Program-made: the position numbers and the translations under genes | The notes under the pieces: model-generated | Databases searched by the model: none | Seen by the model: only the letters and a program-made list of their open reading frames with translations | What the model was told of the DNA's origin: nothing | Shown: in pieces, positions 1 to 64,000 of the stretch | Numbering within the stretch: the first letter of the stretch is position 1 | Layout of the letters: each line of letters opens with the position of its first letter | Assembly: GCA_013152475.1 (NCBI GenBank) | Contig: JAADGH010000162.1 | Coordinates: forward strand, 45,994 to 109,993 | Reading direction: 5' to 3' | Length of the DNA: 64,000 bases | DNA from: Planctomycetota bacterium | Lineage (GTDB): Bacteria > Planctomycetota > Brocadiia > JAADGH01

Positions 1-408
1 TCCGTGCTCGCGGTACATCCGGATGGTTCTCACCTTGGTCTTCGCGTCCACCTTCACCGGAAGTCTCTGCCGCAACAGGAGTGGACTCGTGGTTGTGACG
101 GGGAGGTCGAGCTGTTTTGCCTTCTCCAGGAATTCCCTTGCCCCAAGCGAATAGCCCAAGAGGGACTCCTCAGACCCCTGCGACGTGTAAAACTGACAGA
201 AGATCACGCTGGCGATGCACAGGACCGCCGTCATCGCCGCCATCTTCTGGCCCCGCAGGTAGCCGGCAAGAAGCACCGGGATGAAGTAGAAATTCAGCAA
301 GGTGATTTTCTGCTCGACGACGCGGTCGACCAAGGCCATCACGCCCACGATGACGAGAATCAGGATGACCTCAAGGTGACGGAGTCCAAAACGTTTCAGA
401 CTGTCCAT
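1..408 (-). CDS. hypothetical membrane protein, N-terminal part (gene continues past the left window edge)
   Basis: Not in the ORF track (no stop in window). Hand translation from ATG 408: MDSLKRFGLRHLEVILILVIVGVMALVDRVVEQKITLLNFYFIPVLLAGYL...TIRMYREHG, open for 136 codons to position 1. Two hydrophobic segments. Starts 13 nt after the stop of the upstream DUF3604-like gene. Confidence 0.55.
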   Translation of the reverse strand, partial: MDSLKRFGLRHLEVILILVIVGVMALVDRVVEQKITLLNFYFIPVLLAGYLRGQKMAAMTAVLCIASVIFCQFYTSQGSEESLLGYSLGAREFLEKAKQLDLPVTTTSPLLLRQRLPVKVDAKTKVRTIRMYREHG

Positions 409-421
409 TTCCCATTTCCCT

Positions 422-2590
422 TCAGGACGATTGTCTCTGCACGCAGATCGGACTGCTCCACGCCATCGCTCCATCCCTCTGTGTGACCTTTATATAGTAG
501 GGTACCACGCCCTTCCGTTCCGCCTCGTCAATGAGCTTCCAACTCAGCGGGCCGTAGGTCCTCGGCAGGCACTCCGCCTGCAGCCGCAGCCCCACCCCCC
601 CCGCTTCCCTCACGACTGTGTCTTGGCGCACTTCGCCCACCGAAAATTCCATCTGGACGATGGGAGTCCTGACTTTCAGAATTGCGCCGTCATTCGCTTC
701 CAGCCGCAGAATCACGCCATCGACATCGCCCGCGGTTGTGGAACGCCACTCGACACGATTGGCCGACGCATGCGTGATGCCCTCGGCGGCGGAGTCGAAG
801 GCGTAGCCCTGGGCATCGACGATCCTGCCCCCCTCGATCTCCACCTTGCCGTCCCACGTGGCGATCCGACCCCGTCCCCTAATCAGCGCCCCGCCCCAGG
901 TGATCCGGATGCGGTCGCTCTCACGCTGCGGGGTCGCGGGGAACTGCGCGGCCAGTGCACCGCCTGCGAACAGCTCGACCTTCTCGATGTTGTCAGTCCC
1001 CACGACGCGGAACTCGATCTCGGGGGGCCCCTTGACTTCGCACTCTTCTCCCATCGTGTGATCGCCGCAGGAGACCTCCAGCAGGATGCGCTGCCCGCTC
1101 GTGGCATAGCATCGCCGTTTCTTGAGGGCGTCCCAGATCGCCTCGCGCGTCAGCTCCTCAGCCAGCACACACACCAAGCCGCCGTATACACCGAACGACG
1201 AGCGGCCGGGATAGCTCGCCCCTGGCCGGCCCTTGTGGTCGTCGCTCCCTGCCACAAAGCCCACCTTGCGCCCCCGCTCCAGGGCCTCACGCAGAAACCA
1301 ATCGAACTCCCCCCACGCCGAATAGATTTCGATGAGCGGCTCGATGGCCGGCTCATACATCTCCAGGTTCCCCGGCCGGCCGCCGACGTGCGGGATTGTG
1401 ATCGCGTCGCGCTCCTTCAGCTCACGATGCAACTCCGTTACTGGAAAACGGTCCGTGTCCGCATCGCTCTTGTCGGCGATTTGCCAGTGGCTGCACCGAT
1501 GGATCTGCTCGTCGTCCTTGAGGAAATACACGTTGTGGTCCCCGCCGGCCGGCGTATTGCCCGACCATTCGTAGCCGAGGAACGTCACAAACTCGCCGGG
1601 CTTGTTAAACTCCCGCGCGCAGCGGCAGACCTCCTGCCATGTCTCCTTCGTGATCTGAAACGCATTGCCCTGGTGGCTGGTAAAGTCGAGCCGGCTCACG
1701 TCGCGGGCGTAGCGGAAGTAGTCTTCCACCGAATTGGTCCCGACCGTCTCCTCGCTCTGGCCATGCAGATCGCCCCAGAAGGGGCGCAGCTTCGGCAGAT
1801 CGTCGCGCGCCGAGATGGGATTGCTGGTGCAGGACAAGCCGTCCGCGCCCTTGGCCGAGAGGCTCCGCACCTCTGTGTTCTCCGCCTTTACGCCCTCGAT
1901 CTTTTTCATGCCCTTGTCGTCGATGGTGAGCTGCAGCTTCCCCGGCAGACCGGAGACATTACCCACCGCGCTCAGCGTGACGGTCCCGGCGTAGCTGGGG
2001 GTTACGTTGCCCCACTTGTCGAGGACCTTGAGGAGGACATCGAAGGGCTCACCCACCTTCACCATCGACGGCGCGATCATGACCAGCTTCTCGGCCCGCC
2101 CGCCGATGACCTCGATCTCGGGATGGTTCCGCAGCTCCACAAACTCCCCGCCGCCGTGGCTGTCCACCAGCACCTTGAACTCAAAGGTCTTTTCGCAGAA
2201 GGTCTGGGCGAACATCCCCGGTGAGCCCTGCGACGTATCGCCATACACGACCGTGACGGTGTCGCCCTCGCCGAGGGGAGAGTCGGCGAAGTCGATGAGC
2301 AGCGCCTTGCGCCAGGGGCGGATGTAGCCACGGGGGGCAAACCGGTAGCTGATCTTCGAGGCGCCCGTGGTGGTCACGGTGAGATAGTTCGGGGCCCTCG
2401 AGTCCCGCGACTGGGGCCGGCCCCAGTCAGTCATCTGCCGCCAGGCGATCTTCAGGCTGCCGCCGTCGTCGATGCCGTATTTGCCGACGTGGTAGGTAAG
2501 GATCCACGTCCCGGGGGCCCCCGCCGCCACGGGGTCCCTGGGCTCGATCTCCGCCCAGCCATACCACGCTCGGAAGGTCTCGTCGTTCAT
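422..2590 (-). CDS. DUF3604-family (PHP-like metal-dependent hydrolase fold) protein
   Basis: ORF 422..2803; preferred start ATG 2590 (MNDETFRAWYGW...). Motifs FWGDLHGQSEE, GGDHNVYF, GSDDHKGRPG resemble DUF3604/PHP metal-site motifs. Antisense ORF 431..2224 judged a GC shadow. Confidence 0.65.
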   Translation of the reverse strand: MNDETFRAWYGWAEIEPRDPVAAGAPGTWILTYHVGKYGIDDGGSLKIAWRQMTDWGRPQSRDSRAPNYLTVTTTGASKISYRFAPRGYIRPWRKALLIDFADSPLGEGDTVTVVYGDTSQGSPGMFAQTFCEKTFEFKVLVDSHGGGEFVELRNHPEIEVIGGRAEKLVMIAPSMVKVGEPFDVLLKVLDKWGNVTPSYAGTVTLSAVGNVSGLPGKLQLTIDDKGMKKIEGVKAENTEVRSLSAKGADGLSCTSNPISARDDLPKLRPFWGDLHGQSEETVGTNSVEDYFRYARDVSRLDFTSHQGNAFQITKETWQEVCRCAREFNKPGEFVTFLGYEWSGNTPAGGDHNVYFLKDDEQIHRCSHWQIADKSDADTDRFPVTELHRELKERDAITIPHVGGRPGNLEMYEPAIEPLIEIYSAWGEFDWFLREALERGRKVGFVAGSDDHKGRPGASYPGRSSFGVYGGLVCVLAEELTREAIWDALKKRRCYATSGQRILLEVSCGDHTMGEECEVKGPPEIEFRVVGTDNIEKVELFAGGALAAQFPATPQRESDRIRITWGGALIRGRGRIATWDGKVEIEGGRIVDAQGYAFDSAAEGITHASANRVEWRSTTAGDVDGVILRLEANDGAILKVRTPIVQMEFSVGEVRQDTVVREAGGVGLRLQAECLPRTYGPLSWKLIDEAERKGVVPYYIKVTQRDGAMAWSSPICVQRQSS

Positions 2591-2595
2591 GCTAC

Positions 2596-3759
2596 CTACT
2601 TCACCGGTGCGAACAGGAGATAGTCCACATTCAGGTGATGATCGCCGACGACCGTCAGGCGAACCGTGTGCTTCCCTTCGCTCAGGTCGAAGGCCATATC
2701 GCTGCCGGATGCGTCGGCAACGCGAAACGCCCACCACTCGTCGGCGGTGTTGCGCGCCCAGCCGCCGGTTCGGGCGAACTGGAGCAGCTCGCACGCGGGG
2801 CATGGGACCTTGCCGTCGATCTCAAGCCTGCGGATGGGCCGCTCATGGTCCGACGCCCCGACAATGACCAGCCGATACCTACCCGCCGCCGGGACCGGGA
2901 ACGTCCACTCCACCCACTGCCCCGGCGCCGTGCCGAAGGAGTAGATGTTGTCGTTGCCATGCGCCCCTTTGTGGCCGCCGCCGGAGAGTTTGATCTCCCC
3001 GCCGCCGTGGGCGGAGAACTTCTCGCCCTCGATGAGGATGCCGTCTTCGGTCTTGACATCCTTGGCCGGGAAGTGGGGCAGGACCACAACCGGCGCGGTC
3101 TGCTTCATTGCGACCCCACGAACGGGGTTCGACCGGACGCGCCCGCCCTCAACATTGAGTGCCAGCTTGGTCTCGGGGAAGAGCATGAGAGAGACCTTCT
3201 TCTCCGTCATCTTCTCCTTATCGAGCTGCCAGGCGGCGGACGGATTGCCCTCGGCGGAGAGACTGGCTTCGAGGCGCTTCCGACCGATGGGAGCGCACCT
3301 GACCGCGCACTCATAGCGGCCCGCCTCGCCGGTGAATATCCCCGATGCCTGCATACCGCAGGGACCGAAATAGGCCTTGAGCTGTCCATATGTCCCCGAT
3401 CCCTCCGCCTTTGCGATGGGGATGTCGGCTTCGGTAGGCGGCAGCTTGGGGTTGGGGAGGAGGGCGATCTCGGCGGAGTGGGTCCCTTCGGTGAAGGGAA
3501 TTGTGGTCATCTTGCTCTCGTCGGAGTAGGACCAGCCGCTGTCGAGTTTCTTGCCGTCCAGCCAGATGGCCGTGGGTTTCTTCTCCGTTCGCACGTCGAG
3601 CCGGCAGGCCGGACCCTGGACGGTGACAACCACCCAGTCGTCATCGAAGGATGCGGCGACGGAGTTGGACTTGGCGTCACCCTCCCGCGCGAAGCACACG
3701 GCAGCGGCAAAGAGCAATAGGGAAAGGACGAGTCCCAATCGATTCATGCGGTTCTCCAT
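2596..3759 (-). CDS. secreted protein with C-terminal carbohydrate-binding-module-like domain
   Basis: ORF 2596..3951; preferred start ATG 3759 (MENRMNRLGLVLSLLLFAAAVCFA = signal peptide). The C-terminal ~140 aa (GEKFSAHGGGEIKLSGG...WVEWTFPVPAAGRYRLVIVGA...HLNVDYLLFAPV) look like a CBM6/35-type sugar-binding beta-sandwich. Confidence 0.6.
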   Translation of the reverse strand: MENRMNRLGLVLSLLLFAAAVCFAREGDAKSNSVAASFDDDWVVVTVQGPACRLDVRTEKKPTAIWLDGKKLDSGWSYSDESKMTTIPFTEGTHSAEIALLPNPKLPPTEADIPIAKAEGSGTYGQLKAYFGPCGMQASGIFTGEAGRYECAVRCAPIGRKRLEASLSAEGNPSAAWQLDKEKMTEKKVSLMLFPETKLALNVEGGRVRSNPVRGVAMKQTAPVVVLPHFPAKDVKTEDGILIEGEKFSAHGGGEIKLSGGGHKGAHGNDNIYSFGTAPGQWVEWTFPVPAAGRYRLVIVGASDHERPIRRLEIDGKVPCPACELLQFARTGGWARNTADEWWAFRVADASGSDMAFDLSEGKHTVRLTVVGDHHLNVDYLLFAPVK

Positions 3760-3864
3760 GACAGGCTCATTCCGTGTGATGTGAAATGTGCGTTGTTGTA
3801 CACCGGCCCCCATAGTTAACCCCGAGGAGGCAGGGCAGTCAAGACATTTTCGGTTTTTCGTGAC

Positions 3865-3893
3865 TTGCCTGCGCGTGACTTGCATGATATAGT
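3865..3893 (+). promoter_or_regulatory. sigma70-like promoter TTGCCT-17-TATAGT with TG extended -10
   Basis: TTGCCT 3865-3870, 17-nt spacer, TGaTATAGT ending 3893. AGGAAAGGAGG Shine-Dalgarno and ATG 3914 follow. Confidence 0.55.
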
Positions 3894-3913
3894 ATAGGAA
3901 AGGAGGTCGAAGG

Positions 3914-4174
3914 ATGCCAACGTATGAGTATATTGCCGTGAACGCGGCCAAGGCCTGCGATCACTGCCGCGCCGGGTTCGAGGTCCGGCAGAGGATGTCC
4001 GATGAACCTCTGAAAAACTGCCCTCAGTGTGGGAACGCCGTTCAGCGGGTCATCAGCGCGGTGGGGATCTCGACGCGGAAGTCCACCAAGTCGCTCCTGA
4101 GCGACGAGAACATCAAGAAGCACGGCTTTACGCGCCTGGTCAAGGAAGACGAGGGCAAGTATCGCAAGATATGA
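3914..4174 (+). CDS. FmdB-family zinc-ribbon protein (CxxC_CxxC_SSSS type putative regulator)
   Basis: MPTYEYIAVN..CDHC...FEVRQRMSDEPLKNCPQCG..VQRVIS is the canonical FmdB N-terminal zinc ribbon. Strong SD upstream. Confidence 0.9.
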   Translation: MPTYEYIAVNAAKACDHCRAGFEVRQRMSDEPLKNCPQCGNAVQRVISAVGISTRKSTKSLLSDENIKKHGFTRLVKEDEGKYRKI

Positions 4175-4434
4175 TCCGGGGCCGTGCGGCTTGCCAAAGG
4201 GCCTGTCGTCCCACCTGCACCGGCATTCCCAGCAATGGATCGCGTCCCTGAATCCGTGAAAATACTGTATGGGAAGGCAGGGAAGCGGTGGGGAAGTGGG
4301 CGGGAGGTCTGGGTAGGCTGCCGGCGTTGTGCAATTAAGGGCCGGTGGAAACTTGCGCGCCAGGCGATGGGGAGACATTCGACGTTCTGGAGGCTGAAAA
4401 CAGGCCGTTGGGGCGGGTCCAAGGACAGATTGTA

Positions 4435-4463
4435 TTGACTTCGATCCGTTTCTTGTGTATAAT
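4435..4463 (+). promoter_or_regulatory. consensus sigma70 promoter TTGACT-17-TATAAT, probably belonging to the IS remnant
   Basis: TTGACT 4435-4440, 17-nt spacer, TATAAT 4458-4463, in a locally AT-rich stretch ~105 nt upstream of the transposase remnant. Confidence 0.5.
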
Positions 4464-4569
4464 TCGTTGCTACTGTCCGGTCGTTGGTATCTTAAAAAAC
4501 GTAACTGACCTGTTGGCTTTGGATTACGAGAAGAAATGACCGGCATCGACTTCAATTTGCTCATGGCAT

Positions 4570-5019
4570 TTGGCCTTTCTTTCTCCGAGGGAGAGACCAG
4601 CGGTTGCCGGACAAATCGTCTTTTCTCAGATCATGCGCTTTCTTCCACTTCGCGCCTTTCATAAATGCGTGCACGCAGGGGACAACTACAGGGTCCAGAA
4701 GTTCACCTGCCTCGAGCAATTCCTTTGCATGGCCTTCGCCCAATTGACCTATCGCGAGGGCCTGCGCGACATTCAAGTCTGCCTGCGTTCGGTGCAGTCC
4801 AAACTCTACCATATGGGCATTCGCGGCGGCATCGCCAAGAGCACGTTGGCCGACGCAAACGACGACTTTCTCACCAACCGTTTCGATCTTCCCGCACTAA
4901 CCGTTGCTCAACTATACAAGGCGCAGTGGCGCATAGAACTCTTCTTCACGTGGATTAAACAGCACCTGCGAATCCCCGGACTGTACCATCCCCGGCAGTG
5001 TAAGAACCGGCCCTCTTGA
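4570..5019 (+). mobile_element. degraded IS4-family insertion sequence: internally deleted and C-terminally truncated transposase pseudogene
   Basis: The N-terminus IVFSQIMRFLPLRAFHKCV..GDNYRVQKFTCLEQFLCMAFAQLTYREGLRDIQVCL..KLYHMGI..STLADAN matches the DUF4372 N-terminal domain of IS4-type transposases. It is joined directly to a C-terminal piece (LTVAQLYKAQWRIELFFTWIKQHLRI). The whole DDE core is missing: 149 aa, far shorter than a full-length transposase should be. Confidence 0.75.
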
Positions 5020-5099
5020 CATAGGAGTTGTGTCGAGTACGATCTTCCCGAAGAGGAGATCGGAATGGCAAGCAGACTCAGATGGCGGAGAATCAGGCT

Positions 5100-6791
5100 A
5101 TGGAACATTCACGCCGGAAACTGCGGGTTGGAATACTCATATGTTCCCTCAGCATTCCTGCCTGGGCTCAGGCGATGTTGGACAGGATAAAGCAATCCGA
5201 TTATGCGCAACTTGTGCTGACCGTGCTCAACGATCATTCTCAAGGGCCGCGGTGCAGACCCGGAAACGGATGGGATACGTGGCTGTACAGACTCTACACC
5301 GCGCTTGATCAAGCTCGATACCACCCGGAACACGATGCGCTTGAGATCAAAGATGCAACCGGCCTCCTGGCCGATGTCCCCACATTGAGGGTGGTTCCCC
5401 GGAGGACAAGAGAGGGCGATTATTTTGAGGAAGAAAACATCAAGAGGATAGAGGCATATGATGTCGATGTTTTGATCCGTCTTGGGTTTCATATGCCCCG
5501 AGGGCGGATTCTGCAGGTCCCACGGTATGGTGTTTGGTCATACCACCATGGCGACAGCCGCGCGACCCGGAGCGGTCCCCCCGGCTTCTGGGAGGTCATC
5601 GGCGGCCGCCCTGTCACGGAATCTATCCTGCATATCCTCAGCGAAGACCCAGACAGCGAAATTGTGTTGTGCAGATCTTACTCATCCATCCACCGCCTTT
5701 CCGTGAGGTTGAGCCGCAACAATTGCCTCTGGAAGAGCCTGTCCTTCGTGCCACGGAAACTGGAGGAACTACACCGAATAGGGGGAGAGCGGTTTTTCGA
5801 CAAGGCAAGGAGGGAGAACGGGCGGATCCGCCCCCGCCCCCGCACAAGCAGTCACTGCGCCACACCGAAGAACAGGGAGTTGTGGGGGCCTATACTCCGG
5901 TATGTGGCCTGGCGCGCCAAGACCAAGTTTCTCAGTATGTTCTACTCCTGCCAATGGACCCTCCTGTTTGGCTTGGGTGACGGCGTTCCACGTTCCTTCC
6001 GAACATTCAAAAAGCTTGTCCCACCAAGGAATCGATTCTGGGCCGATCCGTTTGTTGTTCATAGATCGGGCCGGTATTACGTCTTCATAGAGGAATTCGA
6101 CTATGCACAGGATAAGGGCCATATCTCAATGCTCACAATCGATGAGAACGGAGATCACACGGAACCGGTGAAGGTCCTGGAGCAGCCTTACCACTTGTCC
6201 TATCCTTTTGTGTTCGAGTGGGATAGCAACACATACATGATCCCTGAATCCGCGGAGAACAGGAGGGTTGAGGTCTACCGGTGCACGGAGTTCCCGCGAA
6301 AGTGGGAATTCCACAAAGTGCTGATGGAGGGTATTGCGGCCTTTGATAGTACCTTATTGCAGTATCAGGGGAAGTGGTGGCTGTTCGCAAACGTACCCGA
6401 GAACGATGGCGCCACGGGCTCTGACGAGTTGTTTCTATACTATGCAGACGATCCACTGGTCGATGAATGGCGGCCTCACCCAAAGAATCCCGTTGTTTCG
6501 GATATCAGGCGAGCGAGGCCGGCGGGAAGGATCTTCGAACGGGATGGAATTCTCTATCGTCCGTCTCAGGACTGCTCCACGCGATACGGCTATGGCCTGA
6601 AGATCAACCACATCCTGGAGTTGAGCGAGACTGAGTACAGAGAAAAGGAAGTCGACTCTATCGAACCGAAGTGGGACAAGCACATCATTGGCGTGCACAC
6701 ATTCAATCACGCCGGCCGATTGACAGTGATTGACGGGCTACTGAAGAGGCCAAGACCTCCATGGGACAAGAGAGGCCAATACGTGTGGTAG
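5100..6791 (+). CDS. formyltransferase-like N-terminal domain fused to a beta-propeller (GH43-/glucosamine-inositolphosphorylceramide-transferase-like) domain
   Basis: ORF 5028..6791, preferred ATG 5100 (MEHSRRKLRVGIL). The N-terminal half has the Fmt-like motif VWSYHHGDSRATRSGPPGFWEV. The C-terminal half has WADPFVVHRSGRYYVFIEEFDY...YPFVFEWDSNTYMIPES...GKWWLFAN. Confidence 0.6.
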   Translation: MEHSRRKLRVGILICSLSIPAWAQAMLDRIKQSDYAQLVLTVLNDHSQGPRCRPGNGWDTWLYRLYTALDQARYHPEHDALEIKDATGLLADVPTLRVVPRRTREGDYFEEENIKRIEAYDVDVLIRLGFHMPRGRILQVPRYGVWSYHHGDSRATRSGPPGFWEVIGGRPVTESILHILSEDPDSEIVLCRSYSSIHRLSVRLSRNNCLWKSLSFVPRKLEELHRIGGERFFDKARRENGRIRPRPRTSSHCATPKNRELWGPILRYVAWRAKTKFLSMFYSCQWTLLFGLGDGVPRSFRTFKKLVPPRNRFWADPFVVHRSGRYYVFIEEFDYAQDKGHISMLTIDENGDHTEPVKVLEQPYHLSYPFVFEWDSNTYMIPESAENRRVEVYRCTEFPRKWEFHKVLMEGIAAFDSTLLQYQGKWWLFANVPENDGATGSDELFLYYADDPLVDEWRPHPKNPVVSDIRRARPAGRIFERDGILYRPSQDCSTRYGYGLKINHILELSETEYREKEVDSIEPKWDKHIIGVHTFNHAGRLTVIDGLLKRPRPPWDKRGQYVW

Positions 6792-6866
6792 GGGTTGTGT
6801 CCCCTGGGGAAAAAGAGGGACGCCACCGCAGGAGAACCGAGACGGGCGCCAGGATGAATTCGGCCA

Positions 6867-8582
6867 TCAAGACATGATGAACGATCCGATGCAGTCAGCG
6901 ATGGACCGGTAAACCGCCCGGAAGTCGTCCATGCTTCCGCCGTACGGATCGCGGATACTGACAGGGCCATGAGAGAGAAGAACTCCGAGTCGGTGGACCC
7001 TTTGTTTCACGAAGGGATACCTGGCAATCAGGGATCTATAGTTCTCTTCATCGAACGTGAAGATAACGTCCGCCTCCCTGACGTCGGCTTCGCTGACAAT
7101 GCGGGAACGATGTTCGGCCAGATTGATCCCCATCTCCGCCGCAGCATCAATGGCTGCCTTAGGGCAGGCGCGCCCCTCCTCAGGGTAGTAGCCGGATGAC
7201 GCAATCGCCAGAGAATTGGGGAAAACGCGTTGGGCATAGCACTGGGCAAAGGGGCTTCTGCAGATATTGCCGTAACAGACAAACAACACGTTTCTGGCCC
7301 TGCACAGTGCGCGCCGGGCTCTCTCTGCATGTGCCTTTCGGATCACTGGAACAGACAAGAACTGCGATTGAATCTTGTTTGCAACGTCGAGACCAAAACG
7401 CCACAGCTTGACGAATCCCGGTTTCAAGTCATCGGCTGCGAACGTATCTGTTCGCTCCTGGAACGTGAGTATGTTCATTGCCTCACCCATCGCCTGCCAG
7501 AAAGAGAAACCACAGCGAGTTTTGTCCGAGCGACCTGCCTTGAGGTCCTGCCGCATCCATCTCATGTCTGCGAACACCGTACGGCAGTATATTCCCTTCC
7601 GATAGCCCTGCGGGAAATCCCGTTTTCCCTCCACAAGGAGCTGGTAAAGGGAGTACGGAAAATCGGCCCCGGCAGCCACCGCCAAGGGAAGCGAGCCCCA
7701 GAAACGGCCGTTGATTTCCAGGAGGAACCAGCCCCCGGTTCTGAAGTCGACCCTGAACTCCATCATGGCCACGCCCGTGTAGTTCAAAGCCCTGACCAAC
7801 TTGGCCACGGCATCCAGGAGCTCCGGTTGAACAGGGACGCTTTTGCGATATGTGCCGCCTCCCATCAGCGACTCGTGGATCCGGACGTGTTGAAACGCCA
7901 ACAGAATCTCCTTCTCGTGCGCCAGGACCTCCACGCCCACCCCGCTCCCGGGGACGCTTTGCTGCACCAAGACCTTTCCTTCGGGAAGCATGGTCTTCAG
8001 GTATGCTTCGAGGTCTTCCTTCGTGTAGGCCTTCCGAACGTGTCTCCTATTGGAGAGATCTCTCAGACGGTATGAGGCGCGAGGCTTGAGGACCACCGGC
8101 AGTTGCAGCTTACGTAGAACGGAGTCCACTTCCGAAGTCCGGGACACAATGACGTACGGCGGGATTGGAATGCCAAGGGCCGCGGCCAGTTCGCACGTCT
8201 TGAATTTGTCGCAGGCAACTTCAAAGGCCCGCTCATCCAGGAGGTATATGGGGGCGCAGTCAGCAAAGTCCGCCCTGTGTGCCTGGAGGGGGAGGATGGC
8301 CTTGTCGTTGGTGGGAATGACCAGGTCGGGCCTCTCCCGCTGCAGTATGGAGATGAGCGAGCGTTTCCACAGATCGTCTGTTGGATCGTAGGCGGGAATA
8401 GGGTGAACCTTAGCCACGTATCTTGAGGAGAGCGCCGCCCACGAGGGAGGACACCATCCCACGTGAACTTCCAGGTTCCGGCGGCCCAGTGAGCGAATGA
8501 CGGTCAGAAAGCTTCGATCGTCCTCCCCCAAAACGAGGACCTTGCGCGTCAGATTGGCTTGCCTTGCTGTCCGTCCTGACAT
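6867..8582 (-). CDS. ATP-grasp enzyme fused to a low-molecular-weight protein-tyrosine phosphatase (Wzb-like) domain
   Basis: N-terminal ~400 aa: ATP-grasp motifs (VVLKPRASY, VLVQQSVPG, MMEFRVD..GGWFLLEINGRFWGSLPL). C-terminal ~150 aa: LMW-PTP P-loop VLFVCYGNICRSP and IRDPYGG. ATG at 8582. Confidence 0.85.
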   Translation of the reverse strand: MSGRTARQANLTRKVLVLGEDDRSFLTVIRSLGRRNLEVHVGWCPPSWAALSSRYVAKVHPIPAYDPTDDLWKRSLISILQRERPDLVIPTNDKAILPLQAHRADFADCAPIYLLDERAFEVACDKFKTCELAAALGIPIPPYVIVSRTSEVDSVLRKLQLPVVLKPRASYRLRDLSNRRHVRKAYTKEDLEAYLKTMLPEGKVLVQQSVPGSGVGVEVLAHEKEILLAFQHVRIHESLMGGGTYRKSVPVQPELLDAVAKLVRALNYTGVAMMEFRVDFRTGGWFLLEINGRFWGSLPLAVAAGADFPYSLYQLLVEGKRDFPQGYRKGIYCRTVFADMRWMRQDLKAGRSDKTRCGFSFWQAMGEAMNILTFQERTDTFAADDLKPGFVKLWRFGLDVANKIQSQFLSVPVIRKAHAERARRALCRARNVLFVCYGNICRSPFAQCYAQRVFPNSLAIASSGYYPEEGRACPKAAIDAAAEMGINLAEHRSRIVSEADVREADVIFTFDEENYRSLIARYPFVKQRVHRLGVLLSHGPVSIRDPYGGSMDDFRAVYRSIADCIGSFIMS

Positions 8583-8720
8583 TTAGTCATTGCTCCCATC
8601 GCGGTCTGGAGTGCCGCTACCGTGTGATGCGCCTGAATATAGGCCATGCTGAGCGAGAACATCCAATCTTTTTCATCGGCCATGTGACAGGCATCTGTAT
8701 CCGCGCCGCGCCGATCACCG

Positions 8721-9686
8721 TCATCCCGTGCGCGCCAATTCCTTCGGTTCTGCGCTGCAAACTGGCTTCGCGGCCGAAAGCCTGATGCTGGCATTAAGTG
8801 TTAGGGGGAGCAGCCTATCCAGTAGCCTGTGATCCAGCCATTTAAGAGAGCGATAGATTTTCTCCTCAACCGCTCGCCCTATCCTCGGCCTCAGGAGGAG
8901 AGTAATCCACACACCCACGGTAGACCGAAACAACGCCGAAGCAAAGTCGGCGGTTTCAAGTCGGATCTTGTCAAAGCCGGCCTCACGCACGCATCGCATG
9001 AGCTCCCCCGGATGAAAACAATAGATGTCCGGTGGACGCCTCTTTGCCATCTGTCTTGTACTCGACAACTCCCTGCAAAAAATGGCGCGGATCGCATCGT
9101 GCACGACCACGGGAATTAGTTTGACCGCTCCTTGAACAACGTTGAAAAATTCTGTGGCCTCTCCACTAACCAGCAATCGTCCCCCAGGCGCCAGTACACG
9201 CAGGATCTCCTTGGAGGCTCTCCAGGGGCTTGCCAAATGGTGGAAAACAGCGTTAGCCATAACGGTGTCAAAAGAACTGCCTCTGAAGGGAAGCATGGAA
9301 GTATCGGCTTGCACAAGAGGTATCTTCATGTCCGAAGGGCCTCCAAGCGAAGGGATTTCCTTGAGCATTTCTCTTGATATGTCTTGCGCGACTGGAAACG
9401 TGGTTTTGTCCGCCGCAGCCGCGGCCCAGATCATGGCGCCAGACCCTGCGCCCGTGTCAAGGACTCGACCGAGATTGACAACCGGTCCTCCCGTATGCTT
9501 CTCGATCACCCTCAACACATCTGCGACCATCTGACGGTCGAAACCCAGACTCCAGCGATCATTGTAGCGCAGAGATTCGACCTCGTCATGAAAGGCCTCG
9601 TTCACCACCCTTATCTGGTGAGAATCCGACCTCCGCGCCACGTCACGTCGAAACGTATACCGCTCGCAAAATGTTCTCGGACGCAT
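8721..9686 (-). CDS. class I SAM-dependent methyltransferase
   Basis: VLDTGAGSGAM (motif I), QADTSMLPFRGSSFDTVMANAVFHHL, LRVLAPGGRLLV. ATG 9686. Confidence 0.85.
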   Translation of the reverse strand: MRPRTFCERYTFRRDVARRSDSHQIRVVNEAFHDEVESLRYNDRWSLGFDRQMVADVLRVIEKHTGGPVVNLGRVLDTGAGSGAMIWAAAAADKTTFPVAQDISREMLKEIPSLGGPSDMKIPLVQADTSMLPFRGSSFDTVMANAVFHHLASPWRASKEILRVLAPGGRLLVSGEATEFFNVVQGAVKLIPVVVHDAIRAIFCRELSSTRQMAKRRPPDIYCFHPGELMRCVREAGFDKIRLETADFASALFRSTVGVWITLLLRPRIGRAVEEKIYRSLKWLDHRLLDRLLPLTLNASIRLSAAKPVCSAEPKELARTG

Positions 9687-9729
9687 TGGCCCGCCTCCTG
9701 TCAGCCGAAGGGAAGTCGGCGGAAATCAG

Positions 9730-10578
9730 TCAACGCACATGCCGCTTCAGGCTATCAGAAATTCTCCCGAAAGAAAAAGACGAACACAGAGCTCGAAGCT
9801 TGGGTTTGGTTGTGTGAATGTTGAGGTAATGACAGACCCGATTCTTCAGGCTCACGGATATCCGCGGCTGATGTTCATCCAGCTCCCAGGGATGAAAGGA
9901 CATTGTTGCCGGCGCCCCCCGTGAGTTGATCTTGCGCACGGCGGATTTGATGAACGCGAGAGGCAGCAATCGCAGATAGCCGCCCCTGCCGATGGGAGCG
10001 TTGATGCCAAACGCGGTTATGGAGGCAAGCGGGTATTCAAGGATCCTCTGCCCATTCGCACATTCAACAGGATAGGGCATGCAGTCGCCGCCCCCCCTGC
10101 TGCGCCTGCAGGGCCTGGGGGAAAAGACGCTCGAATCGTAGCGATGCCCCACCTCGGCAAGTATGTCGTACGCAGCAAACGGAGCGTTGACGATGGAATA
10201 GGTCGGCGCGCGATAGCCTATGACCTCGCTACCTGTAATGTCCTCCAGCAAGAGCTTTGCCGTTCTCACATCCTCTCTGAATTCCTTTTGGGTTTGTTCG
10301 GAAACCAGCCGGTGCACATAGCCATGCGAGCCGATCTCGTGACCTCGCGCCTTTATCTCGCGCACAAGGCCGGGGCGTTTTCGCGCTATCCACCCGAGGA
10401 CAAAGAACGTGGCATGCGTTCGGGATTCTTCCAAGAGGTCAAGCGCCGTGTGCACGCTTTTGGCGATGCGAAGCGGACGCTCATCCCAGCTATCCGGGCC
10501 GATAGCATTCCGAAACCGGGATACCTGAAAGTAGTCTTCGACATCGACCGTTAGAATGTTTACAGGTTCCACCGTCAT
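9730..10578 (-). CDS. polysaccharide deacetylase (NodB fold), PEP-CTERM/XrtA-locus-type subfamily
   Basis: NILTVDVEDYFQVS..., THATFFVLGWIA, GHEIGSHGYVH, IGYRAPTYSI, HPWELDEHQP match my recollection of the PEP-CTERM-locus deacetylase family. Its ATG 10578 overlaps the upstream stop as ATGA. Confidence 0.85.
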   Translation of the reverse strand: MTVEPVNILTVDVEDYFQVSRFRNAIGPDSWDERPLRIAKSVHTALDLLEESRTHATFFVLGWIARKRPGLVREIKARGHEIGSHGYVHRLVSEQTQKEFREDVRTAKLLLEDITGSEVIGYRAPTYSIVNAPFAAYDILAEVGHRYDSSVFSPRPCRRSRGGGDCMPYPVECANGQRILEYPLASITAFGINAPIGRGGYLRLLPLAFIKSAVRKINSRGAPATMSFHPWELDEHQPRISVSLKNRVCHYLNIHTTKPKLRALCSSFSFGRISDSLKRHVR

Positions 10579-11720
10579 GGGTTCCGAAGGAGCCTTCGAT
10601 ACAGGTCGGCGATCCTCTCTGCCCGGACGTCCGGGTGATATCGGACCACGTCCCGCCTTGCCCGCTGCGCGAGGGCTTGTGCCTTCTTGGGGTTAGATAC
10701 CATCTCGATCACGGCATCCGCCAGCGCATCCGGATTTCGGGGAGGCACGAGCAGAGCACTCCGACCATGCGTCACCATATACGGGACCTCACCCACGATC
10801 GTGGACACGATGGGCGTGTCCGACGCCATCGCTTCGAGGATGGCATTCGGCATCGCTTCGCTCCAGGAGGGAAGCACCAGCACGTCCAACGCCGAAAGAA
10901 GCTCCGGCACATCAGCGCGATGGCCGAGAAGCCTGACATGGTTTTCGAGTCTGCGGTCCCGTATCATGGCGGTCAGCTCCTCCTCGAGTTGTCCCTCCCC
11001 CGCGAGAATGGCCTTCACGTCGCTCCGACGAGACACAACCCTCGTCATGGCCTGGACGAACTCGCGCTGGCCTTTCTCCGGACTCAGCCTGCCAAAAACG
11101 CCCACCAACGTGTCATCCTTCGATGCACCGAAATTGCGCCGGAGCTCCTGCACATCGCCGGTACGGACGTACAAGGCCGGGTCTACGGCGTTCGGGATGA
11201 CGGAGATCCTTGACGGCGGAATGCCGAACCGCCGGAACTCTGGCACGATTGTCCGGGTGACGGCGACGACATGGTCCGGGAACCTGAGGAGCACGTTGTC
11301 AAGGGCGTTGTAGGCCCTGATCTTTATGTTCTGATACGTGCGGCCGTGGAAGAAAGCAATCCATTTGAAGGGAATGTTGAGCATGCTCAGCGCGAAGCAG
11401 ATTGTGTTCGCCTTGGGGCCGTGGGATTGAATGATATGGGCTCCCGTCCGGCGGAAGAGCCTTGCGACGTCCCGTATCGGCCGCGGGTCAAAACGGAATG
11501 CTTCATATAGCAAGGTGACCGGGCGGCCTCGCTTCCGCAGCGCATCAACAAAATCGTTGGTCGTCTCCCCGCGCCGGACGAACGTCGCGACGTGGGTCTG
11601 GACCCCAAAACAAGACTCCCTTTCGAGAAACTCAAGGATGTTCTTCCCCGGTCCGCCCACGCGGTCCGTGGAAACGATGCAGATCACCCTTATCTCAGTA
11701 TCTCGCTTCACCGCAGACAC
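10575..11720 (-). CDS. glycosyltransferase family 4 (GT-B)
   Basis: C-terminal EX7E-type motif LVLPSWSEAMPNAILEAMASDTPIVSTIVGEVPYMV. First codon at 11720 is GTG. Confidence 0.9.
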   Translation of the reverse strand: MSAVKRDTEIRVICIVSTDRVGGPGKNILEFLERESCFGVQTHVATFVRRGETTNDFVDALRKRGRPVTLLYEAFRFDPRPIRDVARLFRRTGAHIIQSHGPKANTICFALSMLNIPFKWIAFFHGRTYQNIKIRAYNALDNVLLRFPDHVVAVTRTIVPEFRRFGIPPSRISVIPNAVDPALYVRTGDVQELRRNFGASKDDTLVGVFGRLSPEKGQREFVQAMTRVVSRRSDVKAILAGEGQLEEELTAMIRDRRLENHVRLLGHRADVPELLSALDVLVLPSWSEAMPNAILEAMASDTPIVSTIVGEVPYMVTHGRSALLVPPRNPDALADAVIEMVSNPKKAQALAQRARRDVVRYHPDVRAERIADLYRRLLRNP

Positions 11721-11739
11721 ACGACCGTCGGAGATTTAT

Positions 11740-12867
11740 TCATTTTCTGCCGCCAAATACCAGCTCGCGATAGAGTTTTGCGTATTCGTTCACAATTCGC
11801 TTTAGGCTGTACTCTTCTTCGGCTTTCCTGCGCCCCGCCAAGGCGAGCGAACGAGCGATACGTGGATGCTCATACAGGTGAAGCAGAGCGGCAGAAAGGG
11901 CGTCCGAATCGTGCGGCGGAACCAGGATGCCGTTCTTGCCGTTCTCCACGGCTTCATTGGTCCCGGGGACGTCCGTTGCGACGATGGTTTTCCCTGCGGC
12001 CATCGCCTCCAGGATGCTCACAGGCATTCCCTCGCAGAGCGAACAGAGGCAATACACGTCCAGCACCCGCATGATCTGAGGGACATCGTGCCGGATTCCC
12101 AAAAAGTGCGCCCGGCCGCCAAGCTCCAGTTCATCCGCCAAGCGCTGCCATTTCTCGAAGCATTCGCCTCCTCCCACCAGAACCAGATGTGCATCGGGTG
12201 CGCCATCCAGAACCTTTCTGAACGCCCGCAACAACATATCCTGCCCCTTCTCCGGTCGAAGGTTCCCCACGCAGCCGACCACGAAATCGTTCGGGCTCAA
12301 GCCCAAGCGGCTGCGCGCCTCCCGCACGCTCAATTTCACCTGGAATCGCGGCAAGTCGACGGCGTTGTAGATGACTCGCATCTCCCGGGAAGCGGGGGCA
12401 TGCTGCAGGTAGTCCTGACGCACATTTTCCGACACGCTGACCAGCGCGTCAACGCGGGGCAAGACCCACCGCAAGAGCTTTGCTTGTTTGGGCCGAGCAT
12501 ACACGCCAAGCAGGCATTGGTTTGTATGGATCAGGGAGGTATCCGGAAGCATCCGCGTTGCGAAAAAACAATAGCTCACCGCGCCATAGTCGTGCGTGTG
12601 GACGACGTCCGCCCGACATTCGACGATAAGCCGCCGCAGCCTTGGGATCAGCGAAATATCGATTCCTTTTCGCTTTTTCATGTCATGGAAGGGCATGCCC
12701 GCCTCGGCGTATTCTCTGCGCATGGCGCCACTGCCGTCCAACGCGCAAGCAATGACGTTGAAGAGTTTCCTATCGAGACTCGTGGCCAGTGCGAAAGCGG
12801 TCCGCTCAGAGCCTCCCGTCCCGCTCGTTTGGTTAACCTGAACTATGTTGAGCTTGCGATCTTCCAA
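11740..12867 (-). CDS. glycosyltransferase family 4 (GT-B)
   Basis: GGSERTAF near the N-terminus; CLCSLCEGMPVSILEAMAAGKTIVATDVPGTNEAVENGKNGILVPP. First codon at 12867 is TTG, so the start is uncertain. Confidence 0.9.
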   Translation of the reverse strand: MEDRKLNIVQVNQTSGTGGSERTAFALATSLDRKLFNVIACALDGSGAMRREYAEAGMPFHDMKKRKGIDISLIPRLRRLIVECRADVVHTHDYGAVSYCFFATRMLPDTSLIHTNQCLLGVYARPKQAKLLRWVLPRVDALVSVSENVRQDYLQHAPASREMRVIYNAVDLPRFQVKLSVREARSRLGLSPNDFVVGCVGNLRPEKGQDMLLRAFRKVLDGAPDAHLVLVGGGECFEKWQRLADELELGGRAHFLGIRHDVPQIMRVLDVYCLCSLCEGMPVSILEAMAAGKTIVATDVPGTNEAVENGKNGILVPPHDSDALSAALLHLYEHPRIARSLALAGRRKAEEEYSLKRIVNEYAKLYRELVFGGRK

Positions 12868-12936
12868 CCGGTTTTCGAACCTGAGAGTGTTATTGCCTAT
12901 TCATTGCCAAACCGTACTGTTTCGCTGTATCCGAGA

Positions 12937-14394
12937 TCAAAGCACAGGTTCACGCGGCGCGATGAGATCTCGGAGCACCGTGCGTTCGCTCACGGCCAAA
13001 ATACCTGAAAAGGCCAATAGAATAAGTAGCTTTAATGCAATATCGTTTATCATTCGATCCGACTGCAGCAAACTCGATAGCGCAAAACAGCCTATTGCCC
13101 CGAGAGCAACGCAAAACATTTGGCAGTATTCGAAGGGGATGACGTATTCCCAATGCGCAACAATACAGGTGGCGACCATCAGGTGCAGGAATCCCACAAG
13201 CAACGCAGTAGCCGCCCCCATAATCCCATAAGGGGGGATCAGAATGACGTCCAGCACGATCTCGATGCCAATTGCGCTCAGGGTGATCCAGGACACCGCG
13301 TCCGTGCGCTGTCTCAGCAGGAGTCCTGTGCGGAAAATCCGGCTCACTGCGAGAAAGGTGTAGGCTACGGCAAGCACTGGAATTGCTGATGACGCGGCAT
13401 AGTATTTGGGATCCGCTACCAGGCGGAGGGCCAGTGGGGCGAGCATCGCCACGGCGAGAGCACAGGCCGCCAGCACTTTCAGATATGCCGTGGCGATCCG
13501 AGCATATATGCGTCGGGCATCCGATTCCCGTGCCACGCGGAACAGGTGCGCGCTCCATATCTGTTCGAACGGACCTCCGATGAACACGTTCACAAGGGCC
13601 CCAAATTTATGCCCCAGTGAATATGTGCCAACCAGCCCGAGGCTCCCCAGGAATCGGAGCATGGGCCGGTCGATGTAATGCATGAGAAACTCCGTGATAT
13701 TGCCCGGCAGCATCGGCATACCGTAGCGGAGCATCTGGCGAAACAGCGGCGGCGAAAATCCGATTCCTTTCCGACTCAGAACCCAGAAGGCAAGGGGCAA
13801 TGCAATGCAGCCCTGGGAGATGACGAAGCTGAGCCAGACCCCCGTAATGCCGTAGCCTTTCCCCGCGATGAAATAGATGTTCAGACTGATGGTCGCTATG
13901 AATTCCGCCAGAGAGATGAGTACAAAAACCAAGGATTTGCGCAAGGCCCGAATGTAGGTCAGACAGCACGTGGCAATGACTTCGAACACATTGTAGCACG
14001 CCATGAGGACGAACAGGTGGTAGCTGTCTGTCCTGCCGGTGATGAGTAGCGACAGGAGCCGGGACAGGGGAAGCACCACAGCCAATGCGAGAATCCCCAT
14101 TACCGTGACCGAGATCAGGGCCGTGGACACCAGGAGATTTTCTTTCGCGGTTCCATGGTGTTCGGCGAAGAACTTGAGGAGGGAATAGCTCATGTTGAGC
14201 GAGATGAAAAACACGAGGAACGCGCTGGTTAAGGCTACCAAGTGGGATATGCCGTATTCTGCGGGGGCCAGATAGTGGGTGTAGAGCGGGATGAGGAAAA
14301 ACCCGATGCCCTTTCGCGCCACGATGCCGAGGCCGTACACTACGGTATGTCGGGCAACCGTTTTGACGTTCTTTTGTATGCCGTTTGACGTCAT
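12937..14394 (-). CDS. Wzx-type oligosaccharide flippase (MOP superfamily polysaccharide biosynthesis protein)
   Basis: ORF 12937..14502, preferred ATG 14394 (MTSNGIQKNVKTVARHTVVYGLGIVARKGIGFFLIPLYTHYLAPAEYG). Many predicted TM helices throughout. Confidence 0.8.
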   Translation of the reverse strand: MTSNGIQKNVKTVARHTVVYGLGIVARKGIGFFLIPLYTHYLAPAEYGISHLVALTSAFLVFFISLNMSYSLLKFFAEHHGTAKENLLVSTALISVTVMGILALAVVLPLSRLLSLLITGRTDSYHLFVLMACYNVFEVIATCCLTYIRALRKSLVFVLISLAEFIATISLNIYFIAGKGYGITGVWLSFVISQGCIALPLAFWVLSRKGIGFSPPLFRQMLRYGMPMLPGNITEFLMHYIDRPMLRFLGSLGLVGTYSLGHKFGALVNVFIGGPFEQIWSAHLFRVARESDARRIYARIATAYLKVLAACALAVAMLAPLALRLVADPKYYAASSAIPVLAVAYTFLAVSRIFRTGLLLRQRTDAVSWITLSAIGIEIVLDVILIPPYGIMGAATALLVGFLHLMVATCIVAHWEYVIPFEYCQMFCVALGAIGCFALSSLLQSDRMINDIALKLLILLAFSGILAVSERTVLRDLIAPREPVL

Positions 14395-14408
14395 GTCTAT
14401 AGAGGCAA

Positions 14409-15605
14409 TCAGGTGAACATGCCGCAGCACCGGGAACAGATGGGAAACGATCCTCTCCGGCTCAGTTCTGCGCGGAACTTCCTCATCCTTGGGCCGTTCC
14501 ATATGGTCAGGAGGGCCTGGCGTTTGATGTTTCCGATCACGTAATCCGGGTGGTCGGGGCAGGGAACAACATCGCCGTTCGGGCGGATGTCAACCAGCAT
14601 CCACGGAAACAGGCAGTACCGGCGGCCGATAAGCTTGGACGGTTTTTCGTAGTATTCAGCCATTTGGTCCAGTGGCAGGCTTGGAGAGAACTTGATGTAG
14701 AGGTCCCCCGTGTCCATTTCATACAGAGAGCGGATCTGGTCCCGCAGGCGGTCCAGATCGAATCCGTGCTCTTCTCTTGCAAAGCCCTGCCATGAGGTGC
14801 AGCGGCAGTCAAAAGCCCTCTGGTACAGACGATCCGTTGCCCTTCCCAAGGCCTCGGTGGTGAACCAGCCCAGGGGGAAAATGAGGACGTCTGCGCCGAA
14901 ATCCTGAACCAGTTCGGCCACCTCGGTCAGGTGCGTATAGTTGTCGGGGGTGATCGTGCAGACGACCTTCAAAAGCGAACGAGAATGTCTCAGACGCCGT
15001 CTCTCACGCACGATTCTTCGCACCCCGCGGGACAGGCGGTCGAAGGCGCCGGGTACGCGGCAGATGCTGTCGTGTATCTCATGGGGGCCGAGAATGGACA
15101 CGTTGACGCTGTTTACATTCGAGCGAACGATCTCTTCCGCAAATCGCTCCAAAAGAGTGCCGTTCGTTTCGACGACGCAAAACAGTCTCCTATCCATGAT
15201 CAGGGCCAGAAGTTGCGCGAACTGCGGGTGCAGCAACGGCTCGCCTCCCCACATACACACATCGGGGCGAGTCGGATATGCCGCAATCTCGTCAATGACC
15301 CCGCGGAGCAGATCAAACTCAAGAGTATGAGGGGCTCTCGTGCGATCGGTCCCGGTGTAGATCCCCGTTTCGCCATGCTGCCCACACATCTTGCACCGCA
15401 GGTTGCACCGGGACGTTAGGTTAAGCGATACGGTGAACGGCGAGCGAGAGAATGGGCAGGACTTGTGCGCCAGCCTCCGGAGAAACATCCAACGGCTCAG
15501 CTCCTTTCGGAGCTTACGCATCGCATAATCGGGCTGCTCTATTCCTAATCGGACAAGCTTTCCAAGGGCCCCCCTGGTGAAACTGAACGCTCTCGTGATG
15601 ACCAC
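14409..15605 (-). CDS. radical SAM enzyme with SPASM/twitch-like Cys-rich C-terminal domain
   Basis: LNLTSRCNLRCKMCGQ (CX3CX2C), MWGGEPLLHP, C-terminal YCLFPW..PNGDVVPCPDH..GNI...WNG...FPICSRCCG. First codon at 15605 is GTG; the alternative ATG is 15521. Confidence 0.85.
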   Translation of the reverse strand: MVITRAFSFTRGALGKLVRLGIEQPDYAMRKLRKELSRWMFLRRLAHKSCPFSRSPFTVSLNLTSRCNLRCKMCGQHGETGIYTGTDRTRAPHTLEFDLLRGVIDEIAAYPTRPDVCMWGGEPLLHPQFAQLLALIMDRRLFCVVETNGTLLERFAEEIVRSNVNSVNVSILGPHEIHDSICRVPGAFDRLSRGVRRIVRERRRLRHSRSLLKVVCTITPDNYTHLTEVAELVQDFGADVLIFPLGWFTTEALGRATDRLYQRAFDCRCTSWQGFAREEHGFDLDRLRDQIRSLYEMDTGDLYIKFSPSLPLDQMAEYYEKPSKLIGRRYCLFPWMLVDIRPNGDVVPCPDHPDYVIGNIKRQALLTIWNGPRMRKFRAELSRRGSFPICSRCCGMFT

Positions 15606-15661
15606 AAAAAATCTCCGAAGGACACGTCCTTACATGCAGGCCGCCGATACGCGACGCCAGG

Positions 15662-16555
15662 CTATTTGCCTACTCTTCCTTCGATCAACACGCGCCCCGC
15701 GCAGAAGTGCGCAATGGGCCTGCAAAGGGCCAAGAGAGCCCGATCCATCTTGACAAGGGGAACAATGCTGTCTGGAAACAGGCGATTGGACAGCAACTTG
15801 AAATAGCAAAAACGAGCGCACCGAAGATTCTCCACGATGTATGCCATATCGTGCTGCGTCAGTTTCGTCTCGTCCGGGCTGCTGATCCGCTCCTTCTCCC
15901 TGAAAACAATATCGGCCACTCGCGGGTAGATGACTTCTTCCACGAATCTGGAATGCCGGATGCTCTGCGTTGCGGTGTGAGAGTAAGGCTCGTCGATCAC
16001 AACGAGGGCCCCAGGCCTCGATACACGACATATCTCGCCAAACGCCTGCGGGATATCGCAGTGGTGGAGTGCTGCAGCCACAACGACGCAATCAAAGGAC
16101 TCATCCTCATACTCCATACTCTCTGCTGGCATCACCTTAAAATGGGGGTGTACCCCCAGCATCGCGGCTGTGCCTTTCGCATGGGCGATCAAATCCGGGC
16201 TGAGGTCGAAGGCGTGGACCTCGGCGCCCATTCTGCACAGGCAGAACGCATCCGTACCTCCCCCACACCCAACGACAAGGACCCTCCTGTTCCGAATGTT
16301 CTCCCGCAAGAGGATCGTGTACATTGCCCACCGATGATCCCACCCGCGTCTTTTCTTGCTGTCTACAACATCATAGAAACCCTTTGGACATTCCCTCGGC
16401 TTGTCTCGGTAACGCTCCATATAGGCCTTGAAGTATTCACGTTCACGTCGCTGCCTATCTGTTAACTCGTACTTCTTCACCTTCTGCGAAGTCTCCGTTG
16501 GTGTTTCATGGCTGGCATCGAAATATCGACAAGGGGGCTGCGCCCTATAAACCAT
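15662..16555 (-). CDS. class I SAM-dependent methyltransferase
   Basis: VLVVGCGGGTDAF, AFDLSPDLI, DESFDCVVVAAALHHC, GALVVIDEP. ATG 16555 (the track ORF starts at TTG 16561). Overlaps the upstream stop by 11 nt. Confidence 0.85.
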   Translation of the reverse strand: MVYRAQPPCRYFDASHETPTETSQKVKKYELTDRQRREREYFKAYMERYRDKPRECPKGFYDVVDSKKRRGWDHRWAMYTILLRENIRNRRVLVVGCGGGTDAFCLCRMGAEVHAFDLSPDLIAHAKGTAAMLGVHPHFKVMPAESMEYEDESFDCVVVAAALHHCDIPQAFGEICRVSRPGALVVIDEPYSHTATQSIRHSRFVEEVIYPRVADIVFREKERISSPDETKLTQHDMAYIVENLRCARFCYFKLLSNRLFPDSIVPLVKMDRALLALCRPIAHFCAGRVLIEGRVGK

Positions 16556-18062
16556 AGACAAAGCGGGAATACAGCAGTCTTAGACGCAGTGCCATCGTAT
16601 CAACGATCCGCCTCAGGAGTTTCACTGGGTTGGTCCGAAGCAAGTGCATGCTTTCCTTGAGCCAGCGGCGAACGTTGAAGAGAGACAACCGCGTGTTGCG
16701 CTCGTACGCCGCCTTGAAGAGTTCCTGCTGCAAGGATCTAAACCGTTCCGGGGGGATATTGACAGCGAACCACGACCGCGAACTGGCATGGGAGAGTTTT
16801 GACCAATCGGGCCTGTCGCCGATCAGGCCCAGCCTCTTAACTTGCTCATGCATTTCGCTGCCGGGATAGGGAACGTAGGTATTGACGTAAACCAGGTCGT
16901 GTTTCAGCTCGCGAACCAGACGGATCGTCTTGCGAATGTCTTCCTCGGTTTCGTCTGGCGTCCCCACAAGAAATGTCGTAATCACCTGCATTCCCTCGCG
17001 ACGGACCAGTGCGATGGCCTTGCGCACCTTGTCTATGTCAACTTGCTTTTTCATGATTCGGAGCATACGCTCGCTCCCTGATTCGGCCCCGATCAGAACG
17101 GCCGTACAGCCTGACAGATGAAGCATCCTTGCCGAGGTGGCGTCGATGGCATCCGCCCTTGAAGAACACAGCCATTCGAATCCAAGTCCGGTGGCCCGGA
17201 CAGCCTTGCAGAAATGCAGCAGGCGGGACCGTTTCAAGGTAAGTGTGTCGTCCACGAAGTGAAACCTGCGGCACCCGAAGTCGCGCCCCAATTGCCGAAT
17301 CTCTGAGATGATATTGTCTACAGAACGGAATCGCACCTTTGTACCCCAGAGGCCTCTGGAATCGCAGAAGGTACACTGGTATGGGCAGCCGCGCGATCCG
17401 ATAATGGTGCCCATGTGGGTGTCTGAATAGAGGTCGGGAAAGAGCCTCAAGTCTTTGGCAGGGAACGGTAGTGAGTCGAGGTCCTTGATATAGGGTCTCA
17501 GGGGGTTGACGATCACCCGTCGGCCCTTCCTCAGGCAGATCCCCTCGATTGTACTGAGCGAGCGAGCGTCTTCGAGCGCGTCCACCAGCTCGACAATCGT
17601 GACCTCACCTTCGCCCCGCACCACAAAATCTATGTTCTTGTCGTCCATGACCTCTTCGGGACAGGCATTGGGGTGAGGACCACCGGCAACGACCACACAG
17701 TCAGGAAGCTCCTCTTTGGCCAGATGCGCCACGATCTTCGCGGAGGGAAGGGCCGGGCTCTGAATGCTGATGCCCACCATGTCCGGCGTCTGCTGTTTCA
17801 TGACGCTTCTGATCTCATCCCACACCGGATGGGCGCGATCGGCCAATGCCTGCAGGTACCGCTCCTGCCCGGAGGTCCTCTGGGCGTCCAACCAGGGGCG
17901 CTCAAACGTTGGCGTATCGGGTCCGATATCCGCGTTATAGATCCGGACCTGGTGATTCGCGTCTCTCAGAACGGCCCCAAGGTAGCCGAGCGACAACGGG
18001 AAAAAGTCGTTCTTGACACGCATCAGCCTTTCGAACGGAGGGAATACGAGCAGGACCTTCAC
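16545..18062 (-). CDS. B12-binding-domain radical SAM enzyme (class B, methyltransferase-like)
   Basis: N-terminal KVLLVFPP...PLSLGYLGAVLRDANHQVRIYN (cobalamin-binding Rossmann-like domain) followed by GSRGCPYQCTFCDS (CX3CX2C). GTG start 18062 with AAAGAGG ~8 nt upstream. Confidence 0.85.
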   Translation of the reverse strand: MKVLLVFPPFERLMRVKNDFFPLSLGYLGAVLRDANHQVRIYNADIGPDTPTFERPWLDAQRTSGQERYLQALADRAHPVWDEIRSVMKQQTPDMVGISIQSPALPSAKIVAHLAKEELPDCVVVAGGPHPNACPEEVMDDKNIDFVVRGEGEVTIVELVDALEDARSLSTIEGICLRKGRRVIVNPLRPYIKDLDSLPFPAKDLRLFPDLYSDTHMGTIIGSRGCPYQCTFCDSRGLWGTKVRFRSVDNIISEIRQLGRDFGCRRFHFVDDTLTLKRSRLLHFCKAVRATGLGFEWLCSSRADAIDATSARMLHLSGCTAVLIGAESGSERMLRIMKKQVDIDKVRKAIALVRREGMQVITTFLVGTPDETEEDIRKTIRLVRELKHDLVYVNTYVPYPGSEMHEQVKRLGLIGDRPDWSKLSHASSRSWFAVNIPPERFRSLQQELFKAAYERNTRLSLFNVRRWLKESMHLLRTNPVKLLRRIVDTMALRLRLLYSRFVYGL

Positions 18063-18064
18063 GT

Positions 18065-18724
18065 CTATGCCTCTTTCTTTGCAGATTTCTTGCCGCCGTT
18101 CGCCGGATTCTCCCCCTCAGGGCCGTCGGCTGGTGACGCATGCCGGCGCCATCTCTTGCCGATGCTGCGCGCAGGGATGCCGCCAACGATTGCATACGGC
18201 GGGATATCCCTTGTGACCACAGCGCCCGCGCCGATGATCGCACCGTCGCCGATCTTGACACCCGCCACAATCACGCTATTGGAGCCTACCCACACGTCAT
18301 TTCCGATAGCGATATCTTTCTCAATCCAGGGCTGAACATTCATCGGCATGTCAAGATCGGTGTCATGGTTTGATGAGAAGATACGCGCGCCGGGACCCAT
18401 CAACACATTATCGCCAATGACAATGCGAGACTTGGGGCTGGCCCAGACACAGCAGTATTGGTTCACATGAGAGTTTTCCCCCAGCCAGATATTCTCGCCG
18501 CATCGGAAGGATGCGGTGGGATGGATCCTCACATTCCGCCCCTGGTGCATCCTGGCCCGCGGGGCCACGTGGTCGTGGATGTAGTACCCGAACATCGAGA
18601 GATAAGAGCGGATGGCCGTGGGAGACAGCATGTACAAGATCACCTCGATGATGTCCCGCAGTGTTGGCCGATTGCGTGGTTGGTGTGCCTTATTCACTTT
18701 TTGTGCCGCGTCCCTCCACGCCAT
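18065..18724 (-). CDS. hexapeptide-repeat (LbH) sugar O-acetyltransferase
   Basis: IGDNVLMGPGARIFSSNHDTD...IAIGNDVWVGSNSVIVAGVKIGDGAIIGAGAVVTRDIPPYAIVGGIPAR. Start uncertain: ATG 18724, or GTG/TTG/ATG at 18640-18631. Lys-rich C-terminal tail. Confidence 0.8.
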   Translation of the reverse strand: MAWRDAAQKVNKAHQPRNRPTLRDIIEVILYMLSPTAIRSYLSMFGYYIHDHVAPRARMHQGRNVRIHPTASFRCGENIWLGENSHVNQYCCVWASPKSRIVIGDNVLMGPGARIFSSNHDTDLDMPMNVQPWIEKDIAIGNDVWVGSNSVIVAGVKIGDGAIIGAGAVVTRDIPPYAIVGGIPARSIGKRWRRHASPADGPEGENPANGGKKSAKKEA

Positions 18725-19730
18725 TGTACCCGCAGTGAACATCGATGTCGGACATATCAGCCTTCCTGAACCATTCCCGCACTGTGTCGACGGTTTGTGG
18801 ATTATCGTACACCGGGGACAGCATGTCAAATGTGTCGAGGGTCGCCCACTCGGTCAGCAGTTCTTCCGGCAGGTCGCATATCCCATAGTAATCGGCAATG
18901 AGGAGTCTCCAGGCCAGACCCCGTCCGCAGGGCAGCCGGCGGAGAAGCCGCGCCACGGGCCACATGGATCTGATGTATGCCTCACACCAGGCGTACAACC
19001 TTTCCGCTGGTATTCTCCTCGTGAACAACCGGACCCAGTACTTGGTCATGAGTGCCTGTCGGATCGCTCCCCGTCGGCGATAGACATCGACGACCAGGCT
19101 GCCTCCGTTTTTGATGTATGGGGGCAGTGCCATGAACGATTCTTCCGGGCTGGGGGTGTGCTGGAGCACGCCAAAGCAAAACAGCTTGTCGAAGAAGTTC
19201 TCCCTGAATGGCATGCGCCGCAAATCGGCCTGCACAATAAGGACGTTCTCTCTGTCTCCGTTGGAAGCGTAGTTTGCGTCGACGGCACTGCTGTAGTCGA
19301 CCGAAATGACCATGGCGCCGGTTGAGGCCGCCTGCTCTGTGAACCTGCCCGATCCACTTCCCACCTCAAGGACAAGCTGTCCGTCCAGCCGACGCGGCCA
19401 CTTGGTTTCTTCGAAGAACCGCGTCTCGGATATGTTCACTCCGGTATAGCTGTCGTACTGTGTTCGTGCGTGCTTGTTCCACTCCAGACCGAAATTGCTG
19501 GCATAGTTCTCTGCGGGAACGAAACGGGGGATATGCCGAACGATTTCATATGTCTTCTGACACGTTATACACTGCAGACGCCCTGTTTCAATAGATGACC
19601 CGGTCGCAACGTGTCCTCCGAGTATATCGAGACCGCCCTTGCAGCGCGGACAGACCAAATACCTCAAGTGTTCTTCACGCACGGCTGCCTTCCCGCGAAC
19701 ATGCTGAGCGCGCCCGATCCCTTTTCGCAT
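18690..19730 (-). CDS. SAM-dependent methyltransferase with N-terminal Trm112-like zinc ribbon
   Basis: LRYLVCPRCKGGL...LQCITCQKTYEIVRHIPRF followed by VLEVGSGSGRFT, ADLRRMPFRENFFDKLFCFGVLQH, GGSLVVDVY. Start is ATG 19730 or GTG 19682, the latter overlapping the upstream stop by 8 nt. Confidence 0.8.
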   Translation of the reverse strand: MRKGIGRAQHVRGKAAVREEHLRYLVCPRCKGGLDILGGHVATGSSIETGRLQCITCQKTYEIVRHIPRFVPAENYASNFGLEWNKHARTQYDSYTGVNISETRFFEETKWPRRLDGQLVLEVGSGSGRFTEQAASTGAMVISVDYSSAVDANYASNGDRENVLIVQADLRRMPFRENFFDKLFCFGVLQHTPSPEESFMALPPYIKNGGSLVVDVYRRRGAIRQALMTKYWVRLFTRRIPAERLYAWCEAYIRSMWPVARLLRRLPCGRGLAWRLLIADYYGICDLPEELLTEWATLDTFDMLSPVYDNPQTVDTVREWFRKADMSDIDVHCGYNGVEGRGTKSE

Positions 19731-20868
19731 GGAGAACGCGCAGAACCTCGCGGCTGAAGGTTTCGGCGCGCGCCCGCCACGAATTCTCTCTTGCGAATTG
19801 CTTCCGCTCTTCTCGAAGCGACGGCGAATCTTCCTGAACGGCGCGTTCGATCGCCGAAATAAAGCCCTCGACACTTTCCGCCGTGTGGACGAGCCTGTCT
19901 CCATACCGCAAGACGTCGTGAAGCGGTCGGGAAATGACCGGCAAGCCGCACGCGAGATACTCGAGCAGCTTGGCGGGGTTGACATACTTGGTAAAGGCAT
20001 CCATGGTATATGGGATCAGTCCCACATCAAAGGCGTTCGTGTACTCCGGCACCCTCTCGTACGGCTTCTGGCCAAGGATGAAAATGTTCTCAGGCTTGTC
20101 CGCCCCGAACGCTCCCTGTTCGATGTTGCCGATAAGAACGAAAGAGTAGCCGGACAGCGCCTTTGCCGCGTGCCGGATAAGGTCCATGTCAAGACAGGCA
20201 TGCATCGCGCCCACATAGCCGGCCACGGGTCTCGGTATCTTCTTCATCTCCGGGGGCGCGGGCAGATCAGCCGCCTGGAAGTGGTCCACGTCCACGCCGT
20301 GGGGAAGGTGGATCATCCTGCGCGCCAGCGCTCGCTTCTTGCGCCATAGATTCTCCGACGGCACGAAGCTCACATCGGCCCCGGAGAGGAGCTTTCGTTC
20401 CATTTCCTGCATGAGGACACGATTGACAAATGGCATCTCGACATAGTTGTCCATGTAGCACGCCACCAGCAGGCGATGGGGGACCACATCGGCATACTCG
20501 ATAGCCGTGGGCACGGACATGACAACAATAGGCTTCTGAAACCCCAACGACTGCATTTTCCTCCGAACAAAACCTCCGACAATTCGTTTGTTGAGACCCC
20601 AACATAGCCGAGAGCGATACAGTGGAAGGACCGCCGGCGAAACAGCGACGATCCCGGGGTTTGCGCTGCGAGGCTGGGTGAGAACGTCCAAGATTTTTGT
20701 CATGCCGCGTTTCAGATCGTACCGCGAGAACCGCGGGGTTCGCTTGCCCACCGAGTTGACCCAAAGCACTCGGTTGCTCTCCGCCAGCACCGTTATGATG
20801 CGCTGGACACAGTCCGGGTGTCGGCCGTAGTCCGTTCCGAATACGACAATATCTGCGTCTCTGAGCAC
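19675..20868 (-). CDS. glycosyltransferase, GT-B fold (family 1/4-like, TuaH-like)
   Basis: VAGYVGAMHACLDMDLIRHAA..SFVLIG...FDVGLIPY....VNPAKLLEYLACGLPVIS. GTG start 20868 with GAGG 5-6 nt upstream. Confidence 0.75.
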   Translation of the reverse strand: MLRDADIVVFGTDYGRHPDCVQRIITVLAESNRVLWVNSVGKRTPRFSRYDLKRGMTKILDVLTQPRSANPGIVAVSPAVLPLYRSRLCWGLNKRIVGGFVRRKMQSLGFQKPIVVMSVPTAIEYADVVPHRLLVACYMDNYVEMPFVNRVLMQEMERKLLSGADVSFVPSENLWRKKRALARRMIHLPHGVDVDHFQAADLPAPPEMKKIPRPVAGYVGAMHACLDMDLIRHAAKALSGYSFVLIGNIEQGAFGADKPENIFILGQKPYERVPEYTNAFDVGLIPYTMDAFTKYVNPAKLLEYLACGLPVISRPLHDVLRYGDRLVHTAESVEGFISAIERAVQEDSPSLREERKQFARENSWRARAETFSREVLRVLHAKRDRARSACSREGSRA

Positions 20869-20894
20869 CTTACCTCGCTACACGTTACGGGCCG

Positions 20895-22040
20895 TCACGG
20901 CTGCCTCGCACCCCGCCAGGTGACCCTTTGCCATCCAAACACAAACTTGACGAAGCCGAGAAGAACGGCCAGGTTGATGAAGCAGAAAAAATACGGCATC
21001 TTCAGCGGGCCGCATGGCACACGGACGGCGTCCAGCAGCCATGCCCCAAGACCAACGGTGTAGAAACAAATCTGTGCGGCGAACAAGACGCCGTACGGCG
21101 CGTGGCCAACCAAGAGAGCATTTGTCACCAGTGCGCTCAACAGAAAGAAGGGGCTCGCGTGGCGAAGCCACTTGTGAGAGAACAACTGCCATGCGATTGG
21201 AGACCGCACCGGATTCAGAAGGCTGCGGAAACGCCACAACGTCTGAAATGTGCCTGCGGCAATCCGAGATTTTTGGCGAAGGAGTTGGCGGACATCCCTT
21301 AGGGACTCTTCGTAAGCGATGGAATCGCTCGCAAAAACCACTCGTGAACCGTTCTGTATCACCTGCAAGATGATTGCGAAATCCTCAGTAATGCTGTCGG
21401 TCGAAGGAAAAGGATACCGGTCCCGTCGCACCGCGAATATGGCCCCGTTCGCTGCCGTGCAGGAGTGGATGGCGCTCTCTTTCGCCTTCAGGAAATCTTC
21501 GTACCGACGGTGCAGGATATTGCCTCCTCCAATGGCCTTCCCTCGACTTCGCATTTCAAGTCTGCCACACACCGCCCCGACGGCATCCTCGGCGAAGTGC
21601 TTCACGAGTTCCCGAACGGCAGCCGGCTCAAAGGAGGTGTTTGCATCCGTGAAGACGACAATAGGCGACTTGATCTCTCGAATCGTCTTGTTCAGGACCG
21701 ACACCTTTCCTTCGCGTTCCGGATAGGAAAAAAGGCGGACGCGCGGGTCATCGAAACTCTCGACCTCCTCATCCGTTCCATCGGAGCATCCGTCGGAGCC
21801 GACGACGATCTCCAGTCGGTCTGCTGGATAGTCGGCATCAAGGGCATTCTGGATCCTGCCGCGGATTACGGACTCCTCGTTATACGCAGCGATGAGGATG
21901 CTGACCTTCGGTGGGTCCATCGCTTTGCCGGGAAGGTCCTCGCGCCGGCGGAAAGAGGCCACGATACCGAGCAACATGGGATAGCCGGCATAGGTGTACA
22001 GGAGCACGGAAACCGATAACCAAAAAAACAGTTCAACCAT
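20895..22040 (-). CDS. membrane-associated glycosyltransferase family 2 (GT-A)
   Basis: N-terminal TM, then VSILIAAYNEESVI, VVGSDGCSDGT, FTDANT, C-terminal TM helices. ATG 22040. Confidence 0.9.
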   Translation of the reverse strand: MVELFFWLSVSVLLYTYAGYPMLLGIVASFRRREDLPGKAMDPPKVSILIAAYNEESVIRGRIQNALDADYPADRLEIVVGSDGCSDGTDEEVESFDDPRVRLFSYPEREGKVSVLNKTIREIKSPIVVFTDANTSFEPAAVRELVKHFAEDAVGAVCGRLEMRSRGKAIGGGNILHRRYEDFLKAKESAIHSCTAANGAIFAVRRDRYPFPSTDSITEDFAIILQVIQNGSRVVFASDSIAYEESLRDVRQLLRQKSRIAAGTFQTLWRFRSLLNPVRSPIAWQLFSHKWLRHASPFFLLSALVTNALLVGHAPYGVLFAAQICFYTVGLGAWLLDAVRVPCGPLKMPYFFCFINLAVLLGFVKFVFGWQRVTWRGARQP

Positions 22041-22205
22041 GTGGGCCCGCCAGCATCGTCCTGTCGGTGTACAGAAAAGGCGAACCAGAGCCAGCGCAAG
22101 CGGACTCTGGAGGAGAGCAATGGAGCGCCTGCCGAATGCGCTCCTTCCACTGACGCCTGGCTTCAGCCAACCTGCGACGCCGCTTTTCCAACAGCGCTCC
22201 CTGAC

Positions 22206-23615
22206 TCAAGACCCGGCGGCTCCCTTCTCTCCGATATGCCCTACGGAGCGACCGGAAGCTCTCCTCGATCTGGAAGGTGGACCGTAACACACCGCGACGG
22301 AGAGAACTATCAGCACCTCAAAGGGCACACTAAGCCCCGGCACGAACATCACCCCGATGCAGGAACCGAAAAGGGCCAGCAGCAGCGCCTGTGCCAGACA
22401 TTCTCTCCCGCCAAAAACGCCGGTCTTTTCTCCTGAACGTACAACGCGGAATAGGCCCTGGAGCGTACATAAATGCAAAGCCAATATGCTGAGGATACCG
22501 GCCAATCCTGTCTCTGCCATCACCATGAGATACTTGTTATGGCAGTAAATCCACTGCCTTCCCCACGGAGACTCATACCTGAAGTCCTTCCGACGGTAAT
22601 CAAGATAGGCCCGAGCAAAACAACCCGCCCCAACACCTGTCAAAGGATAGTCGCAGAACATCCTCAAGGCGCCCCTCATCAGGGCGACTCTGTACCGTGC
22701 TTCGGGCAGGTCCCCCAACTCCAACATGCTCATCTGCCTTGAGAGCCGGCCCGTTGGCAGAAGCAGCGCGACGGCAAGCGCCGCGACGATCCCCACGGTA
22801 ACGGCTCTGTGGATGAGGCGCCGAGGGGAGAGAAGGACCCAAACGATGATCATCGCGATCAGCGCCAACAACGTGCCGCGTGAACCGGTCCTGATTACAC
22901 CGAAACCACAGACGCCAAGTATCCCGACAAGCAGGAATCTGACCAAGGGTCTTCGGTAGGATGACAGCATCCCCAGGGCAATCCCGACGGACAGGACCAA
23001 CACGATGCCAAAGTCACTGTTGCCGGCGGTGTCAAGCGTGATTCCCCCTATCCGAGCGCGATTCGTTTGTGTCACCAGGGCCCAAACGCAGGCGGTGGTG
23101 TAAGAGGCCATGCAAAGCCATAGGGAGCGGTGAACCAGCTTGAGTGATCGAACGCAGCTTATGCACACCAGGAACACGATCAGTTCTCTGCACTCCGTGA
23201 TAAATATCCTGAACGAGTAGCCCGGATAATAGGAAAATGGCACGGAGAGAGCGATTGCGCCGACCAGCCCCACACTTGCATAGAACTGGGGAACCCGGTA
23301 TCGCCATCGGTAGCCCGAGGAAAGCAGCCCGGCCAACAACGCCAACTTGGCCATCATGGCCAGGCGTGCACCGCGAACTATCGGCCAAATTTCCTGCGGA
23401 CGGAAGGCAATAACAAACACAAGCAAGAGCCAGGGCACGGTCACGAGGAAGCTCTCTCGAAAACCTGCCGCGTGATTCCGGGCCTGCGGGGAGGCGTGTA
23501 GTCTGCCTGCGCCATTGGTGATGGCTTCGGTGGCTTGTGCTATTCTCTCTGCCGAAGTCATTCCCTTTCCGTAGGCGTTACGTTCCCCGTTGCAGCGACA
23601 TTGTCGTCGGCTCAT
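22206..23615 (-). CDS. O-antigen ligase/Wzy-like polymerase family membrane protein
   Basis: Multi-TM protein with the Wzy_C-type motif VIRTGSRGTLLALIAMIIVWVL and a periplasmic loop. ATG 23615 (alternative 23561). Confidence 0.75.
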   Translation of the reverse strand: MSRRQCRCNGERNAYGKGMTSAERIAQATEAITNGAGRLHASPQARNHAAGFRESFLVTVPWLLLVFVIAFRPQEIWPIVRGARLAMMAKLALLAGLLSSGYRWRYRVPQFYASVGLVGAIALSVPFSYYPGYSFRIFITECRELIVFLVCISCVRSLKLVHRSLWLCMASYTTACVWALVTQTNRARIGGITLDTAGNSDFGIVLVLSVGIALGMLSSYRRPLVRFLLVGILGVCGFGVIRTGSRGTLLALIAMIIVWVLLSPRRLIHRAVTVGIVAALAVALLLPTGRLSRQMSMLELGDLPEARYRVALMRGALRMFCDYPLTGVGAGCFARAYLDYRRKDFRYESPWGRQWIYCHNKYLMVMAETGLAGILSILALHLCTLQGLFRVVRSGEKTGVFGGRECLAQALLLALFGSCIGVMFVPGLSVPFEVLIVLSVAVCYGPPSRSRRASGRSVGHIGEKGAAGS

Positions 23616-23651
23616 GTCGTGGAATCACACCACGCTGACCGTTGCAGGCCG

Positions 23652-25379
23652 CTATTCTGTTTCTCCTGTTCTTGGCGGCCTCAATGCGTACACGGAGAAG
23701 ACCGGGCCTCTATGCAGCACGCCAGGCCCGAAAGTCGCCAGGCGGCGCGCTGGTGAATCTGGCGCATCCAGTGAATCGTAGAACTTGGCGCTCACGGGAA
23801 ACTGATCGGCCACTTGCTCCTGAATGAATTCTCTTATGCGTGAGCACGTTATGATATACTGAAACCCGTTTTGCTGATAGTACTCCAGAGGCTTCAGCTC
23901 CTTCCCTCCCATTGTTGAGGTGATATCGTATGTCTCTCGCGGCACGGTCTTCATGCGGAGCCGGTAGTAGGTCAAGGCATATGAATCCCACTTGCGGCCG
24001 ATGGGGTCCACATTTTCCCCTCGCTGCTCAAGTTCGCGCTGAAGCCTTTCCATCGTCTCCAGGATGTTCTCCCGCGATTCTGGAATGTCCGGGGCATAGT
24101 AGTTCACATGCCTTCCCGAGTCCATCAGGACCTTGGATCCGGGAGGGATGTTGCCCTTGACCCAAAGCTCGGTCTGTTTGCGGGTGCTGTAGCCGGTATA
24201 GGAGAGCAGCAGCCTGGCGGTCCTGTACACCGGGAAGGCAAGCGCGCAGATCACAACGCCCGCGCGCCATACCGTCTGCCATCTGCCCCTGACCCACTCA
24301 AAGGCGTTGTACATCCCCACCCCTGCGAGTATGCTAAGCAACGTCAGGCAGTAGAGGGCTTGGTGCTGCGACAGAAGGCACTGCTCCCGGGCAGAACCCA
24401 TCACCAGCATAAAGCTCAACGCCCCAAGTGCAATGATCAGGATCGACGGCTCGCGCCGCTTTACGCCAACCAGGCATCCGAAGACTGCAAGCGCGCAAAG
24501 CGGCACCCCCAGTTCGCTTAGCGCGGCCTTGAAATAGAAGACCGGGAACAACAGGGGACCATGCAAGGGTTTGGGGCCGACCTTGCCACAGTACCACTGA
24601 GCAGAGGTCCACATGTGCGACAACCACGCTCCCGGTGCGACGACGACCACGGGATTTCCCAACAGAAAACCCAACACAAACCCACCGAACGCAACAAGCA
24701 AAGGCCGAACCGCCACCACACTCCGCCAACCGCCGCCGTCTCGCACTCGCACCCAGATGTGGGCGGCTATCAGGCAGGGGGCCACCATGATCCCTTGTGG
24801 CTTGGTCTGGCAGGCCAAGCCGAGGAACACCCCCACCAGCAGGTAGTTCCATGTGCTCGGGCGGCGGTAGACGATCCGCAGCGTAAAGAACATCACGAGA
24901 AGCACCATAACCACAAGGGTCGTGTCGACCGAACCAACCTTTGCGAAGTGTACGATCACAGGACAGAATACCGCGCCTAATGTGCCAAGAACCGCCGACT
25001 TGCCCAACCGGCCGAGGATAGCGAGTCTGTAGCAGAGCCATATGCACAGGGTCGACAGGATGACGTTTGTAAACCGGGATATCAGCAGGAGCGGACGTGG
25101 TTCCCTTACGACTTGCGCTGCGAAATCCATGGGACTTTCGCAGGCGTTGAGGAGACGGCGCACGCCATAGTAGCCTCCATACTCGAGCGCAAGACCATAG
25201 CAGTAGACCCGCTTGACAAAGCGGTTCATATTCGGATGTCCGGCGCAGATGCGCAACGCCTCCATCGTTTCGATAAGCTCGAGCGATGTATCGGCGTTCC
25301 AGACGCCCCATATTCGCAGAGCGAATGCCAGAAGCAGGATCAGCAAAATAGAGCGTTTATTGGTCTTGGCCTGGCGCAT
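23652..25379 (-). CDS. GT-C fold membrane glycosyltransferase (ArnT/PMT family 39/83-like), tentative
   Basis: N-terminus SILLILLLAFALRIWGV followed by ~11 hydrophobic helices and a ~170-aa soluble C-terminal domain. Sits two genes from a polyprenyl-phosphate GT2. No diagnostic motif verified by eye. Confidence 0.45.
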   Translation of the reverse strand: MRQAKTNKRSILLILLLAFALRIWGVWNADTSLELIETMEALRICAGHPNMNRFVKRVYCYGLALEYGGYYGVRRLLNACESPMDFAAQVVREPRPLLLISRFTNVILSTLCIWLCYRLAILGRLGKSAVLGTLGAVFCPVIVHFAKVGSVDTTLVVMVLLVMFFTLRIVYRRPSTWNYLLVGVFLGLACQTKPQGIMVAPCLIAAHIWVRVRDGGGWRSVVAVRPLLVAFGGFVLGFLLGNPVVVVAPGAWLSHMWTSAQWYCGKVGPKPLHGPLLFPVFYFKAALSELGVPLCALAVFGCLVGVKRREPSILIIALGALSFMLVMGSAREQCLLSQHQALYCLTLLSILAGVGMYNAFEWVRGRWQTVWRAGVVICALAFPVYRTARLLLSYTGYSTRKQTELWVKGNIPPGSKVLMDSGRHVNYYAPDIPESRENILETMERLQRELEQRGENVDPIGRKWDSYALTYYRLRMKTVPRETYDITSTMGGKELKPLEYYQQNGFQYIITCSRIREFIQEQVADQFPVSAKFYDSLDAPDSPARRLATFGPGVLHRGPVFSVYALRPPRTGETE

Positions 25380-25452
25380 CGTCTTTCAGGGGAGTCCAGA
25401 ATGCTCCTTGTTTGCCACGAAATTCGTGACGGGCTTCCGGCCCTGTCGGCCC

Positions 25453-26166
25453 TCAGGACATCGCCACCACGTAGAAATTGGTTGTCAGGAATATGGGCAG
25501 CCGTTCCCACGGTCCGTTTGCGAAAAGAAAATTGAACGGGAACGACATCTGGCTTATTTTGTAGGAGCTCAACGGCGGAATCCTCACAAACTTTACATGA
25601 GAAAAGCCCGCCAACGGCAAGATTCTCTTCAGACCCCAGCACGACTGCAGTGAAGGATGAAACGTCTTCCAGTTCGTTCCCGGTCCCACAATCTTTCGCC
25701 GGACTGTCTCGAAGGGAACATTGGTTAGGATGTTCGGCGTTTGAATGAGGTATCTCCCGCCCGGCACAAGAATGCGTCGGACTTCCTCCAAATGCCGTCT
25801 TACGTCGGGCAGATGTTCGAGCACATCAAAAGCAAAACATTCGTCAAACGAGTCGTCCGGGAAGTCCAGGTCCATCGCCGACATGCAGCGCAGGTCGACG
25901 CCAGGCACTCGCCTCCTCGCTTCGGCGATGGCGACCTCCGATATGTCGATTCCCGTGATTTTCCGCAATCCCCATTCGTAGAGGACTTGGCACAGGTTCC
26001 CGATACCACATCCAATGTCCAAGATGCGTTCATCCTTCTCTGGGAAGCCAACCCTCTCGATAAAGCGCACGGTCAGTTCCAGGTCACCGAAGTCCTTCCC
26101 CGCGTCCAGCAATTCAGTCCACGTATTGTCGTAAAAGAGATGGCTACTCTTCGATTTTGCCGGCAT
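25453..26166 (-). CDS. class I SAM-dependent methyltransferase
   Basis: ILDIGCGIGNL, ITGIDISEVAI, DDSFDECFAFDVLEHL, LVPGGRYLIQTPN. ATG 26166. Confidence 0.85.
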   Translation of the reverse strand: MPAKSKSSHLFYDNTWTELLDAGKDFGDLELTVRFIERVGFPEKDERILDIGCGIGNLCQVLYEWGLRKITGIDISEVAIAEARRRVPGVDLRCMSAMDLDFPDDSFDECFAFDVLEHLPDVRRHLEEVRRILVPGGRYLIQTPNILTNVPFETVRRKIVGPGTNWKTFHPSLQSCWGLKRILPLAGFSHVKFVRIPPLSSYKISQMSFPFNFLFANGPWERLPIFLTTNFYVVAMS

Positions 26167-26175
26167 GGGTCTCCC

Positions 26176-26544
26176 TCATGGATACGCACACAAGTTCATC
26201 TCTTGCCATGGAAACAGTTCCAACTTCCACAAATAAACATGTTCAGAAAACCCCTGTTCGGATAGCCGAGAAAGGCATTCAGCAACCTGTACCGCGGGGG
26301 AATCCTGCCCGGGAAGAAGCAGGTAAAGAGAAGCGAAGTACATCAGAAGACGCGGAGCCGTAGCGCTCCACCAGTCGATGTCCGTAATGAATCCCGGCCG
26401 ACCGCCCAGAAGGTGCAGAGCCCTTCTCTCTATGGCAACGGTTTGAAAGCCCTGACAGGCTCGCGGTCTCATTTTATCGAGGGGCCAATCGAAGAAAGTA
26501 CTCGGAAACTCCTTTCCCATACGGCACGGCTGCGGTTGATACAC
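26176..26544 (-). CDS. hypothetical protein (no recognisable domain)
   Basis: Fills the 26167-26550 gap exactly between two operon genes on the same strand. First codon is GTG; the alternative ATG is 26520. No motif recognised, so coding status rests on operon packing only. Confidence 0.4.
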   Translation of the reverse strand: MYQPQPCRMGKEFPSTFFDWPLDKMRPRACQGFQTVAIERRALHLLGGRPGFITDIDWWSATAPRLLMYFASLYLLLPGQDSPAVQVAECLSRLSEQGFSEHVYLWKLELFPWQEMNLCAYP

Positions 26545-26550
26545 AGAGGG

Positions 26551-27585
26551 TCAACCCTTGTTGCGGCCCACATCCTTGCCGCCGGGACCAAGGATCGTGC
26601 GAATGAAATAGGGCCGTTTGCTCTGGCTTTCGTAGTAGGTTCGAACGCCAATCTCTCCGAGAAGGCCAATGCAAACGAACTGAATGCTCCCCATGAACAG
26701 CAGCACCGTGAGAAGCAGCAATGGGTTGCCGGTCATATCCACACCGGAAACGACCTTCAAGAACACGGTGGCGGCGCCCGAGACGAAACCGGCGAAAAGG
26801 GCGCCCAAACCAAACAATCCGAAGATCTGAAGGGGACGGGTCATAAACCTCAAAAGGAAACTCACAGTAACAAGATCCAAGACCACACGAACGGTTCTGG
26901 ACAACCCGTACTTGGTCCTGCCCGCTCGGCGTGGATGGTGTTTGACCGGTATCTCCGTAATCTTCGCCCCGGCCCACTTGGCCAGCAGAGGAATGAATCT
27001 GTGCATTTCACCATACAGGTTGACCGTCTTGATGACATCTGCCCTGTATGCTTTCAGTGTACATCCGTAATCGTGCAATCGGATCCCCCCAACCCTCCCG
27101 ATCAGCCAGTTGGCTATTACCGAGGGAAATCTCCGGGACAGGAGTCCGTCCTTTCGTTCTTTCCGCCAGCCGCTGACAATATCATAGCCCTCATCGAGCT
27201 TTGCCAGAAGACGGGGAATATCGGCAGGGTCGTTCTGGCAATCTCCGTCCATTGGGATGATTACCTTGCCGCGAGCGTAGTCGAAGCCGGCGCTCATGGC
27301 CGCACTCTGGCCAAAGTTGCGCCGGAAGCGTATCACGGCCACATGCTCGTACGACTCGTGGATTTCCTGCAGCCGGTCAAACGTGCCGTCTGAACTGCCG
27401 TCATCCACAAAGATCAATTCGTGCGGCCCAGCCACTTCCTTTTCCAGCACCGCTTTGATGCTGGCGCAGAGGGGAAGGACGTTCTCCTCTTCATTGTACA
27501 CCGGCACGACCACGGAGACTTCCATTGGGCTATTCACAGTTGTCACGGGTCTTGCGGCCTCATGGTGCGGACCGATTTCCATCAA
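26551..27585 (-). CDS. polyprenyl-phosphate glycosyltransferase, GT2 (GtrB/ArnC/DPM1-like)
   Basis: VSVVVPVYNEEENV, LIFVDDGSSDGT, IPMDGDCQNDP, SGWRKERKD, two C-terminal TM helices and the GEIGVRTYYES tail typical of GtrB/ArnC. The track start 27585 is TTG; ATG 27525 (MEVSVVVPVYN) is a plausible alternative. Confidence 0.9.
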   Translation of the reverse strand: MMEIGPHHEAARPVTTVNSPMEVSVVVPVYNEEENVLPLCASIKAVLEKEVAGPHELIFVDDGSSDGTFDRLQEIHESYEHVAVIRFRRNFGQSAAMSAGFDYARGKVIIPMDGDCQNDPADIPRLLAKLDEGYDIVSGWRKERKDGLLSRRFPSVIANWLIGRVGGIRLHDYGCTLKAYRADVIKTVNLYGEMHRFIPLLAKWAGAKITEIPVKHHPRRAGRTKYGLSRTVRVVLDLVTVSFLLRFMTRPLQIFGLFGLGALFAGFVSGAATVFLKVVSGVDMTGNPLLLLTVLLFMGSIQFVCIGLLGEIGVRTYYESQSKRPYFIRTILGPGGKDVGRNKG

Positions 27586-29986
27586 CGCCAGAACCTGTCC
27601 TCTTTTTTCTTGCCTTGGTTTTGGTCTTTATTTTCCCGCCCTCCCCGGACTGTCCATCCTCGTCGCCGCCATAGTACCCATAAAAGCGATTCGGATAGTA
27701 ATAGTTATATTCGTAGTAGTACCGGAACCCGCGCAGTCTTGGGGGGACCGCATTGAGGATCAACCCCACGACGTTAGCCTTCGCATTCTCCATCTGGCGG
27801 AGCAAGTGGCGCCCTGCCGATGTTCTAAGGTTCCCGCTCTTTAAGACAAGGAGAACGCCATCCGCAACCTGCGAAAGGGCGAGCGCATCCGCCACCACGC
27901 CGACCGGCGCACAGTCCAGGAGGACTGCGTCGAAGTTCTTCTTGAGCTCCGCGAATATCGATCTCGCACGGCCGAGAGGGAAAGGCGTGGCCTGGCGGCG
28001 CGCGTCCCTCTCTCCGGCCACAAGCAATGACAGATTGCGTACATTGGTCCGAATTATGCTATCGTCACGCACCGCGCCGTTCTGAAGAAGTCCGGCGAAG
28101 CCCATTCTGCGGGGCCGTTCCGCACCCACTCGGCATTCGTGAAGGGGAACCGCCGACACCACGTTTTCCTCGCAATCGAACACTTCATTCTGTTTCGGTT
28201 GGTGCATATCCGCATCGATCAGCAACGTCCTTTTCCCCATGCTGGCCAAACAGGCCGCAAGGTTCGCTGCCACGAACGACTTGCCCTCCTGAGGAAGCAC
28301 ACTCGTGATGAGCAGGACCTTCCTCTCCTTGCTGAGCGCATGTGCAAGAGTATTCGTGGCGATTCGCCGGAACTGCTCCACATAAATCGATCTGGGATGG
28401 TCGCGCGGAAGAACGGAAAAATACTTGCCATTGCCATCGAGGGTATCCCTGTCAATCGCCGTGACTGAACCCAAGATTCGAACCCCGAGCTGGTTCTCGA
28501 CCTCCTCTTCGACTTGGAGGGTGGGATTAAGCATTTCGAGAGAAAGGGCGAGAACGTAGGCCCCTGCAATGAATAGGAACACGATACCCAAGGCCTTCTT
28601 CTTGGCCCGCGCCACCGCCTTCTCTCCGGCGATGTAAGCAGGTGTCACGACATCGATCTGGCTTCTGTCTATGCTCTGGGCAATGTTCGCTTCCTTGGCG
28701 TTTTCAACCAGCATGTCGAATAACTGCTCATTCGCCTTGGCTTCCCCCCTCAACATCCTGTAGGTCACGCTTTTTCGCCGTAGTTCGATGGTCGCTGCTT
28801 TCTGTTGCGTTAACGCCTGCTTTAGTTGACCTTCCCGCTGCTTGGCCAATTCATAGGCGGCCCTCGCGGCGTCAAGGGATTTCCTGCGCTCTTCCCGGAT
28901 CTGCCTCTTGATGGCCGTCATTTCATTGTCAATGTCCTGGACCTCAGGCCATTTCTCGCCAAAGCGTTTGCCCAGTGTGGATCGCTTGACCTCCAACCCG
29001 GCATACCGGCTTTTGAGTTCTTGGACTACGATGTTCTCTTGTTCGTTGGGAAAGGCTTGATCTTTCTTGGCAAGCTCCTCCAAACTCCGATAAAGCGTTT
29101 CTGCCTGAATCCGCTGAGTGCTTGCCTCCACGATAGCCGTATTGAGTTTGACCAGTTTCTCTTGGTCCACAGAGTACACCTCGCCCTGAAACTGCTGGGG
29201 GATGACCGCCAGGTTCTCTTTCTCAATGTACTCCTGGACCTTGTCCTCCGCCTTCTTGACGGCGAGTTGCACATCCCCTTGTTTCTCTCCCAACCATGAC
29301 AGCACTTCGCTCACCGCTTTGAAGCGCCTTTTCCTGTCTTGCTCCTTGAACACGTCCAGCGTCGTACTAAGGATGTTCTTGACGGTTTCTTTATCGCTCC
29401 CCTCAAAAGTAACGGTGACGATCCTGCTGTCCGACGTTCGGCCTTGTTTTACCCTTGTCGCATCGATGCGGCTGAGAAACAAGCCAATCGCCGTGTTGAT
29501 GTCCGCTGGTTGTCGTGTCGTCTCTGCGCTTTTTCCAATCAACCCGGAAACAAAGGCGCGGACCCTGTGAATCACCCCCCCACGCGCCCCCCAAAATTCC
29601 TCGTTGTCTTGCAGCCGCAGTCTCCGCACCACCTCCTCGGCCAACCCCCTGCCCTTCAATAGCTCTATCTGCGTGGCGATGTATGCATCCTGCTCCCAGA
29701 TCGTACTCAGCCCCACACCGGCATAGTCCTTGTTCACCACCTCCCCTCTTGAGCTGGGCGGCCCGACCGAGAACAGAAGCTGGGCCTTAGCCCCATACAT
29801 CGGCTCTGTGTTTGCAACAAAAAATACCCCTAACACCATACCCAGAATAACGAGCGGGAGTATGACCCCGATCCGCTTGCGCAGGACGTACAAATGATAC
29901 CGCGGAGACAGCCATTGCTCTTCAATGGACCGGCCTCCCGCCTTATGGCCCTGATCGTAGTCTCTTTCCTCTGGTTCCATGCTCAT
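27560..29986 (-). CDS. Wzc-type polysaccharide co-polymerase / bacterial tyrosine autokinase (BY-kinase)
   Basis: N-terminal TM plus long coiled-coil periplasmic (GumC/Wzz) region and a second TM. Walker A LLITSVLPQEGKSF (Lys codon 28280-28282), Walker A' LLIDADMHQP, Walker B FDAVLLDCAP. C-terminal Tyr cluster RYYYEYNYYYPNRFYGYY (27671-27721) followed by a Lys-rich tail. Confidence 0.9.
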   Translation of the reverse strand: MSMEPEERDYDQGHKAGGRSIEEQWLSPRYHLYVLRKRIGVILPLVILGMVLGVFFVANTEPMYGAKAQLLFSVGPPSSRGEVVNKDYAGVGLSTIWEQDAYIATQIELLKGRGLAEEVVRRLRLQDNEEFWGARGGVIHRVRAFVSGLIGKSAETTRQPADINTAIGLFLSRIDATRVKQGRTSDSRIVTVTFEGSDKETVKNILSTTLDVFKEQDRKRRFKAVSEVLSWLGEKQGDVQLAVKKAEDKVQEYIEKENLAVIPQQFQGEVYSVDQEKLVKLNTAIVEASTQRIQAETLYRSLEELAKKDQAFPNEQENIVVQELKSRYAGLEVKRSTLGKRFGEKWPEVQDIDNEMTAIKRQIREERRKSLDAARAAYELAKQREGQLKQALTQQKAATIELRRKSVTYRMLRGEAKANEQLFDMLVENAKEANIAQSIDRSQIDVVTPAYIAGEKAVARAKKKALGIVFLFIAGAYVLALSLEMLNPTLQVEEEVENQLGVRILGSVTAIDRDTLDGNGKYFSVLPRDHPRSIYVEQFRRIATNTLAHALSKERKVLLITSVLPQEGKSFVAANLAACLASMGKRTLLIDADMHQPKQNEVFDCEENVVSAVPLHECRVGAERPRRMGFAGLLQNGAVRDDSIIRTNVRNLSLLVAGERDARRQATPFPLGRARSIFAELKKNFDAVLLDCAPVGVVADALALSQVADGVLLVLKSGNLRTSAGRHLLRQMENAKANVVGLILNAVPPRLRGFRYYYEYNYYYPNRFYGYYGGDEDGQSGEGGKIKTKTKARKKRTGSGVDGNRSAP

Positions 29987-30209
29987 CGTTTTTTTCTCTC
30001 ATCGTTGGCTTGGATTCGGCGAAGAGGACCCGAACCGCCGATGGCTTGTACTCCTACGAGCGGATGGCCTCCTGGCACAGTGCGATCTCCTCTGGTTGCG
30101 CGTCGATCCCCGGCGCGGAGACCCTGTACACAGCTCCGCCGTCTCGACTGCGTGCCTTTTTGCAGACGACTCCACATCGCAATCCAATCCGCCGGATCGC
30201 GTCGTACGC

Positions 30210-30806
30210 CTATAGGGGCTCGACATCGTCGGCTCGGATGCTCAGCGACGCCGCCTTGGCAATCAGGTCGATGGCAATCACCAGCCGGTGGTGTCGATCT
30301 TTTCTCACCAGAACGCCCTCGGCGCCCGCAAGGGGGCCGGACTTCACGCGCACCCTGTGTCCCTGTTCCAGATAGGGATGTGGATCGAGACTCAATCCCG
30401 TGTCGAGGGCCGTCCTGAGCCTGTCAATCTGATCGCGCGGCACGGCGCTATACCTGCCGTTTCCCGCGCCGAGTATGCGTATCAAACCGCGGGTCCAGCC
30501 GACATCGAGCAGCCGATCCGACGGCGACTTTACGAACAAATAGCACGAAAAAAGGGGTACGTCCACTTCCGCCCGCCGCTTGCCGTAGACACGGCTCCGC
30601 CGGATGAGGGGAAGAAAGACCTCAAGCCCCTTCGCCTTCAGCCGTTCTCCCACCTGTTTCTCGTGGCGAGGTCTCGTGTGAACGGCGTACCATGCGGCTT
30701 CCTGCACGACCGGCGCAGCACCCCTGTTCGCCGCACACTGCAAAGTACACTCGCCGGCGGGCTTGTGGTCATGTCTGCCGGTCTCAAGGGCATGGCTGCT
30801 GATCAT
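30210..30806 (-). CDS. UpxY/RfaH-like NusG-family transcription antitermination factor
   Basis: NGN domain WYAVHTRPRHEKQVGERLKAKGLEVFLPL...PLFSCYLFV and KOW motif GHRVRVKSGPLAGAEGVLV. ATG 30806 forms an ATGA overlap with the upstream stop. A later GTG (~30715) is also possible. Confidence 0.8.
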   Translation of the reverse strand: MISSHALETGRHDHKPAGECTLQCAANRGAAPVVQEAAWYAVHTRPRHEKQVGERLKAKGLEVFLPLIRRSRVYGKRRAEVDVPLFSCYLFVKSPSDRLLDVGWTRGLIRILGAGNGRYSAVPRDQIDRLRTALDTGLSLDPHPYLEQGHRVRVKSGPLAGAEGVLVRKDRHHRLVIAIDLIAKAASLSIRADDVEPL

Positions 30807-33025
30807 TGGGTCCACCTCGGCTCCTCCGTCCCGTTGCGACACGAGGCATCACAAACGGTCCCGCCTGAATCACTCTCGTTCAGCACAATACCGACCAGAT
30901 TGCTATTGGCCTTCTCGACCCGTCGAATGGCGCTGCGCGCCGCCCTTCTTGGTACGGCTCCGCTTCTCATAACCACAAGAACCGAATCCGATGCACCGAT
31001 TATATCCAGCCCATCCACCATATGGTCTATGGGCGCGCTATCGACAACCACCGCGTCAAACTCCGCCGAGGCCCGAGACAAAACCCGCCCAAGTCTATCG
31101 GCGCCCGGAGAAGAAGGTTCGCCCGTTTCTTGCCCTCTGCTCCCCGCCGTCACAATCGCCAGGTTGGGCGTACCTGCCCCCTGTATCACAGTATGAATGT
31201 CGGCGCCGCCCCGGCGAGCGATCTCGGCAAACCCAGGTCCTTTCTCCAGCCCAAACGCCTTGTGGATCAACGGGCGTTCCATATCGGAGTCAACCAGCAG
31301 CGCCTTCCTGCCGAGTTGGGCCAGGCAAATGGCAAGGTTCGCCGCCACGGTTGTCCTCCCCTCCTCGCGGGATATGCTCGTGACGCAGACTGTTTTCTGC
31401 CCATTGTCAAAGACCTGTGCAAGCAAAATGACAGTGAGCTCCTGGAATTGCTTGGAGAACAATGAGTTTGGCTCGGCCTGGGTGACCAACGGCACGGCAC
31501 AGTCGTTGCTCCCGGTGAGATCGGGACTCGCCCGCGCGATAGAACCAAGCGCACGGACCTCAAGACGAGTCTCGATATCGTCCTCGGCTCGGATGGCCCC
31601 ATTGCGTCTTTCGACGAGGAGCGCCAGTCCAATGCCCACGAGGATAGCAGACACGACAAGACAAGCTGCCGCCACTTTGTCTCTCCGAGATTCCACCTTG
31701 CCAGCCAACTGAGCCGGTGCGGCAATGATGACTTGCCGTCTGTCGGCCGCCTCGCCCCCGCGCACCTCCTTGGCGCTCGCCAGAAGCAGGTCGGCCATCT
31801 TCTCGGTCGCTGCGATTTCCCGCTCGATCTCTCTGGACTGCAACGCCTTGCGACCCAGCGCCACCACGTGCTGCTTCTGTCGCTCGACGGCCTCCCGCAG
31901 CCGCTTCTCTTTCTCTCTCGCAAGATCGCAAGCCGCCTTGGCGGAGGACAGCACCTTCTTCTTCCCTGCCTCAATCTGCTTGTTCACACCGGCAAGCTCC
32001 GAGTCGGTTTTCACAACCTCGGGCCATTTCCCCCCGAACTTTCCCGCCAGCACAGCCCGGCGCGCAACCAACTCGTCACGCCTGGCCCTCAACCTTTGGA
32101 TTCCCCCGCCCCCCGCGCCACGAGGTGGGTTCTCGCAAAGTTCGTCGTCCTTCAGCAACTGCTGGTACAGCACCTCGGCCTGGATCCTTCTCGTCTCCGC
32201 CTCGGCAAGCGCATGGCTCAACCTCTCGAGCTTCTCAGCGGCCAGAACGTCCTCTCCCTTCTTCTCGCCGGAGGCGGTGGTCGGCTTTCCATTCTTGGCT
32301 TGCTTTCCAAGCTGCTTTTCGCGTTGTGCTATGGCCGCCTGGAGCTCGTGCCGTTTGGCCTGGAACCATTCCAGGGCCTCATTAGCGCGGCTGCGGCGCC
32401 TTTCGGTGTCCATCTCGATAAATGTTTCCATCAGCACGTCCAGAATCCGGACGATCTTCTCGGGGTGGCTCCCCACGAACGACACTTCAATTGTCCGGCC
32501 GTCAGCGCCGCCCGTCACACCGACCCGATCCATGATTTCCCCCGGAATGTCCAGATCGCTCTCCTGCCCGGATATCCTCTTGCCGTACGTGGTCTCGATC
32601 GTCCCTTTGATCCAGGACTGAACGGCCAGGACGGCGCGAGATACGTATCCGGGCGGATCGGCCTCAAACTCCCACTTGTCCGCCATCTTCAGCTTCCTGC
32701 CCACCGCTTCGGCGAGGGAACGTGTCTTGAGCAATGCCATCTGCGTCGGCATGTCCCACTCCAATGCCGCGCCGCCGACTGGGGACGCAGCCTTTCCATC
32801 GGTTGGGATGCGCCCGCCGGAAACCGTGAACAGGAGTCGTCCCCTGGCACAGTAGCGCTTGGGAGCGGTGGCGAGCAGAACGAGCGCCGCGACCACACCC
32901 ACAAGGACAACGGCGAGGATCAGCCATGCGCGACGGCGCAAGACGCGACCACAGCGCCGGGTCCGGTCCCACGCACGGCCTCCTTCGGCTCTACTTCTGC
33001 CCTGGATCATCTCCATTATTCGCAC
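30803..33025 (-). CDS. second Wzc-like co-polymerase/kinase-fold protein with degenerate Walker A and no Tyr cluster
   Basis: Same architecture as 27560-29986 (TM, coiled-coil GumC-like region, TM, P-loop domain), but Walker A reads VCVTSISREEGRTT (Arg codon 31355-31357 where Lys is expected). The C-terminus ...NESDSGGTVCDASCRNGTEEPRWTQ contains no tyrosine. First codon is GTG 33025; ATGs at 33016 and 33010. Confidence 0.8.
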   Translation of the reverse strand: MRIMEMIQGRSRAEGGRAWDRTRRCGRVLRRRAWLILAVVLVGVVAALVLLATAPKRYCARGRLLFTVSGGRIPTDGKAASPVGGAALEWDMPTQMALLKTRSLAEAVGRKLKMADKWEFEADPPGYVSRAVLAVQSWIKGTIETTYGKRISGQESDLDIPGEIMDRVGVTGGADGRTIEVSFVGSHPEKIVRILDVLMETFIEMDTERRRSRANEALEWFQAKRHELQAAIAQREKQLGKQAKNGKPTTASGEKKGEDVLAAEKLERLSHALAEAETRRIQAEVLYQQLLKDDELCENPPRGAGGGGIQRLRARRDELVARRAVLAGKFGGKWPEVVKTDSELAGVNKQIEAGKKKVLSSAKAACDLAREKEKRLREAVERQKQHVVALGRKALQSREIEREIAATEKMADLLLASAKEVRGGEAADRRQVIIAAPAQLAGKVESRRDKVAAACLVVSAILVGIGLALLVERRNGAIRAEDDIETRLEVRALGSIARASPDLTGSNDCAVPLVTQAEPNSLFSKQFQELTVILLAQVFDNGQKTVCVTSISREEGRTTVAANLAICLAQLGRKALLVDSDMERPLIHKAFGLEKGPGFAEIARRGGADIHTVIQGAGTPNLAIVTAGSRGQETGEPSSPGADRLGRVLSRASAEFDAVVVDSAPIDHMVDGLDIIGASDSVLVVMRSGAVPRRAARSAIRRVEKANSNLVGIVLNESDSGGTVCDASCRNGTEEPRWTQ

Positions 33026-33076
33026 GTGTCTTTCTCAAGCTCCAATCGCGCCCCCCCCCGCGCATAAGGTACTCCC

Positions 33077-33904
33077 TCAGCGCACAGGGGAGACGGGGCC
33101 GATGGGTGAAACGATCACCCTCTGGGGCGGCTCAACCACGTGCTCCACTTGTTCTCTTGCCGCGGGCAGATCGGGGGGCACAATCAAAACGGCGTCTGCG
33201 GGATCGAGTCGCACGATCATCGGCAGTTTCAGCGGTTTCTGGTCCGGCAGATCGTCGACTCCTCGTCCCGAGAAAACCTTCTCTTCCTCGCTCTTAAGGT
33301 CTTCCCCCTTCAGCGTGTGCACGATCCAACCCGCTGGGACCCAGACGTATATCCTGTCCTGGCTATCCTTCTCATGGGTAATGAGAACGCATCGCTGTGC
33401 CCTCTCGACCCGGGCCTTTTGCTGCCCACGCATCTGCCACTTCGCGCCCGTCATCTTCTCGTCCACGAACGCGATAGGCTCCAGACACACCTGCCGCCAC
33501 CCATCCTTAACAACGAAGAACGAGTGTTCGCCGCCTTCGACGCCGATGTCCCCATCCGGCACCCAGACGTTCAGCTTCCCGCCGGGGGGACAATCCACTT
33601 CCACCTCTCCTTCGCTGATCTTCACCCCTTCGAGCATCTTGCCCTTGCTGTCGGACATCTCGAATTTCGTGAGGAGCGCCTGAGCGCCCATCCGAAGCCG
33701 CACACGGGCCCCACTCTCCATCTCCACTTCCACAGGCTTGATGCTCGCCGTAACCTGCTTCTCCTCAAGGACGATCCGCGTGGGGGCCATTGCCTGCCCG
33801 TCTGCCCCAACTCCGGGCTGTTTTTTTCCTTTCGGTTTGTCCTGTGCGAAAACCGTCGCCAAGACCAACGCATTCAACACAAACACCTTTGCCCTGTTCA
33901 TCAT
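33077..33904 (-). CDS. secreted hypothetical protein
   Basis: MMNRAKVFVLNALVLATVFAQ signal peptide. Same-strand operon position between the OM barrel and the Wzc-like gene. No domain recognised. Confidence 0.6.
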   Translation of the reverse strand: MMNRAKVFVLNALVLATVFAQDKPKGKKQPGVGADGQAMAPTRIVLEEKQVTASIKPVEVEMESGARVRLRMGAQALLTKFEMSDSKGKMLEGVKISEGEVEVDCPPGGKLNVWVPDGDIGVEGGEHSFFVVKDGWRQVCLEPIAFVDEKMTGAKWQMRGQQKARVERAQRCVLITHEKDSQDRIYVWVPAGWIVHTLKGEDLKSEEEKVFSGRGVDDLPDQKPLKLPMIVRLDPADAVLIVPPDLPAAREQVEHVVEPPQRVIVSPIGPVSPVR

Positions 33905-33917
33905 AGCCCTGCTTCCG

Positions 33918-35417
33918 CTAAAAGCCGTAGATGGCGTTCAAGGTGAACAAGTTTTCCTCAAAACAACCCTCTCTTGCATACGGGCCGTACTTCTGATACT
34001 GGTACCGCCCCTCAAAGGACCACTGCTCTCGAGGTCGCCACCGAATACCGGCGCTGGCGACCCACAGCTCGTTCGTCGCCCCCGGCGGCTCCCCTATGTC
34101 GTCAAGGATATAGGCTATGCCAGCCAGGAAGTCCAACTTCCGGGTGAACCGGTACAGCGCGTCCAGAGACAACGAGGTCGACTCGAAATTGGCCTTGCTG
34201 ACGCCCCCCTCGAGGGTGGTCGTTTCCACAATACTATGATCGCCGTAGAAGCCAAACCGCAGTTTGCTGGTGATGTCGTACGTAAGCTCAGCATGCCCGA
34301 CCCATCCACCGACATTGTGGCCGTCCAGAAGATGATACCACTCATATCCCGCCAGAACTCGGCCGTTCAGCTTGGCGCTTATGTCCCACTCGAAGCCGCC
34401 GGCAAGATGGTCATGTTCTCTCCTTCTGGAGGGGTCCCAGTCGTGATAATACTCCGACACAAGACTCACCCGAGGCAGGATTTTGTAGGATAACTCCCCG
34501 CCTACCGTCACAATGTCGTAGTTCGCCTCCCAGTTGCGCCGCGCATCAAAACGCGCGAGATCATGAACAAATCGGCCCTCGATCCTCAGCTTGTTCCGGG
34601 ACTTATAGTACCCCACGATCTCCGCCGTATTCGTCCAGAAGTAGTTCAGCAGGTGCCGGGTTTCCGTGGCAGGATTATACTCTCGCACGCCCCCGGTAGC
34701 CGGGTCCACCCACATCGACCGCCTGCTGGGAAAAGTCGGCGGAGACATCTCGTGGGACAGGGAGTCCCTGACGCGAAATCCAAACCCATGGCCGACTTTC
34801 ACGTCCATGATCCCCGAAAGGTAATGCTCGTCTGCGTCGAATTCATGGAAGCTGCCCGCCCGGGTGATGTCGGCGTTGTAGTCAACGATTATCGGGGCGA
34901 GGATACCCGGCACCTCCATGTGAACGTTGGGCGAGATGACATGAAACACGTCGCCCGGCCGCTTGTGGCGCCCCGGTATCTCGCCTCCTCTCACAAGAAA
35001 GATATTGTCCGAAAACTCCATCTGATAGCCAACCCCGCCCCGCACCCTGACAAAGTCGGCGAGTTCCGTTTGCGGATACGTCCCCTCTCCCGTCTTCGGT
35101 TCTTTTGACAGGTCGACCTTGGGAAGACGCTCCGCTCCGCGCCAGTTCTTGAACCGCTGTGTCGCCGTGCTCTGGGGGGTGAAACGTCTTGGCGCCGGTT
35201 GCGCAGTTGCCGGCAGGGAAAATGTTGTCCCCATCGCAAGCAGCACAGCAGCCATGAGCCCAAACGCGCCCAAGACAGCAACACGTCCGCTCGCCCGTCT
35301 CCCCTGCTCCTTGGCGCCGATCCTTGCGTTCACGCTCCGACTTTCCAGAAACATAGCGCCTGCCACTGACGACAGACTTGACACCCGATCCCGGAAAAAG
35401 GGCCCGGTTAGAACCAA
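33918..35417 (-). CDS. outer-membrane beta-barrel protein (EPS-locus associated)
   Basis: Ends ...FTLNAIYGF (aromatic C-terminal residue typical of OM barrels), with alternating hydrophobic patterns and many Y/G/W/R residues. The track start 35417 is TTG; ATG 35354 gives a long signal peptide ending LPATAQ. Confidence 0.65.
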   Translation of the reverse strand: MVLTGPFFRDRVSSLSSVAGAMFLESRSVNARIGAKEQGRRASGRVAVLGAFGLMAAVLLAMGTTFSLPATAQPAPRRFTPQSTATQRFKNWRGAERLPKVDLSKEPKTGEGTYPQTELADFVRVRGGVGYQMEFSDNIFLVRGGEIPGRHKRPGDVFHVISPNVHMEVPGILAPIIVDYNADITRAGSFHEFDADEHYLSGIMDVKVGHGFGFRVRDSLSHEMSPPTFPSRRSMWVDPATGGVREYNPATETRHLLNYFWTNTAEIVGYYKSRNKLRIEGRFVHDLARFDARRNWEANYDIVTVGGELSYKILPRVSLVSEYYHDWDPSRRREHDHLAGGFEWDISAKLNGRVLAGYEWYHLLDGHNVGGWVGHAELTYDITSKLRFGFYGDHSIVETTTLEGGVSKANFESTSLSLDALYRFTRKLDFLAGIAYILDDIGEPPGATNELWVASAGIRWRPREQWSFEGRYQYQKYGPYAREGCFEENLFTLNAIYGF

Positions 35418-36499
35418 CCCTCCGGTATAACAATCGTATCACCGCACTCAACCTGATGGCTCGTGTCCACCTTCAGCGGCGCCTGCTTGGTCGCCCCGCC
35501 TTCCTTGATAATCTGTATGCCGTTTGTTGTGCCTCGATCCGTCAACCCGCCGGCAATGGAGATGGCATTGAGCACGGTCATCCTCTCCCGCCACGGATAC
35601 ATCCCCGGCTTGTTTACATGCCCAATGATGAAGAAGTTCATCAGAAGCTGTTTGGACGAAGGGATCATGATCGTGTCACCGGCCATCAACTCGAAGTCGG
35701 CGGCCTGCTTGCCCGCAAGCACCGTTTCCAGATCAAAGGACCTCGTTGCGCTTGCCTGCCCGCCCTGGCGCTTCCCGGACGGGATGATCGTAAGCAGGTT
35801 CCCCGCGTACTGGTTCGGCCCCCCCGCCCGCGCAATGAGGTCAACAACCCGCATTCCCTTGACAAGGGCAAATGCCCCGGGGTTGTGCACGCACCCCAAA
35901 ACGTTCACCTTTTCCGCCATCTCCTCCACCGAGGGGAATATCACAATCGTATCGGGGGACAGCATAACGTCTTTGCTCACGTCCCCGTTTAGAAGCGGTA
36001 TCAGGGACACTCGAGTCACCTTATGCTCGGCTTTGCCCTGTATCTTTCGCCGAATGATGATCGCCTCCTTGCTTGACGTCTCACTGAGCCCGCCCGCGTG
36101 CGATAGCAACTCCAACATCGATATCTTTGACCGAACCTTCACCGGCCCGGGCTTCGCTACCGAGCCAATCACCATGACGTATCGGCTCGCGGCCTCCAGG
36201 ACCACCACGGTGACCTGGGGATCTTTTACGTACCCCGCGGCCAGCTTCTTGGTGATCTCTTCCTCGATCTGCCTGGCCGTGCGGCCGGTTGCGGAGATCA
36301 CGCCGATCGGCCGAAACGCAAAAATGCCCTCTTCCGGGATCGTCAACTTCTGTTCCAGTTCCTTCACGCCCGCTACATAGATCTGGATTGTATCGCCCGG
36401 CCCAAGAAGCAAGGAATCCTCTGCCAACAAGCATGTGCATGCGATGGCGCAAGCAATTACCGGGGCAAAGACCAAGCGGTGTGCTTTGAGACTGGTCAT
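35408..36499 (-). CDS. Wza-like polysaccharide export protein (Poly_export + SLBB domains)
   Basis: LLLGPGDTIQIYVAGVKELEQKLTIPEEGIFAFRPIGVISATGRTARQIEEEITKKLAAGYVKDPQVTVVV is the classic Poly_export domain, followed by repeated SLBB-like segments. ATG 36499 (MTSLKAHRLVFAPVIACAIAC...); the track start 36562 is TTG. Confidence 0.85.
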   Translation of the reverse strand: MTSLKAHRLVFAPVIACAIACTCLLAEDSLLLGPGDTIQIYVAGVKELEQKLTIPEEGIFAFRPIGVISATGRTARQIEEEITKKLAAGYVKDPQVTVVVLEAASRYVMVIGSVAKPGPVKVRSKISMLELLSHAGGLSETSSKEAIIIRRKIQGKAEHKVTRVSLIPLLNGDVSKDVMLSPDTIVIFPSVEEMAEKVNVLGCVHNPGAFALVKGMRVVDLIARAGGPNQYAGNLLTIIPSGKRQGGQASATRSFDLETVLAGKQAADFELMAGDTIMIPSSKQLLMNFFIIGHVNKPGMYPWRERMTVLNAISIAGGLTDRGTTNGIQIIKEGGATKQAPLKVDTSHQVECGDTIVIPEGWF

Positions 36500-36617
36500 G
36501 GGAACTTGGACTCTAAATCCAGAAGCAATCCTTTGCGTTTCTGGCCATCCTTCATGCTTCAAGGGGTGAAACGTTCGCTTGCCAGCGCATGTACTCTTTT
36601 ACATTATATGCTTATTT

Positions 36618-36675
36618 AGTCTAAACCAAAACCATGTCTCTTGTCAAGCAGCAAACTGTCGAGGAGGTTTCCCCA
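36618..36675 (-). promoter_or_regulatory. predicted EPS-operon promoter with upstream G-rich box
   Basis: Minus strand: TGGGGAAACCTCCT (36675-36662), 14 nt, TTGACA (36647-36642), 18 nt, TAGACT (36623-36618). AT-rich surroundings. 55-120 nt upstream of the Wza-like start. Confidence 0.45.
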
Positions 36676-36920
36676 TTACCTTTACCGTGTCATCGCGAGG
36701 CGCCTCGGGACGGCATAGCCGTTCGGCTCCGCCTCTTTGCTGCGAAAGGAGTCAGGCAGAGCCTGACGCCCGTTCCGAGGCAGTGCCTCGGAACGAGAAT
36801 GCAATCTCACCCCTCCAATCGGCCTCGTTTGATGAGATTGCCTGCCTGTGCGTCGCACGCAAACAGGCTTCGTTATCACGCGAAGCGCGTGACTCCTCAC
36901 AATGGCAGGGCGTGGGTTCC
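36662..36920. repeat. composite hairpin (REP/MITE-like) element, copy 1
   Basis: Core 36799-36920 is the reverse complement of 62562-62683 (5 mismatches in 122 nt by my hand alignment). Both copies end in ..GCGATGACACGG..GGGGAAAC(C)TCCT. Contains several perfect stems (TTCCGAGG/CCTCGGAA, TCACGCG/CGCGTGA, GTCAGG/CCTGAC). Copy 1 carries ~70 extra nt of hairpin modules. Confidence 0.8.
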
Positions 36921-37075
36921 GCAAGCCGAGTTTCGCAAACCAAATGACCGACAGTGATTACGCTTGATCCCGTCCGCATTCGGGGAAAGTCCTGAAAAAC
37001 CGCGCCGCGGCACGGCGGGGCTGGGGCGTGTCCTTCGTCGCCGGGGACTAAAGGCTTCTCAAACCCTCTCCCATC

Positions 37076-37084
37076 TGATATAAT
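37076..37084 (+). promoter_or_regulatory. extended -10 element TGATATAAT immediately upstream of the CPBP gene
   Basis: TG 37076-37077, TATAAT 37079-37084, then nine C (37085-37093) and ATG 37094. No Shine-Dalgarno sequence. Confidence 0.35.
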
Positions 37085-37093
37085 CCCCCCCCC

Positions 37094-38020
37094 ATGAAAC
37101 CGTATCAGAAACTCATCCTGGCCTTCGTCGCCATCGTCCTGCTTGCGTGCGTGCTATCGCCGATCGCAAAGCTCTACGTCGATGGACGCGTGCAGAAGAG
37201 CGAGGGCTTGGCCGACAAACTCCATTACGACGAGGTTACCAAAACCTATCGCTTCGGTAAAGTCTTCCGGCGGACGCTCATGGTCTCGGCGATCATCGTC
37301 CTCATCGCCATGGGCCGCGCACTGCAGATCGGGTCGGTTGCCAAGCAGGGCTATCTATGCAGGAAGGGCTGGTGGAGGGACCTTGCCTCCGGTGCGGGGA
37401 TCGGCATGGTTTCGATGGCCGCGTTCCTCGCGATCCTCTACCTCCTGGGCGCGACGATGTGGCGGACGGATATCGATGCCTCGGGGCTAATTTCCAACAT
37501 TGCGAAATTCCTGTTGGCGGTGGCCTGCATCGGCCTCTTCGAGGAGACCCTCTTTCGGGGCGTCGTGCTGCAAACGCTGATGAAGGACATGCGGTTCCTC
37601 TTTGCGGCGGTGCTGTCGAGCGTGCTCTACTCGCTGCTCCACTTCTTCAAGGCCAACGTGCCGGTGGGGATGGGCGGCGACTGGCTGATCGGCTTTCGCG
37701 CGCTGGAGGTCTGCTTCACGCCGCTCGTCACCGACCCCACGATCATCCCGGCGTTTCTGGGGCTGTTCCTGCTCGGAATGGTCTTTGCTTATGCATATCG
37801 CTGGACCAGCGCGCTCTATCTCCCCATCGCGCTCCACGCCTCCTGGGTCTTCGCCCTCAAGACCTCCGCCAAGCTCCTCTACCTCGGCATCGGCCATCCC
37901 CCCTGGCTCTACGGCACCAAACAGATCGTAGACGGCCTCTTGGGGTGCGTCTTCCTGCTCGTGGTGCTCATCCTGCTCTGCCTGCTCTACCGCAGACCGT
38001 CTGCGAAGCAGGAGTCCTGA
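37094..38020 (+). CDS. CPBP-family intramembrane glutamic endopeptidase (CAAX protease-like)
   Basis: Motif 1 FEETLFRGVVLQ, motif 2 LYSLLHFF, motif 3 IALHASWVF. Multi-TM protein. Confidence 0.85.
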   Translation: MKPYQKLILAFVAIVLLACVLSPIAKLYVDGRVQKSEGLADKLHYDEVTKTYRFGKVFRRTLMVSAIIVLIAMGRALQIGSVAKQGYLCRKGWWRDLASGAGIGMVSMAAFLAILYLLGATMWRTDIDASGLISNIAKFLLAVACIGLFEETLFRGVVLQTLMKDMRFLFAAVLSSVLYSLLHFFKANVPVGMGGDWLIGFRALEVCFTPLVTDPTIIPAFLGLFLLGMVFAYAYRWTSALYLPIALHASWVFALKTSAKLLYLGIGHPPWLYGTKQIVDGLLGCVFLLVVLILLCLLYRRPSAKQES

Positions 38021-38026
38021 CCGCCG

Positions 38027-41000
38027 TTATCTTCCCACTTCGCAAACGCGAATGTCGTCGAACCACACCTTGCCCGAATGCCGGCGGAAGAGGGTGTGGA
38101 GGCGCAGGCTCTGGATCGGCTTGGTCGGTTCGATGAGGACCTCGGCGTACTCCCAGTCGTGTGTGCCGGGGGCGAAGTCGATGGTCTGGCCGTAGAGCGG
38201 CGTACCGTCGGCGTATCGGATGTCCACATACACCGAGTAGTCGTGGTTCTTCCCCCCGCTCACGTTTTCCGCCTTGCTCCAGCCGCAGAGCAGGAGCGGC
38301 GTGGCCTTCTTCTGGTTCAGCGTCACCTCCTGCGATGCGCCGCGGAACTCGATGGGGTAGGGGTTCTCGCACTTCAGGCATGAGCCGCCCTTGCGTCCGC
38401 CGAGCGAGATGTCGAAGCCCTTCTCGTACGGCTCCCACGACTCCTTGCCCTTCTCGAAGCCGCCGTTCTTCAGCAGGTTCAACTCGGTCGGCGCATAGCC
38501 GAAGGTCAGGTCTTGCTCGAAAGGTTTTGCCATGCCTGTGATCGAGGCAACGACCTTCGCCTGCACGATTCCTGCCGTGGCTGCCTTCGGCGGCACGAAG
38601 GCGAACTCGTACTTCCCTGAGGCAAGGCCATCAAGTGCCACCGCGACTTCGGTGGGCTCGACAGTCCATCCGGCCGGCGGCTTGGGTGTGATCTTGCCAG
38701 CGATCTTGCTGCGGGCGTTGTTCTGAACCGCCGCCACGAACTTCGGCCCGTCCTCGCATCGTGTCACCGTCACATCGCACAGCGGCGAGACGACGAGTGA
38801 CGAGTCCACGCAAACCATAAACGGTCGCGCCTCGCGGTCGGCGACGAGTGTTGCCATCAGTGGCAGATACCCGCCGAGCCGCGCGTCCTTCGGCACGGGG
38901 ACGGCCATGTCCAACTCGCGCACCTCGCCGGGCTGGATCGAAGTGAGCAATGCATTGCCCACCGCCTTCAACTCGCCCCCGGCCATCAGGGCAAGCTTCA
39001 CATCGCTCAGCTTGGCCTTGCCTTGGTTGCTGACCTTGAGCACGGCCTTCGCCGAGCGCCCTGCCGGGGCGGTTCGGTCGCCGGCGATTTCGATGTGTAC
39101 TCCCGAGAGGATCATTTGCGCCAGAGAGATACGCTTGCCGAGGTCATGGATGTCCACCATGAGCCCCCGCGCGCACTTGCCTTTTTCCTTGCACAAGTGG
39201 CAGACCTTCACCGTCTGCGCCGCCAACACTTTGTCGTCGAACGGTGACATGCGCAACTGCCGGGCGATCTCCTTGAGTTGAGCCGTGACCGTTTTTTTGT
39301 CCGCGTCGGACATCTTTTCGCCTGCGATGCGGTTGCACATGGTGCGGATGTAGTTTAGCGCCAGAGCCACATGGTATCCGGCCGCACGGTCCTTGCTCGT
39401 CAGCCACAGGGCTGCCACCCCGCGCGGCGGGAGTGTGCCGCGAACGCGGAGCTTGCCCCAGTCGTCCTTGCCTTCGAGCTCGTGGTGGCTCACGAGGTCG
39501 TAGATGATATTGTCCTGCGTGTCGATGCCGAGGGCCTTCGTGTCGATCTTGATGTCAAATTTCCGGTCGGCGTCCGTGTCGTTGTAAACGCTTATCTGGA
39601 CGTCCCTTGCGACAGCCGTTCCGAACCGTTCCACGCGGATATTCGGGTCTTCTGATGTGGCATGTGTGATCGGCTCCCATCCCGCTTCGGCGAGCTTGAT
39701 AATGGTGGGGATGTATTTTTTGAAGAGATGCCGTTCGCGATTATGAAACTCCGGCGTGTTCCAGAAGTTGTCGTGCGCCGACGCGCCGGGACTGAACATG
39801 GAGGGCAGGAAGCCATAATAGAGGCACTTGGTGAAGTACTTTTCAACTTCGCGATCGCGAAATTTCGTGAAGTCCTCGTTGTTCAGGGGCAGGAAGGGCT
39901 TCTGGTAGGCCATGGTGCGCCGGATGTCGAGGTAGGCGTCGTCGGCGCCGGTGCGTTTCATCCAATGGATTTCATTGCCCACCACATCCAGGTAGTGCGC
40001 CATGAAGGGAAACCGGGTCATGAATCCGTTTGCCATCAGGAATTTCTTTTTCGGCTTCAATTTTCGCGCCATGTGGGCGACATATTCGTACACGGTAAAG
40101 CAGGTAAGCTGCACCGGCTTCTTCGTGTCGTAGCTGAACGTAAGAGGGAAGTCCGCCACGCGCCAGAGGTCTCGGCGGTAATTCTCGCTTGGGCCGCGCC
40201 ACTCGCCGAATCCGTCGAAGTAGACGCCGTCGAGGATGTTGCCTTGGGCCTCTTCCTTCTCGAAGCGGCCGAAGATCCGCTCGTCCATCACTTTCGCTTT
40301 TGTGATTTTGCCGGGCACCTCGGGATCGGCGCTGACCATAAAGTCGTAGACCGTTTTCCCCCGGGCCCAGTCGGCGGTGTACATGCGCGTCGAGTACTTC
40401 CCGTCCTTTGTGTAGATGCCGCACGTCTTGGCGATGGCGACCTTCTCGGCCTGCTTGTCCTTCACGGCGGGGTGTTCCAACGCCTCTTTGGGGGATGGCT
40501 TTTTCTTGACGTCGGGCGGCAGGTAGAAGCGCAGGCTCCACGGCTCGACATACACGAAGCTCAGGATGTTGTGTGCGTCGTCGTAACCCACATCGCTTGC
40601 GCCCTCTTGAAAGCCAAAACCGAAGTCCTCCGCCTTTTCGATCTTGCTGATCTTGGTGAACGGCTGCCAGATGCCCTGGCGCTTGGCGCGGCAGTCGAAA
40701 GACTGGGGGAAGATCTCGTAGTAGCGCTTCGCTGCGGCGCGGAATCCCCATTTGCCCTCGGTGCCGTAGATGATGAACTTGAACTTCGCGGCGGAGGGCG
40801 ACTTGCCCATGTCCGGACTCAGGCCGAGATCGAAGGCGATCTGGTATCGCTTCTTTTCCGGGTCATATGAGATGCGGTGGATGATCGGAGTATCCAGGGG
40901 AATGCCGATGCACACACCCACATCCTTGCTCACGCACGAGAAGGGATAGACCGAGTGCCTCCCGCCACTGTCGCCGTGCGTGGTCCAGTTGTGATACGCG

Positions 41001-41407
41001 CCGGCGTCTTCAATCTTTCGCGATGTGCGGATATCGTCCCACCACGTCCAGCCCCGGGCATCGAGGGGCAGGGCGAATTTGACGATAATCGCCCGGTCCT
41101 TGCCGGTCGTATCGCTGAGACGACCGTTCACCTCGACCCGCCCCGGGTTGATGACGTAGTCCATATCCAGCTCGATGCCGAGGTCGTCGCGATGGATGCG
41201 CTGTTTCGCGCCCTCCTCGGTTGTTTCGACCTTGCCGTGCACCCTGATCTCCGGCTTGCCATTGCCGAAGTCCTCAATGAAAATACTGGACTCATCAACA
41301 AGGCGCACGATGAGCTTGCCGCCGACGTAATCCGCCGGCGCAGGCCGGATGCCTGAAAGGAGCAGAAAGAGAAGCGTTGCACACAGCAGCATTCGGTGTT
41401 GTTTCAT
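38027..41407 (-). CDS. large secreted protein with C-terminal CBM4/9-like carbohydrate-binding domain; catalytic region unassigned
   Basis: Signal peptide MKQHRMLLCATLLFLLLSGIRPAPA. The C-terminal ~170 aa start NLLKNGGFEKGKESWEPY... and end ...KVWFDDIRVCEV, typical of CBM_4_9-like jelly rolls. The central ~700 aa have no motif I can name. Confidence 0.6.
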   Translation of the reverse strand: MKQHRMLLCATLLFLLLSGIRPAPADYVGGKLIVRLVDESSIFIEDFGNGKPEIRVHGKVETTEEGAKQRIHRDDLGIELDMDYVINPGRVEVNGRLSDTTGKDRAIIVKFALPLDARGWTWWDDIRTSRKIEDAGAYHNWTTHGDSGGRHSVYPFSCVSKDVGVCIGIPLDTPIIHRISYDPEKKRYQIAFDLGLSPDMGKSPSAAKFKFIIYGTEGKWGFRAAAKRYYEIFPQSFDCRAKRQGIWQPFTKISKIEKAEDFGFGFQEGASDVGYDDAHNILSFVYVEPWSLRFYLPPDVKKKPSPKEALEHPAVKDKQAEKVAIAKTCGIYTKDGKYSTRMYTADWARGKTVYDFMVSADPEVPGKITKAKVMDERIFGRFEKEEAQGNILDGVYFDGFGEWRGPSENYRRDLWRVADFPLTFSYDTKKPVQLTCFTVYEYVAHMARKLKPKKKFLMANGFMTRFPFMAHYLDVVGNEIHWMKRTGADDAYLDIRRTMAYQKPFLPLNNEDFTKFRDREVEKYFTKCLYYGFLPSMFSPGASAHDNFWNTPEFHNRERHLFKKYIPTIIKLAEAGWEPITHATSEDPNIRVERFGTAVARDVQISVYNDTDADRKFDIKIDTKALGIDTQDNIIYDLVSHHELEGKDDWGKLRVRGTLPPRGVAALWLTSKDRAAGYHVALALNYIRTMCNRIAGEKMSDADKKTVTAQLKEIARQLRMSPFDDKVLAAQTVKVCHLCKEKGKCARGLMVDIHDLGKRISLAQMILSGVHIEIAGDRTAPAGRSAKAVLKVSNQGKAKLSDVKLALMAGGELKAVGNALLTSIQPGEVRELDMAVPVPKDARLGGYLPLMATLVADREARPFMVCVDSSLVVSPLCDVTVTRCEDGPKFVAAVQNNARSKIAGKITPKPPAGWTVEPTEVAVALDGLASGKYEFAFVPPKAATAGIVQAKVVASITGMAKPFEQDLTFGYAPTELNLLKNGGFEKGKESWEPYEKGFDISLGGRKGGSCLKCENPYPIEFRGASQEVTLNQKKATPLLLCGWSKAENVSGGKNHDYSVYVDIRYADGTPLYGQTIDFAPGTHDWEYAEVLIEPTKPIQSLRLHTLFRRHSGKVWFDDIRVCEVGR

Positions 41408-41454
41408 GTCAAGTTCCTTGCGTTTCCATATTCAGGGAGTTCAAGCGCTGTCTA

Positions 41455-41510
41455 AATATACCCATTGCCACTGGAATCCTCAAGGGGAAAAACGACGAGG
41501 AGTTTTCCCA
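41455..41510 (-). promoter_or_regulatory. predicted promoter with upstream G-rich box for the 1126-aa secreted protein
   Basis: Minus strand: TGGGAAAACTCCT (41510-41498), 14 nt, TTGAGG (41483-41478), 17 nt, TATATT (41460-41455). ATG at 41407. Confidence 0.5.
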
Positions 41511-41609
41511 TGACCTCCGCGGTGTCATCGCTTCGTCATTTCCGCGTACGCGGGAATCCGCGGGTGTTCAAGGGTCTGCGACGAAGACCGCAGGCATAAA
41601 GCCTGCGAC
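41498..41609. repeat. partial copy of the hairpin-repeat family
   Basis: AGGAGTTTTCCCATGACCTCCGCGGTGTCATCGC is near-identical to the reverse complement of 62719-62752. It is followed by different hairpin modules (CCGCG..CGCGG, GCAGGC-ataaa-GCCTGC). Confidence 0.6.
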
Positions 41610-41800
41610 AACAGGGTTTTGGATAGGCTCTAAAGCGGGCCCGGCTCTGACTGCCGGAGCTGTGGTGTTAATAGGGGGTGCACATTTAAAAGTACCGAAC
41701 GAGCTCCATGCCACATATTGTGGTCCTTCCGGTGTGAAGCCCCACATGTGGATGTGCGGTGTGTATAACGTGTAACACCCCATTCGTGCAATTCAAGACG

Positions 41801-41958
41801 ACCAATCCGCAATCAGAGGAGTCCGGCTTCGACGGCGGGGCGTCCCCGCTCCTTCGGTTCGCGGAGGGGGCGGGGGTGGCCGACGTCCAGGTGGGAGGAG
41901 GGCGGTTTGTCGGTGAAGAACTGGCTCCGGCGCCACGCCTTGTCGATGTTCATGCGGT
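41801..41958 (-). pseudogene. orphan duplicate of the 3' end of the B12-binding radical SAM gene (left direct repeat)
   Basis: Ungapped match to 42712-42869 with 9 mismatches in 158 nt (hand alignment). The minus-strand frame still reads RMNIDKAWRRSQFFTDKPPSSHLDVGHPRPLREPKERGRPAVEAGLL-stop, versus RMSIDKAWRRSQFFTDKPPSSHLDVGHPHPLREPKERGRLAVEAGLI-stop in the intact gene. No upstream coding part. Confidence 0.8.
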
Positions 41959-42075
41959 GCGTGGCATGCTTGCCTGCATGCCGTATCCGCTACCGTACAC
42001 GGGCTGCCTACAACCCGTGCCGCACTCAAGCCCGTCGACGCGCGCGTCTACGAGATCGAGCCTTGAGCACGTGTG

Positions 42076-42300
42076 CTATGTCTTATGAGCTGCAGCTTGT
42101 CGAACGCTCTCGATCTGCGCCATGGCCTCGTCATCGAAGAGATTCGCGCCGCATTTCTTGCAGCGAAGCCTCTTGAGTTTCGGGACGATGGTGCCATCCC
42201 GGAGGCGGCAGTCACCGACGGCACGACGTAGGGCCATGGCGCCGCATTCGGGACATTCGAGGGGTTCTGAGGTTTTGGCTCTGATCTTCTTACCAGACAT
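42076..42300 (-). CDS. MqsA-like antitoxin, YgiT-type zinc-finger domain only (no HTH domain)
   Basis: MSGKKIRAKTSEPLECPECG...LKRLRCKKCGANLFDDEAMAQIESVRQ: two CxxC pairs and a helix as in the MqsA N-terminal domain. ATG 42300 overlaps the toxin stop by 11 nt. 74 aa. Confidence 0.65.
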   Translation of the reverse strand: MSGKKIRAKTSEPLECPECGAMALRRAVGDCRLRDGTIVPKLKRLRCKKCGANLFDDEAMAQIESVRQAAAHKT

Positions 42301-42646
42301 CAGTCGACCTCTTCGACGAGATAAGGACATAGAAGACATCGCGCCCTTCTTGGCTGAGGAGCTTTCCTTTCGTGTAGATCTCGATGCCATCGTATGTTAC
42401 TCCCTTGATGACATACAGCATCTCGCGCTTTCCCGACGTGGGGTTTCGTGAGCGCAGCTTCTTGCTGATTTCCGAGGCATTGATGATCGCTTCGTACACC
42501 AGATCACGCGTTAACCCCCCGGCGGCGATCTCATCCTCTGCCTTCTCGGTAAACAGTACTTGCCGACGGAGGACAAGTCGCTTGACTCGCGCAAGCGTAT
42601 CCACTCTTACCTTCCCTATTCTATCGGATTCTCGCGTAGGAGACAA
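42290..42646 (-). CDS. MqsR-family-like type II toxin (tentative)
   Basis: TLARVKRLVLRRQVLFTEKAEDEIAAGGLTRDLVYEAIINAS...DGIEIYTKGKL...VFYVLISSKRS resembles the MqsR layout (L..VK.LV..G.V..T..A......G........I). The toxin-first gene order matches mqsRA. Confidence 0.5.
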   Translation of the reverse strand: MSPTRESDRIGKVRVDTLARVKRLVLRRQVLFTEKAEDEIAAGGLTRDLVYEAIINASEISKKLRSRNPTSGKREMLYVIKGVTYDGIEIYTKGKLLSQEGRDVFYVLISSKRSTDVW

Positions 42647-42711
42647 GGAGTCTCATTTGCGGTTGGGATTTACAGGGATCATTTTACCACAAAGTGGACC
42701 CAAACGAAGCC

Positions 42712-42869
42712 CCAAATCCGCAATCAGATGAGTCCGGCTTCGACGGCGAGCCTCCCCCGCTCCTTCGGTTCGCGGAGGGGGTGGGGGTGGCCGACGTCCA
42801 GGTGGGAGGAGGGCGGTTTGTCGGTGAAGAACTGGCTCCGGCGCCACGCCTTGTCGATGCTCATGCGGT
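42712..42869. repeat. right direct repeat (functional 3' end of radical SAM gene) paired with 41801-41958
   Basis: See 41801-41958. Repeat offset is 911 bp. Similarity stops abruptly at both ends. Confidence 0.8.
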
Positions 42870-44316
42870 AGAGGTCGTATTCCGTAAAGTGGGCGTATTT
42901 CCGCCGGTCGCGCATCTGCCGAAACGGGAGCAGGGCGTAGCGGCGGAACAGACTGGAGATGGGGAAGCGGCGGCTGACCGTCTTCGGCTCCGGGCGGAAC
43001 CGGAGCGAATGCTGTCGGTGGTATTTCCATTTTAGGAACTGGAGATCATCGCTGCTGAGGTGTTTCGTTCGCACGTTTGCCCAGAAACCGTTGTAGTAGC
43101 GGTAGTCGTCGGGGTTGGTCACCATGCCGAGTCTGAGAAGGTCGTCGCGCGAGACGGTTTTGGGATAGGGGCAGATAATTTGGTCGAGGTAGTATTCCAC
43201 CTCGTGATCGCGGAGGAACTCATAGTTCGGGGCAATGTCCTCCTCCCGGTCGTCGGGGTGGCCGATGATGATTCCACCGATGCAGATGATGTTGTTCTTG
43301 TGCAGGTTTTCGATGGCGCGGCGCGACTTATCGGCGATGTCTCCCTTCCGCATCAGCTTCAGGTTGCGGCTGTTGATGTTCTCGATGCCGAGGAAACAGA
43401 TGGCGAATCCCACACGGCTCATCTTCCGAACCAGCCCGGGATTCATGCCGATGCCGTGGGAGCTGGCCTGGACAACGTAGCGCATGTCATCGTGCCCAGC
43501 GGCGATGAGCATATCGCACAGCTTATCGAAGCGCGGGATGTTCAGCGTGATGTTGTCGTCGATGAAGCCGATGAACCGCGCGCCGTTCCTTCTCGCGGCG
43601 GTCACGTCGTCGAGCACGCGTTGCAGATCATACTCTCGGTAGGTCCGTCCGTACATTCCGGCCATGCTGCAGAACTTGCACGCCATGGTGCATCCGCGCG
43701 ACGTCTCGACCAGGGCCACGCGTTTGCCGTAGATCCCGAACCGGGGCCAGAGCCGCGCCGTGCGGCGGGGGAGGGCAAGGGTGTTCAGGTCGAGCTGCGC
43801 CTTCGGCGGGGGATTGTGGACCCACTGGCCGTTGTCGCGGAAGCTAAGGCCAGGGATGTTGGCCAATCCCTTTTTGGTCTTGGATTTTCGATTTTCGATT
43901 TTTCCCAGAGCGTCAAGCAGTCGTGGGAAGCTCTGTTCACCTTCGTGGCGGATGAGAAAATCGAAGAGATCGCTTTGCTCTCCGTCGGCGATTTCCCTGT
44001 GCATCAGTGTCGGGTGGTATCCACCGGCGCAGATATTGATATCCGGATCATGCTCCCGGACGAGGCGGGCGACGCCGCACATGGTGTTGAACTGGAAGGT
44101 CATCCCGGACACGCCGACGAAGCGCGGCTTGACGGTTTCGAGCGCCTCCTTCACCCCGGCGCGGATGTCCTTGCGTCGGCAGCACAGATCGGCAACGACC
44201 ACTTCATGGTCCGGTGCGGATGCGGCAAGACTGCACAGGCCCAAGTTTGGCCAAGTATTGAGCCCGGTACGGAAGTTCGGCATCGTATCGGGCATGGCGA
44301 ATAGGAGCGCCTTCAT
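42724..44316 (-). CDS. B12-binding-domain radical SAM enzyme (second copy of this class in the window)
   Basis: True start ATG 44316 (MKALLFAMPDTMPNF...). B12-binding-like N-terminal domain (VGVSGMTFQFNTMCGVARLVRE..ICAGGYHPT), then ETSRGCTMACKFCS (CX3CX2C). The track ORF 42724..45162 carries an implausible 281-aa N-terminal extension. Confidence 0.85.
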   Translation of the reverse strand: MKALLFAMPDTMPNFRTGLNTWPNLGLCSLAASAPDHEVVVADLCCRRKDIRAGVKEALETVKPRFVGVSGMTFQFNTMCGVARLVREHDPDINICAGGYHPTLMHREIADGEQSDLFDFLIRHEGEQSFPRLLDALGKIENRKSKTKKGLANIPGLSFRDNGQWVHNPPPKAQLDLNTLALPRRTARLWPRFGIYGKRVALVETSRGCTMACKFCSMAGMYGRTYREYDLQRVLDDVTAARRNGARFIGFIDDNITLNIPRFDKLCDMLIAAGHDDMRYVVQASSHGIGMNPGLVRKMSRVGFAICFLGIENINSRNLKLMRKGDIADKSRRAIENLHKNNIICIGGIIIGHPDDREEDIAPNYEFLRDHEVEYYLDQIICPYPKTVSRDDLLRLGMVTNPDDYRYYNGFWANVRTKHLSSDDLQFLKWKYHRQHSLRFRPEPKTVSRRFPISSLFRRYALLPFRQMRDRRKYAHFTEYDLYRMSIDKAWRRSQFFTDKPPSSHLDVGHPHPLREPKERGRLAVEAGLI

Positions 44317-44369
44317 GACTCTGAAAAAGACTATGAACCCCCGAAATGTATGACAAATGCTAAAAAAGC

Positions 44370-44425
44370 ATAATATCACAAGCCGTCTGCCATTTTCAAG
44401 AGAAAAAGTAGGAGGAGTTTCCCCA
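44370..44425 (-). promoter_or_regulatory. predicted promoter with G-rich box for the radical SAM gene 42724-44316
   Basis: Minus strand: TGGGGAAACTCCT (44425-44413), 13 nt, TTGAAA (44399-44394), 18 nt, TATTAT (44375-44370). Confidence 0.5.
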
Positions 44426-44452
44426 GAGTCTCCGGCGTGTCTTCGCGGGTTA

Positions 44453-44510
44453 TGGGAAAACTCCTGAAATGAGTCGGAGCATTGACAAAAGGGCTGCGAT
44501 GTGGTAAGGT
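44453..44510 (+). promoter_or_regulatory. predicted promoter with G-rich box for gene 44578-45132
   Basis: TGGGAAAACTCCT (44453-44465), 16 nt, TTGACA (44482-44487), 17 nt, TAAGGT (44505-44510). Confidence 0.5.
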
Positions 44511-44577
44511 GTTTGTGGAATGTGTATTGTGGATTGGTTCGGCCGAGGGGCTTCCGGAGAGGGCATTGGAGAGTTCT

Positions 44578-45132
44578 ATGCAACGCCGTTTCACACTTCC
44601 GGTCTTGATGCTTTGTCTGCTTGTTGCGATGGGGTCCGCGCTGGGGTATTCCGAGTCGCCCAAGGAGACGATGGCGGCATGGTATCAAGCGCTGATGGAC
44701 AGCTACGAGATGCCGGCGGGCCGCCTGATGGATGCCGTAATAGGGTTCTACAGCGAGGACTTGCAGGACCAGTTCATGCCGGAGAAGTATACGGGGATGA
44801 CGCCGGAGGAGCGATCGCGCGCCGAGAGGGCAATGTCCAAGGCGGTGAACCTGCACCGGGAGTGGGGATCCTTTCTCGTGGCGAATGACTTCAAAGAGGG
44901 CAACTTCAAGTACGCCGAAGAACACACCGAGCAGGGGATTGCTACCGTGGTTGTCCGGTCGGACTCGAACTGCGTTCGTTCGTTTCGATTGATCCATGAG
45001 GGGAGCCGCGGCTGGGTAATTTCGCAGCTTGCATCGCCCAATCAGTACGCCGCGCTGGTTCGGGTCCTGATCATTGTTGCCGTGGCGGCCGTGGTAGTGG
45101 GGCTTATCGCCAAGAAGATGATCTTCTCCTGA
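44578..45132 (+). CDS. hypothetical exported protein with C-terminal membrane anchor
   Basis: ORF 44482..45132, preferred ATG 44578 (MQRRFTLPVLMLCLLVAMGSALG signal peptide). The C-terminus LVRVLIIVAVAAVVVGLIAKKMIFS is a TM helix plus a basic tail. Confidence 0.6.
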   Translation: MQRRFTLPVLMLCLLVAMGSALGYSESPKETMAAWYQALMDSYEMPAGRLMDAVIGFYSEDLQDQFMPEKYTGMTPEERSRAERAMSKAVNLHREWGSFLVANDFKEGNFKYAEEHTEQGIATVVVRSDSNCVRSFRLIHEGSRGWVISQLASPNQYAALVRVLIIVAVAAVVVGLIAKKMIFS

Positions 45133-45145
45133 TCCTGTCCCGCAC

Positions 45146-45300
45146 TCAGATGAGGGTTCCAATCACCTTCTTCGCTGCATTGAGGGCATGGGAATAACCG
45201 TCCCTATTGAGCGACCCGTACCCGTCGTATCCCACCTTCTTGATCGTTTCGATGCATGCCTTGAAGTCCACCATGCCCTTGCCCAGGGAGGGAACGATCT
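45146..45300 (-). pseudogene. 3'-terminal remnant of a xylose-isomerase-like TIM-barrel (sugar phosphate isomerase/epimerase) gene
   Basis: The hand-translated minus frame reads IVPSLGKGMVDFKACIETIKKVGYDGYGSLNRDGYSHALNAAKKVIGTLI-stop (stop 45146-45148). An in-frame TAG sits immediately upstream at ~45301-45303 and there is no start codon. The G.G.vDF....e.lk..GYdG motif is typical of that family's C-terminus. Confidence 0.55.
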
Positions 45301-45333
45301 ACCTGTCTTGGTCACATAATTATTTTATCCCAC

Positions 45334-45362
45334 TTGACTTACGCCCATTCGTGGTGTAGACT
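45334..45362 (+). promoter_or_regulatory. sigma70-like promoter TTGACT-17-TAGACT
   Basis: TTGACT 45334-45339, 17-nt spacer, TAGACT 45357-45362. GGAGG SD 8 nt before ATG 45443. Confidence 0.5.
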
Positions 45363-45442
45363 GAATTGACACATCTGTCTGATCGCGTCTTTGACCGTTG
45401 CCAAGCGTCACGCCATAGAGGGGAAGGGAAGGAGGTATTCCT

Positions 45443-46528
45443 ATGTCGAGCGAAGAGAGGCCGGGTCTGATCCTGTCGTTTGCCCACCTGCTCCGGGCCA
45501 TTACCGGGTTGATCTGGGTTTTCGTGATTGTGATTCTTCTCGCCGGTGTGGGGTGGGGGGTCATCGGCAGGTCGCGCCATGCCGGCGGCAGGGAACATGC
45601 CGTGCGAACGAAGTCGATACCGAAGCCCATCGACTGGGCGCAGGTGGACGCAGAAATCGTCGCGTCCATGAAAAAGGCGCACGCGGAGGCGGAAGTGTAT
45701 GCGTCGAGGGCGCTCGATGTGTGGGAGGCGAGGCTGATGCGGCGGGTGGATAACGAATTTCTGGGGTGGTTCTTCGGATACTTCAACCAGCAAATCCTCG
45801 GCCTGAAGGGCCTCGGCTACCAGGCCCTGCACTGGTGGGACGGCGACCGGCCGACGGCCGCCGAACGACTGACCGAGGAATTCCAGGAGGAATTTGCGAA
45901 GCGCGTGCTTCGTCCGCAAATCGCACAGATCGAGATGGAGCGCATCGCGCAGAGGTCGGTGGAGGTCTATGCGGACCGCCTCCGGTCCTCTCTCGCCGTC
46001 CTCCCGGCGAAGTACAACATCCCGAAGCCGGACTGGGAGCGGCACCTGCATGATATGGCGGTGATCGCCGAGGGGGTGGAGGGCAACCGCGAAGTGGCGC
46101 TCACGATGAAGGCCCTCACCGTCTCGACGGTGGCGACGGCCGTCGTGCTGGGCAAGGTGCTCCAGGGCAGCCTGCGGCGCGTGGCCACGCGGGTGTCTCG
46201 GAAGGTCTCCGGGCGGATGGTCTCGAAGGCGGCGGGCAGGCTGGCGGCGAAGACCGGCGGCAAGGTCGGGGCGGAGCTGGGCGGCAAGTTTCTCGGCCCG
46301 ATCATTGGGGCGGGGATCATCCTGTGGGACATCTACGACCACCACCGCACGAAAAAGATCGAACAGCCGATCCTGCGCCAGAACATCGCCGACTACCTGG
46401 ACGAGACGAAGCACATGCTACTGACCGACCCGGAGACCGGCATCCTGTCGCCGATCCACCAGATCGAGGAGACCGTAATCGAGTCAACGAGGCAGGTGGC
46501 GAGCGCGGAGGGCGCGCAGGCGGGATAG
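45443..46528 (+). CDS. hypothetical membrane protein
   Basis: N-terminal TM (ITGLIWVFVIVILLAGVGWGVIG), a central helical A/E/R-rich region, and a C-terminal TM (FLGPIIGAGIILW). Good SD. The antisense ORF 45320..46414 is R/H/P-rich and rejected. Confidence 0.65.
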   Translation: MSSEERPGLILSFAHLLRAITGLIWVFVIVILLAGVGWGVIGRSRHAGGREHAVRTKSIPKPIDWAQVDAEIVASMKKAHAEAEVYASRALDVWEARLMRRVDNEFLGWFFGYFNQQILGLKGLGYQALHWWDGDRPTAAERLTEEFQEEFAKRVLRPQIAQIEMERIAQRSVEVYADRLRSSLAVLPAKYNIPKPDWERHLHDMAVIAEGVEGNREVALTMKALTVSTVATAVVLGKVLQGSLRRVATRVSRKVSGRMVSKAAGRLAAKTGGKVGAELGGKFLGPIIGAGIILWDIYDHHRTKKIEQPILRQNIADYLDETKHMLLTDPETGILSPIHQIEETVIESTRQVASAEGAQAG

Positions 46529-46532
46529 GCGG

Positions 46533-47978
46533 TCAGCTCAGTTCCTGGAGCACGAAGTCGAGGACCTCCGGCGTGGGGCGGAGGAACCGGCGGGCAAGGC
46601 CCTCCATGAGACCCTCCCGGACCGCCTCGAAGCGCAGGCTGAGGACGGGCTCGGTGACGGAGACGCGGGCGAGGCCCCAGCCGTCGGCGTAGTCGATGCG
46701 CACGCCGTCCACCCGGCGGACGCGCTGGTCCCTGCCGGCGCCGGCGGCGATCCTCTCCACGATCTCGGCCGCTTTCCGGTTGTCGCACGGCATGCGGAGC
46801 TTCGGGCTGATGTGGTAGCTCGGGACGTCGTCCGCAAGCTCCGAGAGGGAGCGTCCCTCGCGGAGGAGCATCTGCCCCATGAGGAGCCCGGAGTAGAACC
46901 CGTCGTCGCCGCCATGGAGCGCGCGGTAGAAGAAATGCCCGCTGATCTCTCCGCCGTAGAGGGCGTCCTCGGCGAGCATCCGGGTCTTGATGAAGGCATG
47001 GCCCGCCTTTTCGAGGAGCGGCTCGCCGCCGCGTGCCTCGATCTGCTCGGGGACGATGCGGGAGCAGTTCACCTCGTAGACCACTTTCTCCCGAACGCCC
47101 GGTCGCGCCTGCGTGGCGAGGGTATGTCTTCCGAGGAGGACGATGGCCTTGTCCACGTTCACCTTTCGGCCCCTGTTATCGACGAACACGACCCGGTCGC
47201 CGTCGCCGTCAAAGGCCATGCCGTAGTCGGCCCTTTTCGAGCGCACTGCCGTGCAGAGCGCTTCGAGCGCGTCGCGGGTCGGATCGGGGGAGCGGTTCGG
47301 GAAACGCCCGTCCGGCTCGCAGAAAAGGGGGATGACGTCGATGCCCAGGCCGGCCATGATCTGTGGGGCGATGGCGGAGTAGCCGCCGTTCCCGCAATCG
47401 ACGGCAACGCAAAGGGGCATACGATCCCGAAATTGGTCGCGAATGAACTGACCGTAACGCTGCCTGAAGTCTTCCCTCCGCACGGACCCCTTCCCTGTCT
47501 CGAAGTCACCGCTCGCCACGATCTCGGCGAGGCGATCGATCTGGTCGGGCCGAACCGGCATGGATGAGAGGCAGAGCTTCAGTCCGTTGAACTGCGGGGG
47601 ATTGTGGGAGGCCGTGACGGTGGCGCAGGCATCGGAGTGGAGTTTTGCAAATGCAAAATAGAAGAGCGGCGTTGGGACGATGCCGATATCGACGACCTTT
47701 GCCCCGCCCGCGGCCATCCCCCCGACGAGGCCCTCCTTGAGTGCGGGGGTGCTCGTGCGCAGATCGCCGGCGACGAGGATGGTGGGGCTGGGTCTGCCGC
47801 CGTCCCGGATCAGAAGGGTGGCCATGGCCTGGCCGACGCGCTTCATGATGTCGTCGGTCAGGTCGTCGCCGTAGACGCCTCGGAGATCGCAGGGTTTGAA
47901 GATGCTCAATCGAGTACGGCGTCTTCCTTCCGGGTTTATCTTACGCGTCGCTTTCCCGTGCCGCCGCAGTGGCCGCAC
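46533..47978 (-). CDS. phosphomannomutase/phosphoglucomutase (alpha-D-phosphohexomutase superfamily)
   Basis: Active-site loop CATVTASHNPPQFNGLKL, N-terminus IFKPCDLRGVYG, metal loop AFDGDGDRVVFVD, sugar loop GGEISGHFFY. The start may be TTG 47909 (GGAAGGAAG upstream) rather than 47978, which would overlap the upstream gene. Confidence 0.9.
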   Translation of the reverse strand: MRPLRRHGKATRKINPEGRRRTRLSIFKPCDLRGVYGDDLTDDIMKRVGQAMATLLIRDGGRPSPTILVAGDLRTSTPALKEGLVGGMAAGGAKVVDIGIVPTPLFYFAFAKLHSDACATVTASHNPPQFNGLKLCLSSMPVRPDQIDRLAEIVASGDFETGKGSVRREDFRQRYGQFIRDQFRDRMPLCVAVDCGNGGYSAIAPQIMAGLGIDVIPLFCEPDGRFPNRSPDPTRDALEALCTAVRSKRADYGMAFDGDGDRVVFVDNRGRKVNVDKAIVLLGRHTLATQARPGVREKVVYEVNCSRIVPEQIEARGGEPLLEKAGHAFIKTRMLAEDALYGGEISGHFFYRALHGGDDGFYSGLLMGQMLLREGRSLSELADDVPSYHISPKLRMPCDNRKAAEIVERIAAGAGRDQRVRRVDGVRIDYADGWGLARVSVTEPVLSLRFEAVREGLMEGLARRFLRPTPEVLDFVLQELS

Positions 47979-50890
47979 GGTATGGTGTGGTTTTTGTCAC
48001 AGTGCCGGCACCTTACGTTGACCTCGCCGGTACCCTTGCAGGTCTTGCAGGTTTCCTTGCCGGTGCCGTTGCAGGCCCGGCAGATGGGTTTGCCCACTCC
48101 CTTGCAGGCATTGCAGATGATCTGTCGTGCGCCCTTGCAGAGAGGGCATGGCTTCCCATCAATCCGGCCGGCGCCTTTGCATTTGGGGCAGTCGAATTTC
48201 CCCTTCCCCTTGCACCGAGGACAGGGGGTGTTGACAGGGGCCTTGCCCGTGCCCCCACAGTTCGGGCAGGGGATACGCCCCGTGCCCTTGCAATCTCGAC
48301 AGGTGACCCATATATCCTCGTCAACTCGATTGCCCTTGCCGCCGCAAACCTTGCAGGGCACTTTGCCGCTGCCCCCGCACGCCTGGCAGACCCCTCTGGT
48401 CTTGCTGTTCTGACCGGTGCCTCGACATTTCGGGCACCGTTCGTTTGTGCGGCCGGTGCCGTTGCAGGCCGTGCACTGGACGTAGGGGTGGATCTTGCCC
48501 TTGCCTTTGCAGGTGACGCATTCGATGGTGCCTCGGGTGCCGCATGTTCCACAGTTGCCCTGCCGGACACGTGTCCCCCGGCAGACCGAGCAGGCGCACT
48601 TGCCCGTGCCGTTGCAGATGGGACAGCGGGTCTTTTCGGCCCGGAACCCCGTGCCGTTGCAGTATGGGCAGGGCAGGCGCTTCTTGCCGAGGCAAAAGGG
48701 GCACATCTCAGTCGCGCCGGCCTCGACCGAGGCCGCGGTCAAATCGGCAGGGGAGAGTTTGTCGGGTAGTTTCTTTTCGCCCAGCACGGCGCCGGCCAAT
48801 TTTTTCTGCAATGCCGCATCGGACTCAACGGCGGCATCGCTGAAGTAGAATTTTAGTTTTCCAAGGGCGGCGAGGGCGTGCACGTACATGCCCTGGCTCC
48901 AGTGTTTTACCGCCTCGGCGTAGAGGCCCTGTGCCTCCTCTCTGTTCAGCGCCGCTGCGGGGATCTCCTTTCTTTCGATCTGCGCCACGTCGTCCATGTT
49001 AAGGAGCCTGTTCACGGTGCGGCCGTCGACGTCGGTGACCTCCACCTTGAGAGTCTTGTCCGTACGCTTGGTCACCTTCCCCCTGATAACGTTCTTGGTT
49101 TTCAGGCGGATGAGATCGAACGACTTGCCCTGTTCCACGCGCGGGGGAGGATAGGCTTTCGGATCGGTCTTGATCCTCTGCGCGATCGCTGCCTTCTTCT
49201 CCTGGGCCTCTTTGTGGAGTTTTTTGTGGTCTTGGGAGGAGAGGTAGTAGTCATAGGTTGCCCACAAGGCATACGGGTTCTTGAACTTGGCGCAGATTGC
49301 GAGGAATTGTTTGGCCTCGGCCTCACGCCTTTCGGCGCCTTGCACCTTCGTGGCAGCGGCCTTGTTCGCCGCCGAGACATTGCGCGCCTCGGCGGCCTTC
49401 AACAGCCTCTTTTCCACATAGCGGGTGTTGCTCACGTCGGGCATGGCCTTCCAGTAGGCCTCCCGCGCTTCCGCCCATTGCTTGCCGGTTTCCAGTTTGC
49501 CGGCGGCAAGGACGAACCGTACCGCCGTAAGCTTCATTTCAAGCCTTCGTGCGAGCGTCTTATCGGGCCACGTGTCCTTCCCGAGCTTGGCAAGGCCGTC
49601 GGCGTAGAGCTGCTCTGCACGCCGCCAGTCCCCCTGGAGCTCGCGCTGCTTCGCCAATTCCGCCTTCTTCAGCACCTCGCGGCACCGCGTCTCGGTGTCG
49701 GGGGCCTTCTTCGCCTCCTTCACGGCGTTTGGAGTGAACCAGGGCGTGTTCAGATCGAAAAGCAGACCGCTCACGAACGTCGTCTTCCATGCGACAGTGT
49801 CCGGGTCGGGAATGGGCGCCCAGGTGTTGCCGTCGCTCCCCTTCCCCGATGTCAGCTCCTTGCCAAACCCTACGCTGTCGGCGTAGGCGGCGCCGGGATC
49901 GGGGCCCGCGTCGCCCTCGTATGGTCGGGCATCCATTTTTGTGAAATACACCTTGCCGTTCTGGTCGACGATGTAGGCATGAATTCCATCGGCGTAGCGC
50001 ACCTCGGGCCAGGCATAGCAGATGAAGGACTTTTCCTGAAGCTCCACGGCGGCCTTGTCATCCAACATCTTGCCGGGCCTCTCAGGTGTGCCGCCGAGGG
50101 TGTGGTCATCGCCGCCTTTTGCGCCGTTAGTGGCCAAGAACATGCGGAAGCGATACCCCTGGCAGCGCGCTGCGCCATCGCCCTCCGCGCCCCCGGTCGC
50201 AAAGACGTACGACAGATCGCCCTTCTTCGAGGTCAACTTGCTGGCGGGATCGCGAAGGCAGACCTCGTTGACCAGCTCCGCCAGCAGGCCGTACTCGCCG
50301 AGGCCGTTGTCGTTCTGGTCCACAAGGGCCTTGCGCCGGAATGCCTTCTGCGCGCCGGCGATCTTCGCGAGGTCCTTGACGACCCTTCGCTCGTTGCCCG
50401 CGACGACGCCGGCAATCTTGTAGGAGGTGAGGGCCTTGCTCGCGACAAGCACAATCACAGCAATGATTGCGGCGGCAATGCCCAGGCCGATCAGAAGGCG
50501 CAGCGCACGGGCGGCCCCTGCAAACCGGAAGCCGCCGACGCGGGTGGCGCCCTGCACCCCGGTCAGGATGTTCGTACCGCAGGCCACACAAACGACGGTG
50601 CCTTTGGCGACCATCGTCCCGCAATTGGGGCATTTGACCTGCTCTTGGGGTTTCTTTTGCGTCCTGGGCGCCGGTTCCTTCTTCGTCTCTTTTTCACTCT
50701 TGGGCGGGGATTTCTTCTCTCCCGATTTCGGGTCGGAGGCCTTCTGCTTCGACGTTGTTTCGGTCTTCTTCTCGGAGGAGGGAACCGTCAGAGATTCTCC
50801 ACACGCGGGACATTTGCCCTGTTTTCCGGCGAATTCGTCCTTGAGCACAAACTGCTTCCCGCACTCTTCGCACTTGACCTTGATCGGCAT
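47936..50890 (-). CDS. 984-aa membrane protein: two N-terminal zinc ribbons, one TM, pseudopilin/DUF2950-like domain, helical repeats and a C-terminal array of 20 CxxC (DnaJ CR-type) motifs
   Basis: Preferred ATG 50890 (MPIKVKCEECGKQF...CPACG; then CPNCG...CVACG). TM LLIGLGIAAAIIAVIVLVA. DNGLGEYGLL...YRFRMFLATNG...FICYAWPEVRYADGIHAYIVDQNGKVYF is pilin-like. The last ~255 aa (47939-48703) hold 20 CxxC motifs, about 16 of them as CxxCxGxG. Confidence 0.8.
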   Translation of the reverse strand: MPIKVKCEECGKQFVLKDEFAGKQGKCPACGESLTVPSSEKKTETTSKQKASDPKSGEKKSPPKSEKETKKEPAPRTQKKPQEQVKCPNCGTMVAKGTVVCVACGTNILTGVQGATRVGGFRFAGAARALRLLIGLGIAAAIIAVIVLVASKALTSYKIAGVVAGNERRVVKDLAKIAGAQKAFRRKALVDQNDNGLGEYGLLAELVNEVCLRDPASKLTSKKGDLSYVFATGGAEGDGAARCQGYRFRMFLATNGAKGGDDHTLGGTPERPGKMLDDKAAVELQEKSFICYAWPEVRYADGIHAYIVDQNGKVYFTKMDARPYEGDAGPDPGAAYADSVGFGKELTSGKGSDGNTWAPIPDPDTVAWKTTFVSGLLFDLNTPWFTPNAVKEAKKAPDTETRCREVLKKAELAKQRELQGDWRRAEQLYADGLAKLGKDTWPDKTLARRLEMKLTAVRFVLAAGKLETGKQWAEAREAYWKAMPDVSNTRYVEKRLLKAAEARNVSAANKAAATKVQGAERREAEAKQFLAICAKFKNPYALWATYDYYLSSQDHKKLHKEAQEKKAAIAQRIKTDPKAYPPPRVEQGKSFDLIRLKTKNVIRGKVTKRTDKTLKVEVTDVDGRTVNRLLNMDDVAQIERKEIPAAALNREEAQGLYAEAVKHWSQGMYVHALAALGKLKFYFSDAAVESDAALQKKLAGAVLGEKKLPDKLSPADLTAASVEAGATEMCPFCLGKKRLPCPYCNGTGFRAEKTRCPICNGTGKCACSVCRGTRVRQGNCGTCGTRGTIECVTCKGKGKIHPYVQCTACNGTGRTNERCPKCRGTGQNSKTRGVCQACGGSGKVPCKVCGGKGNRVDEDIWVTCRDCKGTGRIPCPNCGGTGKAPVNTPCPRCKGKGKFDCPKCKGAGRIDGKPCPLCKGARQIICNACKGVGKPICRACNGTGKETCKTCKGTGEVNVRCRHCDKNHTIPCGHCGGTGKRRVR

Positions 50891-50999
50891 GATTCGATCC
50901 TCGCGAGCCTTTTCAACGTTCCATTGCACTTTTATTATCGCTTTGCAATGGCTTGAAATCAAGCGATATTATCGTGGCGTTTCACAGAAAGACGTGTGC

Positions 51000-51028
51000 T
51001 TGCGAAAAGCGGGGCCATGGGGTACAAT
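51000..51028 (+). promoter_or_regulatory. sigma70-like promoter TTGCGA-17-TACAAT
   Basis: TTGCGA 51000-51005, 17-nt spacer, TACAAT 51023-51028, 40 nt upstream of ATG 51068. Confidence 0.5.
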
Positions 51029-51067
51029 AAAGGCAGAGGATCGCGGGTGCGTCAATGACAATGCGAC

Positions 51068-51523
51068 ATGGGAGTGATAAGGGTGAAGAGAGTCATTTTA
51101 TGTCTGTTTGTTTCCTGCCTGTTCGCTCAATCGGCTGTTCCCCTTCTCGGCCAGGAGGGGGGGTACTACGCGAGGCGGAAATATCTCGGCCGGACGCCAA
51201 CCCCCTTCGGCTGGGGGACGGTGGTCAGTGAGGAGTACTACGTGCCGGTCTATGTGGACCCGGTGATCCGGTATCGCTACCCGGCCTGGCAGGCCGTGGG
51301 CGACGGGGTCCATACCAAGCGGATCGGCGAGGCGGGATGGCGACTGCAGAAGATCGGGAACCAACTGTACGTTTTCGGTCCCGGCGTCTATTGGGGAAAT
51401 CCGATGCCCTTTGCGTATGGTCCGGGGGGGGTTGTGGTTGCGGCGCGGGGCCAGTGGCACACCACGGTCCCCATCGCAGGGAGCCTTTTTACGTTCTTCT
51501 TCGATCTTGCCCTTCGGTTTTGA
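51068..51523 (+). CDS. small secreted hypothetical protein
   Basis: VKRVILCLFVSCLFAQSAVPLLG signal-like N-terminus; Y/G/P/W-rich mature part. The start is ATG 51068 or GTG 51083. Confidence 0.5.
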   Translation: MGVIRVKRVILCLFVSCLFAQSAVPLLGQEGGYYARRKYLGRTPTPFGWGTVVSEEYYVPVYVDPVIRYRYPAWQAVGDGVHTKRIGEAGWRLQKIGNQLYVFGPGVYWGNPMPFAYGPGGVVVAARGQWHTTVPIAGSLFTFFFDLALRF

Positions 51524-52040
51524 TGTGCCGCACATTCGCGGGGCGGACATGGCGTACAAAAGCGCGGCCTTGGCTTGCAAAAACCAAGGCCGCGGTGCCC
51601 GGGTTGCCCCTGGCCGGGCCTTCGCGGGCCCGGCCAAGTCTATGTCATGTCTGCCCCTGCCTCTTTTTCCCCCGCCTGCGCTTGCGGCGCAAGGCGGGGC
51701 GAACAAGAAATGGAGAACTGCGCACCCCTCTTGAATAGCAAGGTGTATGCCACAGGAGGGAATGCCGGGGCCGGTTTGTCGTAACCGGCGAGAGTTAGCA
51801 ATGCTATGCCGTGAATCGGCCGCAGTTAAAAAACGTTAACACGAAACAAAGTGACGCTGAGCGTCACTTTCCCCGGAATGGGACCGTGAAAAGTGACAAA
51901 AAACGTCAGTCCGTGGCTGCCTTGTGCACGTGCACAGAGGTACAAACACGGACATTTGGCTTGTTTTTTATTGGACATATGATACACTGTCATTCTGGGA
52001 ATCGACTCCATCGTATCTTGAAAAACTCGAGGTGGTCACG

Positions 52041-53288
52041 ATGAAGAACCTGTTTGCTGCACTGCTTTCCGCCCTGCTTCTGTCCGTCGGCCAGGCCTCC
52101 GCCCAGACGGTGAAAGAACTCCTCAAAGACGCCAAGCCGGCCAAGGGCGCTGGAGAGAAACTGATCGAGGAGGCCAAGCGGCCGCGGTATTACCCCTTCA
52201 AGCTGGATGCCGCCATCCCCGTGTATGTCCGATCGGTTGCCGCGGATGAGCGGGGGAATCGGTTCTCTGTCCTGGAGGTCCGGTCGTTGCGGTTCACCAT
52301 GGACCCACGGGACAATCATCTCACCGCCGTGGCCTCCATTATGAAGGTCGGTGTGGCGTCTGTGGTGCGGACGATTCACGTCGCCCTGTTCGATGGGCAC
52401 AAACGGCTGATCGGGACGGGCTCGTGTAAACAGCGCATCAAGAGGTTCCGAACCCGCAACACGCCGGTGGGCACACCAGCGGATGTGACCATCGACTTCG
52501 GTATGTCGCCCCGCTACTATGCCGTGGACAGTTTCCAGGTGGTCGTCTCCGGTCGAGGCCGGAGCGAATACCGTTATGTCGACAAAGACACCGACGAACT
52601 CATCCGCCGGCTGGGTGATGAAAACCACCCCGAGGCCCAACGCGACGCCGTGATATGGCTGACGCGCTTTGGCGCGCCGGTGATCCCTCGCCTCGCCGTG
52701 CTCGCCCAAGGCGACAAGGCGGCGGCGGAGCCGGCCATCCGGATCATCGGCGATATTGGCGGGGAGGAAGCGGTGGATGCGCTCGCAAGCGTCCTGCTCG
52801 ATGCGCAGCGGCCCGATAATCAGCGTGTACTGGCCGCTGTGGGCCTGGGCAACACAGGCGAAGCCGGGGTAAAGATCCTGGCCAAGGGCCTCAAGCCGGA
52901 CCAGCCGGCGGCGGTACTGGCAGGCATCTTTTTCGGCTTGGCCCGCTCCCACAGCAAGCTGGCCGCCGAGATCCTGGTCGGCTGCTTGAAGGACCCCAAG
53001 GACTACTACGGGAAGACACGCGCGCGGCTGATCGCAAGCATCCAGGAACTCGGCGATCCGATCGCCATCCCTGCGCTCATTGAGGCGCTGCGCGATCCCG
53101 CCCCCCGTGTGCGCCCCCTGGCCGCAAGGACCCTGGAAAGTCTGGCAAAGCATTCCATTCCCGTCAAAGGGACGGGGGCCGGCTCCAGCGAAGGGGCCTG
53201 GCTGAACGCCTCTCTGGAGGCGCGCGAAGCGACCGTGAAGGAGTGGGAAAAATGGTGGGAGGAGAACAAGAGCAGATTCGCGAAGTAG
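52041..53288 (+). CDS. secreted HEAT-repeat (PBS-lyase-like repeat) protein
   Basis: Preferred ATG 52041 after GAGGTGG (MKNLFAALLSALLLSVGQASA signal peptide). The C-terminal half has HEAT-like repeats (..AVIWLTRFGAPVIPRL.., IIGDIGGEEAVDAL, IQELGDPIAIPALIEALRDPAPRVR). Confidence 0.75.
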   Translation: MKNLFAALLSALLLSVGQASAQTVKELLKDAKPAKGAGEKLIEEAKRPRYYPFKLDAAIPVYVRSVAADERGNRFSVLEVRSLRFTMDPRDNHLTAVASIMKVGVASVVRTIHVALFDGHKRLIGTGSCKQRIKRFRTRNTPVGTPADVTIDFGMSPRYYAVDSFQVVVSGRGRSEYRYVDKDTDELIRRLGDENHPEAQRDAVIWLTRFGAPVIPRLAVLAQGDKAAAEPAIRIIGDIGGEEAVDALASVLLDAQRPDNQRVLAAVGLGNTGEAGVKILAKGLKPDQPAAVLAGIFFGLARSHSKLAAEILVGCLKDPKDYYGKTRARLIASIQELGDPIAIPALIEALRDPAPRVRPLAARTLESLAKHSIPVKGTGAGSSEGAWLNASLEAREATVKEWEKWWEENKSRFAK

Positions 53289-53352
53289 TCGCTGCGGTTG
53301 GGCGTCTTCGTGTGTCGGTCTGAATCTGCTTGAAAGAGAGAAACTCCCACAA

Positions 53353-54765
53353 ATGGAAACCGCTCGCCGGCCGTTCATCCGCCGGAATTACTACCTCGGC
53401 GTTGCGAATGGCGCGCTCTTCTATCTCAGCTCCTACGGGTTGATCAACACCACCATCGTGATCCCGCCTTTTGTCTATCTACTGGCCCATCGCGCCGGCG
53501 TGGGCGAGCGATGGGGACAGGTGATGGTGGGCCTCGTCAATTCGCTGAGCGTCGTCGGCTGGCTGTGGCCGCAGATTATTTTTTCGAACATCATCGAGCC
53601 CTTCGAGCGGAAGAAGCCGTTCTACGTCGTATCGGCCCTCCTTCGGATCGTGGTCTTCTCGGCCATTCCCCTGGGCATCGTTGTTCTCGCCGGGCCACGT
53701 CCGCTGGTCTTGTTCTGGGTGGTTGCGCTGGCGTTGTTTCTCTACACGTCCTTCGGCGGGATTGGGCTGCTGCCGTTCATGGACATCGTCAGCAAGTCCA
53801 TGCCCGACGACATGCGGGGGCGCTTCTTCGGGGCGCGAGCCTTCTGGGGGTGCCTGCTCGCCTTTGCCGGCGGCATCCTCGTCAAGCGCATCTTGAACCC
53901 GCAGACCGGCCTGAGCTACCCGAATAATTATCTGACGCTCTTCCTGATGGCGTGGGGCATCATGGCCGTGGGCGTGTTTCTCTTCTTCCTGACCAGGGAA
54001 CCCCCGGGCCGCCCGCGCAAGGTAAAGGTTACCCTGGCCCAGCAGTTCCGTCGGGGCCCAAGACTGCTGAAGAGGGACCGCGATTTCCTGCGGATATTCA
54101 TCACGCGCATGGTCCTGGGCCTCACGGCCATCGCCTCTCCCTTCTATGTCCTCTATGCCAGGGAGCGGTTTTCCGTCGGCGATGCGGACGTGGGGCTTTT
54201 CGTCGCCTCGCAGGTGATCTTCGCGGGGCTGGCCGCGCTGGCCTGCGGCAGGATCGGCGACACATTCGGCAACAAGGTGCTCATGATCCTCTCGGCGATC
54301 ACGTGCTTTATCGCCCCGGCAATGGCCCTCCTCATCAAGGCCATCCCCGCCCCGGGGCATGTCTTCCTGGGCCAGCCGTTTCACGTCTGGGCCTTTTGCG
54401 GCGTATTTGCCATGATCGGGTTCGCCCAATCAGGAACGACGATCTCTGCGCTGAACTACCTGCTCGACATCGCCCCCGAACGGCGCCGGCCGACCTACCT
54501 GGGTGTCATGTACACCGCCACCGCGCCGCTGACCTTCGTCCCCGTCCTGGGCGGCGTCCTGGTGGGCCGGACGTCGTACGAGTTTGTCTTTGTCCTGGCG
54601 GGTCTGTTCAGCCTGTTCCTGATCGTCTCTGCCGTTCAGTTGCGGGAGCCCCGCCGGGCCGCCGCCCGGGCCGCGGCCTCGGTTATCGGTGTTCCGCTCT
54701 TTCGGCCGGTGCGCTGGATAGGAGGCAAACTGACGCTGCGAAGACGAGGGCCGCGCCAAGGATGA
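53353..54765 (+). CDS. MFS transporter
   Basis: ~12 hydrophobic helices, the FMDIVSKSMPDDMRGRFFG loop motif, and a central basic loop. The 3' end overlaps the convergent gene by 83 nt. Confidence 0.75.
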   Translation: METARRPFIRRNYYLGVANGALFYLSSYGLINTTIVIPPFVYLLAHRAGVGERWGQVMVGLVNSLSVVGWLWPQIIFSNIIEPFERKKPFYVVSALLRIVVFSAIPLGIVVLAGPRPLVLFWVVALALFLYTSFGGIGLLPFMDIVSKSMPDDMRGRFFGARAFWGCLLAFAGGILVKRILNPQTGLSYPNNYLTLFLMAWGIMAVGVFLFFLTREPPGRPRKVKVTLAQQFRRGPRLLKRDRDFLRIFITRMVLGLTAIASPFYVLYARERFSVGDADVGLFVASQVIFAGLAALACGRIGDTFGNKVLMILSAITCFIAPAMALLIKAIPAPGHVFLGQPFHVWAFCGVFAMIGFAQSGTTISALNYLLDIAPERRRPTYLGVMYTATAPLTFVPVLGGVLVGRTSYEFVFVLAGLFSLFLIVSAVQLREPRRAAARAAASVIGVPLFRPVRWIGGKLTLRRRGPRQG

Positions 54766-56731
54766 GGCCCACGTCGGCAATGCCAAGTCGGGGGGGCGCC
54801 AACTTGATAGTCTCCGCCAGTTTTCCCTTTTGAAAGATGAATGCGGTCACAAGGCCCGTCGCATTGTGGGTGAAGTGGATCGCCATGCCGTTGAAGAGGC
54901 TCCCCGTCCTCAGCACGACATACGCCAGGACGAACCCCAGGGGGAAGATGCAGAACCCCCGTATCCCGTGAACCATCGCAAAGAGGATGCCGGTCAGGAG
55001 GATGCCGGTCCGCCTGCTGCGCCGGCTGAATCCGGTCAGCATGAGGCCGCGAAAGACCGTTTCCTCGCAGACGGCGGGGACCATCGCAAACAGAAAAAGC
55101 ACCACAGACAGGCGGCCCGAGACGAGGCGCTGCATAAACTCCTCGGACTGCTGGAGCCTTTCCTTCATCCCCTCGAACAGGTTGATCTGCAGATAGGCGA
55201 ACGCGGTGAGAAGCACGAAGCTGGTCAGACCGATCAGGACGGACAGGCCGAGGTCCCGCAGCGCGGGCCGTTTCAACCGAAACGTCTTCCTCGGATCGAA
55301 ACCCATGAGCGCCGAGTAGAGGATCGCCGGCAGGAGAAACAGAAAAATCTGCTGGCAGAGAATCCCGAACTGCACCCGTTTGACCTGCTCCGCTGTCAGC
55401 GTGTCGGTCTTGCCGACACTCATGAACAACGGGCCCACGAGCACGAAGAGGGCCAGGCACAGACAGAAGAGGAATGCGGCGTCGCCGGTGCGGGGCAGGC
55501 GCCTTCGATGGCTCTGCTGAGGCCGCCACCCGACCTCCACAGGCGTGCGGAAGATCACGTCTTCGCGATTGTAGAGCTGCGCCGCCCAGTGCAGCGCCGC
55601 CGCGGCGTAGACCGTCGTGCTGAAGAAGACCCCTGCAATGAACCGTCCGTCGTATTCCCCCACAAAAAGCTTCTTGAGCAGCACCGAGGCGTTCGTGACC
55701 GGGACGAGGGAATAATAGAGCGGCGGATCGAAGTTCGGCACCATGACCACCATCGCCAGAGGAAGGGCGACAAACATCACCGGCGTCAGGTAGTGCTGCC
55801 CCTCGCGGTAGCTCCGGGCCATCGACGAGATCGCCAGCGACACGGCGCTGAACAGCGCGGCGGTCGGGAGGAGCGCCAACAGGCAGATGCCCACGCGGTC
55901 GATGGAGATCGCGAAGGCCGCGCCGAACTCCTTCGGCATCATCACGTTGCCCACCTGGGCGAAGGTGATGCACATACTCGCCAGGTTCAGGAGCGTTGTC
56001 ACGATGGAGATCAGAAGAATGGTCAGGAACTTGCCGGTTACGATATCGACCCGCTCGGCCGGCGAGACCAGCAGCGTCTCGATCGTGCCGCGCTCCTTCT
56101 CCCCCGCGCAGAGATCAAGGGCGGGATAAAACGCGCCGGTCATGGACATGACCACCAGGAGCACGGCCAGCATCGGCCCCAGGAAAAAACCGGCCATCTT
56201 CCTCGGCGGCGCCACATTCTTCACGTTTATGCTCAGGGCGTTAAGCAGAGACTCATCCACGCTGCGCGCAGCAAGCCGTTGCTTGAGGATGCCTTCGCTG
56301 TAGGACGCAATGACCCTGTTCAGCTTCCGCAGGGCCATCCGCGAGCGATCCTTCGCCCCGTTGTAGTGGATCGTCAGCCGCCCCTTGACGCCGGCGGCGA
56401 TCTGTTCCCCGAAGTTCTTCCCGACCTCCACCCAGAGTTGCAGGGCGCCGGACTTCAGGTCCTGCTCGGGGTCCTTCGGCGCCGTAAGTTTCAGCTTCTC
56501 GCAGCCCTTGATCTGCGCGGCAAGACCGGGCGAGAACTCCGCTCCCGTTATCGCAATCGTGAATGACTGCTTTTGCAGCTTGCCCATCTGTCTGGCCGAG
56601 ATCCTGGAGAAGCCGATGAGAAGCAGCGGGTAGAGGAGGACCGGCAGCACCAGCATAACGAACAGCGTGCGCTTGTCGCGGAGGGTGACGCGGAGTTCCT
56701 TCCGGAAGATGACCCTCACGTTCCGCGTCAT
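54683..56731 (-). CDS. ABC-2-type transporter permease (NatB-like) fused to a C-terminal CPBP intramembrane protease domain
   Basis: ATG 56731 (MTRNVRVIFRKELRVTLRDKRTLFVML...) forms an ATGA overlap with the ATPase stop. ABC-2 hallmark AGEKERGTIETLLVSP. C-terminal CPBP motifs VCEETVFRGLMLTGF, LFAMVHG, MAIHFTHN. Confidence 0.8.
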   Translation of the reverse strand: MTRNVRVIFRKELRVTLRDKRTLFVMLVLPVLLYPLLLIGFSRISARQMGKLQKQSFTIAITGAEFSPGLAAQIKGCEKLKLTAPKDPEQDLKSGALQLWVEVGKNFGEQIAAGVKGRLTIHYNGAKDRSRMALRKLNRVIASYSEGILKQRLAARSVDESLLNALSINVKNVAPPRKMAGFFLGPMLAVLLVVMSMTGAFYPALDLCAGEKERGTIETLLVSPAERVDIVTGKFLTILLISIVTTLLNLASMCITFAQVGNVMMPKEFGAAFAISIDRVGICLLALLPTAALFSAVSLAISSMARSYREGQHYLTPVMFVALPLAMVVMVPNFDPPLYYSLVPVTNASVLLKKLFVGEYDGRFIAGVFFSTTVYAAAALHWAAQLYNREDVIFRTPVEVGWRPQQSHRRRLPRTGDAAFLFCLCLALFVLVGPLFMSVGKTDTLTAEQVKRVQFGILCQQIFLFLLPAILYSALMGFDPRKTFRLKRPALRDLGLSVLIGLTSFVLLTAFAYLQINLFEGMKERLQQSEEFMQRLVSGRLSVVLFLFAMVPAVCEETVFRGLMLTGFSRRSRRTGILLTGILFAMVHGIRGFCIFPLGFVLAYVVLRTGSLFNGMAIHFTHNATGLVTAFIFQKGKLAETIKLAPPRLGIADVGLILGAALVFAASVCLLSSAPAERAEHR

Positions 56732-57495
56732 GGCCCGGCCTCCACCGCCGCCCCGGGGTGCTTGGCCGCATCGATGAGACGGAAGAACGCCTCCTCCAGC
56801 GTGTCGCCCCCGACCTTTTCCTTGATCTCCGCCGGCGTGCCCTCGTGGAGGATCTCTCCGTTGAAAATGATCGCAATCCGGTTGCAAAGACGTTCTGCCT
56901 CAATGATGATGTGGGTGGAGAGGAGGATCGTCTTGTCCTCGCTTCGGCACCGGTCGATGAACCCGTCCACCGCCCGCGCCACGAGAACATCGAGGTTGGC
57001 CGCCGGCTCGTCGAAGAGCAGCACCGGCGGGTCGTGGATGATCGTCCGGGCGATAGAGACCTTCTGCTTCATGCCGGACGACAGCTTGCCGATTATCGTG
57101 TCCTTGAAGTCGTGCATCTCCAGCAGGTCGAAGATCTCTTCGGAGCGCGACGTGATCTCCTCCGCGGGCATGCCGTGCAGCTCGGCGAAGAACTCGACCA
57201 TCTCCCGCGCCGTCAGCCGGGGGTATACGCCCGTGTCCGTGGACATGTAGCCCATCCTGCGGCGGATCACGACGGGGTTCTGCGCCACGTCAATACCGTC
57301 GATCTTGGCCGTCCCCCGGCTCGGCTTGAGCAGCGTCGCGAGGATTCGGAGAAACGTCGTCTTCCCCGCCCCGTTCGGCCCCAGCAGCCCGAAGACCGTC
57401 CCCGGCGGGATGGTGAGGGACACACCGTCCAGCGCGCGGATGTCGCCGCGCTTCGCGTCGTGGAATATCTTTGTCAGGTCTTGAACTTGAATCAT
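56728..57495 (-). CDS. ABC transporter ATP-binding protein
   Basis: ATG 57495 (MIQVQDLTKIF). Walker A GLLGPNGAGKTT, signature LSSGMKQKVSIA, Walker B VLLFDEP. Confidence 0.95.
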   Translation of the reverse strand: MIQVQDLTKIFHDAKRGDIRALDGVSLTIPPGTVFGLLGPNGAGKTTFLRILATLLKPSRGTAKIDGIDVAQNPVVIRRRMGYMSTDTGVYPRLTAREMVEFFAELHGMPAEEITSRSEEIFDLLEMHDFKDTIIGKLSSGMKQKVSIARTIIHDPPVLLFDEPAANLDVLVARAVDGFIDRCRSEDKTILLSTHIIIEAERLCNRIAIIFNGEILHEGTPAEIKEKVGGDTLEEAFFRLIDAAKHPGAAVEAGP

Positions 57496-57550
57496 CGGGT
57501 TATGATGTTTGATCGTAACACGCCGGGGCACAGGTGTCAATTGCCGGTCC

Positions 57551-57579
57551 TTGACAGGGCAAGGGGCGTTTGATAGGTT
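57551..57579 (+). promoter_or_regulatory. sigma70-like promoter TTGACA-17-TAGGTT
   Basis: TTGACA 57551-57556, 17-nt spacer, TAGGTT 57574-57579. Supports the downstream GTG 57620 start rather than TTG 57509. Confidence 0.5.
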
Positions 57580-57619
57580 GAGGTCGCGGCGGGATCAGAC
57601 CAGCAGGAATAGCCATACC

Positions 57620-59782
57620 GTGACAGACCGCAGGCCGATCAAAGGGATAGCGCTCTCCATTGCCATCGGTCTTTCCCTCGCCTGCGCCGGGTGCGGGGAG
57701 ATCGCCTTCGTCAACGCCGGCGTGCTGGGATTCGCGGGCGCGGCGGCAATCCCCGTGATCCTCCATCTGCTCTTCCGCCGCCGTCCCCGACGGGTGAAAT
57801 TCCCGCCGATCCGATTCATCCTCCGATCGAAGAAGGCGACGTCGAGGCGGTTCAAGCTGAAACACCTCATGCTGCTTCTGGCCCGGATGCTCATTATCGC
57901 GCTGTTCGTGCTGATTCTGAGCCGGCCGTACGTGCGGAGCGAGCAGAAGGTGGTGCACGGGAAGGCGCGCGTGAAGGCCGTCCTGCTCCTCGACAACTCG
58001 TTCAGCATGGGCTACACGGAGCGCAAGGTCTCGCGGTTGAACCAGGCGAAGAAGCTGGCCCTGCAGGTGATGAACTCCTTCGATCTGGGCAGCGAGGTGG
58101 CCGTGATCAGCACGTCCGAGGTGGCCGGCAGTTTCACGGTGGACGTGGAGCGGGTGAGACAGCAGATCGGCGACCTGCCCCTGACCGCCCGGGCCGATTC
58201 CTGTTGGGCGGCGGTGCGGAAGGCGGAGGCCCTGCTAACGGAGGAGACCTCGCTGCCGAGGGAGGTCTATGTCTTCTCCGACATGACAAAGAACGCATGG
58301 CCGGCTGGAGAGAAGCTCAAGGTCGATCCGAAGAACCACTGGTGTTTCGTGGACGTAAGCGGCGAGAAGAACGAGAACCTCTGGATCGATTCGCTGGCGC
58401 AGGACAGGCGGACCGTTGCGCTCAACAAACCCATACGCATCACCGCGACGGTTCGGGGGAAAAGCCCGACGCCGCGGGTCATCGAGTTCATCGTGGACGG
58501 AGAGAAGCGAAACCAGCAGCAGGTCGATCTCCAGAGCGGTCTTGCGACGTGCGCCTTCGACTATGTGCCGCGGCAGCAGGGCATTCACTTCGGCGCGGTG
58601 GGGCTTGCCGGGGAGGACCCACTCCCCGTGGACAACAAGCGCTACTTCGTCCTGAACGTCCGCCCGGCGGCGAAGGTGCTCTGTGTGTCGGAGGACGAAG
58701 CGGACGCCTTTTACCTGATGAACGCGCTGGATCCCACCGGTGAGGTCAAGCGCCGGACCGTGCAGCCCGTCTGGGCAAGCCCGTCGGATCTCATGGAGAA
58801 AGACCTGGGTTCCTTTCAGGCCGTCTTTCTCTGCAACGTCGCCAAGCTCGACGCCGGCCAGGCGGCGAAGATCGCCGGCTATGTGTCCGGGGGAGGAGGG
58901 CTCGTGATCCTCGCCGGCGGCCGCACCGACCTGAAAGAATTCCTCCCGCACGACAGCGGCATCTTGCCGGCCGGGGAAATGGAGGTCGCCGAGGTTCCGA
59001 AGGGGGTCGTGTTTCAACCGGGAGACTACGCCCATGCCATCCTCGAGTCGTTCCGGGGGGGACGGAACGGTGATCTGACGCTGCCGCGTTTCCATAAATA
59101 CCTGGAGCTCTTTGCCGGGGCGCCCGAGAGCCGGATGACGGCCATTCTCCCCTTCAGCAACGGCTCGCCGGCGCTGCTGAGGAACCAGTTGGGGTCGGGC
59201 AAGGTGCTCTTCCTCGCCAGCAGCATAGCGGCAAGCGACACGATGGCGGCGCCAAAGGCGTGGAACGACCTGCCGAAGACGCCGTGCTTTGTGCCGTTCA
59301 TCCACGAGCTGTTGGATTACGTGGCGCGGTATGCGGAGGGGCCCGCCGACGTGCGGGTGGGGGAGCCCGTGCCGATCGGCGTGGCCGGGCCGCCCGCCGG
59401 TTGCACGGTCGAGGTGACGCCGCCGGGGAGGGCGCGGAGGATCCGGGTGCCCGTGGACAGCACCACGTCCTTTGCGGTATTCCGGGAGACGAGAGAGCCG
59501 GGGGGCTACGTGGCGGCGGTCACCTCCGGTGAAAAAGAGAGAAAATACGGCTTTGTTGCGAATGTGGACGCGAACGAATCGGACCTGACGAGGACCGACG
59601 CGCGGGCGATTGCGGACCAGATGCCCCGCGCGCGGATTCGGTTTGCCCGGGGGGCGGACGACCTGCGAAAGATCGAGCGCGAGCTCCGGATCGGCCGGGA
59701 GCTTGGCCAGATGCTTCTGTGGCCGCTGCTCCTCCTTGTCCTGGCCGAGGTCATTATGGGAAATACATTCTACAAGGACTGA
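57620..59782 (+). CDS. BatA-type N-terminal double-TM / VWA-domain membrane protein
   Basis: GFAGAAAIPVILHLLFRRRPRRVKFPPIRFI (aerotolerance BatA_N-like motif), VWA MIDAS VLLLDNSFSMG, C-terminal TM. Start uncertain: GTG 57620 is in frame, and the track start TTG 57509 lies only 13 nt from the divergent ATPase start. Confidence 0.75.
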   Translation: MTDRRPIKGIALSIAIGLSLACAGCGEIAFVNAGVLGFAGAAAIPVILHLLFRRRPRRVKFPPIRFILRSKKATSRRFKLKHLMLLLARMLIIALFVLILSRPYVRSEQKVVHGKARVKAVLLLDNSFSMGYTERKVSRLNQAKKLALQVMNSFDLGSEVAVISTSEVAGSFTVDVERVRQQIGDLPLTARADSCWAAVRKAEALLTEETSLPREVYVFSDMTKNAWPAGEKLKVDPKNHWCFVDVSGEKNENLWIDSLAQDRRTVALNKPIRITATVRGKSPTPRVIEFIVDGEKRNQQQVDLQSGLATCAFDYVPRQQGIHFGAVGLAGEDPLPVDNKRYFVLNVRPAAKVLCVSEDEADAFYLMNALDPTGEVKRRTVQPVWASPSDLMEKDLGSFQAVFLCNVAKLDAGQAAKIAGYVSGGGGLVILAGGRTDLKEFLPHDSGILPAGEMEVAEVPKGVVFQPGDYAHAILESFRGGRNGDLTLPRFHKYLELFAGAPESRMTAILPFSNGSPALLRNQLGSGKVLFLASSIAASDTMAAPKAWNDLPKTPCFVPFIHELLDYVARYAEGPADVRVGEPVPIGVAGPPAGCTVEVTPPGRARRIRVPVDSTTSFAVFRETREPGGYVAAVTSGEKERKYGFVANVDANESDLTRTDARAIADQMPRARIRFARGADDLRKIERELRIGRELGQMLLWPLLLLVLAEVIMGNTFYKD

Positions 59783-59783
59783 C

Positions 59784-61961
59784 GTGGGCGAGAAGTTGGC
59801 GTTCGACAGCGTGATCCCCTTCCCCCTCGCGATCGGCGTGGTTGCGGCGCTCGCAGTGGGGTGCGTTGCTGCGTATGTGGCGACGGCGCGCCACCGTGTT
59901 TCGCCGGCTGCCCAGGTGGCCCTGATCCTGTTCCGGCTCGTGGCGTTGAGCGCCGTTGCCCTCCTGCTTCTCCGGCCGGCATGGCTGGCGGAGGAGACGA
60001 TCCGCGAAAAACTGGGCCTGGTCCTGCTGGCCGACGCATCGAAGAGCATGTCCATTCGTGACGGCGATGGCGGGCGGTCTCGCGCCGAGGTGGCGGCGGC
60101 CATCCTGAGGCTGTGCGGCCCCCAGCGCAGGCTCCTTGCGCAAAAATACCACTTTAGTGAATATCAATTCGACAGGAGCATCTCGGACCTGGCGCCGAAC
60201 GCCTACAAGGCGGACGGCGACGTGACGGCCATCGGCGATGCGCTCGCTCTCTCCCGCCGGCAGGTGACGGTCGGGAACGTTGCGGGCGCCGTCCTGCTGA
60301 CCGACGGGGCCAACAACTTCGGGCGTGACCCGGATGTGGTCGCCCGGGACTTTGGCTCGCGCAAGATACCGATCTATCCCGTCGTCATCGGCAAGAGCGA
60401 GATTGGGGAGGCCATCAAGGATGTGAAGGTGACCTCGTTGGACCTCGGCGCCTCGGCCTTTGCCCGGAGCGTTGTCCCGGTGACCGCGGACCTCCGATTC
60501 GTCTACTGTGACGGCGAAAAGGTCAAGGTGTCTTTACGGGTGGATGAGAAGACCGTCGAGAAGAAGGTCCTGACGGTCAAGGGCCCGGACGCGCGGCAGC
60601 GGGTGGCCTTTGATTTCGTGCCGGACACGCCGGGTTCGCGGAAGATCACGGTGGACGCCAAACCGGTGAAGGGCGAGATCATCACGACCAACAACAGCAT
60701 CAGCTCCTACCTTCATGTCCTTACCGGGGGGCTGAAGGTCCTCTATATCGACCGCCCGCGGAGCGAGTTCAAGTTCCTCCGGCAGGCCTTCGCCGAGGGG
60801 AAGGACATCCAGTTGACCGTGGTGGCAACCCTCGGCGAGGCCGTCGAGAGGCCCAAGACCCGGCAAGAGTGGAAGCGGTTCGATGCGGTGCTTGTGGGCG
60901 ACGTGCCGAGCAGCGTCTTCAGCCTGTCGCAACTGCGAAATCTGGAGCGGGCCGTCTCCCAGAACGGGATCGGCTTCGGCATGATCGCCGGCACGCGCAA
61001 CTTCTCCGCCGGGGGCTATGCCCGCAGCCCTGTGGCGAAGCTGCTGCCGGTGACACTGGGGGGAGAGACGCCATTCCGGGGGGAATACCGATTGCGTTTC
61101 ACCCCGGGCGGGCTGGGGCATTTTATGGTTCGGCTGGACAGTGATCCCGACGCGAACCGGAAGGCCTGGGCAGAGGTGCGCCCGCTCTCGGGCGGCATCG
61201 CGTTCAGCGGGACGAAACCCGGGGCCCACGTGCTGGCCTACGGACCGGACAACCAGCCGATCCTCGTCGTGCAGCAGTATGGCAAGGGAAGGACGATGGC
61301 CTTTGCGGCGGACACGACGTGGCGTTGGGCCTTTGCCGAGAAGGACACGAAGAAATTCCATCGCCGGTTCTGGCGGCAGGCGCTGCTGTGGCTGGGCGAC
61401 AAGGAGGGTCTGGGTCGGGCGAACGTCTGGGTCGGCCTTCAATCGCTGCGGGTCATCAAGGGCGAGCAGATGGACATCCGCGCCCACGTGGAGGATTCGC
61501 TCGGCCGCGATGTGCCGGACGCGAAGGTGAAGGGCAAAGTCGTCCTGCCCGGCGGAAAGACCGTCCCTGTCGTCTTTCGCTTCAGCGAAGATCAGTACGT
61601 CTGCTCCTACCGCCCGGCGACGGCGGGGGACTATCAGATAAGAGTGAGCGCGTACGGACTCGATGGCGCCCCGTTGGGCGACGACATGGTGAAGTTCCTG
61701 GCGTATGTGCCGGAGGTCGAACTGGAACGGCCGGCGGCGAACCCGGAGGCGATGAAGCGCCTCGCGGCCCTGTCGGGGGGGCGGCTCTACACGGCGGAGA
61801 CAGCCGGCGAGCTGTTCAAGGAGCTCGCCTTGCGCGACGCGAGCATCGAGATCAAGCGCACCGAGCCGCAGCCGATCTGGAGCGGTCGCTGGGTGCTCTA
61901 TGTCTTCCTTGCCGCGCTGACGCTGGAGTGGATCGTGCGGAAGCTCAACCGGCTTGTGTGA
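59784..61961 (+). CDS. VWA-domain membrane protein with GATase1-like (DUF1355-type) C-terminal domain
   Basis: GTG 59784 lies 1 nt after the upstream TGA (VGEKLAFDSVIPFPLAIGVVAALAVG...). MIDAS LVLLADASKSMS, LLTDGANNFG. GLKVLYIDRPRSEFKFL...FDAVLVGDVP is a GATase1-like fold. C-terminal TM. Confidence 0.75.
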   Translation: MGEKLAFDSVIPFPLAIGVVAALAVGCVAAYVATARHRVSPAAQVALILFRLVALSAVALLLLRPAWLAEETIREKLGLVLLADASKSMSIRDGDGGRSRAEVAAAILRLCGPQRRLLAQKYHFSEYQFDRSISDLAPNAYKADGDVTAIGDALALSRRQVTVGNVAGAVLLTDGANNFGRDPDVVARDFGSRKIPIYPVVIGKSEIGEAIKDVKVTSLDLGASAFARSVVPVTADLRFVYCDGEKVKVSLRVDEKTVEKKVLTVKGPDARQRVAFDFVPDTPGSRKITVDAKPVKGEIITTNNSISSYLHVLTGGLKVLYIDRPRSEFKFLRQAFAEGKDIQLTVVATLGEAVERPKTRQEWKRFDAVLVGDVPSSVFSLSQLRNLERAVSQNGIGFGMIAGTRNFSAGGYARSPVAKLLPVTLGGETPFRGEYRLRFTPGGLGHFMVRLDSDPDANRKAWAEVRPLSGGIAFSGTKPGAHVLAYGPDNQPILVVQQYGKGRTMAFAADTTWRWAFAEKDTKKFHRRFWRQALLWLGDKEGLGRANVWVGLQSLRVIKGEQMDIRAHVEDSLGRDVPDAKVKGKVVLPGGKTVPVVFRFSEDQYVCSYRPATAGDYQIRVSAYGLDGAPLGDDMVKFLAYVPEVELERPAANPEAMKRLAALSGGRLYTAETAGELFKELALRDASIEIKRTEPQPIWSGRWVLYVFLAALTLEWIVRKLNRLV

Positions 61962-61992
61962 TCCTCCCCAACTTCCAACCTGCCACGGCGCC

Positions 61993-62316
61993 CTATGGGG
62001 CGAGGGTCTGCCCATCGATCCACTTGAGGTACGGCTCCGACCCGGCGACGATCGGGAGGGCGATGATCTCGGGCACCTCGTAGCTGTGCAGCTCCTTGAC
62101 GCGCGCGGCAAGCCGGTCGAACAGGTCCCGGCGGGTCTTCATGATAAGGAGCACCTCCTCGTCATCGCAGACCTTCCCCTCCCAGCGATAGATGGAACGG
62201 ATGCTCTGGGTGATGTTGCCGCAGGCGGCAAGCCGCTCATCGACGACGGCCCTGGCGATCTTTGCCGCCTCCTCGCTGCTCGGGGCGGTGACGAAAACGG
62301 CGATGTGGCTGTCCAT
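61993..62316 (-). CDS. cutA: divalent-cation tolerance protein CutA
   Basis: Preferred ATG 62316: MDSHIAVFVTAPSSEEAAKIARAVVDERLAACGNITQSIRSIYRWEGKVCDDEEVLLIMKT...SYEVPEIIALPI is the canonical CutA1 sequence pattern. Confidence 0.9.
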   Translation of the reverse strand: MDSHIAVFVTAPSSEEAAKIARAVVDERLAACGNITQSIRSIYRWEGKVCDDEEVLLIMKTRRDLFDRLAARVKELHSYEVPEIIALPIVAGSEPYLKWIDGQTLAP

Positions 62317-62441
62317 GGTTTCTCTCCCTGGGTCCTTTCCGCGCGACGTTGGTAGCTGGCCGTGGCACAGTGTAGCCGCACGGGAGACGGCATGCAAGCC
62401 CGTTCATTCCCTTTTTCCGTCCAAATGTGGCCACGGGTGCA

Positions 62442-62500
62442 AAGTTATTTTCTGGTACAACGGGGTGGCAAGGTGTCATAATATTCCAGGACTTTCCCCA
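62442..62500 (-). promoter_or_regulatory. predicted cutA promoter with G-rich box
   Basis: Minus strand: TGGGGAAAGTCCT (62500-62488), 16 nt, TTGCCA (62471-62466), 18 nt, TAACTT (62447-62442). Confidence 0.4.
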
Positions 62501-62561
62501 AGAATTGAGTGCCATCTGCCGTAACCCATATTAGCCATTGCCCTTACTATGTTTGGTTCGT

Positions 62562-62752
62562 GGAACCCACGCCCTGTCACTGCGAGGAGTCACGCGCTTC
62601 GCGTGATAACGAAGCCTGTTTGCGTGCGACGCACAGGCAGGCAATCTCATCGAACGAGGCCGGTTGGAGGGGTGAGATTGCATCGCCACCTCTTTCGCTA
62701 TCGCGAAAGAGGCTCCTCGCGATGACACGGCGGAGGTCATGGGGAAACTCCT
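62562..62752. repeat. composite hairpin (REP/MITE-like) element, copy 2 (inverted relative to copy 1)
   Basis: 62562-62683 is the reverse complement of 36799-36920 (5 mismatches in 122 nt). The terminal GCGATGACACGGCGGAGGTCATGGGGAAACTCCT is shared with 41498-41531 and 36662-36700. Confidence 0.8.
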
Positions 62753-62795
62753 GTCGATTTTTTGTCTTGACAAAAGGAGATGGTGACGGTAATCT
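62740..62795 (+). promoter_or_regulatory. predicted promoter with G-rich box driving the riboswitch operon
   Basis: TGGGGAAACTCCT (62740-62752), 14 nt, TTGACA (62767-62772), 17 nt, TAATCT (62790-62795). Confidence 0.55.
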
Positions 62796-62797
62796 AT

Positions 62798-62995
62798 GGA
62801 GACAATCTGAGAGACCGTTGTCCAACATCTCGGAACACGGTGTGAATCCGTGACGGTCCCGCCGCTGTGATCGCGGACATGGGACGGCAACAGCGCCGGA
62901 GGGCAGGCGCGGCCACTGCTGGGGCTCACCCCAGCGGGAAGGCTGCCGTCACATGGATGATGCGAAAGCCAGAAGACCTGTTGGGTAATGTGATC
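62798..62995 (+). promoter_or_regulatory. cobalamin (B12) riboswitch aptamer
   Basis: Conserved core strings GGAACACGGTGTGAATCCGTGACGGTCCCGCCGCTGTGA (62832-62870), GGCCACTG (62911-62918)...GGGAAGGC (62936-62943), and the B12 box AGCCAGAAGACCTG (62967-62980). The boundaries are approximate. Confidence 0.85.
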
Positions 62996-63017
62996 TCGGG
63001 CTGACCAATGGCAAAGG

Positions 63018-63066
63018 AAAGCCCCGGAAGCAGACCGTGCGCTGCTTGCGGGGCTTTTTTATTATT
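63018..63066 (+). terminator. rho-independent terminator (riboswitch expression platform)
   Basis: GCCCCGGAAGCAG (63021-63033) pairs with CTGCTTGCGGGGC (63042-63054), followed by TTTTTTATTATT. Confidence 0.8.
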
Positions 63067-63100
63067 GAGTGGTGCGCACGGAGAAAAAAGGAGATGGGTC

Positions 63101-63220
63101 ATGGCAAGTGAGAAGAAGAGCGCGGAAAAAAAGGTCGTTGCCTATCGACGCGAGTGCAAGAAGGCCGCAGATGGTACCGGACTGTCCCACTACATCATGA
63201 TGGACTCCAAGAAGAAGTAA
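63101..63220 (+). CDS. 39-aa Lys-rich peptide (candidate RiPP precursor or small basic protein)
   Basis: AAGGAG 7 nt upstream of ATG 63101: MASEKKSAEKKVVAYRRECKKAADGTGLSHYIMMDSKKK. The track ORF 63008..63220 starts inside the riboswitch/terminator, so the internal start is preferred. Coding status unproven. Confidence 0.5.
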   Translation: MASEKKSAEKKVVAYRRECKKAADGTGLSHYIMMDSKKK

Positions 63221-63230
63221 CACAGACAAC

Positions 63231-64000
63231 ATGACAAAGAAAGAAGTTGTGTCGAGGGGGGCCAGGGGCAGGTATGCCAATACCGGCTACGGCCCCCACC
63301 TCGACATCGTGGACATCGGGTCCGACGAATACGTCGCGGTCATCGAAGGGGACACGGCCTTCTGGGCGCTTCTGCCCAAGGGGTCTGCGACCGACGCGAT
63401 CAAAGACGGGACCATTCGGAAGACGTTCCGACGCAAGGCCGATGCGATGCAGCGAGAGATGCAGGCCCTTCGCTTCGGCCTTACGCCATCAGCGGTTTAC
63501 TTCAATCCCACCGAGCGCTGCAACCTCAATTGCAGCTATTGCTACCTGCCCGGCAAGATGCGGCGCAGCGGCGTCAATATGTCGGCGGAGAAGGTCTGCC
63601 GTGCGCTGGGCATTCTAAGGAGCTACTTCAAATCATCGCTGCCGAGGGGCAGAAAGCCTCAGCTTGTTTTCCATGGCAGCGAACCCATGGTGGTGCGGGA
63701 TGCCGTGTTTGCCGGCATCGAGAAGTTCGCCGACGATTTCCGATTTGGCGTTCAGACCAATGCGACGCTGCTGGATGACGAGGCCATTGACTTTCTGCGC
63801 TCGCATGGGGTTGGGATCGGCATCTCCCTCGACGGACATCGGGCGCAGGTGGCCGACCGGACTCGGCACAATTGGTCGGGCGGCGGCAGCTTCCGCAAGG
63901 TCACGAAAATGCTGGAACGGCTGGCCGACTATCCCGCGTTGAATGTGATCTGCACCGTTACGCAGGCGAACGTGCGGTCATTGACAAAGATTGTGGAGTT
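63231..64000 (+). CDS. radical SAM enzyme (anSME/SPASM-type core), 5' part; runs off the right window edge
   Basis: Not in the ORF track (no stop in window). Hand translation from ATG 63231 stays open to 64000: MTKKEVVSRGARGRYANTGYGPHLDIVDIGSDEYVAVIEGDTAFWALL...AVYFNPTERCNLNCSYCYLPG...LVFHGSEPMV...FGVQTNATLLDDEAIDFLRSHGVGIGISLDG. CX3CX2C at residues ~97-104. Confidence 0.8.
   Translation, partial: MTKKEVVSRGARGRYANTGYGPHLDIVDIGSDEYVAVIEGDTAFWALLPKGSATDAIKDGTIRKTFRRKADAMQREMQALRFGLTPSAVYFNPTERCNLNCSYCYLPGKMRRSGVNMSAEKVCRALGILRSYFKSSLPRGRKPQLVFHGSEPMVVRDAVFAGIEKFADDFRFGVQTNATLLDDEAIDFLRSHGVGIGISLDGHRAQVADRTRHNWSGGGSFRKVTKMLERLADYPALNVICTVTQANVRSLTKIVE

Follow-up and report, generated by a model that had tools for sequence, protein, structure and literature searches.

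A conserved five-gene block with two radical SAM enzymes as probable tailoring genes of a Planctomycetota exopolysaccharide locus

Five consecutive genes on the minus strand of the 64,000-nucleotide stretch of DNA from an uncultured Planctomycetota bacterium analyzed here (the window) probably encode cytoplasmic enzymes that tailor the product of an XrtA-type-like exopolysaccharide pathway dependent on Wzx/Wzy, and this reading includes the radical SAM (rSAM) chemistry proposed below for two of them. That both rSAM genes belong to the polysaccharide locus, as the first-pass annotation had held, is supported at the sequence level by co-orientation, overlapping or near-abutting genes, synteny, the context of their homologues, fusions, and a block without RiPP-type domains. 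The locus is real and recurrent, its general type is known, and its own form is biochemically undescribed.

The block extends from the stop codon of the twitch rSAM gene (14409) to the ATG of the Zn-ribbon methyltransferase gene (19730). In the order of Table 1, open reading frames (ORFs) and Pfam place a twitch rSAM, a class I methyltransferase, a B12-binding rSAM, a hexapeptide acyltransferase, and the Zn-ribbon methyltransferase within it. These functions had been proposed before, together with the motifs CNLRCKMC and CPYQCTFC, a flippase and glycosyltransferases on the flanks, and two more methyltransferases outside the block, and coordinates, Pfam matches, and motifs agree with all of this.

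Table 1. Features of the block and of the surrounding locus (window positions)
Feature	Position	Strand	Basis or remark
Two GT4 transferases, XrtA-system polysaccharide deacetylase, methyltransferase, ATP-grasp and LMW phosphatase fusion	6867..12867	-	
Further methyltransferases	8721-9686 and 25453-26166	-	Outside block
Wzx-type flippase (Polysacc_synt)	12937..14502	-	Pfam PF01943 3.8e-15; directly downstream of block
rSAM with C-terminal 4-Cys twitch (truncated SPASM) domain, 398 aa	14409..15605	-	Pfam
CNLRCKMC (CX3CX2C rSAM cluster motif), residues 67-74 of twitch enzyme	15384..15407	-	Translation
Class I SAM-dependent methyltransferase, about 272-299 aa	15662..16561	-	Pfam Methyltransf_11 3.4e-19
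B12-binding (class B) rSAM, 505 aa from GTG 18062	16545..18062	-	Pfam
CPYQCTFC (CX3CX2C motif), residues 226-233 of B12 rSAM	17364..17387	-	Translation
Left-handed beta-helix (hexapeptide) acyltransferase	18065..18742	-	Pfam Hexapep 3.6e-15
Methyltransferase with N-terminal Trm112-like CxxC...CxxC zinc ribbon	18690..19730	-	Pfam Methyltransf_11 9.9e-16 (ORF 18690-20000)
GT1-type (TuaH-like) glycosyltransferase, GT2 glycosyltransferase, Wzy_C polymerase/ligase	19675..23615	-	Directly upstream of block
GT1-type transferase	19675-20868	-	Block flank
PMT_2 GT-C transferase, 237-aa methyltransferase, ArnC/PgfS-like polyprenyl-phosphate GT2 (PMT_2 module)	23652..27585	-	
Two Wzc-like co-polymerase/tyrosine kinases, NusG paralogue, EpsL-like outer-membrane protein, Wza-like export protein	27560..36562	-	
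Third rSAM, B12-binding, 812 aa, N-terminal extension of ~300 aa	42724..45162	-	

Within the block, genes overlap or are separated by gaps of at most 56 nt, and a tightly packed operon of 18 genes of the Wzx/Wzy/Wzc type, which includes an XrtA-type deacetylase, encloses it. The gene order is kept gene for gene in the Planctomycetota MAG GCA_040755855.1 at 75-86% amino-acid identity; the block is conserved in this second MAG and, by its sequence, is no chance arrangement. Anaerobe genomes carry many rSAM paralogues, and rSAM arrays exist (e.g., L040), but nothing specific favors an incidental co-location, or gene decay, in which the rSAM genes would add nothing to the polysaccharide. Their frames are intact with every cluster cysteine present, they share 80-85% amino-acid identity with their syntenic orthologues, a conservation equal to that of the glycosyltransferases and the flippase, and their AlphaFold2 models are confident (pLDDT of 86.7 for the twitch enzyme and 90.1 for the B12 enzyme), all of which makes such an explanation extremely improbable.

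The twitch enzyme matches the Pfam models Radical_SAM (1.5e-18) and SPASM (4.7e-16), and its orthologue in locus L001 is 85% identical. Across a 22-member alignment, C67, C71, and C74 are invariant, and the only invariant cysteines in the C-terminal part are C331, C349 (preceded by G344-X4), C390, and C393. Of the SPASM/twitch domain that had been read into this Cys-rich C terminus, the twitch part stands, and the predicted layout is that of a single auxiliary cluster, not that of a full 7-Cys SPASM domain. The CX17C...CXXC pattern with its single auxiliary cluster resembles the presumed pattern of the twitch dehydrogenase BtrN, and a sequence search gave no match to BtrN at an E value of 1e-3 or better. 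Among structures, the top sequence match is BlsE, and fold matches rank the sugar-acting DesII and BlsE (PDB 8hzv, 7vob; E of ~1e-13 to 1e-14, with BlsE reaching a TM of 0.72) equally with the peptide-acting SkfB, SuiB, and anSME.

The B12 enzyme has strong matches to both the B12-binding (PF02310, 1.7e-21, 76.7 bits) and the Radical_SAM (4.7e-23, 82.6 bits) models, with C226, C230, and C233 invariant in alignment A2. Its start is placed at GTG 18062, where the homologue alignment opens and which has AAGAGG upstream. Some class B enzymes, among them AprD4, BchE, HpnJ, and OxsB, are not methylases; GenK-type enzymes C-methylate sugar carbons. The B12 enzyme might be no methylase, carrying out an AprD4-like 1,2-diol or amino-alcohol dehydration or another cobalamin-dependent sugar rearrangement and leaving all methyl groups to the class I methyltransferases. 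AprD4, a sugar diol-dehydratase, is indeed its best PDB sequence match (6e-34 for a single-sequence query, 6.7e-52 for the family profile) and a co-top fold match (2e-23, TM 0.67-0.74), and the highest NCBIfam scores are held by the cyclase BchE (195 against a cutoff of 481) and by HpnJ, neither of them a methylase; the AprD4 model itself, whose cutoff is 500, gives 131 bits. However, the similarity to AprD4 is confined to the rSAM core (positions 188-423), whereas the family profile aligns with the cobalamin-binding MgmA, OxsB, TokK, TsrM, and CysS from about position 81-124, so that a cobalamin-type N-terminal domain is likely retained, in line with the strong PF02310 match. The C-methylase MgmA fits the fold as well as AprD4 does, and Pfam revealed no AprD3-like reductase partner in the block. 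On balance, we consider a non-methylase function unlikely and prefer C-methylation.

The first-pass annotation had proposed comparing both rSAMs with characterized families. This comparison did bring up sugar-acting relatives (AprD4, DesII, and BlsE), but sequence and fold searches did not separate them from peptide-acting ones, which matched equally well, and neither protein attains the cutoff of any curated NCBIfam family, with all scores far below (the best for the twitch enzyme is 94 against 380).

The gene neighborhoods of homologues are more telling on the glycan side. In 10 of the 11 Pfam-annotated contigs that carry the closest homologues of the two rSAMs (35-43% identity), these genes are part of a glycan locus. 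Among B12 homologues, P0002, P0005, P0006, and P0014 are in clear glycan loci and P0010 adjoins a methyltransferase and a nucleotidyltransferase; among twitch homologues, P0122 and P0123 belong to loci of the O-antigen or EPS-like type, P0128, P0143, and P0146 to GT2/methyltransferase/PMT_2 cassettes, and P0136 is close to a PMT_2 gene and a methyltransferase. Where at least 12 kb of flank is available, at least two glycan genes are nearby for 6/9 of the closest B12 and 5/8 of the closest twitch homologues, small numbers that have no matched genomic background. Fusions add to this picture. Six homologues of about 780-835 aa contain the entire twitch rSAM (32-39% identity), five of them with an N-terminal GT2 domain, and two B12-rSAM::class I methyltransferase fusions mirror the adjacency of these genes in the block. 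The neighborhood survey thus bore out a glycan context for close homologues, but distant ones (30% identity or less) occur in unrelated or RiPP contexts, and at this distance the families are heterogeneous. Many metagenomic homologues have housekeeping genes as immediate neighbors, only 5/119 neighbors of twitch and 9/117 neighbors of B12 homologues are GT1, and stand-alone pairs of twitch and B12 rSAMs are also found outside a glycosyltransferase context.

The cassettes raise another possibility, namely, that the twitch rSAM works with the PMT_2 module, which is possibly a lipid-carrier side-branch module and whose ArnC-like GT2 scores 215 bits with the ArnC-type model, below its cutoff. It would then modify a polyprenyl-phosphate-linked monosaccharide that the GT-C enzyme passes, on the membrane's outer face, to the polymer or to a different acceptor, giving an ArnC/ArnT- or Gtr-like side branch. 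P0128, P0143, P0146, and P0136 (38-40% identity) are one to three genes from PMT_2, three of them in GT2/small-methyltransferase cassettes; the same domain set is present in the window operon and also flanks twitch homologues in loci L007, L009, L171, and L172, and the cassette methyltransferases match the 237-aa methyltransferase of the window best. However, orthology is unsupported: these last matches reach no more than 30-36% across some 110 residues, the PMT_2 proteins of the cassettes match that of the window weakly or not at all in BLASTP, and the GT2 of the cassettes has its best match elsewhere than in the ArnC-like GT2 of the window. The twitch gene is also 8 kb from the module, beside the B12 rSAM and Wzx genes, and the fused twitch rSAMs carry GT2 domains of the soluble type that are not clearly ArnC-like. 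Such a side-branch role is, in our judgment, quite improbable.

A peptide or protein substrate, either a RiPP or an EPS-associated secreted or PEP-CTERM-type protein, is very unlikely. SPASM/twitch and class B rSAMs are typically RiPP maturases, the twitch enzyme has SkfB, SuiB, and anSME among its best fold matches, the RiPP enzyme ApyD has the second-best NCBIfam score, and a Clostridium estertheticum B12 homologue (29.6% identical) is found in a RiPP-like cluster that includes genes for a PqqD chaperone, an S8 peptidase, and ABC transporters. In contrast, the block has neither intergenic space nor a free small ORF for a precursor peptide, no PqqD/RRE, peptidase, or exporter domain turned up when the block and its neighbors were scanned with Pfam, and the window contains no sulfatase match. 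The four conserved auxiliary cysteines differ from the layout of two-cluster SPASM maturases, and closest homologues and fusions point to glycosyltransferases.

Tailoring of a glycan is the reading we favor, since closest homologues, fusions, and the context of the Brachyspira plasmid pBHWA1 (see below) all link rSAMs to glycans. As rSAM chemistry, we infer C-methylation, oxidation, or deoxygenation. Both enzymes would act on a repeat-unit sugar before Wzx flips it, most likely on an undecaprenyl-linked intermediate or in a step directly after glycosyl transfer, since the ORFs examined at the locus include no nucleotide-sugar modification genes and GT2::rSAM fusions exist. For the B12 enzyme, the most likely reaction is methyl transfer from methylcobalamin to a substrate radical formed at an unactivated carbon of the sugar, and the product would be a C-methyl or branched sugar. 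The twitch enzyme may take a hydrogen from a sugar carbon, with its single auxiliary [4Fe-4S] cluster removing an electron, and the product would be a keto-sugar (BtrN/DesII-type oxidation) that is perhaps further epimerized, deoxygenated, or methylated. Three class I methyltransferases in and beside the block, together with the hexapeptide transferase, could provide O-/N-methyl and O-acetyl groups. The first of these has a start that overlaps the end of the B12 rSAM gene and is 75-78% identical to its orthologue in L001, where that of the Zn-ribbon enzyme (330 aa) is 84% identical; the latter enzyme has a weak Trm112p match and matches NF038101 (3.1e-6). The acyltransferase, whose start is uncertain (ATG 18742 or 18724 in ORF 18065-18829; the orthologue has 209 aa), scores highest, under cutoff, with maltose and galactoside O-acetyltransferases.

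Compared with known class B enzymes, the B12 rSAM has the N-terminal B12-binding Rossmann domain and the CX3CX2C core of MgmA, TsrM, TokK, and CysS (fold E of 1e-23 to 1e-17, with an identity to solved members of only ~16-22%), and class B also comprises the GenK and Fom3 types. These class B systems belong to antibiotic, cofactor, or MCR pathways, whereas this enzyme is encoded in a cell-surface polysaccharide operon. AprD4 (PDB 6fd2), the 1,2-diol dehydratase of apramycin biosynthesis, resembles it in the core and acts on an aminoglycoside sugar, but only the window enzyme keeps the canonical B12-binding domain signature. DesII and BlsE share less than 20% identity with the twitch enzyme and RiPP maturases score as well; they and BtrN act in antibiotic pathways on soluble substrates.

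At the level of the locus, rSAMs had been thought uncommon in EPS and O-antigen loci. This holds for model organisms only, as glycan loci rich in rSAM genes are found repeatedly in anaerobic bacteria and archaea, including plasmids of cultured Brachyspira and Solidesulfovibrio, and such loci are uncharacterized rather than rare. In many anaerobes, relatives of both rSAMs recur among, or are fused to, enzymes of sugar assembly, a pattern that points to a sugar chemistry still to be elucidated. On pDCAR1 of Solidesulfovibrio carbinolicus, B12-rSAM homologues adjoin a glycosyltransferase, an epimerase, and an acyltransferase. The rfb/LOS locus on plasmid pBHWA1 of Brachyspira hyodysenteriae WA1 has multiple rSAM genes and has been linked to virulence by a correlation, without biochemistry (La et al. 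2014, PMC4267127). Like the window, it is a surface-glycan locus of an anaerobe, with seven rSAM/SPASM genes among glycosyltransferases, epimerases, and rfbA-D/rfbF. Six of the seven match the twitch enzyme (phmmer E of 9e-10 to 1.5e-17) and five share its CX3CX2C and CX17C...CXXC pattern; because identity is low, we regard them as distant homologues. Unlike the window, this locus is plasmid-borne, lacks a B12-binding rSAM, and has a dTDP-rhamnose or CDP-sugar context instead of an XrtA-type Wzx/Wzy EPS operon. With XrtA/PEP-CTERM and Wzx/Wzy/Wzc EPS loci, the window shares Wzx, Wzy_C, Wzc-like kinases, a Wza-like exporter, GT4, and GT2. Among the window ORFs scanned, none was recognized as an exosortase, a PEP-CTERM protein, or a priming transferase, and most XrtA-family models are under cutoff, unlike in XrtA/PEP-CTERM loci, while the XrtA-system deacetylase is above it (TIGR03006, 304 bits against 276). 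Compared with both kinds of loci, the density of tailoring genes in the window, with two to three rSAMs and five methyltransferases, is unusual.

The five-gene block described in the first-pass annotation was confirmed. Its radical SAM enzymes were proposed there to tailor the glycan made by the surrounding locus. Our results support this role well through gene context, synteny and gene fusions, with the particular chemistry still putative. The rarity ascribed to such enzymes was overstated. The locus is novel in that it is a probable Wzx/Wzy exopolysaccharide (EPS) locus with putative radical SAM (rSAM) tailoring enzymes of uncharacterised clades.

Every open reading frame (ORF) of the region is carried by the minus strand, and the limits proposed for the block proved exact: the first radical SAM gene has its stop at 14409 and the zinc-ribbon methyltransferase gene an ATG at 19730. 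Neighbouring genes of the block overlap or lie at most 56 nt apart. The GTG at 18062 is preceded by AAGAGG and is also where the family alignment of the B12-binding radical SAM (B12 enzyme) begins, and we therefore favour the 505-aa form of this enzyme over the 492-aa database call. For both radical SAM proteins, the closest relatives (at 80% and 85% identity) belong to one Planctomycetota metagenome-assembled genome, GCA_040755855.1, whose contig is syntenic, with 65-86% amino acid identity for nearly every gene of the locus (tblastn). The radical SAM genes are conserved there to the same degree as the glycosyltransferases and the flippase, which argues that the genes of the block are intact, under constraint and inherited with the locus.

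Features of the EPS locus and its surroundings, with the matches on which they were assigned
Position	Strand	Feature	Match or remark
5028-6791	+	587-aa ORF, opposite strand, at the locus border	GINT1_N 1.9e-45; no NCBIfam match
6867-8582	-	ATP-grasp fused to low-molecular-weight phosphotyrosine phosphatase
14409-15605	-	Twitch enzyme, 398 aa	Pfam: Radical_SAM 1.5e-18, SPASM 4.7e-16; CNLRCKMC at residues 67-74
15662-16561	-	Class I methyltransferase	Pfam: Methyltransf_11 3.4e-19
16545-18062	-	B12 enzyme	Pfam: B12-binding 1.7e-21, Radical_SAM 4.7e-23; CPYQCTFC at residues 226-233
18065-18829	-	Hexapeptide transferase, start uncertain	Pfam: Hexapep 3.6e-15
18690-20000	-	Methyltransferase after a Trm112-like zinc ribbon	Pfam: Methyltransf_11 9.9e-16; NCBIfam: NF038101 3.1e-6
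27560-29986	-	Wzc-like co-polymerase/tyrosine kinase
30210-30842	-	NusG paralogue
30803-33025	-	Second Wzc-like co-polymerase/tyrosine kinase
37094-38020	+	Rce1-like (CPBP/CAAX-type) intramembrane protease domain	Alone within the EPS export region
42724-45162	-	Third B12-binding radical SAM, 812 aa	B12 and rSAM domains at residues ~300-650; N-terminal extension of ~300 aa without Pfam match
46533-47978		Phosphohexose mutase
54683-56887	-	Second Rce1-like protease domain	Fused to ABC-2 permease
63201-63998	+	Fourth radical SAM ORF, clipped by the window end	PF04055 7.3e-15; twitch-family profile 89 bits

The block sits in an uninterrupted same-strand array that runs from 29986 down to 6867. Profile matches place in it, in order, the first Wzc-like protein, an ArnC/PgfS-like family-2 glycosyltransferase (GT2), a 237-aa methyltransferase, a PMT_2 GT-C glycosyltransferase, a Wzy_C protein, a GT2, a TuaH-like GT1, the five-gene block and the Wzx flippase. 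The array ends with two GT4 genes, an XrtA-system polysaccharide deacetylase, a methyltransferase and the ATP-grasp/phosphatase fusion. Farther upstream on the same strand are the NusG paralogue, the second Wzc-like gene, an EpsL-like outer-membrane protein and a Wza-like exporter, followed beyond a gap by the third B12-binding radical SAM and then the phosphohexose mutase. The Wzx/Wzy parts of the window comprise Wzx (PF01943), Wzy_C (PF04932), two Wzc-like proteins, a Wza-like protein and at least six glycosyltransferases. The XrtA-system deacetylase model TIGR03006 reached 304 bits, above its cutoff of 276, while the export-protein model TIGR03027 reached 167 against a cutoff of 180 and the XrtA stp2, stp3, kinase and chain-length models all scored under cutoff in the window. 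No exosortase was recognised among the ORFs scanned in the 64 kb, profile search found no Bac_transf-type priming enzyme in the window, and no nucleotide-sugar aminotransferase, dehydratase or epimerase was recognised among the scanned window ORFs. From the genes recognised and those missing, we read this locus as a probable EPS operon of the Wzx/Wzy/Wzc kind that has XrtA-type affinities and is unusually rich in tailoring genes.

Some further features of the region deserve mention in their own right. The two Wzc-like genes lie close together with the NusG paralogue between them, which is plausibly a dedicated antiterminator (RfaH/UpxY-like) for a very long EPS operon. The phosphohexose mutase gene lies near that of the 812-aa radical SAM, at the far end of the EPS export genes. 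GINT1_N, matched at the locus border, is the N-terminal domain of glucosamine inositolphosphorylceramide transferase.

Both enzymes of the block belong to the radical SAM superfamily. PF04055 scored 68 bits for the twitch enzyme and 82.6 bits for the B12 enzyme against a cutoff of 29.5, the cysteines of CNLRCKMC and CPYQCTFC are invariant in the two family alignments, and both AlphaFold2 models have radical SAM folds. A SPASM motif consists of seven cysteines, CX9-15GX4C...CX2CX5CX3C...C, with two auxiliary clusters, and a twitch is a truncated SPASM of the BtrN, MoaA and SkfB types with three or four cysteines and one auxiliary [4Fe-4S] cluster. The twitch enzyme had been described as SPASM/twitch-type with a Cys-rich C terminus, and of these two types it is the twitch that stands. 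Its C terminus has four invariant cysteines in a 22-member alignment, C331, C349 (after G-X4), C390 and C393, in the arrangement CX17C...CX2C, and SkfB, BlsE and MoaA are among its fold matches, so that the predicted layout is that of a single-auxiliary-cluster twitch. A full seven-cysteine SPASM is ruled out by the number of invariant cysteines and the missing CX5CX3C segment, even though PF13186 gives 59 bits. None of the curated NCBIfam cutoffs was reached (tungsten-cofactor maturase at best, 94 versus 380; N_Twi_rSAM, 82 versus 170). The curated radical SAM models that neither enzyme of the block satisfied also include anSME, NirJ, AhbD and HpnH. The best sequence match in the PDB was BlsE (1.6e-7), followed by a 4Fe-4S protein, SkfB and anSME, and the model (pLDDT 86.7) was closest by Foldseek to DesII (2.7e-14), SkfB (5.5e-14) and BlsE (1.1e-13), followed by SuiB and anSME. 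We rejected an identity as anSME in view of the PDB match of only 8.5e-4, the four-cysteine pattern and the lack of any sulfatase-profile match in the window.

The B12 enzyme is assigned to class B, the cobalamin-dependent group of radical SAM enzymes, with PF02310 at 76.7 bits (cutoff, 32.1) over residues 15-159, N-terminal to the radical SAM core, and its family alignment has conserved GGPHP, VRGEGE and RGCP-x-x-C-x-F-C signatures. It likewise reached no curated NCBIfam cutoff: BchE was best with 194.8 versus 481, and ApyD (184 versus 750), HpnJ (172 versus 578), PhpK (163 versus 600) and AprD4 (131.5 versus 500) also fell short. Its top PDB matches were AprD4 (6e-34) and MgmA (1.9e-27) by sequence, and MgmA (1e-23) and AprD4 (2e-23), then TsrM, OxsB, CysS and TokK, when the model (pLDDT 90.1) was searched with Foldseek. 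The family profile aligns with AprD4 over the radical SAM core only (188-423) and with cobalamin-bound structures from about position 81-124, and this difference favours the prediction that the cobalamin domain is functional. The likeness to class B methyltransferases of the GenK, Fom3, TokK and MgmA types is one of domain and fold and extends equally well to class B enzymes that are not methylases; fold searches with the two models separated neither sugar-acting from peptide-acting relatives nor methylases from dehydratases. Within the glycan reading, we lean towards an enzyme that would methylate an unactivated carbon via methylcobalamin, and the next most likely reaction would be a dehydration like that of AprD4 or some other rearrangement dependent on cobalamin.

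A substrate of a different kind, a peptide, is unlikely for these enzymes, since the block offers neither a free small ORF nor intergenic room that could house a precursor gene, and Pfam detected no PqqD/RRE, peptidase or ABC exporter domain in the block and its neighbours. Lacking these components, the block was rejected as a RiPP maturase system.

Gene fusions provide the strongest single argument that both families and the enzymes of glycan assembly and methylation work on one shared substrate. When the twitch enzyme was searched exhaustively with HMMER against 1.84 billion representative proteins, 574 clusters had an E value of <=1e-30, and 6 of the best 150 of these are proteins of 780-835 aa that contain the entire radical SAM part at 32-39% identity. 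Five of the six (P0241, P0253, P0260, P0265 and P0270; 781-835 aa) have an N-terminal GT2 domain, scoring 85 bits in P0241, with the twitch rSAM at the C terminus. We found no description of such GT2::twitch-rSAM fusions in the searched literature. For the B12 family there are two fusions with a class I methyltransferase, in the homologue loci L046 (800 aa, 9950-12349) and L002 (700 aa, 16982-19084), both of which are rich in glycosyltransferases. These parallel the window, where the B12-rSAM gene overlaps the start of the Methyltransf_11 gene, and the similarity between the fused and the window methyltransferase domains is generic only.

It is most probable that the radical enzymes would act on the cytoplasmic lipid-linked repeat unit, or on a sugar just transferred, before flipping by Wzx. 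We favour this stage because no nucleotide-sugar modification genes were seen among the examined ORFs and because the twitch family forms glycosyltransferase fusions. The twitch enzyme would most likely abstract a hydrogen from the sugar and pass an electron to its auxiliary cluster, yielding a keto-sugar. This sugar could be final or could go on to be epimerised, deoxygenated or methylated. O- or N-methyl groups would come from the class I methyltransferases nearby and O-acetyl groups from the hexapeptide transferase. A minor alternative is that the twitch enzyme works with an ArnC-like GT2/methyltransferase/PMT_2 module on a polyprenyl-phosphate sugar. The domains of this module do recur near twitch rSAMs, but their orthology by BLASTP is weak or absent, and for this reason we rejected the twitch rSAM, the ArnC-like GT2, the 237-aa methyltransferase and the PMT_2 protein as one conserved orthologous module.

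The survey of homologue neighbourhoods that had been suggested as a check bore out a glycan context for close relatives, and at <=30% identity it gave a mixed picture for both families, RiPP-like and housekeeping surroundings included. On Pfam-annotated contigs, B12 homologues lie with Wzy, Wzx, NeuB, Capsule_synth and GT4 (P0005), with glycosyltransferases, DegT and an epimerase (P0006), with a MurJ/MatE-type flippase, GT1, a methyltransferase, GT2, an epimerase, a heptose-like pathway and Bac_transf (P0014), and with a methyltransferase and a nucleotidyltransferase only (P0010). Among twitch homologues, P0123 (42% identity) lies in an O-antigen-like locus with DegT, WbqC, PIG-L, GT4, an XrtA-type deacetylase and a further B12 rSAM, P0128, P0143 and P0146 lie in cassettes of GT2, a small methyltransferase and a PMT_2 GT-C, and P0136 lies near a PMT_2 gene and a methyltransferase. 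On a Clostridium estertheticum plasmid (pDSM14864-244, 126.8-134.4 kb), a B12-rSAM homologue 29.6% identical to that of the window lies in a RiPP-like cluster with two small hypothetical genes, a PqqD-family chaperone, an S8 peptidase, a second rSAM and ABC transporters.

In wider scans, the B12 alignment was run against 185,579 species genomes and the twitch alignment against metagenomes, and each returned 80 loci. Members of the B12 family occur in numerous phyla of anaerobic bacteria and also in archaea (Bathyarchaeota, Asgard archaea, Methanobrevibacter and DPANN lineages). Single-sequence phmmer lacked the sensitivity to annotate Wzx, Wzy and PMT_2 in the 160 loci, and iterated profiles built from the window's own proteins performed better. 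With these, and counting loci flanked by 12 kb or more, at least two glycan genes were present in 6 of 9 B12 loci scoring >=280 bits to the window protein, 7 of 14 at 230-280 bits and 13 of 28 at 190-230 bits; for the twitch family the corresponding numbers were 5 of 8 (>=180 bits), 2 of 7 (100-180 bits) and 4 of 6 (<100 bits). The counts are lower bounds because membrane proteins are still under-detected. Greedy ORF calling also produced some wrong-strand ORFs, hence the lack of Pfam matches in L101 and L112. Within two genes on each side, Pfam identified GT1 (9/117), GT2 (5/117) and further rSAMs (9/117) beside the B12 family and GT1 (5/119), methyltransferases (5/119) and DegT (4/119) beside the twitch family, together with many housekeeping genes. 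Glycosyltransferases make up about 1% of genes, and the counts therefore indicate their enrichment beside both families, as judged against this general figure and not a matched background. Twitch and B12 rSAMs occur within 10 kb of each other in about a quarter of the loci, which we do not take as significant because anaerobe genomes are rich in rSAMs and a matched background is absent.

Other arrangements were also seen in these loci. A Bathyarchaeota locus of 22 kb (L040) is a dense rSAM array with up to eleven B12-binding or SPASM paralogues within 20 kb, and similar paralogue arrays are present in L031, L035, L055 and L170. In L091 (9884-12755) and L117 (2200-7381), a twitch rSAM adjoins a distant B12-binding rSAM, and the two form a pair of their own away from any glycosyltransferase, flanked in L091 by an RsmB-like gene and an MFS_2 transporter gene. 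Such arrays and pairs are part of the mixed picture at <=30% identity. A cassette of DegT aminotransferase, twitch rSAM, GT4, WbqC and PIG-L/LmbE deacetylase recurs in L005, L100, L105, L113 and L120; its pairing of an aminotransferase with an rSAM is reminiscent of DesI/DesII. In contrast to these cassettes, the window has no DegT, WbqC or PIG-L.

A broader and more tentative proposal, which may well not hold, is that these proteins stand for a class of radical SAM enzymes coupled to glycosyltransferases, widespread in anaerobes yet unrecognised, which tailors surface polysaccharides at their lipid-linked stage, with the GT2::twitch-rSAM and B12-rSAM::methyltransferase fusions as its signature. 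By radical reactions for which antibiotic pathways are so far the only known setting, such enzymes would give rise to C-methyl or branched, keto, deoxy or epimerised sugars. In anaerobic and uncultured bacteria, the chemistry of surface polysaccharides is almost unexplored. If radical SAM enzymes routinely tailor them, glycan diversity, and hence recognition by phages, immune systems and lectins, would be larger than the O-antigen and capsule paradigms of aerobes suggest, and a new source of biocatalysts that functionalise sugar C-H bonds would be at hand. Since these enzyme clades are widespread among anaerobes, the locus would gain in importance if the chemistry were shown. Practical handles are the cultured carriers Brachyspira hyodysenteriae WA1 and Solidesulfovibrio carbinolicus DSM 3852, natural strains without the genes, and the fusion proteins, which name the partner enzyme.

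We found no biochemically characterised radical SAM enzyme of an EPS, O-antigen or capsule pathway in the full-text literature, a search mostly without subscription journals and therefore weak evidence. Genomic precedents are found on two plasmids. Plasmid pDCAR1 of S. carbinolicus encodes B12-rSAM homologues (E values of 4e-57 to 5e-32), one flanked by a glycosyltransferase, an acyltransferase and an epimerase and two more beside further radical SAM, SIS-domain and sugar-kinase genes. According to La et al. 2014 (PMC4267127), the 36-kb plasmid of B. hyodysenteriae WA1 (pBHWA1) has a run of radical SAM genes amid glycosyltransferases, epimerases and rfb genes, and there is a correlation between partial loss of this block and lower virulence. 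This plasmid was absent among the tblastn plasmid matches listed and was compared directly from its accession. Taken together, the two plasmids show that rSAM-rich glycan loci are a recurrent, noticed yet unexplained trait of anaerobes, and the claim that radical SAM enzymes are uncommon in EPS or O-antigen loci is thus valid for well-studied organisms but not in general. The likeness of pBHWA1 to the locus described here extends to the proteins themselves, as the plasmid encodes seven rSAM/SPASM proteins, of which six match the twitch enzyme of the window (E values of 9e-10 to 1.5e-17) and five share its CX3CX2C and CX17C...CXXC pattern.

Follow-up and report, generated by a model that had tools for sequence, protein, structure and literature searches.

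A G-rich box phased to outward-facing promoters is the terminal inverted repeat of a small hairpin-rich repeat family in a Planctomycetota genome

Why should the same G-rich box recur at a nearly constant distance upstream of promoters that serve apparently unrelated genes? A sequence-only reading of 64,000 nt of Planctomycetota DNA (the window, by which we mean this whole stretch) had noted such a box at six sites and offered two answers, an activator site joining EPS export, a secreted protein and B12/radical-SAM genes in one regulon, or a repeat element that delivers an outward-facing promoter. Here, we find that this 13-nt box forms the inverted termini of a small family of noncoding, hairpin-rich repeats. 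A pattern search of the window recovered five exact copies of TGGGRAAASTCCT, at 41498(-), 44413(-), 44453(+), 62488(-) and 62740(+), against 0.00 expected, together with two variants, one carrying a 1-nt insertion (36662-36675, minus strand, TGGGGAAACCTCCT) and one at 36981-36993 on the plus strand (CGGGGAAAGTCCT). All six boxes first reported were confirmed, while the seventh, at 36981, and the inverted pairing of boxes at the ends of repeat elements had been overlooked.

Inverted pairs of boxes bound three discrete elements, which we call E1, E3 and E4. E1 (36662..36993, minus strand) is a complete element of 332 bp, with a box on the hairpin side (R-type) at 36662-36675 and one at the other end (L-type) at 36981-36993, and E4 (62488..62752, plus strand) is a complete element of 265 bp, with its L-type box at 62488-62500 and its R-type box at 62740-62752. 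These two are homologous from box to box, with 64% identity overall, 95% in a conserved hairpin core of 124 nt (36799..36922, minus strand, in E1; 62560-62683 in E4) and about 52% in the 72 nt adjoining the L-type box. The core is more conserved than the element termini, and the similarity stops at the boxes, beyond which the outer flanks of the L-type ends are unrelated (p = 0.81). E3 (44413..44465, minus strand) is a minimal element of 53 bp, in which the 34-nt R-type end is joined almost directly to an L-type box so that 27 nt separate the two inverted boxes. A fourth copy, E2 (41498..41531, minus strand), is a solo R-type end (GCGATGACACCGCGGAGGTCATGGGAAAACTCCT) that matches the 34-nt end module exactly and the end of E4 at 87% identity; no convincing partner box was found for it. 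The module GCGAWGACAC-N11-box is exact at three sites and carries an insertion at 36662.

As in MITEs, the elements have inverted termini, the 13-nt box standing at both ends of E1, E3 and E4, and they are small (53-332 bp), noncoding and multicopy, with four copies within 26 kb of the window. Their open reading frames are hairpin-encoded only and are not conserved beyond 7 aa, which leaves them without coding capacity. As single strands, E1 folds into multiple hairpins (z = -4.5), E4 folds with its two boxes paired (z = -8.0), and the termini of E3 pair as a foldback. The box itself is not a REP palindrome, having neither a GTAG nor a CGTC tag and a self-pairing potential of only 4 bp. In Rfam, the 124-nt core matched no family, and searches at gathering thresholds and permissive E-values returned only the cobalamin riboswitch at 62832-62977. 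Several other identities for the box were tried and rejected. An ECF-sigma -35 element (GGAAC-like) would call for a CGT-type -10 at 16-17 nt, and a sigma54 -24/-12 element for a GC at -12, neither of which is conserved; as an intrinsic terminator, the box would have a stem of only 4-5 bp; and as a small reverse-strand ORF (AGGAG-N7-ATG, 'MTSAVSS'), it would have only 7 conserved aa and an ATG that is lost in E1 and E3. An invertible promoter switch was set aside because the inverted repeats do not enclose the promoters and E3 has an interior of only 27 nt, and helical phasing of paired boxes because their centres lie at inconsistent distances (40, 252 and 318.5 bp).

The phasing of the box to promoters proved to be real when all six spacings were re-read. 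A TTGnnn hexamer followed, after a spacer of 17-18 nt, by TAnnnT is located 13-16 nt outside six of the seven boxes (P ~3e-14, given that this composite pattern follows 0.4% of intergenic positions in this window). At the four R-type ends, 14, 14, 13 and 14 nt separate box and hexamer, and of the three L-type ends, two have a gap of 16 nt; the box at 36981-36993 has no -35 hexamer at 13-16 nt. At these six ends, the box has the fixed position relative to the promoter (13-14 or 16 nt) that would be expected of an operator, and it covers about -50 to -62, which leaves 21-25 nt between the end of its G-run and the -35 hexamer. All six promoters are consensus predictions, and conservation supports only two of them, those of the EPS operon (TTGACA-18-TAGACT, 36618..36647, minus strand, 14 nt outside the R-type box of E1) and of a gene for a 184-aa exported protein (TTGACA-17-TAAGGT, 44482..44510, plus strand, 16 nt outside the L-type box of E3). 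Two predictions are matches to the consensus only, one for a gene encoding a 1126-aa secreted protein (TTGAGG-17-TATATT, 41455..41483, minus strand, 14 nt outside the box of E2) and one for cutA (TTGCCA-18-TAACTT, 62442..62471, minus strand, 16 nt outside the L-type box of E4). The remaining predicted promoters belong to a gene for a B12-binding radical SAM protein (TTGAAA-18-TATTAT, 44370..44399, minus strand, 13 nt outside the R-type box of E3) and to the cobalamin-riboswitch/cbpA-cbpB operon (TTGACA-17-TAATCT, 62767..62795, plus strand, 14 nt outside the R-type box of E4).

Comparison with the closest available relative, GCA_040755855.1, which shares about 85% amino acid identity with the host, a Planctomycetota MAG, bears directly on both of the original proposals. 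At the EPS operon, window positions 36618-36662 align to 9762-9805 of the relative's L007 (38/45 aligned columns; score 48 vs a null maximum of 27), with homology beginning at the last base of the box. At the gene for the 184-aa protein, whose product is 74% identical between the two genomes, the counterpart of 44479-44538 is L005 6395-6454(-), with an alignment score of 30 against a null maximum of 26 (p <= 0.001), and within the spacer the stretch GCGATGTG is identical in both. Both orthologous promoters are well conserved in the relative and carry no box. This indicates that the EPS and 184-aa promoters are ancestral rather than brought by the repeat, being by sequence comparison older than the element, and it speaks against the box as a conserved operator. 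The third comparison, of the radical SAM promoter with that of the relative, gave no significant similarity (p = 0.08); in the relative, the promoter of this gene has a box of the relative's own type 23 nt upstream.

The suggestion that the repeat delivers an outward-facing promoter is consequently refuted at the R-type end of E1 and the L-type end of E3, the two ends where it could be judged, since both promoters pre-date the element; what stands of that suggestion is that the box belongs to a repeat element, as its terminal inverted repeat. A mobile unit that includes the -35 and possibly the -10, as in Correia elements, would account for the BLAST similarity among R-type ends, which extends 17-21 nt beyond the box through a T-tract and TTGA, and for a weak similarity among some outer flanks. 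However, the relative, which lacks the box, has every part of the EPS promoter (14-nt gap, -35, spacer and -10), the 184-aa promoter is likewise there, and spacers and -10 regions are unrelated between copies. The shared T-tract, 3-4 nt upstream of the -35, is seen in the relative as well and looks like an intrinsic feature of the promoter, as does TTGA. We therefore give a promoter-carrying repeat almost no credence.

The relative has a repeat family of its own, in which an inverted box of different sequence (CCCCCGTSAYTGAGGGG) bounds REP mosaics. It is a parallel family with the same architecture, and the G-run of its box lies 23 nt before each of three -35 hexamers (23, 23, 23), compared with 21-25 nt in the window. 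The window-type box, on the other hand, occurs 0 times in 56.6 kb of the relative, where about 6 copies would be expected at window density. Together with the box-less EPS and 184-aa promoters and the lack of a common function among the adjoining genes, this leaves the proposed activator-site regulon of EPS export, secreted protein and B12/radical-SAM genes unsupported. A younger regulon is another matter, as the box could function in cis as a regulatory site with its centre near -56/-58, to which an activator, an architectural protein or the C-terminal domain of the RNA polymerase alpha subunit would bind; the repeat would have spread this site, and selection would keep only the rightly spaced copies. 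Its fixed spacing and orientation relative to the -35 at six promoters would suit such a site, as would the minimal E3, which keeps both boxes intact with nearly all of the interior lost, the better conservation of the boxes than of the adjoining interior, and the unrelated-looking box of the relative, with its G-run at the same distance from the -35. Yet close relatives differ in the sequence of the box, as would seldom be seen with a transcription factor and its sites, no promoter stands at the usual distance from the intact box at 36981, and no candidate regulator was identified; with the box-less orthologous promoters and functionally unrelated neighbours also against it, we consider a regulon built by the mobile element unlikely.

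The reading that we tentatively favour, at a little below an even chance, is that a lineage-specific mosaic family of the MITE/REPIN/BIME kind, with the box as its terminal inverted repeat, is placed at the upstream edge of host sigma70-type promoters. Copies would occupy untranscribed space upstream of outward-facing host promoters, with element ends stopping at the promoter's upstream edge, at about -50. The constant offset would then be set by placement of the element, through insertion or retention beside a promoter feature, for which the T-tract/-35 region or bound RNA polymerase are candidates, and target choice rather than regulatory selection would be the cause of the spacing. At two complete elements, promoters stand at both ends, an arrangement that is hard to obtain by a single targeted insertion, and placement leaves the higher conservation of the 124-nt core than of the termini unexplained.

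A passive filter could in principle produce a similar picture. If insertion were nonspecific, only insertions between back-to-back promoters might survive in compact divergent regions, so that both ends of the survivors would abut the promoters' essential upstream zones. All four copies do sit in 5'-5' intergenic regions, each end of E3 and of E4 faces a promoter, at distances that sum to 29-30 nt per element, and the T-tract beside the -35 may well belong to the promoter itself. The spacing is nevertheless too exact for such a filter (13, 14, 14 and 14 nt; 16 and 16 nt; 23, 23 and 23 nt in the relative), it holds at E1 and E2, where there is no promoter on the opposite side, and the relative's corresponding intergenic regions, at 355-754 bp, are not compact. 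We regard this explanation as distinctly unlikely.

The relative offers no clean empty site. At the E1 locus, the EPS operon is collinear with the relative up to the box and unrelated past it, and neither the far flank nor the interior of E1 shows similarity to the relative. At the E3 locus, a 3.5-kb gene that lies between the relative's two promoters is missing from the window. The element is thus absent at two orthologous promoters of the relative, with opposite flanks that are not syntenic, which makes simple insertion no more than a possibility at E1 and E3. For the E4 site, a search for CbpB homologues gave no close ortholog (best 63%). Breaks of synteny at the boxes would also be expected if the boxes were crossover sites or hotspots of a recombination that swaps or deletes promoter-adjacent segments, making them cassette junctions rather than transposon ends. 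However, homologous recombination between dispersed repeat copies accounts for these breaks equally well, no gene for a recombinase lies nearby, and the homology of E1 and E4 extends over their whole length, as would be expected of copies of a single unit. We attach little probability to this alternative.

If the family is placed as we propose, it would presumably be mobile, and its insertion would leave no target duplication. The longest perfect direct repeats flanking the elements measure 3-4 nt and are no longer than those around random positions. Neither a transposase with matching ends nor an autonomous element with the same termini was found in the window, no Y1 transposase was present among the window ORFs scanned, and a RAYT/TIRYT gene was seen neither in the window nor at the loci of the relative. 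The only transposase remnant in the window, IS4-like and located at 4570-5019, is unrelated and has no box at its ends. Insertion that leaves no target duplication would fit a single-strand mechanism (HUH/Y1, RAYT/TIRYT-like) or a site-specific one better than classical DDE cut-and-paste. Beyond the two genomes, the pattern GGAGGTCATGGGRAAACTCCT gave 4 isolated matches in unrelated taxa and no family copies among GTDB species representatives; we take these matches to be chance, and one that was inspected falls in coding DNA. No copies were found in JGI metagenomes with a window-checked pattern, or in IMG/VR, plasmids and phages. The lack of the window-type box in the relative and in public collections fits a young, lineage-restricted family.

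The constant phasing is the most interesting property still without an explanation. We can imagine a bolder account, which we regard as possible though rather doubtful, in which these are nonautonomous selfish repeats, with sister families in related Planctomycetota, that seek out one set position where a sigma70 promoter begins on its upstream side. Promoter DNA, or RNA polymerase bound to it, might guide them there, and the same promoters would see the elements turn over from lineage to lineage. To our knowledge, docking at a fixed offset from pre-existing -35 elements has not been reported for any MITE or REP family of bacteria. Were this account true, the elements could rewire or insulate divergent promoter pairs. 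Promoter- or polymerase-guided integration is so far known mainly from eukaryotic retroelements, and, if the offset does reflect the choice of insertion site, these repeats would be a bacterial counterpart. They would also provide a handle on promoter architecture in Planctomycetota, whose promoters are poorly mapped. If, on the other hand, a regulator binds the box, this would be a clear example of a mobile repeat that has joined unrelated operons, for EPS export, a secreted glycan-binding protein, and radical-SAM and RiPP genes, in a regulon of recent origin. Whichever holds, there is a practical lesson, namely that a motif resembling the operator of a regulon can be the terminus of a repeat element, and that orthologous promoters tell the two apart.

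Among known systems, the elements invite comparison with the Correia elements of Neisseria (CREE/NEMIS) and with promoter-associated bacterial MITEs, which are likewise small, noncoding and multicopy, have terminal inverted repeats, lie directly upstream of genes and have sigma70-type promoters at one or both ends. CREE bring promoter hexamers of their own, duplicate a TA target on insertion, contain an IHF site and are in many cases co-transcribed (PMC2649163, PMC10969869). In contrast, the promoters of the window elements are external, and those of EPS and the 184-aa gene appear older than the element; the elements have no detectable target duplication and lie in what we read as untranscribed DNA between divergent promoters. 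Their interior, a variable mosaic of short GC-rich hairpins, recalls instead the BIMEs of E. coli and the NIMEs of Neisseria. We know of no report of a fixed promoter-proximal position for BIMEs or NIMEs, and the window elements differ further in that their bounding 13-nt box is not a REP palindrome and has no GTAG or CGTC tag. Neisseria NIMEs consist of RS units flanked by dRS3, which are CGTC-1 REPs, with a CGTC tag, an 8-bp stem whose first bases are AT, a loop of 3-4 nt and a tail of CCA/CCG (PMC3733652). Hairpins in E2 and in the relative's element fit this description. The stretch beside E2, 41534-41640, is made up of further hairpin repeats, which are found in the relative too, with a CGTC-type REP hairpin at 41534-41560 and a second hairpin that matches the relative's L005 13775-13870.

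The inverted doublets that form a large hairpin, the lack of target duplication, and the homogeneity within a genome alongside divergence between species are shared with the REPIN/RAYT and TIRtron/TIRYT systems of IS200/IS605-like Y1 HUH transposases. The terminal inverted repeats that flank RAYT-like transposase genes have the motif GGGGWSAS (PMC3733652). The G-run motif of the boxes (GGGGAAAC and GGGGTTAC, with GGGG-WWAC in common) is near to it, with a mismatch at position 6, and we treat the resemblance as a lead only. Unlike those systems, the elements come with no RAYT/TIRYT gene, either in the window or at the loci of the relative, and no cleavage tetranucleotide was identified. Finally, class I activator sites and UP elements of sigma70 promoters occupy a fixed position at about -50 to -62 in constant orientation. 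Although the box lies within a dispersed repeat, is absent from the relative's orthologous promoters and is replaced in the relative by a different sequence, it has that same position and that same constancy of orientation.

Rather than standing alone, the G-rich boxes of the window occur as inverted pairs enclosing discrete elements. Such pairs bound E1 (36662-36993, 332 bp), E3 (44413-44465, 53 bp) and E4 (62488-62752, 265 bp); in E3 a 34-nt R-type end, the hairpin-side end with a GCGAWGACAC-N11 module, is almost directly joined to a box of the other, L-type end. The fourth copy, E2 (41498-41531), consists of an unpaired R-type end. The alignment of E1 with E4 extends from one box to the other, with the same module order, an internal indel and 64% identity overall; at the L-type end their similarity halts at the box, the outer flanks being unrelated (p = 0.81). 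Both fold into hairpin stacks in which the two boxes are paired (z = -8.0 for E4, -4.5 for E1). We found no Rfam match for the four elements, no conserved ORF within them and no target-site duplication, direct repeats in the flanks being no longer than those around random positions, and all four copies occupy 5'-5' intergenic regions. Collectively, these features identify the box as the terminal inverted repeat of a MITE/REPIN/BIME-like mosaic repeat.

Within this mosaic, a 124-nt hairpin core (E4 62560-62683, E1 36922-36799) is 95% identical between copies, compared with 50-80% for the remainder of both elements, so that conservation is higher in the core than at the termini. The core matches no Rfam family and contains no obvious promoter; gene conversion, nesting of a younger repeat or functional, perhaps RNA-level, constraint might explain its identity. 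On the opposite strand the box reads AGGAG-N7-ATG and opens short ORFs starting MTSAVSS (E4 62695-62752(-), E2 41498-41599(+)). Since E1 and E3 have lost this ATG and conservation stops after seven residues, these ORFs probably arise as a side effect of the hairpin sequence.

A pattern search of the 64-kb window returned five exact matches to TGGGRAAASTCCT (41498(-), 44413(-), 44453(+), 62488(-) and 62740(+)), against 0.00 expected by chance. The sequence-only reading had placed six boxes at constant phasing upstream of promoters, and both claims were borne out: its sixth site, a minus-strand variant with a 1-nt insertion (36662-36675), was also re-found, and a two-mismatch search added a seventh that it had missed, CGGGGAAAGTCCT at 36981-36993(+). 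Reading all sites, we found outside six of the seven boxes a TTGnnn hexamer followed, after a 17-18 nt spacer, by TAnnnT; promoters in the window and in the relative compared below are consensus predictions. The gap from box to hexamer is 14, 14, 13 and 14 nt at the four R-type ends and 16 nt at two of the three L-type ends. The composite occurs at box spacing after 0.08% of all window positions and 0.4% of intergenic ones; against the latter background, its presence at six of seven ends has P ~3e-14, and the coupling is therefore not due to chance.

Orthologous promoters indicate which partner is older. The nearest available genome, the MAG GCA_040755855.1, shares ~85% amino acid identity for the radical SAM and polysaccharide-export proteins, and we compared three of its loci (L005, L007 and L008; 56.6 kb). 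The EPS-operon promoter, outside the R-type box of E1, aligns over 38/45 columns (window 36618-36662, L007 9762-9805) with a score of 48 (null scores average 17 and peak at 27); the alignment starts at the last box base and spans the 14 nt upstream of the -35, TTGACA, the spacer and TAGACT. Outside the L-type box of E3, the promoter of the gene for a 184-aa exported protein (74% identical between the genomes) aligns between window 44479-44538 and L005 6395-6454(-) with a score of 30 (p <= 0.001), and an identical GCGATGTG lies within the spacer. The radical SAM promoter, outside the R-type box of E3, showed weak similarity (p = 0.08). Intergenic window-type boxes at <=1 mismatch number 0 in the 56.6 kb, with ~6 expected at window density. 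Judged from these alignments, the EPS and 184-aa-gene promoters are clearly orthologous to box-less counterparts; they therefore pre-date the element and were not delivered by it, and the box is not a conserved operator. The earlier proposal of an activator-site regulon was not supported by the comparison; the alternative, a mobile repeat delivering an outward promoter, stands for the repeat terminus, given the inverted pairs and E1/E4 homology, and is refuted for the promoter at two ends. That the repeat carries the promoter is accordingly highly improbable. Alternatively, the box would be a functional activator-like or UP-like site that the repeat has spread and selection has positioned. This would accommodate the constant phasing; the box being absent from the relative's EPS and 184-aa promoters, we consider it unlikely.

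Synteny with the relative is broken at the boxes, so that it offers no clean empty site for E1 or E3: collinearity of the EPS operon ends at E1, with unrelated DNA on the far side, and a 3.5-kb gene lying between the two E3 promoters in the relative is missing from the window. Boxes might accordingly be recombination junctions, an explanation we find improbable.

The relative has its own box family. In L005, six copies of CCCCCGTSAYTGAGGGG(W)TAC, all intergenic, form inverted pairs enclosing hairpin mosaics (9749-9895, 13022-13145 and 13414-13557). In three copies the -35 (TTGAGC, TTGACT, TTGACT) begins exactly 23 nt after the G-run, and in a fourth 32 nt after it, compared with 21-23 nt (R-type) and 24-25 nt (L-type) in the window. 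The two families have only TG(A)GGGG-WWAC in common, and at the same position of the radical SAM promoter L005 carries its own box type and the window the other. Given this shared geometry, the architecture of inverted boxes, hairpin mosaic and G-run ~22 nt before the -35 is conserved while its sequence is lineage-specific. Evolving selfish repeats behave in this way, which is rare for a transcription factor with its binding sites. Since the six CCCCCGTSAYTGAGGGG copies fall within 14 kb in L005 and none in the two other loci (43 kb total), the radical SAM gene and its syntenic surroundings are where both families cluster.

The window-type family is lineage-restricted. Exact-pattern scans of GTDB species representatives (chance matches only), JGI metagenomes and IMG/VR, and BLAST against plasmids and phages, returned no members, and proteins neighbouring the boxes assign the window to an uncultured Planctomycetota lineage. 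DNA adjoining E2 is made of other hairpin repeats. Hairpins at window 41534-41560 and L005 9788-9869, the latter a head-to-head dimer within the first mosaic, fit the CGTC-1 REP family, CGTC + ATTCCCGC-loop-GCGGGAAT + CCA, described by a CGTC tag, an AT-initiated 8-bp stem and a short loop (PMC3733652). This class, which includes Neisseria dRS3, here occurs in a Planctomycetota lineage.

The window holds other features of note. In a 155-nt direct repeat (95% identity), one copy forms the 3' end of the B12-radical SAM gene (42715-42869) and the other is its displaced duplicate (41804-41958). Together they bracket a two-gene cassette (42076-42646(-)) for a 118-aa protein that matches no family and a zinc-ribbon protein of 104 aa whose MqsA-antitoxin-like match is weak; it looks like a small island integrated into the gene's 3' end, bringing a replacement end. 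Beyond the R-type box of E4, a cobalamin riboswitch precedes cbpA (precursor peptide, 63008-63220, TIGR04164) and cbpB (radical SAM maturase, from 63222 and running past the window end); the nearest relative lacks a close ortholog of this B12-riboswitch-controlled RiPP operon (62832-63998). A truncated IS4-like transposase ORF (4570-5019; DUF4372, partial DDE_Tnp_1) in a lower-GC stretch (~55-56% at 4-10 kb) was ruled out as a family relative, having no box at its ends. Most direct-repeat families in the window are the short Cys-rich repeats of a 1008-aa ORF (47936-50962, minus), with CxxCxGxG/DnaJ-zinc-finger-like and zinc-ribbon matches.

We tentatively favor a reading in which elements are placed beside a promoter feature, each end stopping at about -50. 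The likely cue would be a T-tract at about -39 to -44, also present in the relative's promoters, the -35 region or bound RNA polymerase, and placement would proceed by a mechanism leaving no duplication. Placement leaves unexplained the promoters at both ends of two complete elements, the better-conserved core and the intact box at 36981, whose nearest promoter is 63 nt off. Promoters at both ends could alternatively reflect a passive survival filter between back-to-back promoters, which we regard as rather unlikely. To our knowledge, no repeat has been reported to dock at a constant distance from promoters older than itself.

Among known systems, the closest are Correia elements and other promoter-bearing MITEs (PMC2649163, PMC10969869), BIME and NIME mosaics, and REPIN/RAYT and TIRtron repeats (PMC3733652); the literature cited for the MITE/Correia, BIME/NIME and REPIN/RAYT families does not describe such fixed-offset docking next to promoters already in place. 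A GGGGWSAS motif is reported for terminal inverted repeats flanking RAYT-like (TIRYT) transposase genes (PMC3733652), and the G-run motif of the boxes is one position off it, a lead rather than a test. The window's family differs from classical MITEs in lacking a target-site duplication, from REPs in lacking their tag and palindrome, from Correia-like elements in not having the promoter inside, and from a regulon operator in that its box is not conserved at orthologous promoters. Based on four copies in the window and six in the relative, and with mobility and function inferred from sequence, the family would work most like a REPIN/MITE-type selfish repeat.

Follow-up and report, generated by a model that had tools for sequence, protein, structure and literature searches.

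Positions 62741–64000 of the window, by which we mean the whole 64,000-nucleotide stretch of Planctomycetota DNA analyzed here, are a self-contained transcription unit in which a promoter, a cobalamin riboswitch, an intrinsic terminator, and the genes cbpA and cbpB follow one another on the forward strand. The module almost certainly belongs to the catalogued CbpA/CbpB ('cobopep') family. Taken as a whole, it is probably best explained as a unit that is turned off by B12, in which CbpB modifies the CbpA peptide and the product, probably kept inside the cell, serves cobalt or corrinoid supply. An earlier note on this DNA had proposed a riboswitch-gated, RiPP-like precursor and maturase unit, and was aware of no described module of this kind. 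The proposed layout is supported by our analysis, but its novelty is not: both genes fall within curated NCBIfam equivalog families (TIGR04164 and TIGR04163), and the names CbpA and CbpB already stand in public GenBank records. The NCBI annotation pipeline already has names for this family, of which the seemingly novel riboswitch-gated RiPP is an ordinary member, and our result is in this respect mainly a correction. A full-text literature search found no experiment or publication on CbpA/CbpB, nor a paper defining the modification or the role. The family is widespread in corrinoid-dependent anaerobes (Desulfomonile, Dehalococcoidia, Lentisphaerota, Planctomycetota, Hydrogenophilales, and Methanomassiliicoccales), and the window copy shares its gene order, core motif, and upstream cobalamin riboswitch, with nothing essential different.

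A cobalamin riboswitch and an intrinsic terminator lie upstream of cbpA

The only Rfam match anywhere in the 64-kb window was a cobalamin riboswitch, RF00174, at 62832–62977 (+), with a score of 65.0 bits against a gathering score of 31.5 (E = 8.8e-14, model positions 47–167). The orthologous element of the closest relative (locus L001) spans the full model (positions 1–189). This local match, the full-model match in L001, and the predicted fold together delimit the aptamer to 62803–62985 (+). The earlier note had recognized the riboswitch from characteristic strings, and all of these were located in the window sequence: GGTGTGAATCC, CCCGCCGCTGTGA, GGCCACTG, GGGAAGGC, and the B12 box AGCCAGAAGACCTG at 62968–62981. 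In the minimum-free-energy fold of 62800–63066, a long helix closes the aptamer; CCAACA (62823–62828) pairs with UGUUGG (62980–62985), and with its extension the helix reaches about 62803 on one side and about 63003 on the other.

Downstream of the aptamer, an intrinsic terminator at 63019–63066 (+) forms the predicted expression platform of the riboswitch. The GC-rich hairpin with a T-run that had been noted at 63021–63066 is real, with a stem at 63019–63056 followed by TTTTTTATTATT and a folding energy of –26 kcal/mol; the 96-nt stretch scored z = –3.05 against shuffled sequences. L001 has the identical terminator sequence, and of 26 related loci with a riboswitch, 24 have a comparable terminator after the aptamer, as does the window. 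Between the aptamer and the terminator lies a strand, 62984–63003 (+), that has two alternative pairing partners, namely the 5′ leader (as an extension of P1) or the 5′ arm of the terminator (63021–63036). When the transcript was folded as it would be before the 3′ arm of the terminator exists, 62984–63003 and 63021–63036 formed a hairpin of –17 to –19 kcal/mol. From this thermodynamic prediction on one sequence, we infer that 62984–63003 is a candidate antiterminator.

Expression of cbpAB is very probably under B12-OFF control, the direction of switching being predicted from the terminator-type platform. On binding of a corrinoid to the aptamer, the extended closing helix would hold the 62984–63003 strand, so that the terminator would form and transcription would stop before cbpA. 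When B12 is scarce, the same strand would instead pair with the 5′ arm of the terminator, and cbpA and cbpB would be transcribed. The canonical cobalamin regulon (btuB, cbiMNQO, cob/cbi, metE, and nrd) is governed by this RF00174 aptamer as well, combined with a terminator-type OFF platform like the one predicted here, and some genomes place cbpAB together with cbi and cbiM genes. The genes of that regulon, however, encode enzymes and transporters of known function, whereas cbpAB encodes a ribosomal peptide and its predicted maturase.

A putative sigma-70-type promoter was read from the sequence at 62768–62796 (+), with a –35 element TTGACA (62768–62773), a 17-nt spacer, and a –10 element TAATCT (62791–62796). 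The sequence is thus present as the earlier note had it, but the –10 element is weak; it agrees with the consensus at only three of six positions, and for this reason a consensus scanner makes no call there. The –35 element and the adjoining T-run (CGATTTTTTGTCTTGACA) are identical in L001, where a TATGCT –10 element lies 17 nt downstream, and the homology between the window genome and L001 begins exactly at CGATTTTTTGTCTTGACA.

Immediately upstream, at 62741–62762 (+), is a box of the form GGGGAAACTCCT-N5-TTTTT that recurs in the window (four matches, against 0.10 expected by chance). The other copies lie upstream of the gene at 42724–44316, upstream of an unrelated 1126-aa ORF at 38027–41407, and, in a weaker form, before cutA; the full 21-mer version is unique in the window, and the box is not conserved in L001. 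It is a genome-wide promoter module that is not particular to the cbpAB operon. The likeness to the box of 42724–44316 is real, as had been pointed out, but the link to B12 drawn from it did not hold, and we rejected the shared box as a B12 regulon signal on account of the copies before the 1126-aa ORF and cutA.

cbpA encodes a conserved precursor peptide

The cbpA gene (63101–63220, +) encodes a 39-aa precursor peptide, MASEKKSAEKKVVAYRRECKKAADGTGLSHYIMMDSKKK, with the core VVAYRRECKKAADGTGLSHYIMM. Its ATG at 63101 is preceded, 7 nt upstream, by the Shine-Dalgarno sequence AAGGAG (63088–63093, +), which was read from the sequence and is conserved in L001; both the ribosome-binding site and the 39-codon ORF agree with the earlier reading. 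CbpA matched NCBIfam TIGR04164 ("modified peptide precursor CbpA", cobo_pep) over residues 13–38 with 43.8 bits against a cutoff of 35 (E = 1.3e-11). The core of the window peptide, R-x-x-C...G-x-G-L-S-H-Y, aligns with 46 homologues, and the near-invariant core of the family, R-x-x-C-x(3-5)-G-x-G-L-(S/T)-H-Y, extends from Planctomycetota through methanogenic archaea. The termini are highly charged and variable, whereas a single Cys, the His, and the Tyr are invariant. In CbpA of the window, L001, and L002, the spacing between the Cys and G-x-G is two residues longer than in the usual members of the family (C-x5-G instead of C-x3-G), and the Lys-rich N-terminus is longer as well.

Among the 53 related loci that we compared, a homologous small ORF lies immediately upstream of cbpB on the same strand in all 47 for which upstream sequence was at hand, including archaeal loci that have no riboswitch. 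Between the window and L001, cbpA differs at nine nucleotides, and all nine differences are synonymous, against a CbpB that is merely 77–82% identical between the two. Both NCBI and JGI already list the exact CbpA peptide. In look-ups aimed at extending the contig, it matched only a relative's contig (L061), and an exact look-up of full-length CbpB found no record.

cbpB encodes a radical SAM/SPASM enzyme

The cbpB gene starts with an ATG at 63231, 10 nt past the stop codon of cbpA, and runs to the end of the window (63231–64000, +), which cuts it after 256 of 468 codons. The radical SAM ORF that the earlier note had translated by hand at this position was confirmed: NPTERCNLNCSYCY, VFHGSEPM, and QTNATLL are found after about 90 N-terminal residues, residues 92–234 match PF04055, and the radical SAM cluster motif C97-x3-C101-x2-C104 lies inside the window. 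The fragment matched TIGR04163 (NCBIfam "peptide-modifying radical SAM enzyme CbpB", model name rSAM_cobopep) with 330.6 bits over profile positions 2–233 of 428. The window's own full-length CbpB (P0001, 468 aa), whose first 256 residues are identical to the fragment, scored 678.3 bits against a cutoff of 375, over positions 2–428 of 428. Past the window end, this protein carries a SPASM domain (PF13186) with C342...G350-x4-C355, C397-x2-C400-x5-C406-x3-C410, and C428. Across 45 homologues, nine of the ten Cys of the radical SAM and SPASM motifs never vary, and the tenth, C342, is retained in at least 90% of them.

An AlphaFold2 model of CbpB (pLDDT 87) had its best PDB fold match in the sactisynthase CteB, and anSME, ChlB, TigE, and SuiB were also among the best; PQQ- and mycofactocin-type maturase families were among the weaker profile and fold matches. 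The N-terminal extension had been suggested to be a PqqD-like peptide-binding element (RRE, PF05402). This suggestion found no backing in Pfam (the fragment had no match at E ≤ 1, and 20 N-domains had none at E ≤ 10), in a PDB profile search (no relevant sequence match), or in a fold search with the isolated domain, whose model of three strands and two helices (pLDDT 75) had no match better than E = 0.8. As a side observation, the only hint of an RRE is that CbpB at full length aligns with the RRE-bearing CteB over 454–468 Foldseek columns.

Co-conservation of the two genes and the homology of CbpB to peptide maturases lead us to predict that CbpA is a modified peptide and CbpB its maturase. 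An opposite reading, that the 39-codon ORF is a regulatory leader or a chance ORF and that the enzyme acts elsewhere, for example as an anaerobic sulfatase maturase, could draw on public records that call some homologues 'anaerobic sulfatase-maturating enzyme', and on a sulfatase gene found on the opposite strand, 1.4 kb upstream, in L001 and L061. It is effectively refuted by the score of CbpA above the TIGR04164 cutoff, by the presence of the peptide at all 47 loci, even archaeal ones that lack the riboswitch, and by the purely synonymous divergence of cbpA from L001. CbpB itself reached only 114.9 bits with the sulfatase-maturase model TIGR03942, for which the cutoff is 349. This is a superfamily-level match, and we rejected the assignment as a sulfatase maturase.

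cbpAB resembles known peptide–maturase pairs but differs in its setting

CbpB resembles CteB (PDB 5WHY/5WGG) and PapB (NF047865) in combining a radical SAM domain with a SPASM domain that has two auxiliary clusters, and in both cases a short Cys-containing substrate peptide is encoded directly upstream, as cbpA is. CteB matched the CbpB fold with a Foldseek E-value of 2e-21 and a TM-score of 0.67–0.75 at a sequence identity of about 22%, and PapB was the second-best NCBIfam match (130.5 bits, under the cutoff of 340). Judging from the modelled fold, it is plausible that CbpB works like CteB. The differences are that the substrates of sactipeptide and ranthipeptide maturases have several Cys, whereas CbpA has one invariant Cys; that the N-terminal domain of CbpB is unlike a recognizable RRE; that cbpAB is not accompanied by a transporter or protease gene; and that B12 control and a cbi-operon context set it apart from bacteriocin clusters.

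A second comparison is SCIFF/ScfB (TIGR03974), likewise a minimal pair, in which a single SPASM maturase accompanies a short and highly conserved peptide; like cbpAB, this pair is widely distributed in anaerobes and has no export genes. CbpB shows weak homology to TIGR03974 (101 bits, cutoff 425), but the SCIFF peptide belongs to a different family with a different motif and has six Cys compared with one in CbpA. SCIFF is not known to be riboswitch-controlled.

A short ORF just ahead of a radical SAM/SPASM gene is the classic layout for sactipeptides and ranthipeptides, and the best fold match of CbpB is a sactisynthase. Both would suit an antimicrobial, bacteriocin-like RiPP made under B12 limitation that harms competitors or releases their corrinoids. 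We consider this very unlikely: the CbpA core is almost invariant over bacterial phyla and archaea, as opposed to fast-diversifying bacteriocins; immunity, transporter, and leader-protease genes are absent beside cbpAB; and cbpAB is found within housekeeping cbi operons.

Genomic context points toward B12 supply

Of 39 bacterial loci that could be tested, 31 carry RF00174 directly before cbpA (27/35 among L001–L049 and 4/4 further ones). In six of the eight bacterial loci without it (L012, L015, L021, and L031–L033), cbpAB sits inside a cbi operon. These six operons contain CbiA, CbiC or CbiF, CbiX, CbiM/Q/O, CbiD, and CbiET, and a CbiX-type chelatase gene comes immediately after cbpB in every one of them, despite an otherwise differing gene order. 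At L032, cbiA, which is the first identified cbi gene of the locus, has a riboswitch right in front of it, about 3.2 kb upstream of cbpA. For the remaining two loci (L013 and L047), which have no cbi context either, a search for RF00174 at E ≤ 0.1 found none.

Of 49 loci, 14 have cobalamin or cobalt-transport genes beside cbpAB. In L007, L018, and L029, the flanking genes are late or salvage genes (CbiB, CobD/Q, and CobT), and genes of the CbiMNQO cobalt importer adjoin the pair in L012, L015, L021, L024, and L025. A riboswitch was searched for and not found at the archaeal copies; at one of these (L046), a NicO Ni/Co transporter gene is divergent from cbpA, and the other archaeal neighbors are mostly uninformative (amidohydrolase, CBS, tRNA synthetase, and oxidoreductases). 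In the window and in L001, as in most loci, cbpAB has no cobalamin or cobalt gene nearby, and hence it is the riboswitch and a minority of operons that tie the pair functionally to B12. The pair is a stand-alone two-gene unit with unrelated neighbors; in the closest relative, the gene after cbpB is on the opposite strand. Conserved neighbors beyond cbpA and cbpB were sought across 49 loci and none was found, nor was there a protease or transporter gene in the neighborhoods of L061–L065.

The earlier note had also raised a B12-independent back-up for the two B12-binding radical SAM enzymes of the window. In this reading, the product would be a cofactor derived from a peptide, or a partner of an enzyme, that takes over from a B12-dependent function in the absence of B12. 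Cobalamin riboswitches are indeed known to control B12-independent isozymes (metE and nrd, for example), SPASM enzymes make the peptide-derived cofactors PQQ and mycofactocin, and the two B12-binding radical SAM genes that had been noted in the window (16545–18062 and 42724–44316) are both genuine, each matching PF02310 and PF04055. Yet the box shared with one of these two genes also precedes unrelated genes, the further enzymes of PQQ- and mycofactocin-type pathways are absent, and cbpAB is co-operonic with B12 biosynthesis genes and has neither a candidate client enzyme nor a conserved partner gene. Since the cbi-operon and cobalt-gene context of cbpAB points to supplying B12 rather than replacing it, the back-up was not upheld, and we regard such a substitute as quite improbable.

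The peptide could, alternatively, supply B12 from outside the cell, as a modified CbpA that the cell exports when starved of B12, to act as a cobalt- or corrinoid-binding metallophore, and then takes up again. The copper-binding peptide methanobactin, a metal-serving modified peptide made when the cofactor of its metal is scarce, offers a functional analogy for the CbpA hypothesis, although it has no sequence or enzyme homology to CbpA or CbpB and is encoded with export and uptake genes, of which cbpAB has none. Repression of cbpAB by B12 would resemble that of uptake systems, the invariant Cys, His, and Tyr could serve as metal ligands, and CbiMNQO genes adjoin the pair in the five loci named above. 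The CbiMNQO family, however, imports the free ion, the ends of CbpA are highly charged and variable, and no exporter, protease, signal peptide, or dedicated receptor was conserved beside cbpAB in about 50 loci. A secreted scavenger is thus unlikely, if somewhat less so than a B12 substitute. The CbpA product most likely stays in the cell, because protease, exporter, and immunity genes are lacking and because its core is conserved from Planctomycetota to archaea.

Proposed function of CbpA and CbpB

On balance, we favor a role for CbpA and CbpB in B12 or cobalt supply. CbpB, with its radical SAM cluster (C97/C101/C104) and a SPASM domain bearing two auxiliary-cluster Cys motifs, is predicted to modify the core of CbpA. 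The likeliest reaction would be an intramolecular cross-link, either a Cys thioether of the CteB/PapB type or a C-C link at His or Tyr, and the modified CbpA may then support B12 supply by handling cobalt or corrinoid intermediates in biosynthesis or salvage. Any specific chemistry or chaperone mechanism is put forward tentatively. Several carriers of cbpAB are Dehalococcoidia/Dehalococcoidales metagenome-assembled genomes, and many Dehalococcoidia salvage corrinoids rather than build the ring. These carriers, together with the late or salvage genes at L007, L018, and L029, speak against a role confined to the chelatase step.

The most far-reaching version, which we hold to be possible but doubtful, is that modified CbpA is a RiPP-type cobalt or corrinoid chaperone, conserved among anaerobic bacteria and archaea, whose accessory function in cobalamin supply has gone unrecognized. 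It might, for example, deliver Co(II) to the CbiX-type chelatase or carry corrinoid intermediates via its invariant His and Tyr. A chaperone of this kind would bring a ribosomal peptide into a pathway whose parts are considered fully listed. More generally, should CbpA turn out to handle cobalt or corrinoids, B12 metabolism would gain a component of a new type, and CbpA would be one of the rare RiPPs with a housekeeping role.

A catalogued precursor-maturase pair

As the earlier note had read, an AAGGAG element (63088–63093, +) lies 7 nt before the ATG at 63101 (+) of a 39-codon ORF, which translates as MASEKKSAEKKVVAYRRECKKAADGTGLSHYIMMDSKKK, and a radical SAM ORF starts 10 nt after its stop (ATG 63231, +) and runs off the window. 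With 43.8 bits, the peptide passes the cutoff of 35 set for TIGR04164 ('cobo_pep, modified peptide precursor CbpA'). The 256-aa enzyme fragment, with CX3CX2C at C97/C101/C104 and a Pfam match to PF04055 at residues 92–234, reached 330.6 bits against TIGR04163 ('rSAM_cobopep, peptide-modifying radical SAM enzyme CbpB'), aligning to the first 233 of the model's 428 positions. Both models are NCBIfam (formerly TIGRFAMs) equivalog families, and 'cobopep' presumably refers to an association with cobalamin genes. A homology search recovered the window's own full-length protein, P0001 (468 aa, first 256 residues identical), which matched TIGR04163 end to end at 678.3 bits (cutoff 375) and carries the SPASM domain that the earlier note had proposed looking for. 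The next best families, PapB (130 bits), DynA (122) and anaerobic sulfatase maturase (115), were far under their cutoffs.

The cbpAB module of the window thus belongs, as an ordinary member, to a family already catalogued as CbpA/CbpB and is not new as a kind. The claim that no such module had been described was wrong at the level of curated annotation, where, besides the two models, GenBank already uses 'modified peptide precursor CbpA' (MBI4288176.1, OGV57744.1, HCE43655.1) and 'peptide-modifying radical SAM enzyme CbpB'. Full-text literature searching found no paper on the system, and its chemistry and function appear unstudied; the link to cobalamin biosynthesis operons makes the family a reasonable experimental target.

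A scan of one genome per species yielded 49 CbpB relatives (loci L001–L049). Upstream sequence is available for 47 of these loci, and every one of the 47 has a small CbpA-like ORF immediately before cbpB. These peptides share a near-invariant core, R-x-x-C-x(3-5)-G-x-G-L-(S/T)-H-(Y/F). CbpA is 100% identical to the peptide of the closest relative, L001 from a Planctomycetota MAG. The two 120-nt ORFs differ at nine nucleotides, each difference being synonymous, which is the bias that the suggested codon-level check was to look for, while the CbpB proteins are 77–82% identical; strong purifying selection therefore acts on cbpA at the protein level. A mere leader ORF next to a sulfatase-maturase-type enzyme was considered and is refuted by the family scores and the conservation. 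Variants of the peptide were also seen. One Sedimenticola ORF (L030, ~2078–2460) holds two tandem core copies (…VIAYRKRCDADGVGLSHYILMDK…VIARRKRCSADGVGLSHYILMDK…). In archaeal CbpA (L037–L043, L045, L046, L048, L049) an acidic tail ending in a conserved …(E/S/A)(L)PF replaces the bacterial Lys-rich C-terminal tail, and Methanomassiliicoccales peptides carry an additional Cys, placed four residues before the invariant one.

A cobalamin riboswitch and terminator precede cbpA

The only Rfam match in a scan of the entire window is a cobalamin riboswitch, RF00174, at 62832–62977 (+; 65.0 bits against a gathering score of 31.5, E 8.8e-14). All strings quoted for it earlier are present, including the B12 box AGCCAGAAGACCTG (62968–62981, +). 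The proposed terminator also stood: directly 3' of the aptamer, a GC-rich hairpin (stem 63019–63056, +; −26 kcal/mol) is followed by TTTTTTATTATT, and the surrounding 96 nt gave z = −3.05 against shuffles. An intrinsic terminator occupies this place in 24/26 related riboswitch-bearing loci, in addition to the window. A linker, AUGG(C/U)AAAGG, usually precedes the terminator stem (63008–63018 in the window); it is conserved across phyla in ~26 related loci and is possibly part of the switching mechanism.

In the MFE fold of 62800–63066, a long helix (~62803–62828 with 62980–63003) closes the aptamer, after which the terminator forms. Before the 3' arm of the terminator is made, 62984–63003 can pair with the 5' arm (63021–63036) at a predicted −17 to −19 kcal/mol. 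This alternative pairing suggests that ligand-stabilised closure of the aptamer would free the terminator and turn expression OFF, and that the antiterminator would be favoured, with expression ON, when B12 is missing. Such a direction is the usual logic of cobalamin riboswitches. The main reading of the earlier note, a B12-repressed peptide with its radical SAM maturase, was right, the repression being deduced from predicted folds.

Among L001–L049, 35 bacterial loci could be tested for RF00174, and 27 of them have it immediately before cbpA, as do 4/4 further loci obtained independently by exact protein look-ups. It is absent from all 11 archaeal loci, which fits a riboswitch class that is known from bacteria. 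Second cobalamin riboswitches adjoin cbpAB in L018 (5346–5519, −), L024 (5209–5397, −), L029 (8313–8529, +) and L030 (3963–4139, +), divergent from the pair or directly downstream, where they head neighbouring cobalamin or cobalt genes and make these loci small B12-regulated islands.

cbpAB behaves as a cassette and recurs in cobalamin operons

Bacterial carriers of CbpB include Planctomycetota, Nitrospinota, Desulfomonile and other Desulfobacterota, Dehalococcoidia and other Chloroflexota, Lentisphaerota, Omnitrophota, Hydrogenophilales, other Gammaproteobacteria and Bacillota; archaeal carriers include Methanomassiliicoccales, Hydrothermarchaeota and a halobacterial MAG. The order seen in the window (aptamer, terminator, peptide gene, maturase gene) is conserved across phyla. 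Homology between the window and L001 starts exactly at the −35 region (CGATTTTTTGTCTTGACA) and the flanks are unrelated, so the module looks like a cassette complete in itself. It stands alone among unrelated genes in L001 (and its contig, L061) and in the look-up loci L062–L065, with no protease, exporter or immunity gene beside it. All-against-all clustering of neighbouring ORFs found no neighbour besides cbpA and cbpB conserved across the family.

Eight bacterial loci have no riboswitch next to the pair. In six of them (L012, L015, L021, L031–L033), cbpAB sits inside anaerobic cobalamin-biosynthesis operons, ordered CbiA-CbiC-cbpA-cbpB-CbiX-CbiM-CbiQ-CbiO-CbiD-CbiET-CbiF or CobA-CbiA-CbiM-like-CbiF-cbpA-cbpB-CbiX-CbiC-CbiD-CbiET. 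In L032, RF00174 (2520–2734) immediately precedes cbiA, the earliest of the cbi genes identified there. A gene for a CbiX-type (small sirohydrochlorin) chelatase is immediately 3' of cbpB in all six (e.g. L032, 5992–8272), although other genes differ in order, and this adjacency suggests that the pair is functionally tied to cobalt insertion. CbiB, CobD/CobQ and CobT flank cbpAB in L007, L018 and L029, CbiMQO is nearby in L024 and L025, and in an archaeal MAG the divergent neighbour of cbpA is a NicO-family Ni/Co transporter gene (L046, 4983–5786, −). Altogether, 14/49 loci have cobalamin or cobalt-transport genes within ~6 kb.

B12-repressed expression, placement in cbi operons and beside cobalt importers, the extreme conservation of the core and the lack of export genes together argue that cbpAB would help to supply B12, not replace it. 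Against a B12-independent substitute stand the lack of any conserved client enzyme and the operons that the pair shares with B12 synthesis genes. A bacteriocin is at odds with the conservation pattern and with the lack of immunity or export genes. A secreted cobalt or corrinoid scavenger is possible, but export and uptake genes are not present. We favor an intracellular peptide that would handle cobalt or corrinoids. A link to cobalt insertion is favored by the cbpB-cbiX adjacency; a role confined to that step is disfavored by the late or salvage genes that flank the pair in L007, L018 and L029, and by the Dehalococcoidia MAGs that carry the pair, since many Dehalococcoidia are not known to build the corrin ring.

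Other neighbors were noted. In L062, a single metagenomic contig, a RACo-type reductive activator of corrinoid proteins (11897–13861, +) lies 3.5 kb downstream of cbpB, which may be coincidence. Upstream in the window are a BatA/VWA 'aerotolerance'-type gene and a GATase1-like protein (57509–61961, +), and a CutA1 divalent-ion tolerance protein (61993–62397, −); none is conserved beside cbpAB in relatives.

The CbpB model resembles the thioether synthase CteB

P0001 was modelled with AlphaFold2 from an alignment of 45 homologues (mean pLDDT 87.3, pTM 0.88), and the best PDB fold match of the model is the sactipeptide thioether synthase CteB (5WHY/5WGG; E 2e-21, 454–468 aligned columns), with anSME, ChlB, TigE and SuiB among the other top matches; a PDB sequence profile search agreed on CteB, anSME, ChlB and TigE. 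The SPASM motifs are C342...G350-x4-C355, C397-x2-C400-x5-C406-x3-C410 and C428. C342 is kept in at least 90% of the 45 homologues, and the other SPASM Cys, plus C273, C332 and C337, are invariant; this pattern indicates two auxiliary clusters.

CbpB would probably install an intramolecular cross-link in the invariant CbpA core. A thioether from the one invariant Cys would agree with the resemblance to CteB and PapB, and a C-C link at the His-Tyr pair would agree with weaker matches to cyclophane-forming enzymes. The N-terminal 90 residues are predicted to form three strands and two helices. The PqqD-like element proposed there found no support, as Pfam, the PDB sequence profile and a fold search with the isolated domain (best E 0.8) gave no PqqD/RRE match; the small sheet may still bind the peptide by strand addition.

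Promoter module and other features of the window

The two B12-binding radical SAM genes noted earlier are real (PF02310 + PF04055). One, at 16545–18062 (−), has a methyltransferase gene on one side and a hexapeptide-transferase gene on the other. The ORF of the other, at 42724–44316 (−), extends to 45162, but its domains begin near residue 300, in agreement with the shorter start chosen before. The promoter box said to be shared by this gene and cbpA (GGGGAAACTCCT-N5-TTTTT..CTTGA) is indeed common to both. It did not hold up as a B12 signal: it also precedes an unrelated 1126-aa ORF (38027–41407; sole Pfam match, an NPCBM-associated domain), a weaker copy is upstream of cutA, and it is absent from L001. 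The full module, TGGGRAAACTCCT-N4-5-TTTTT-N-CTTGAnn-17-(-10), has four matches in the window (62741–62773, +; 44394–44424, −; 41488–41509, −; 62478–62499, −) where chance would give 0.10. This suggests a promoter element in general use in this Planctomycetota-like genome, which may be a transcription-factor site or an UP-element-like feature.

The cutA-cbpA intergenic region (62580–62715) holds several short GC-rich hairpins, including CCTCTTTCGC/GCGAAAGAGG at 62689–62712 and two read by eye near 62592–62608 and 62620–62640 (TCACGCG…CGCGTGA and TGCGT…ACGCA), which may be terminators or REP-like elements for convergent or divergent neighbors.
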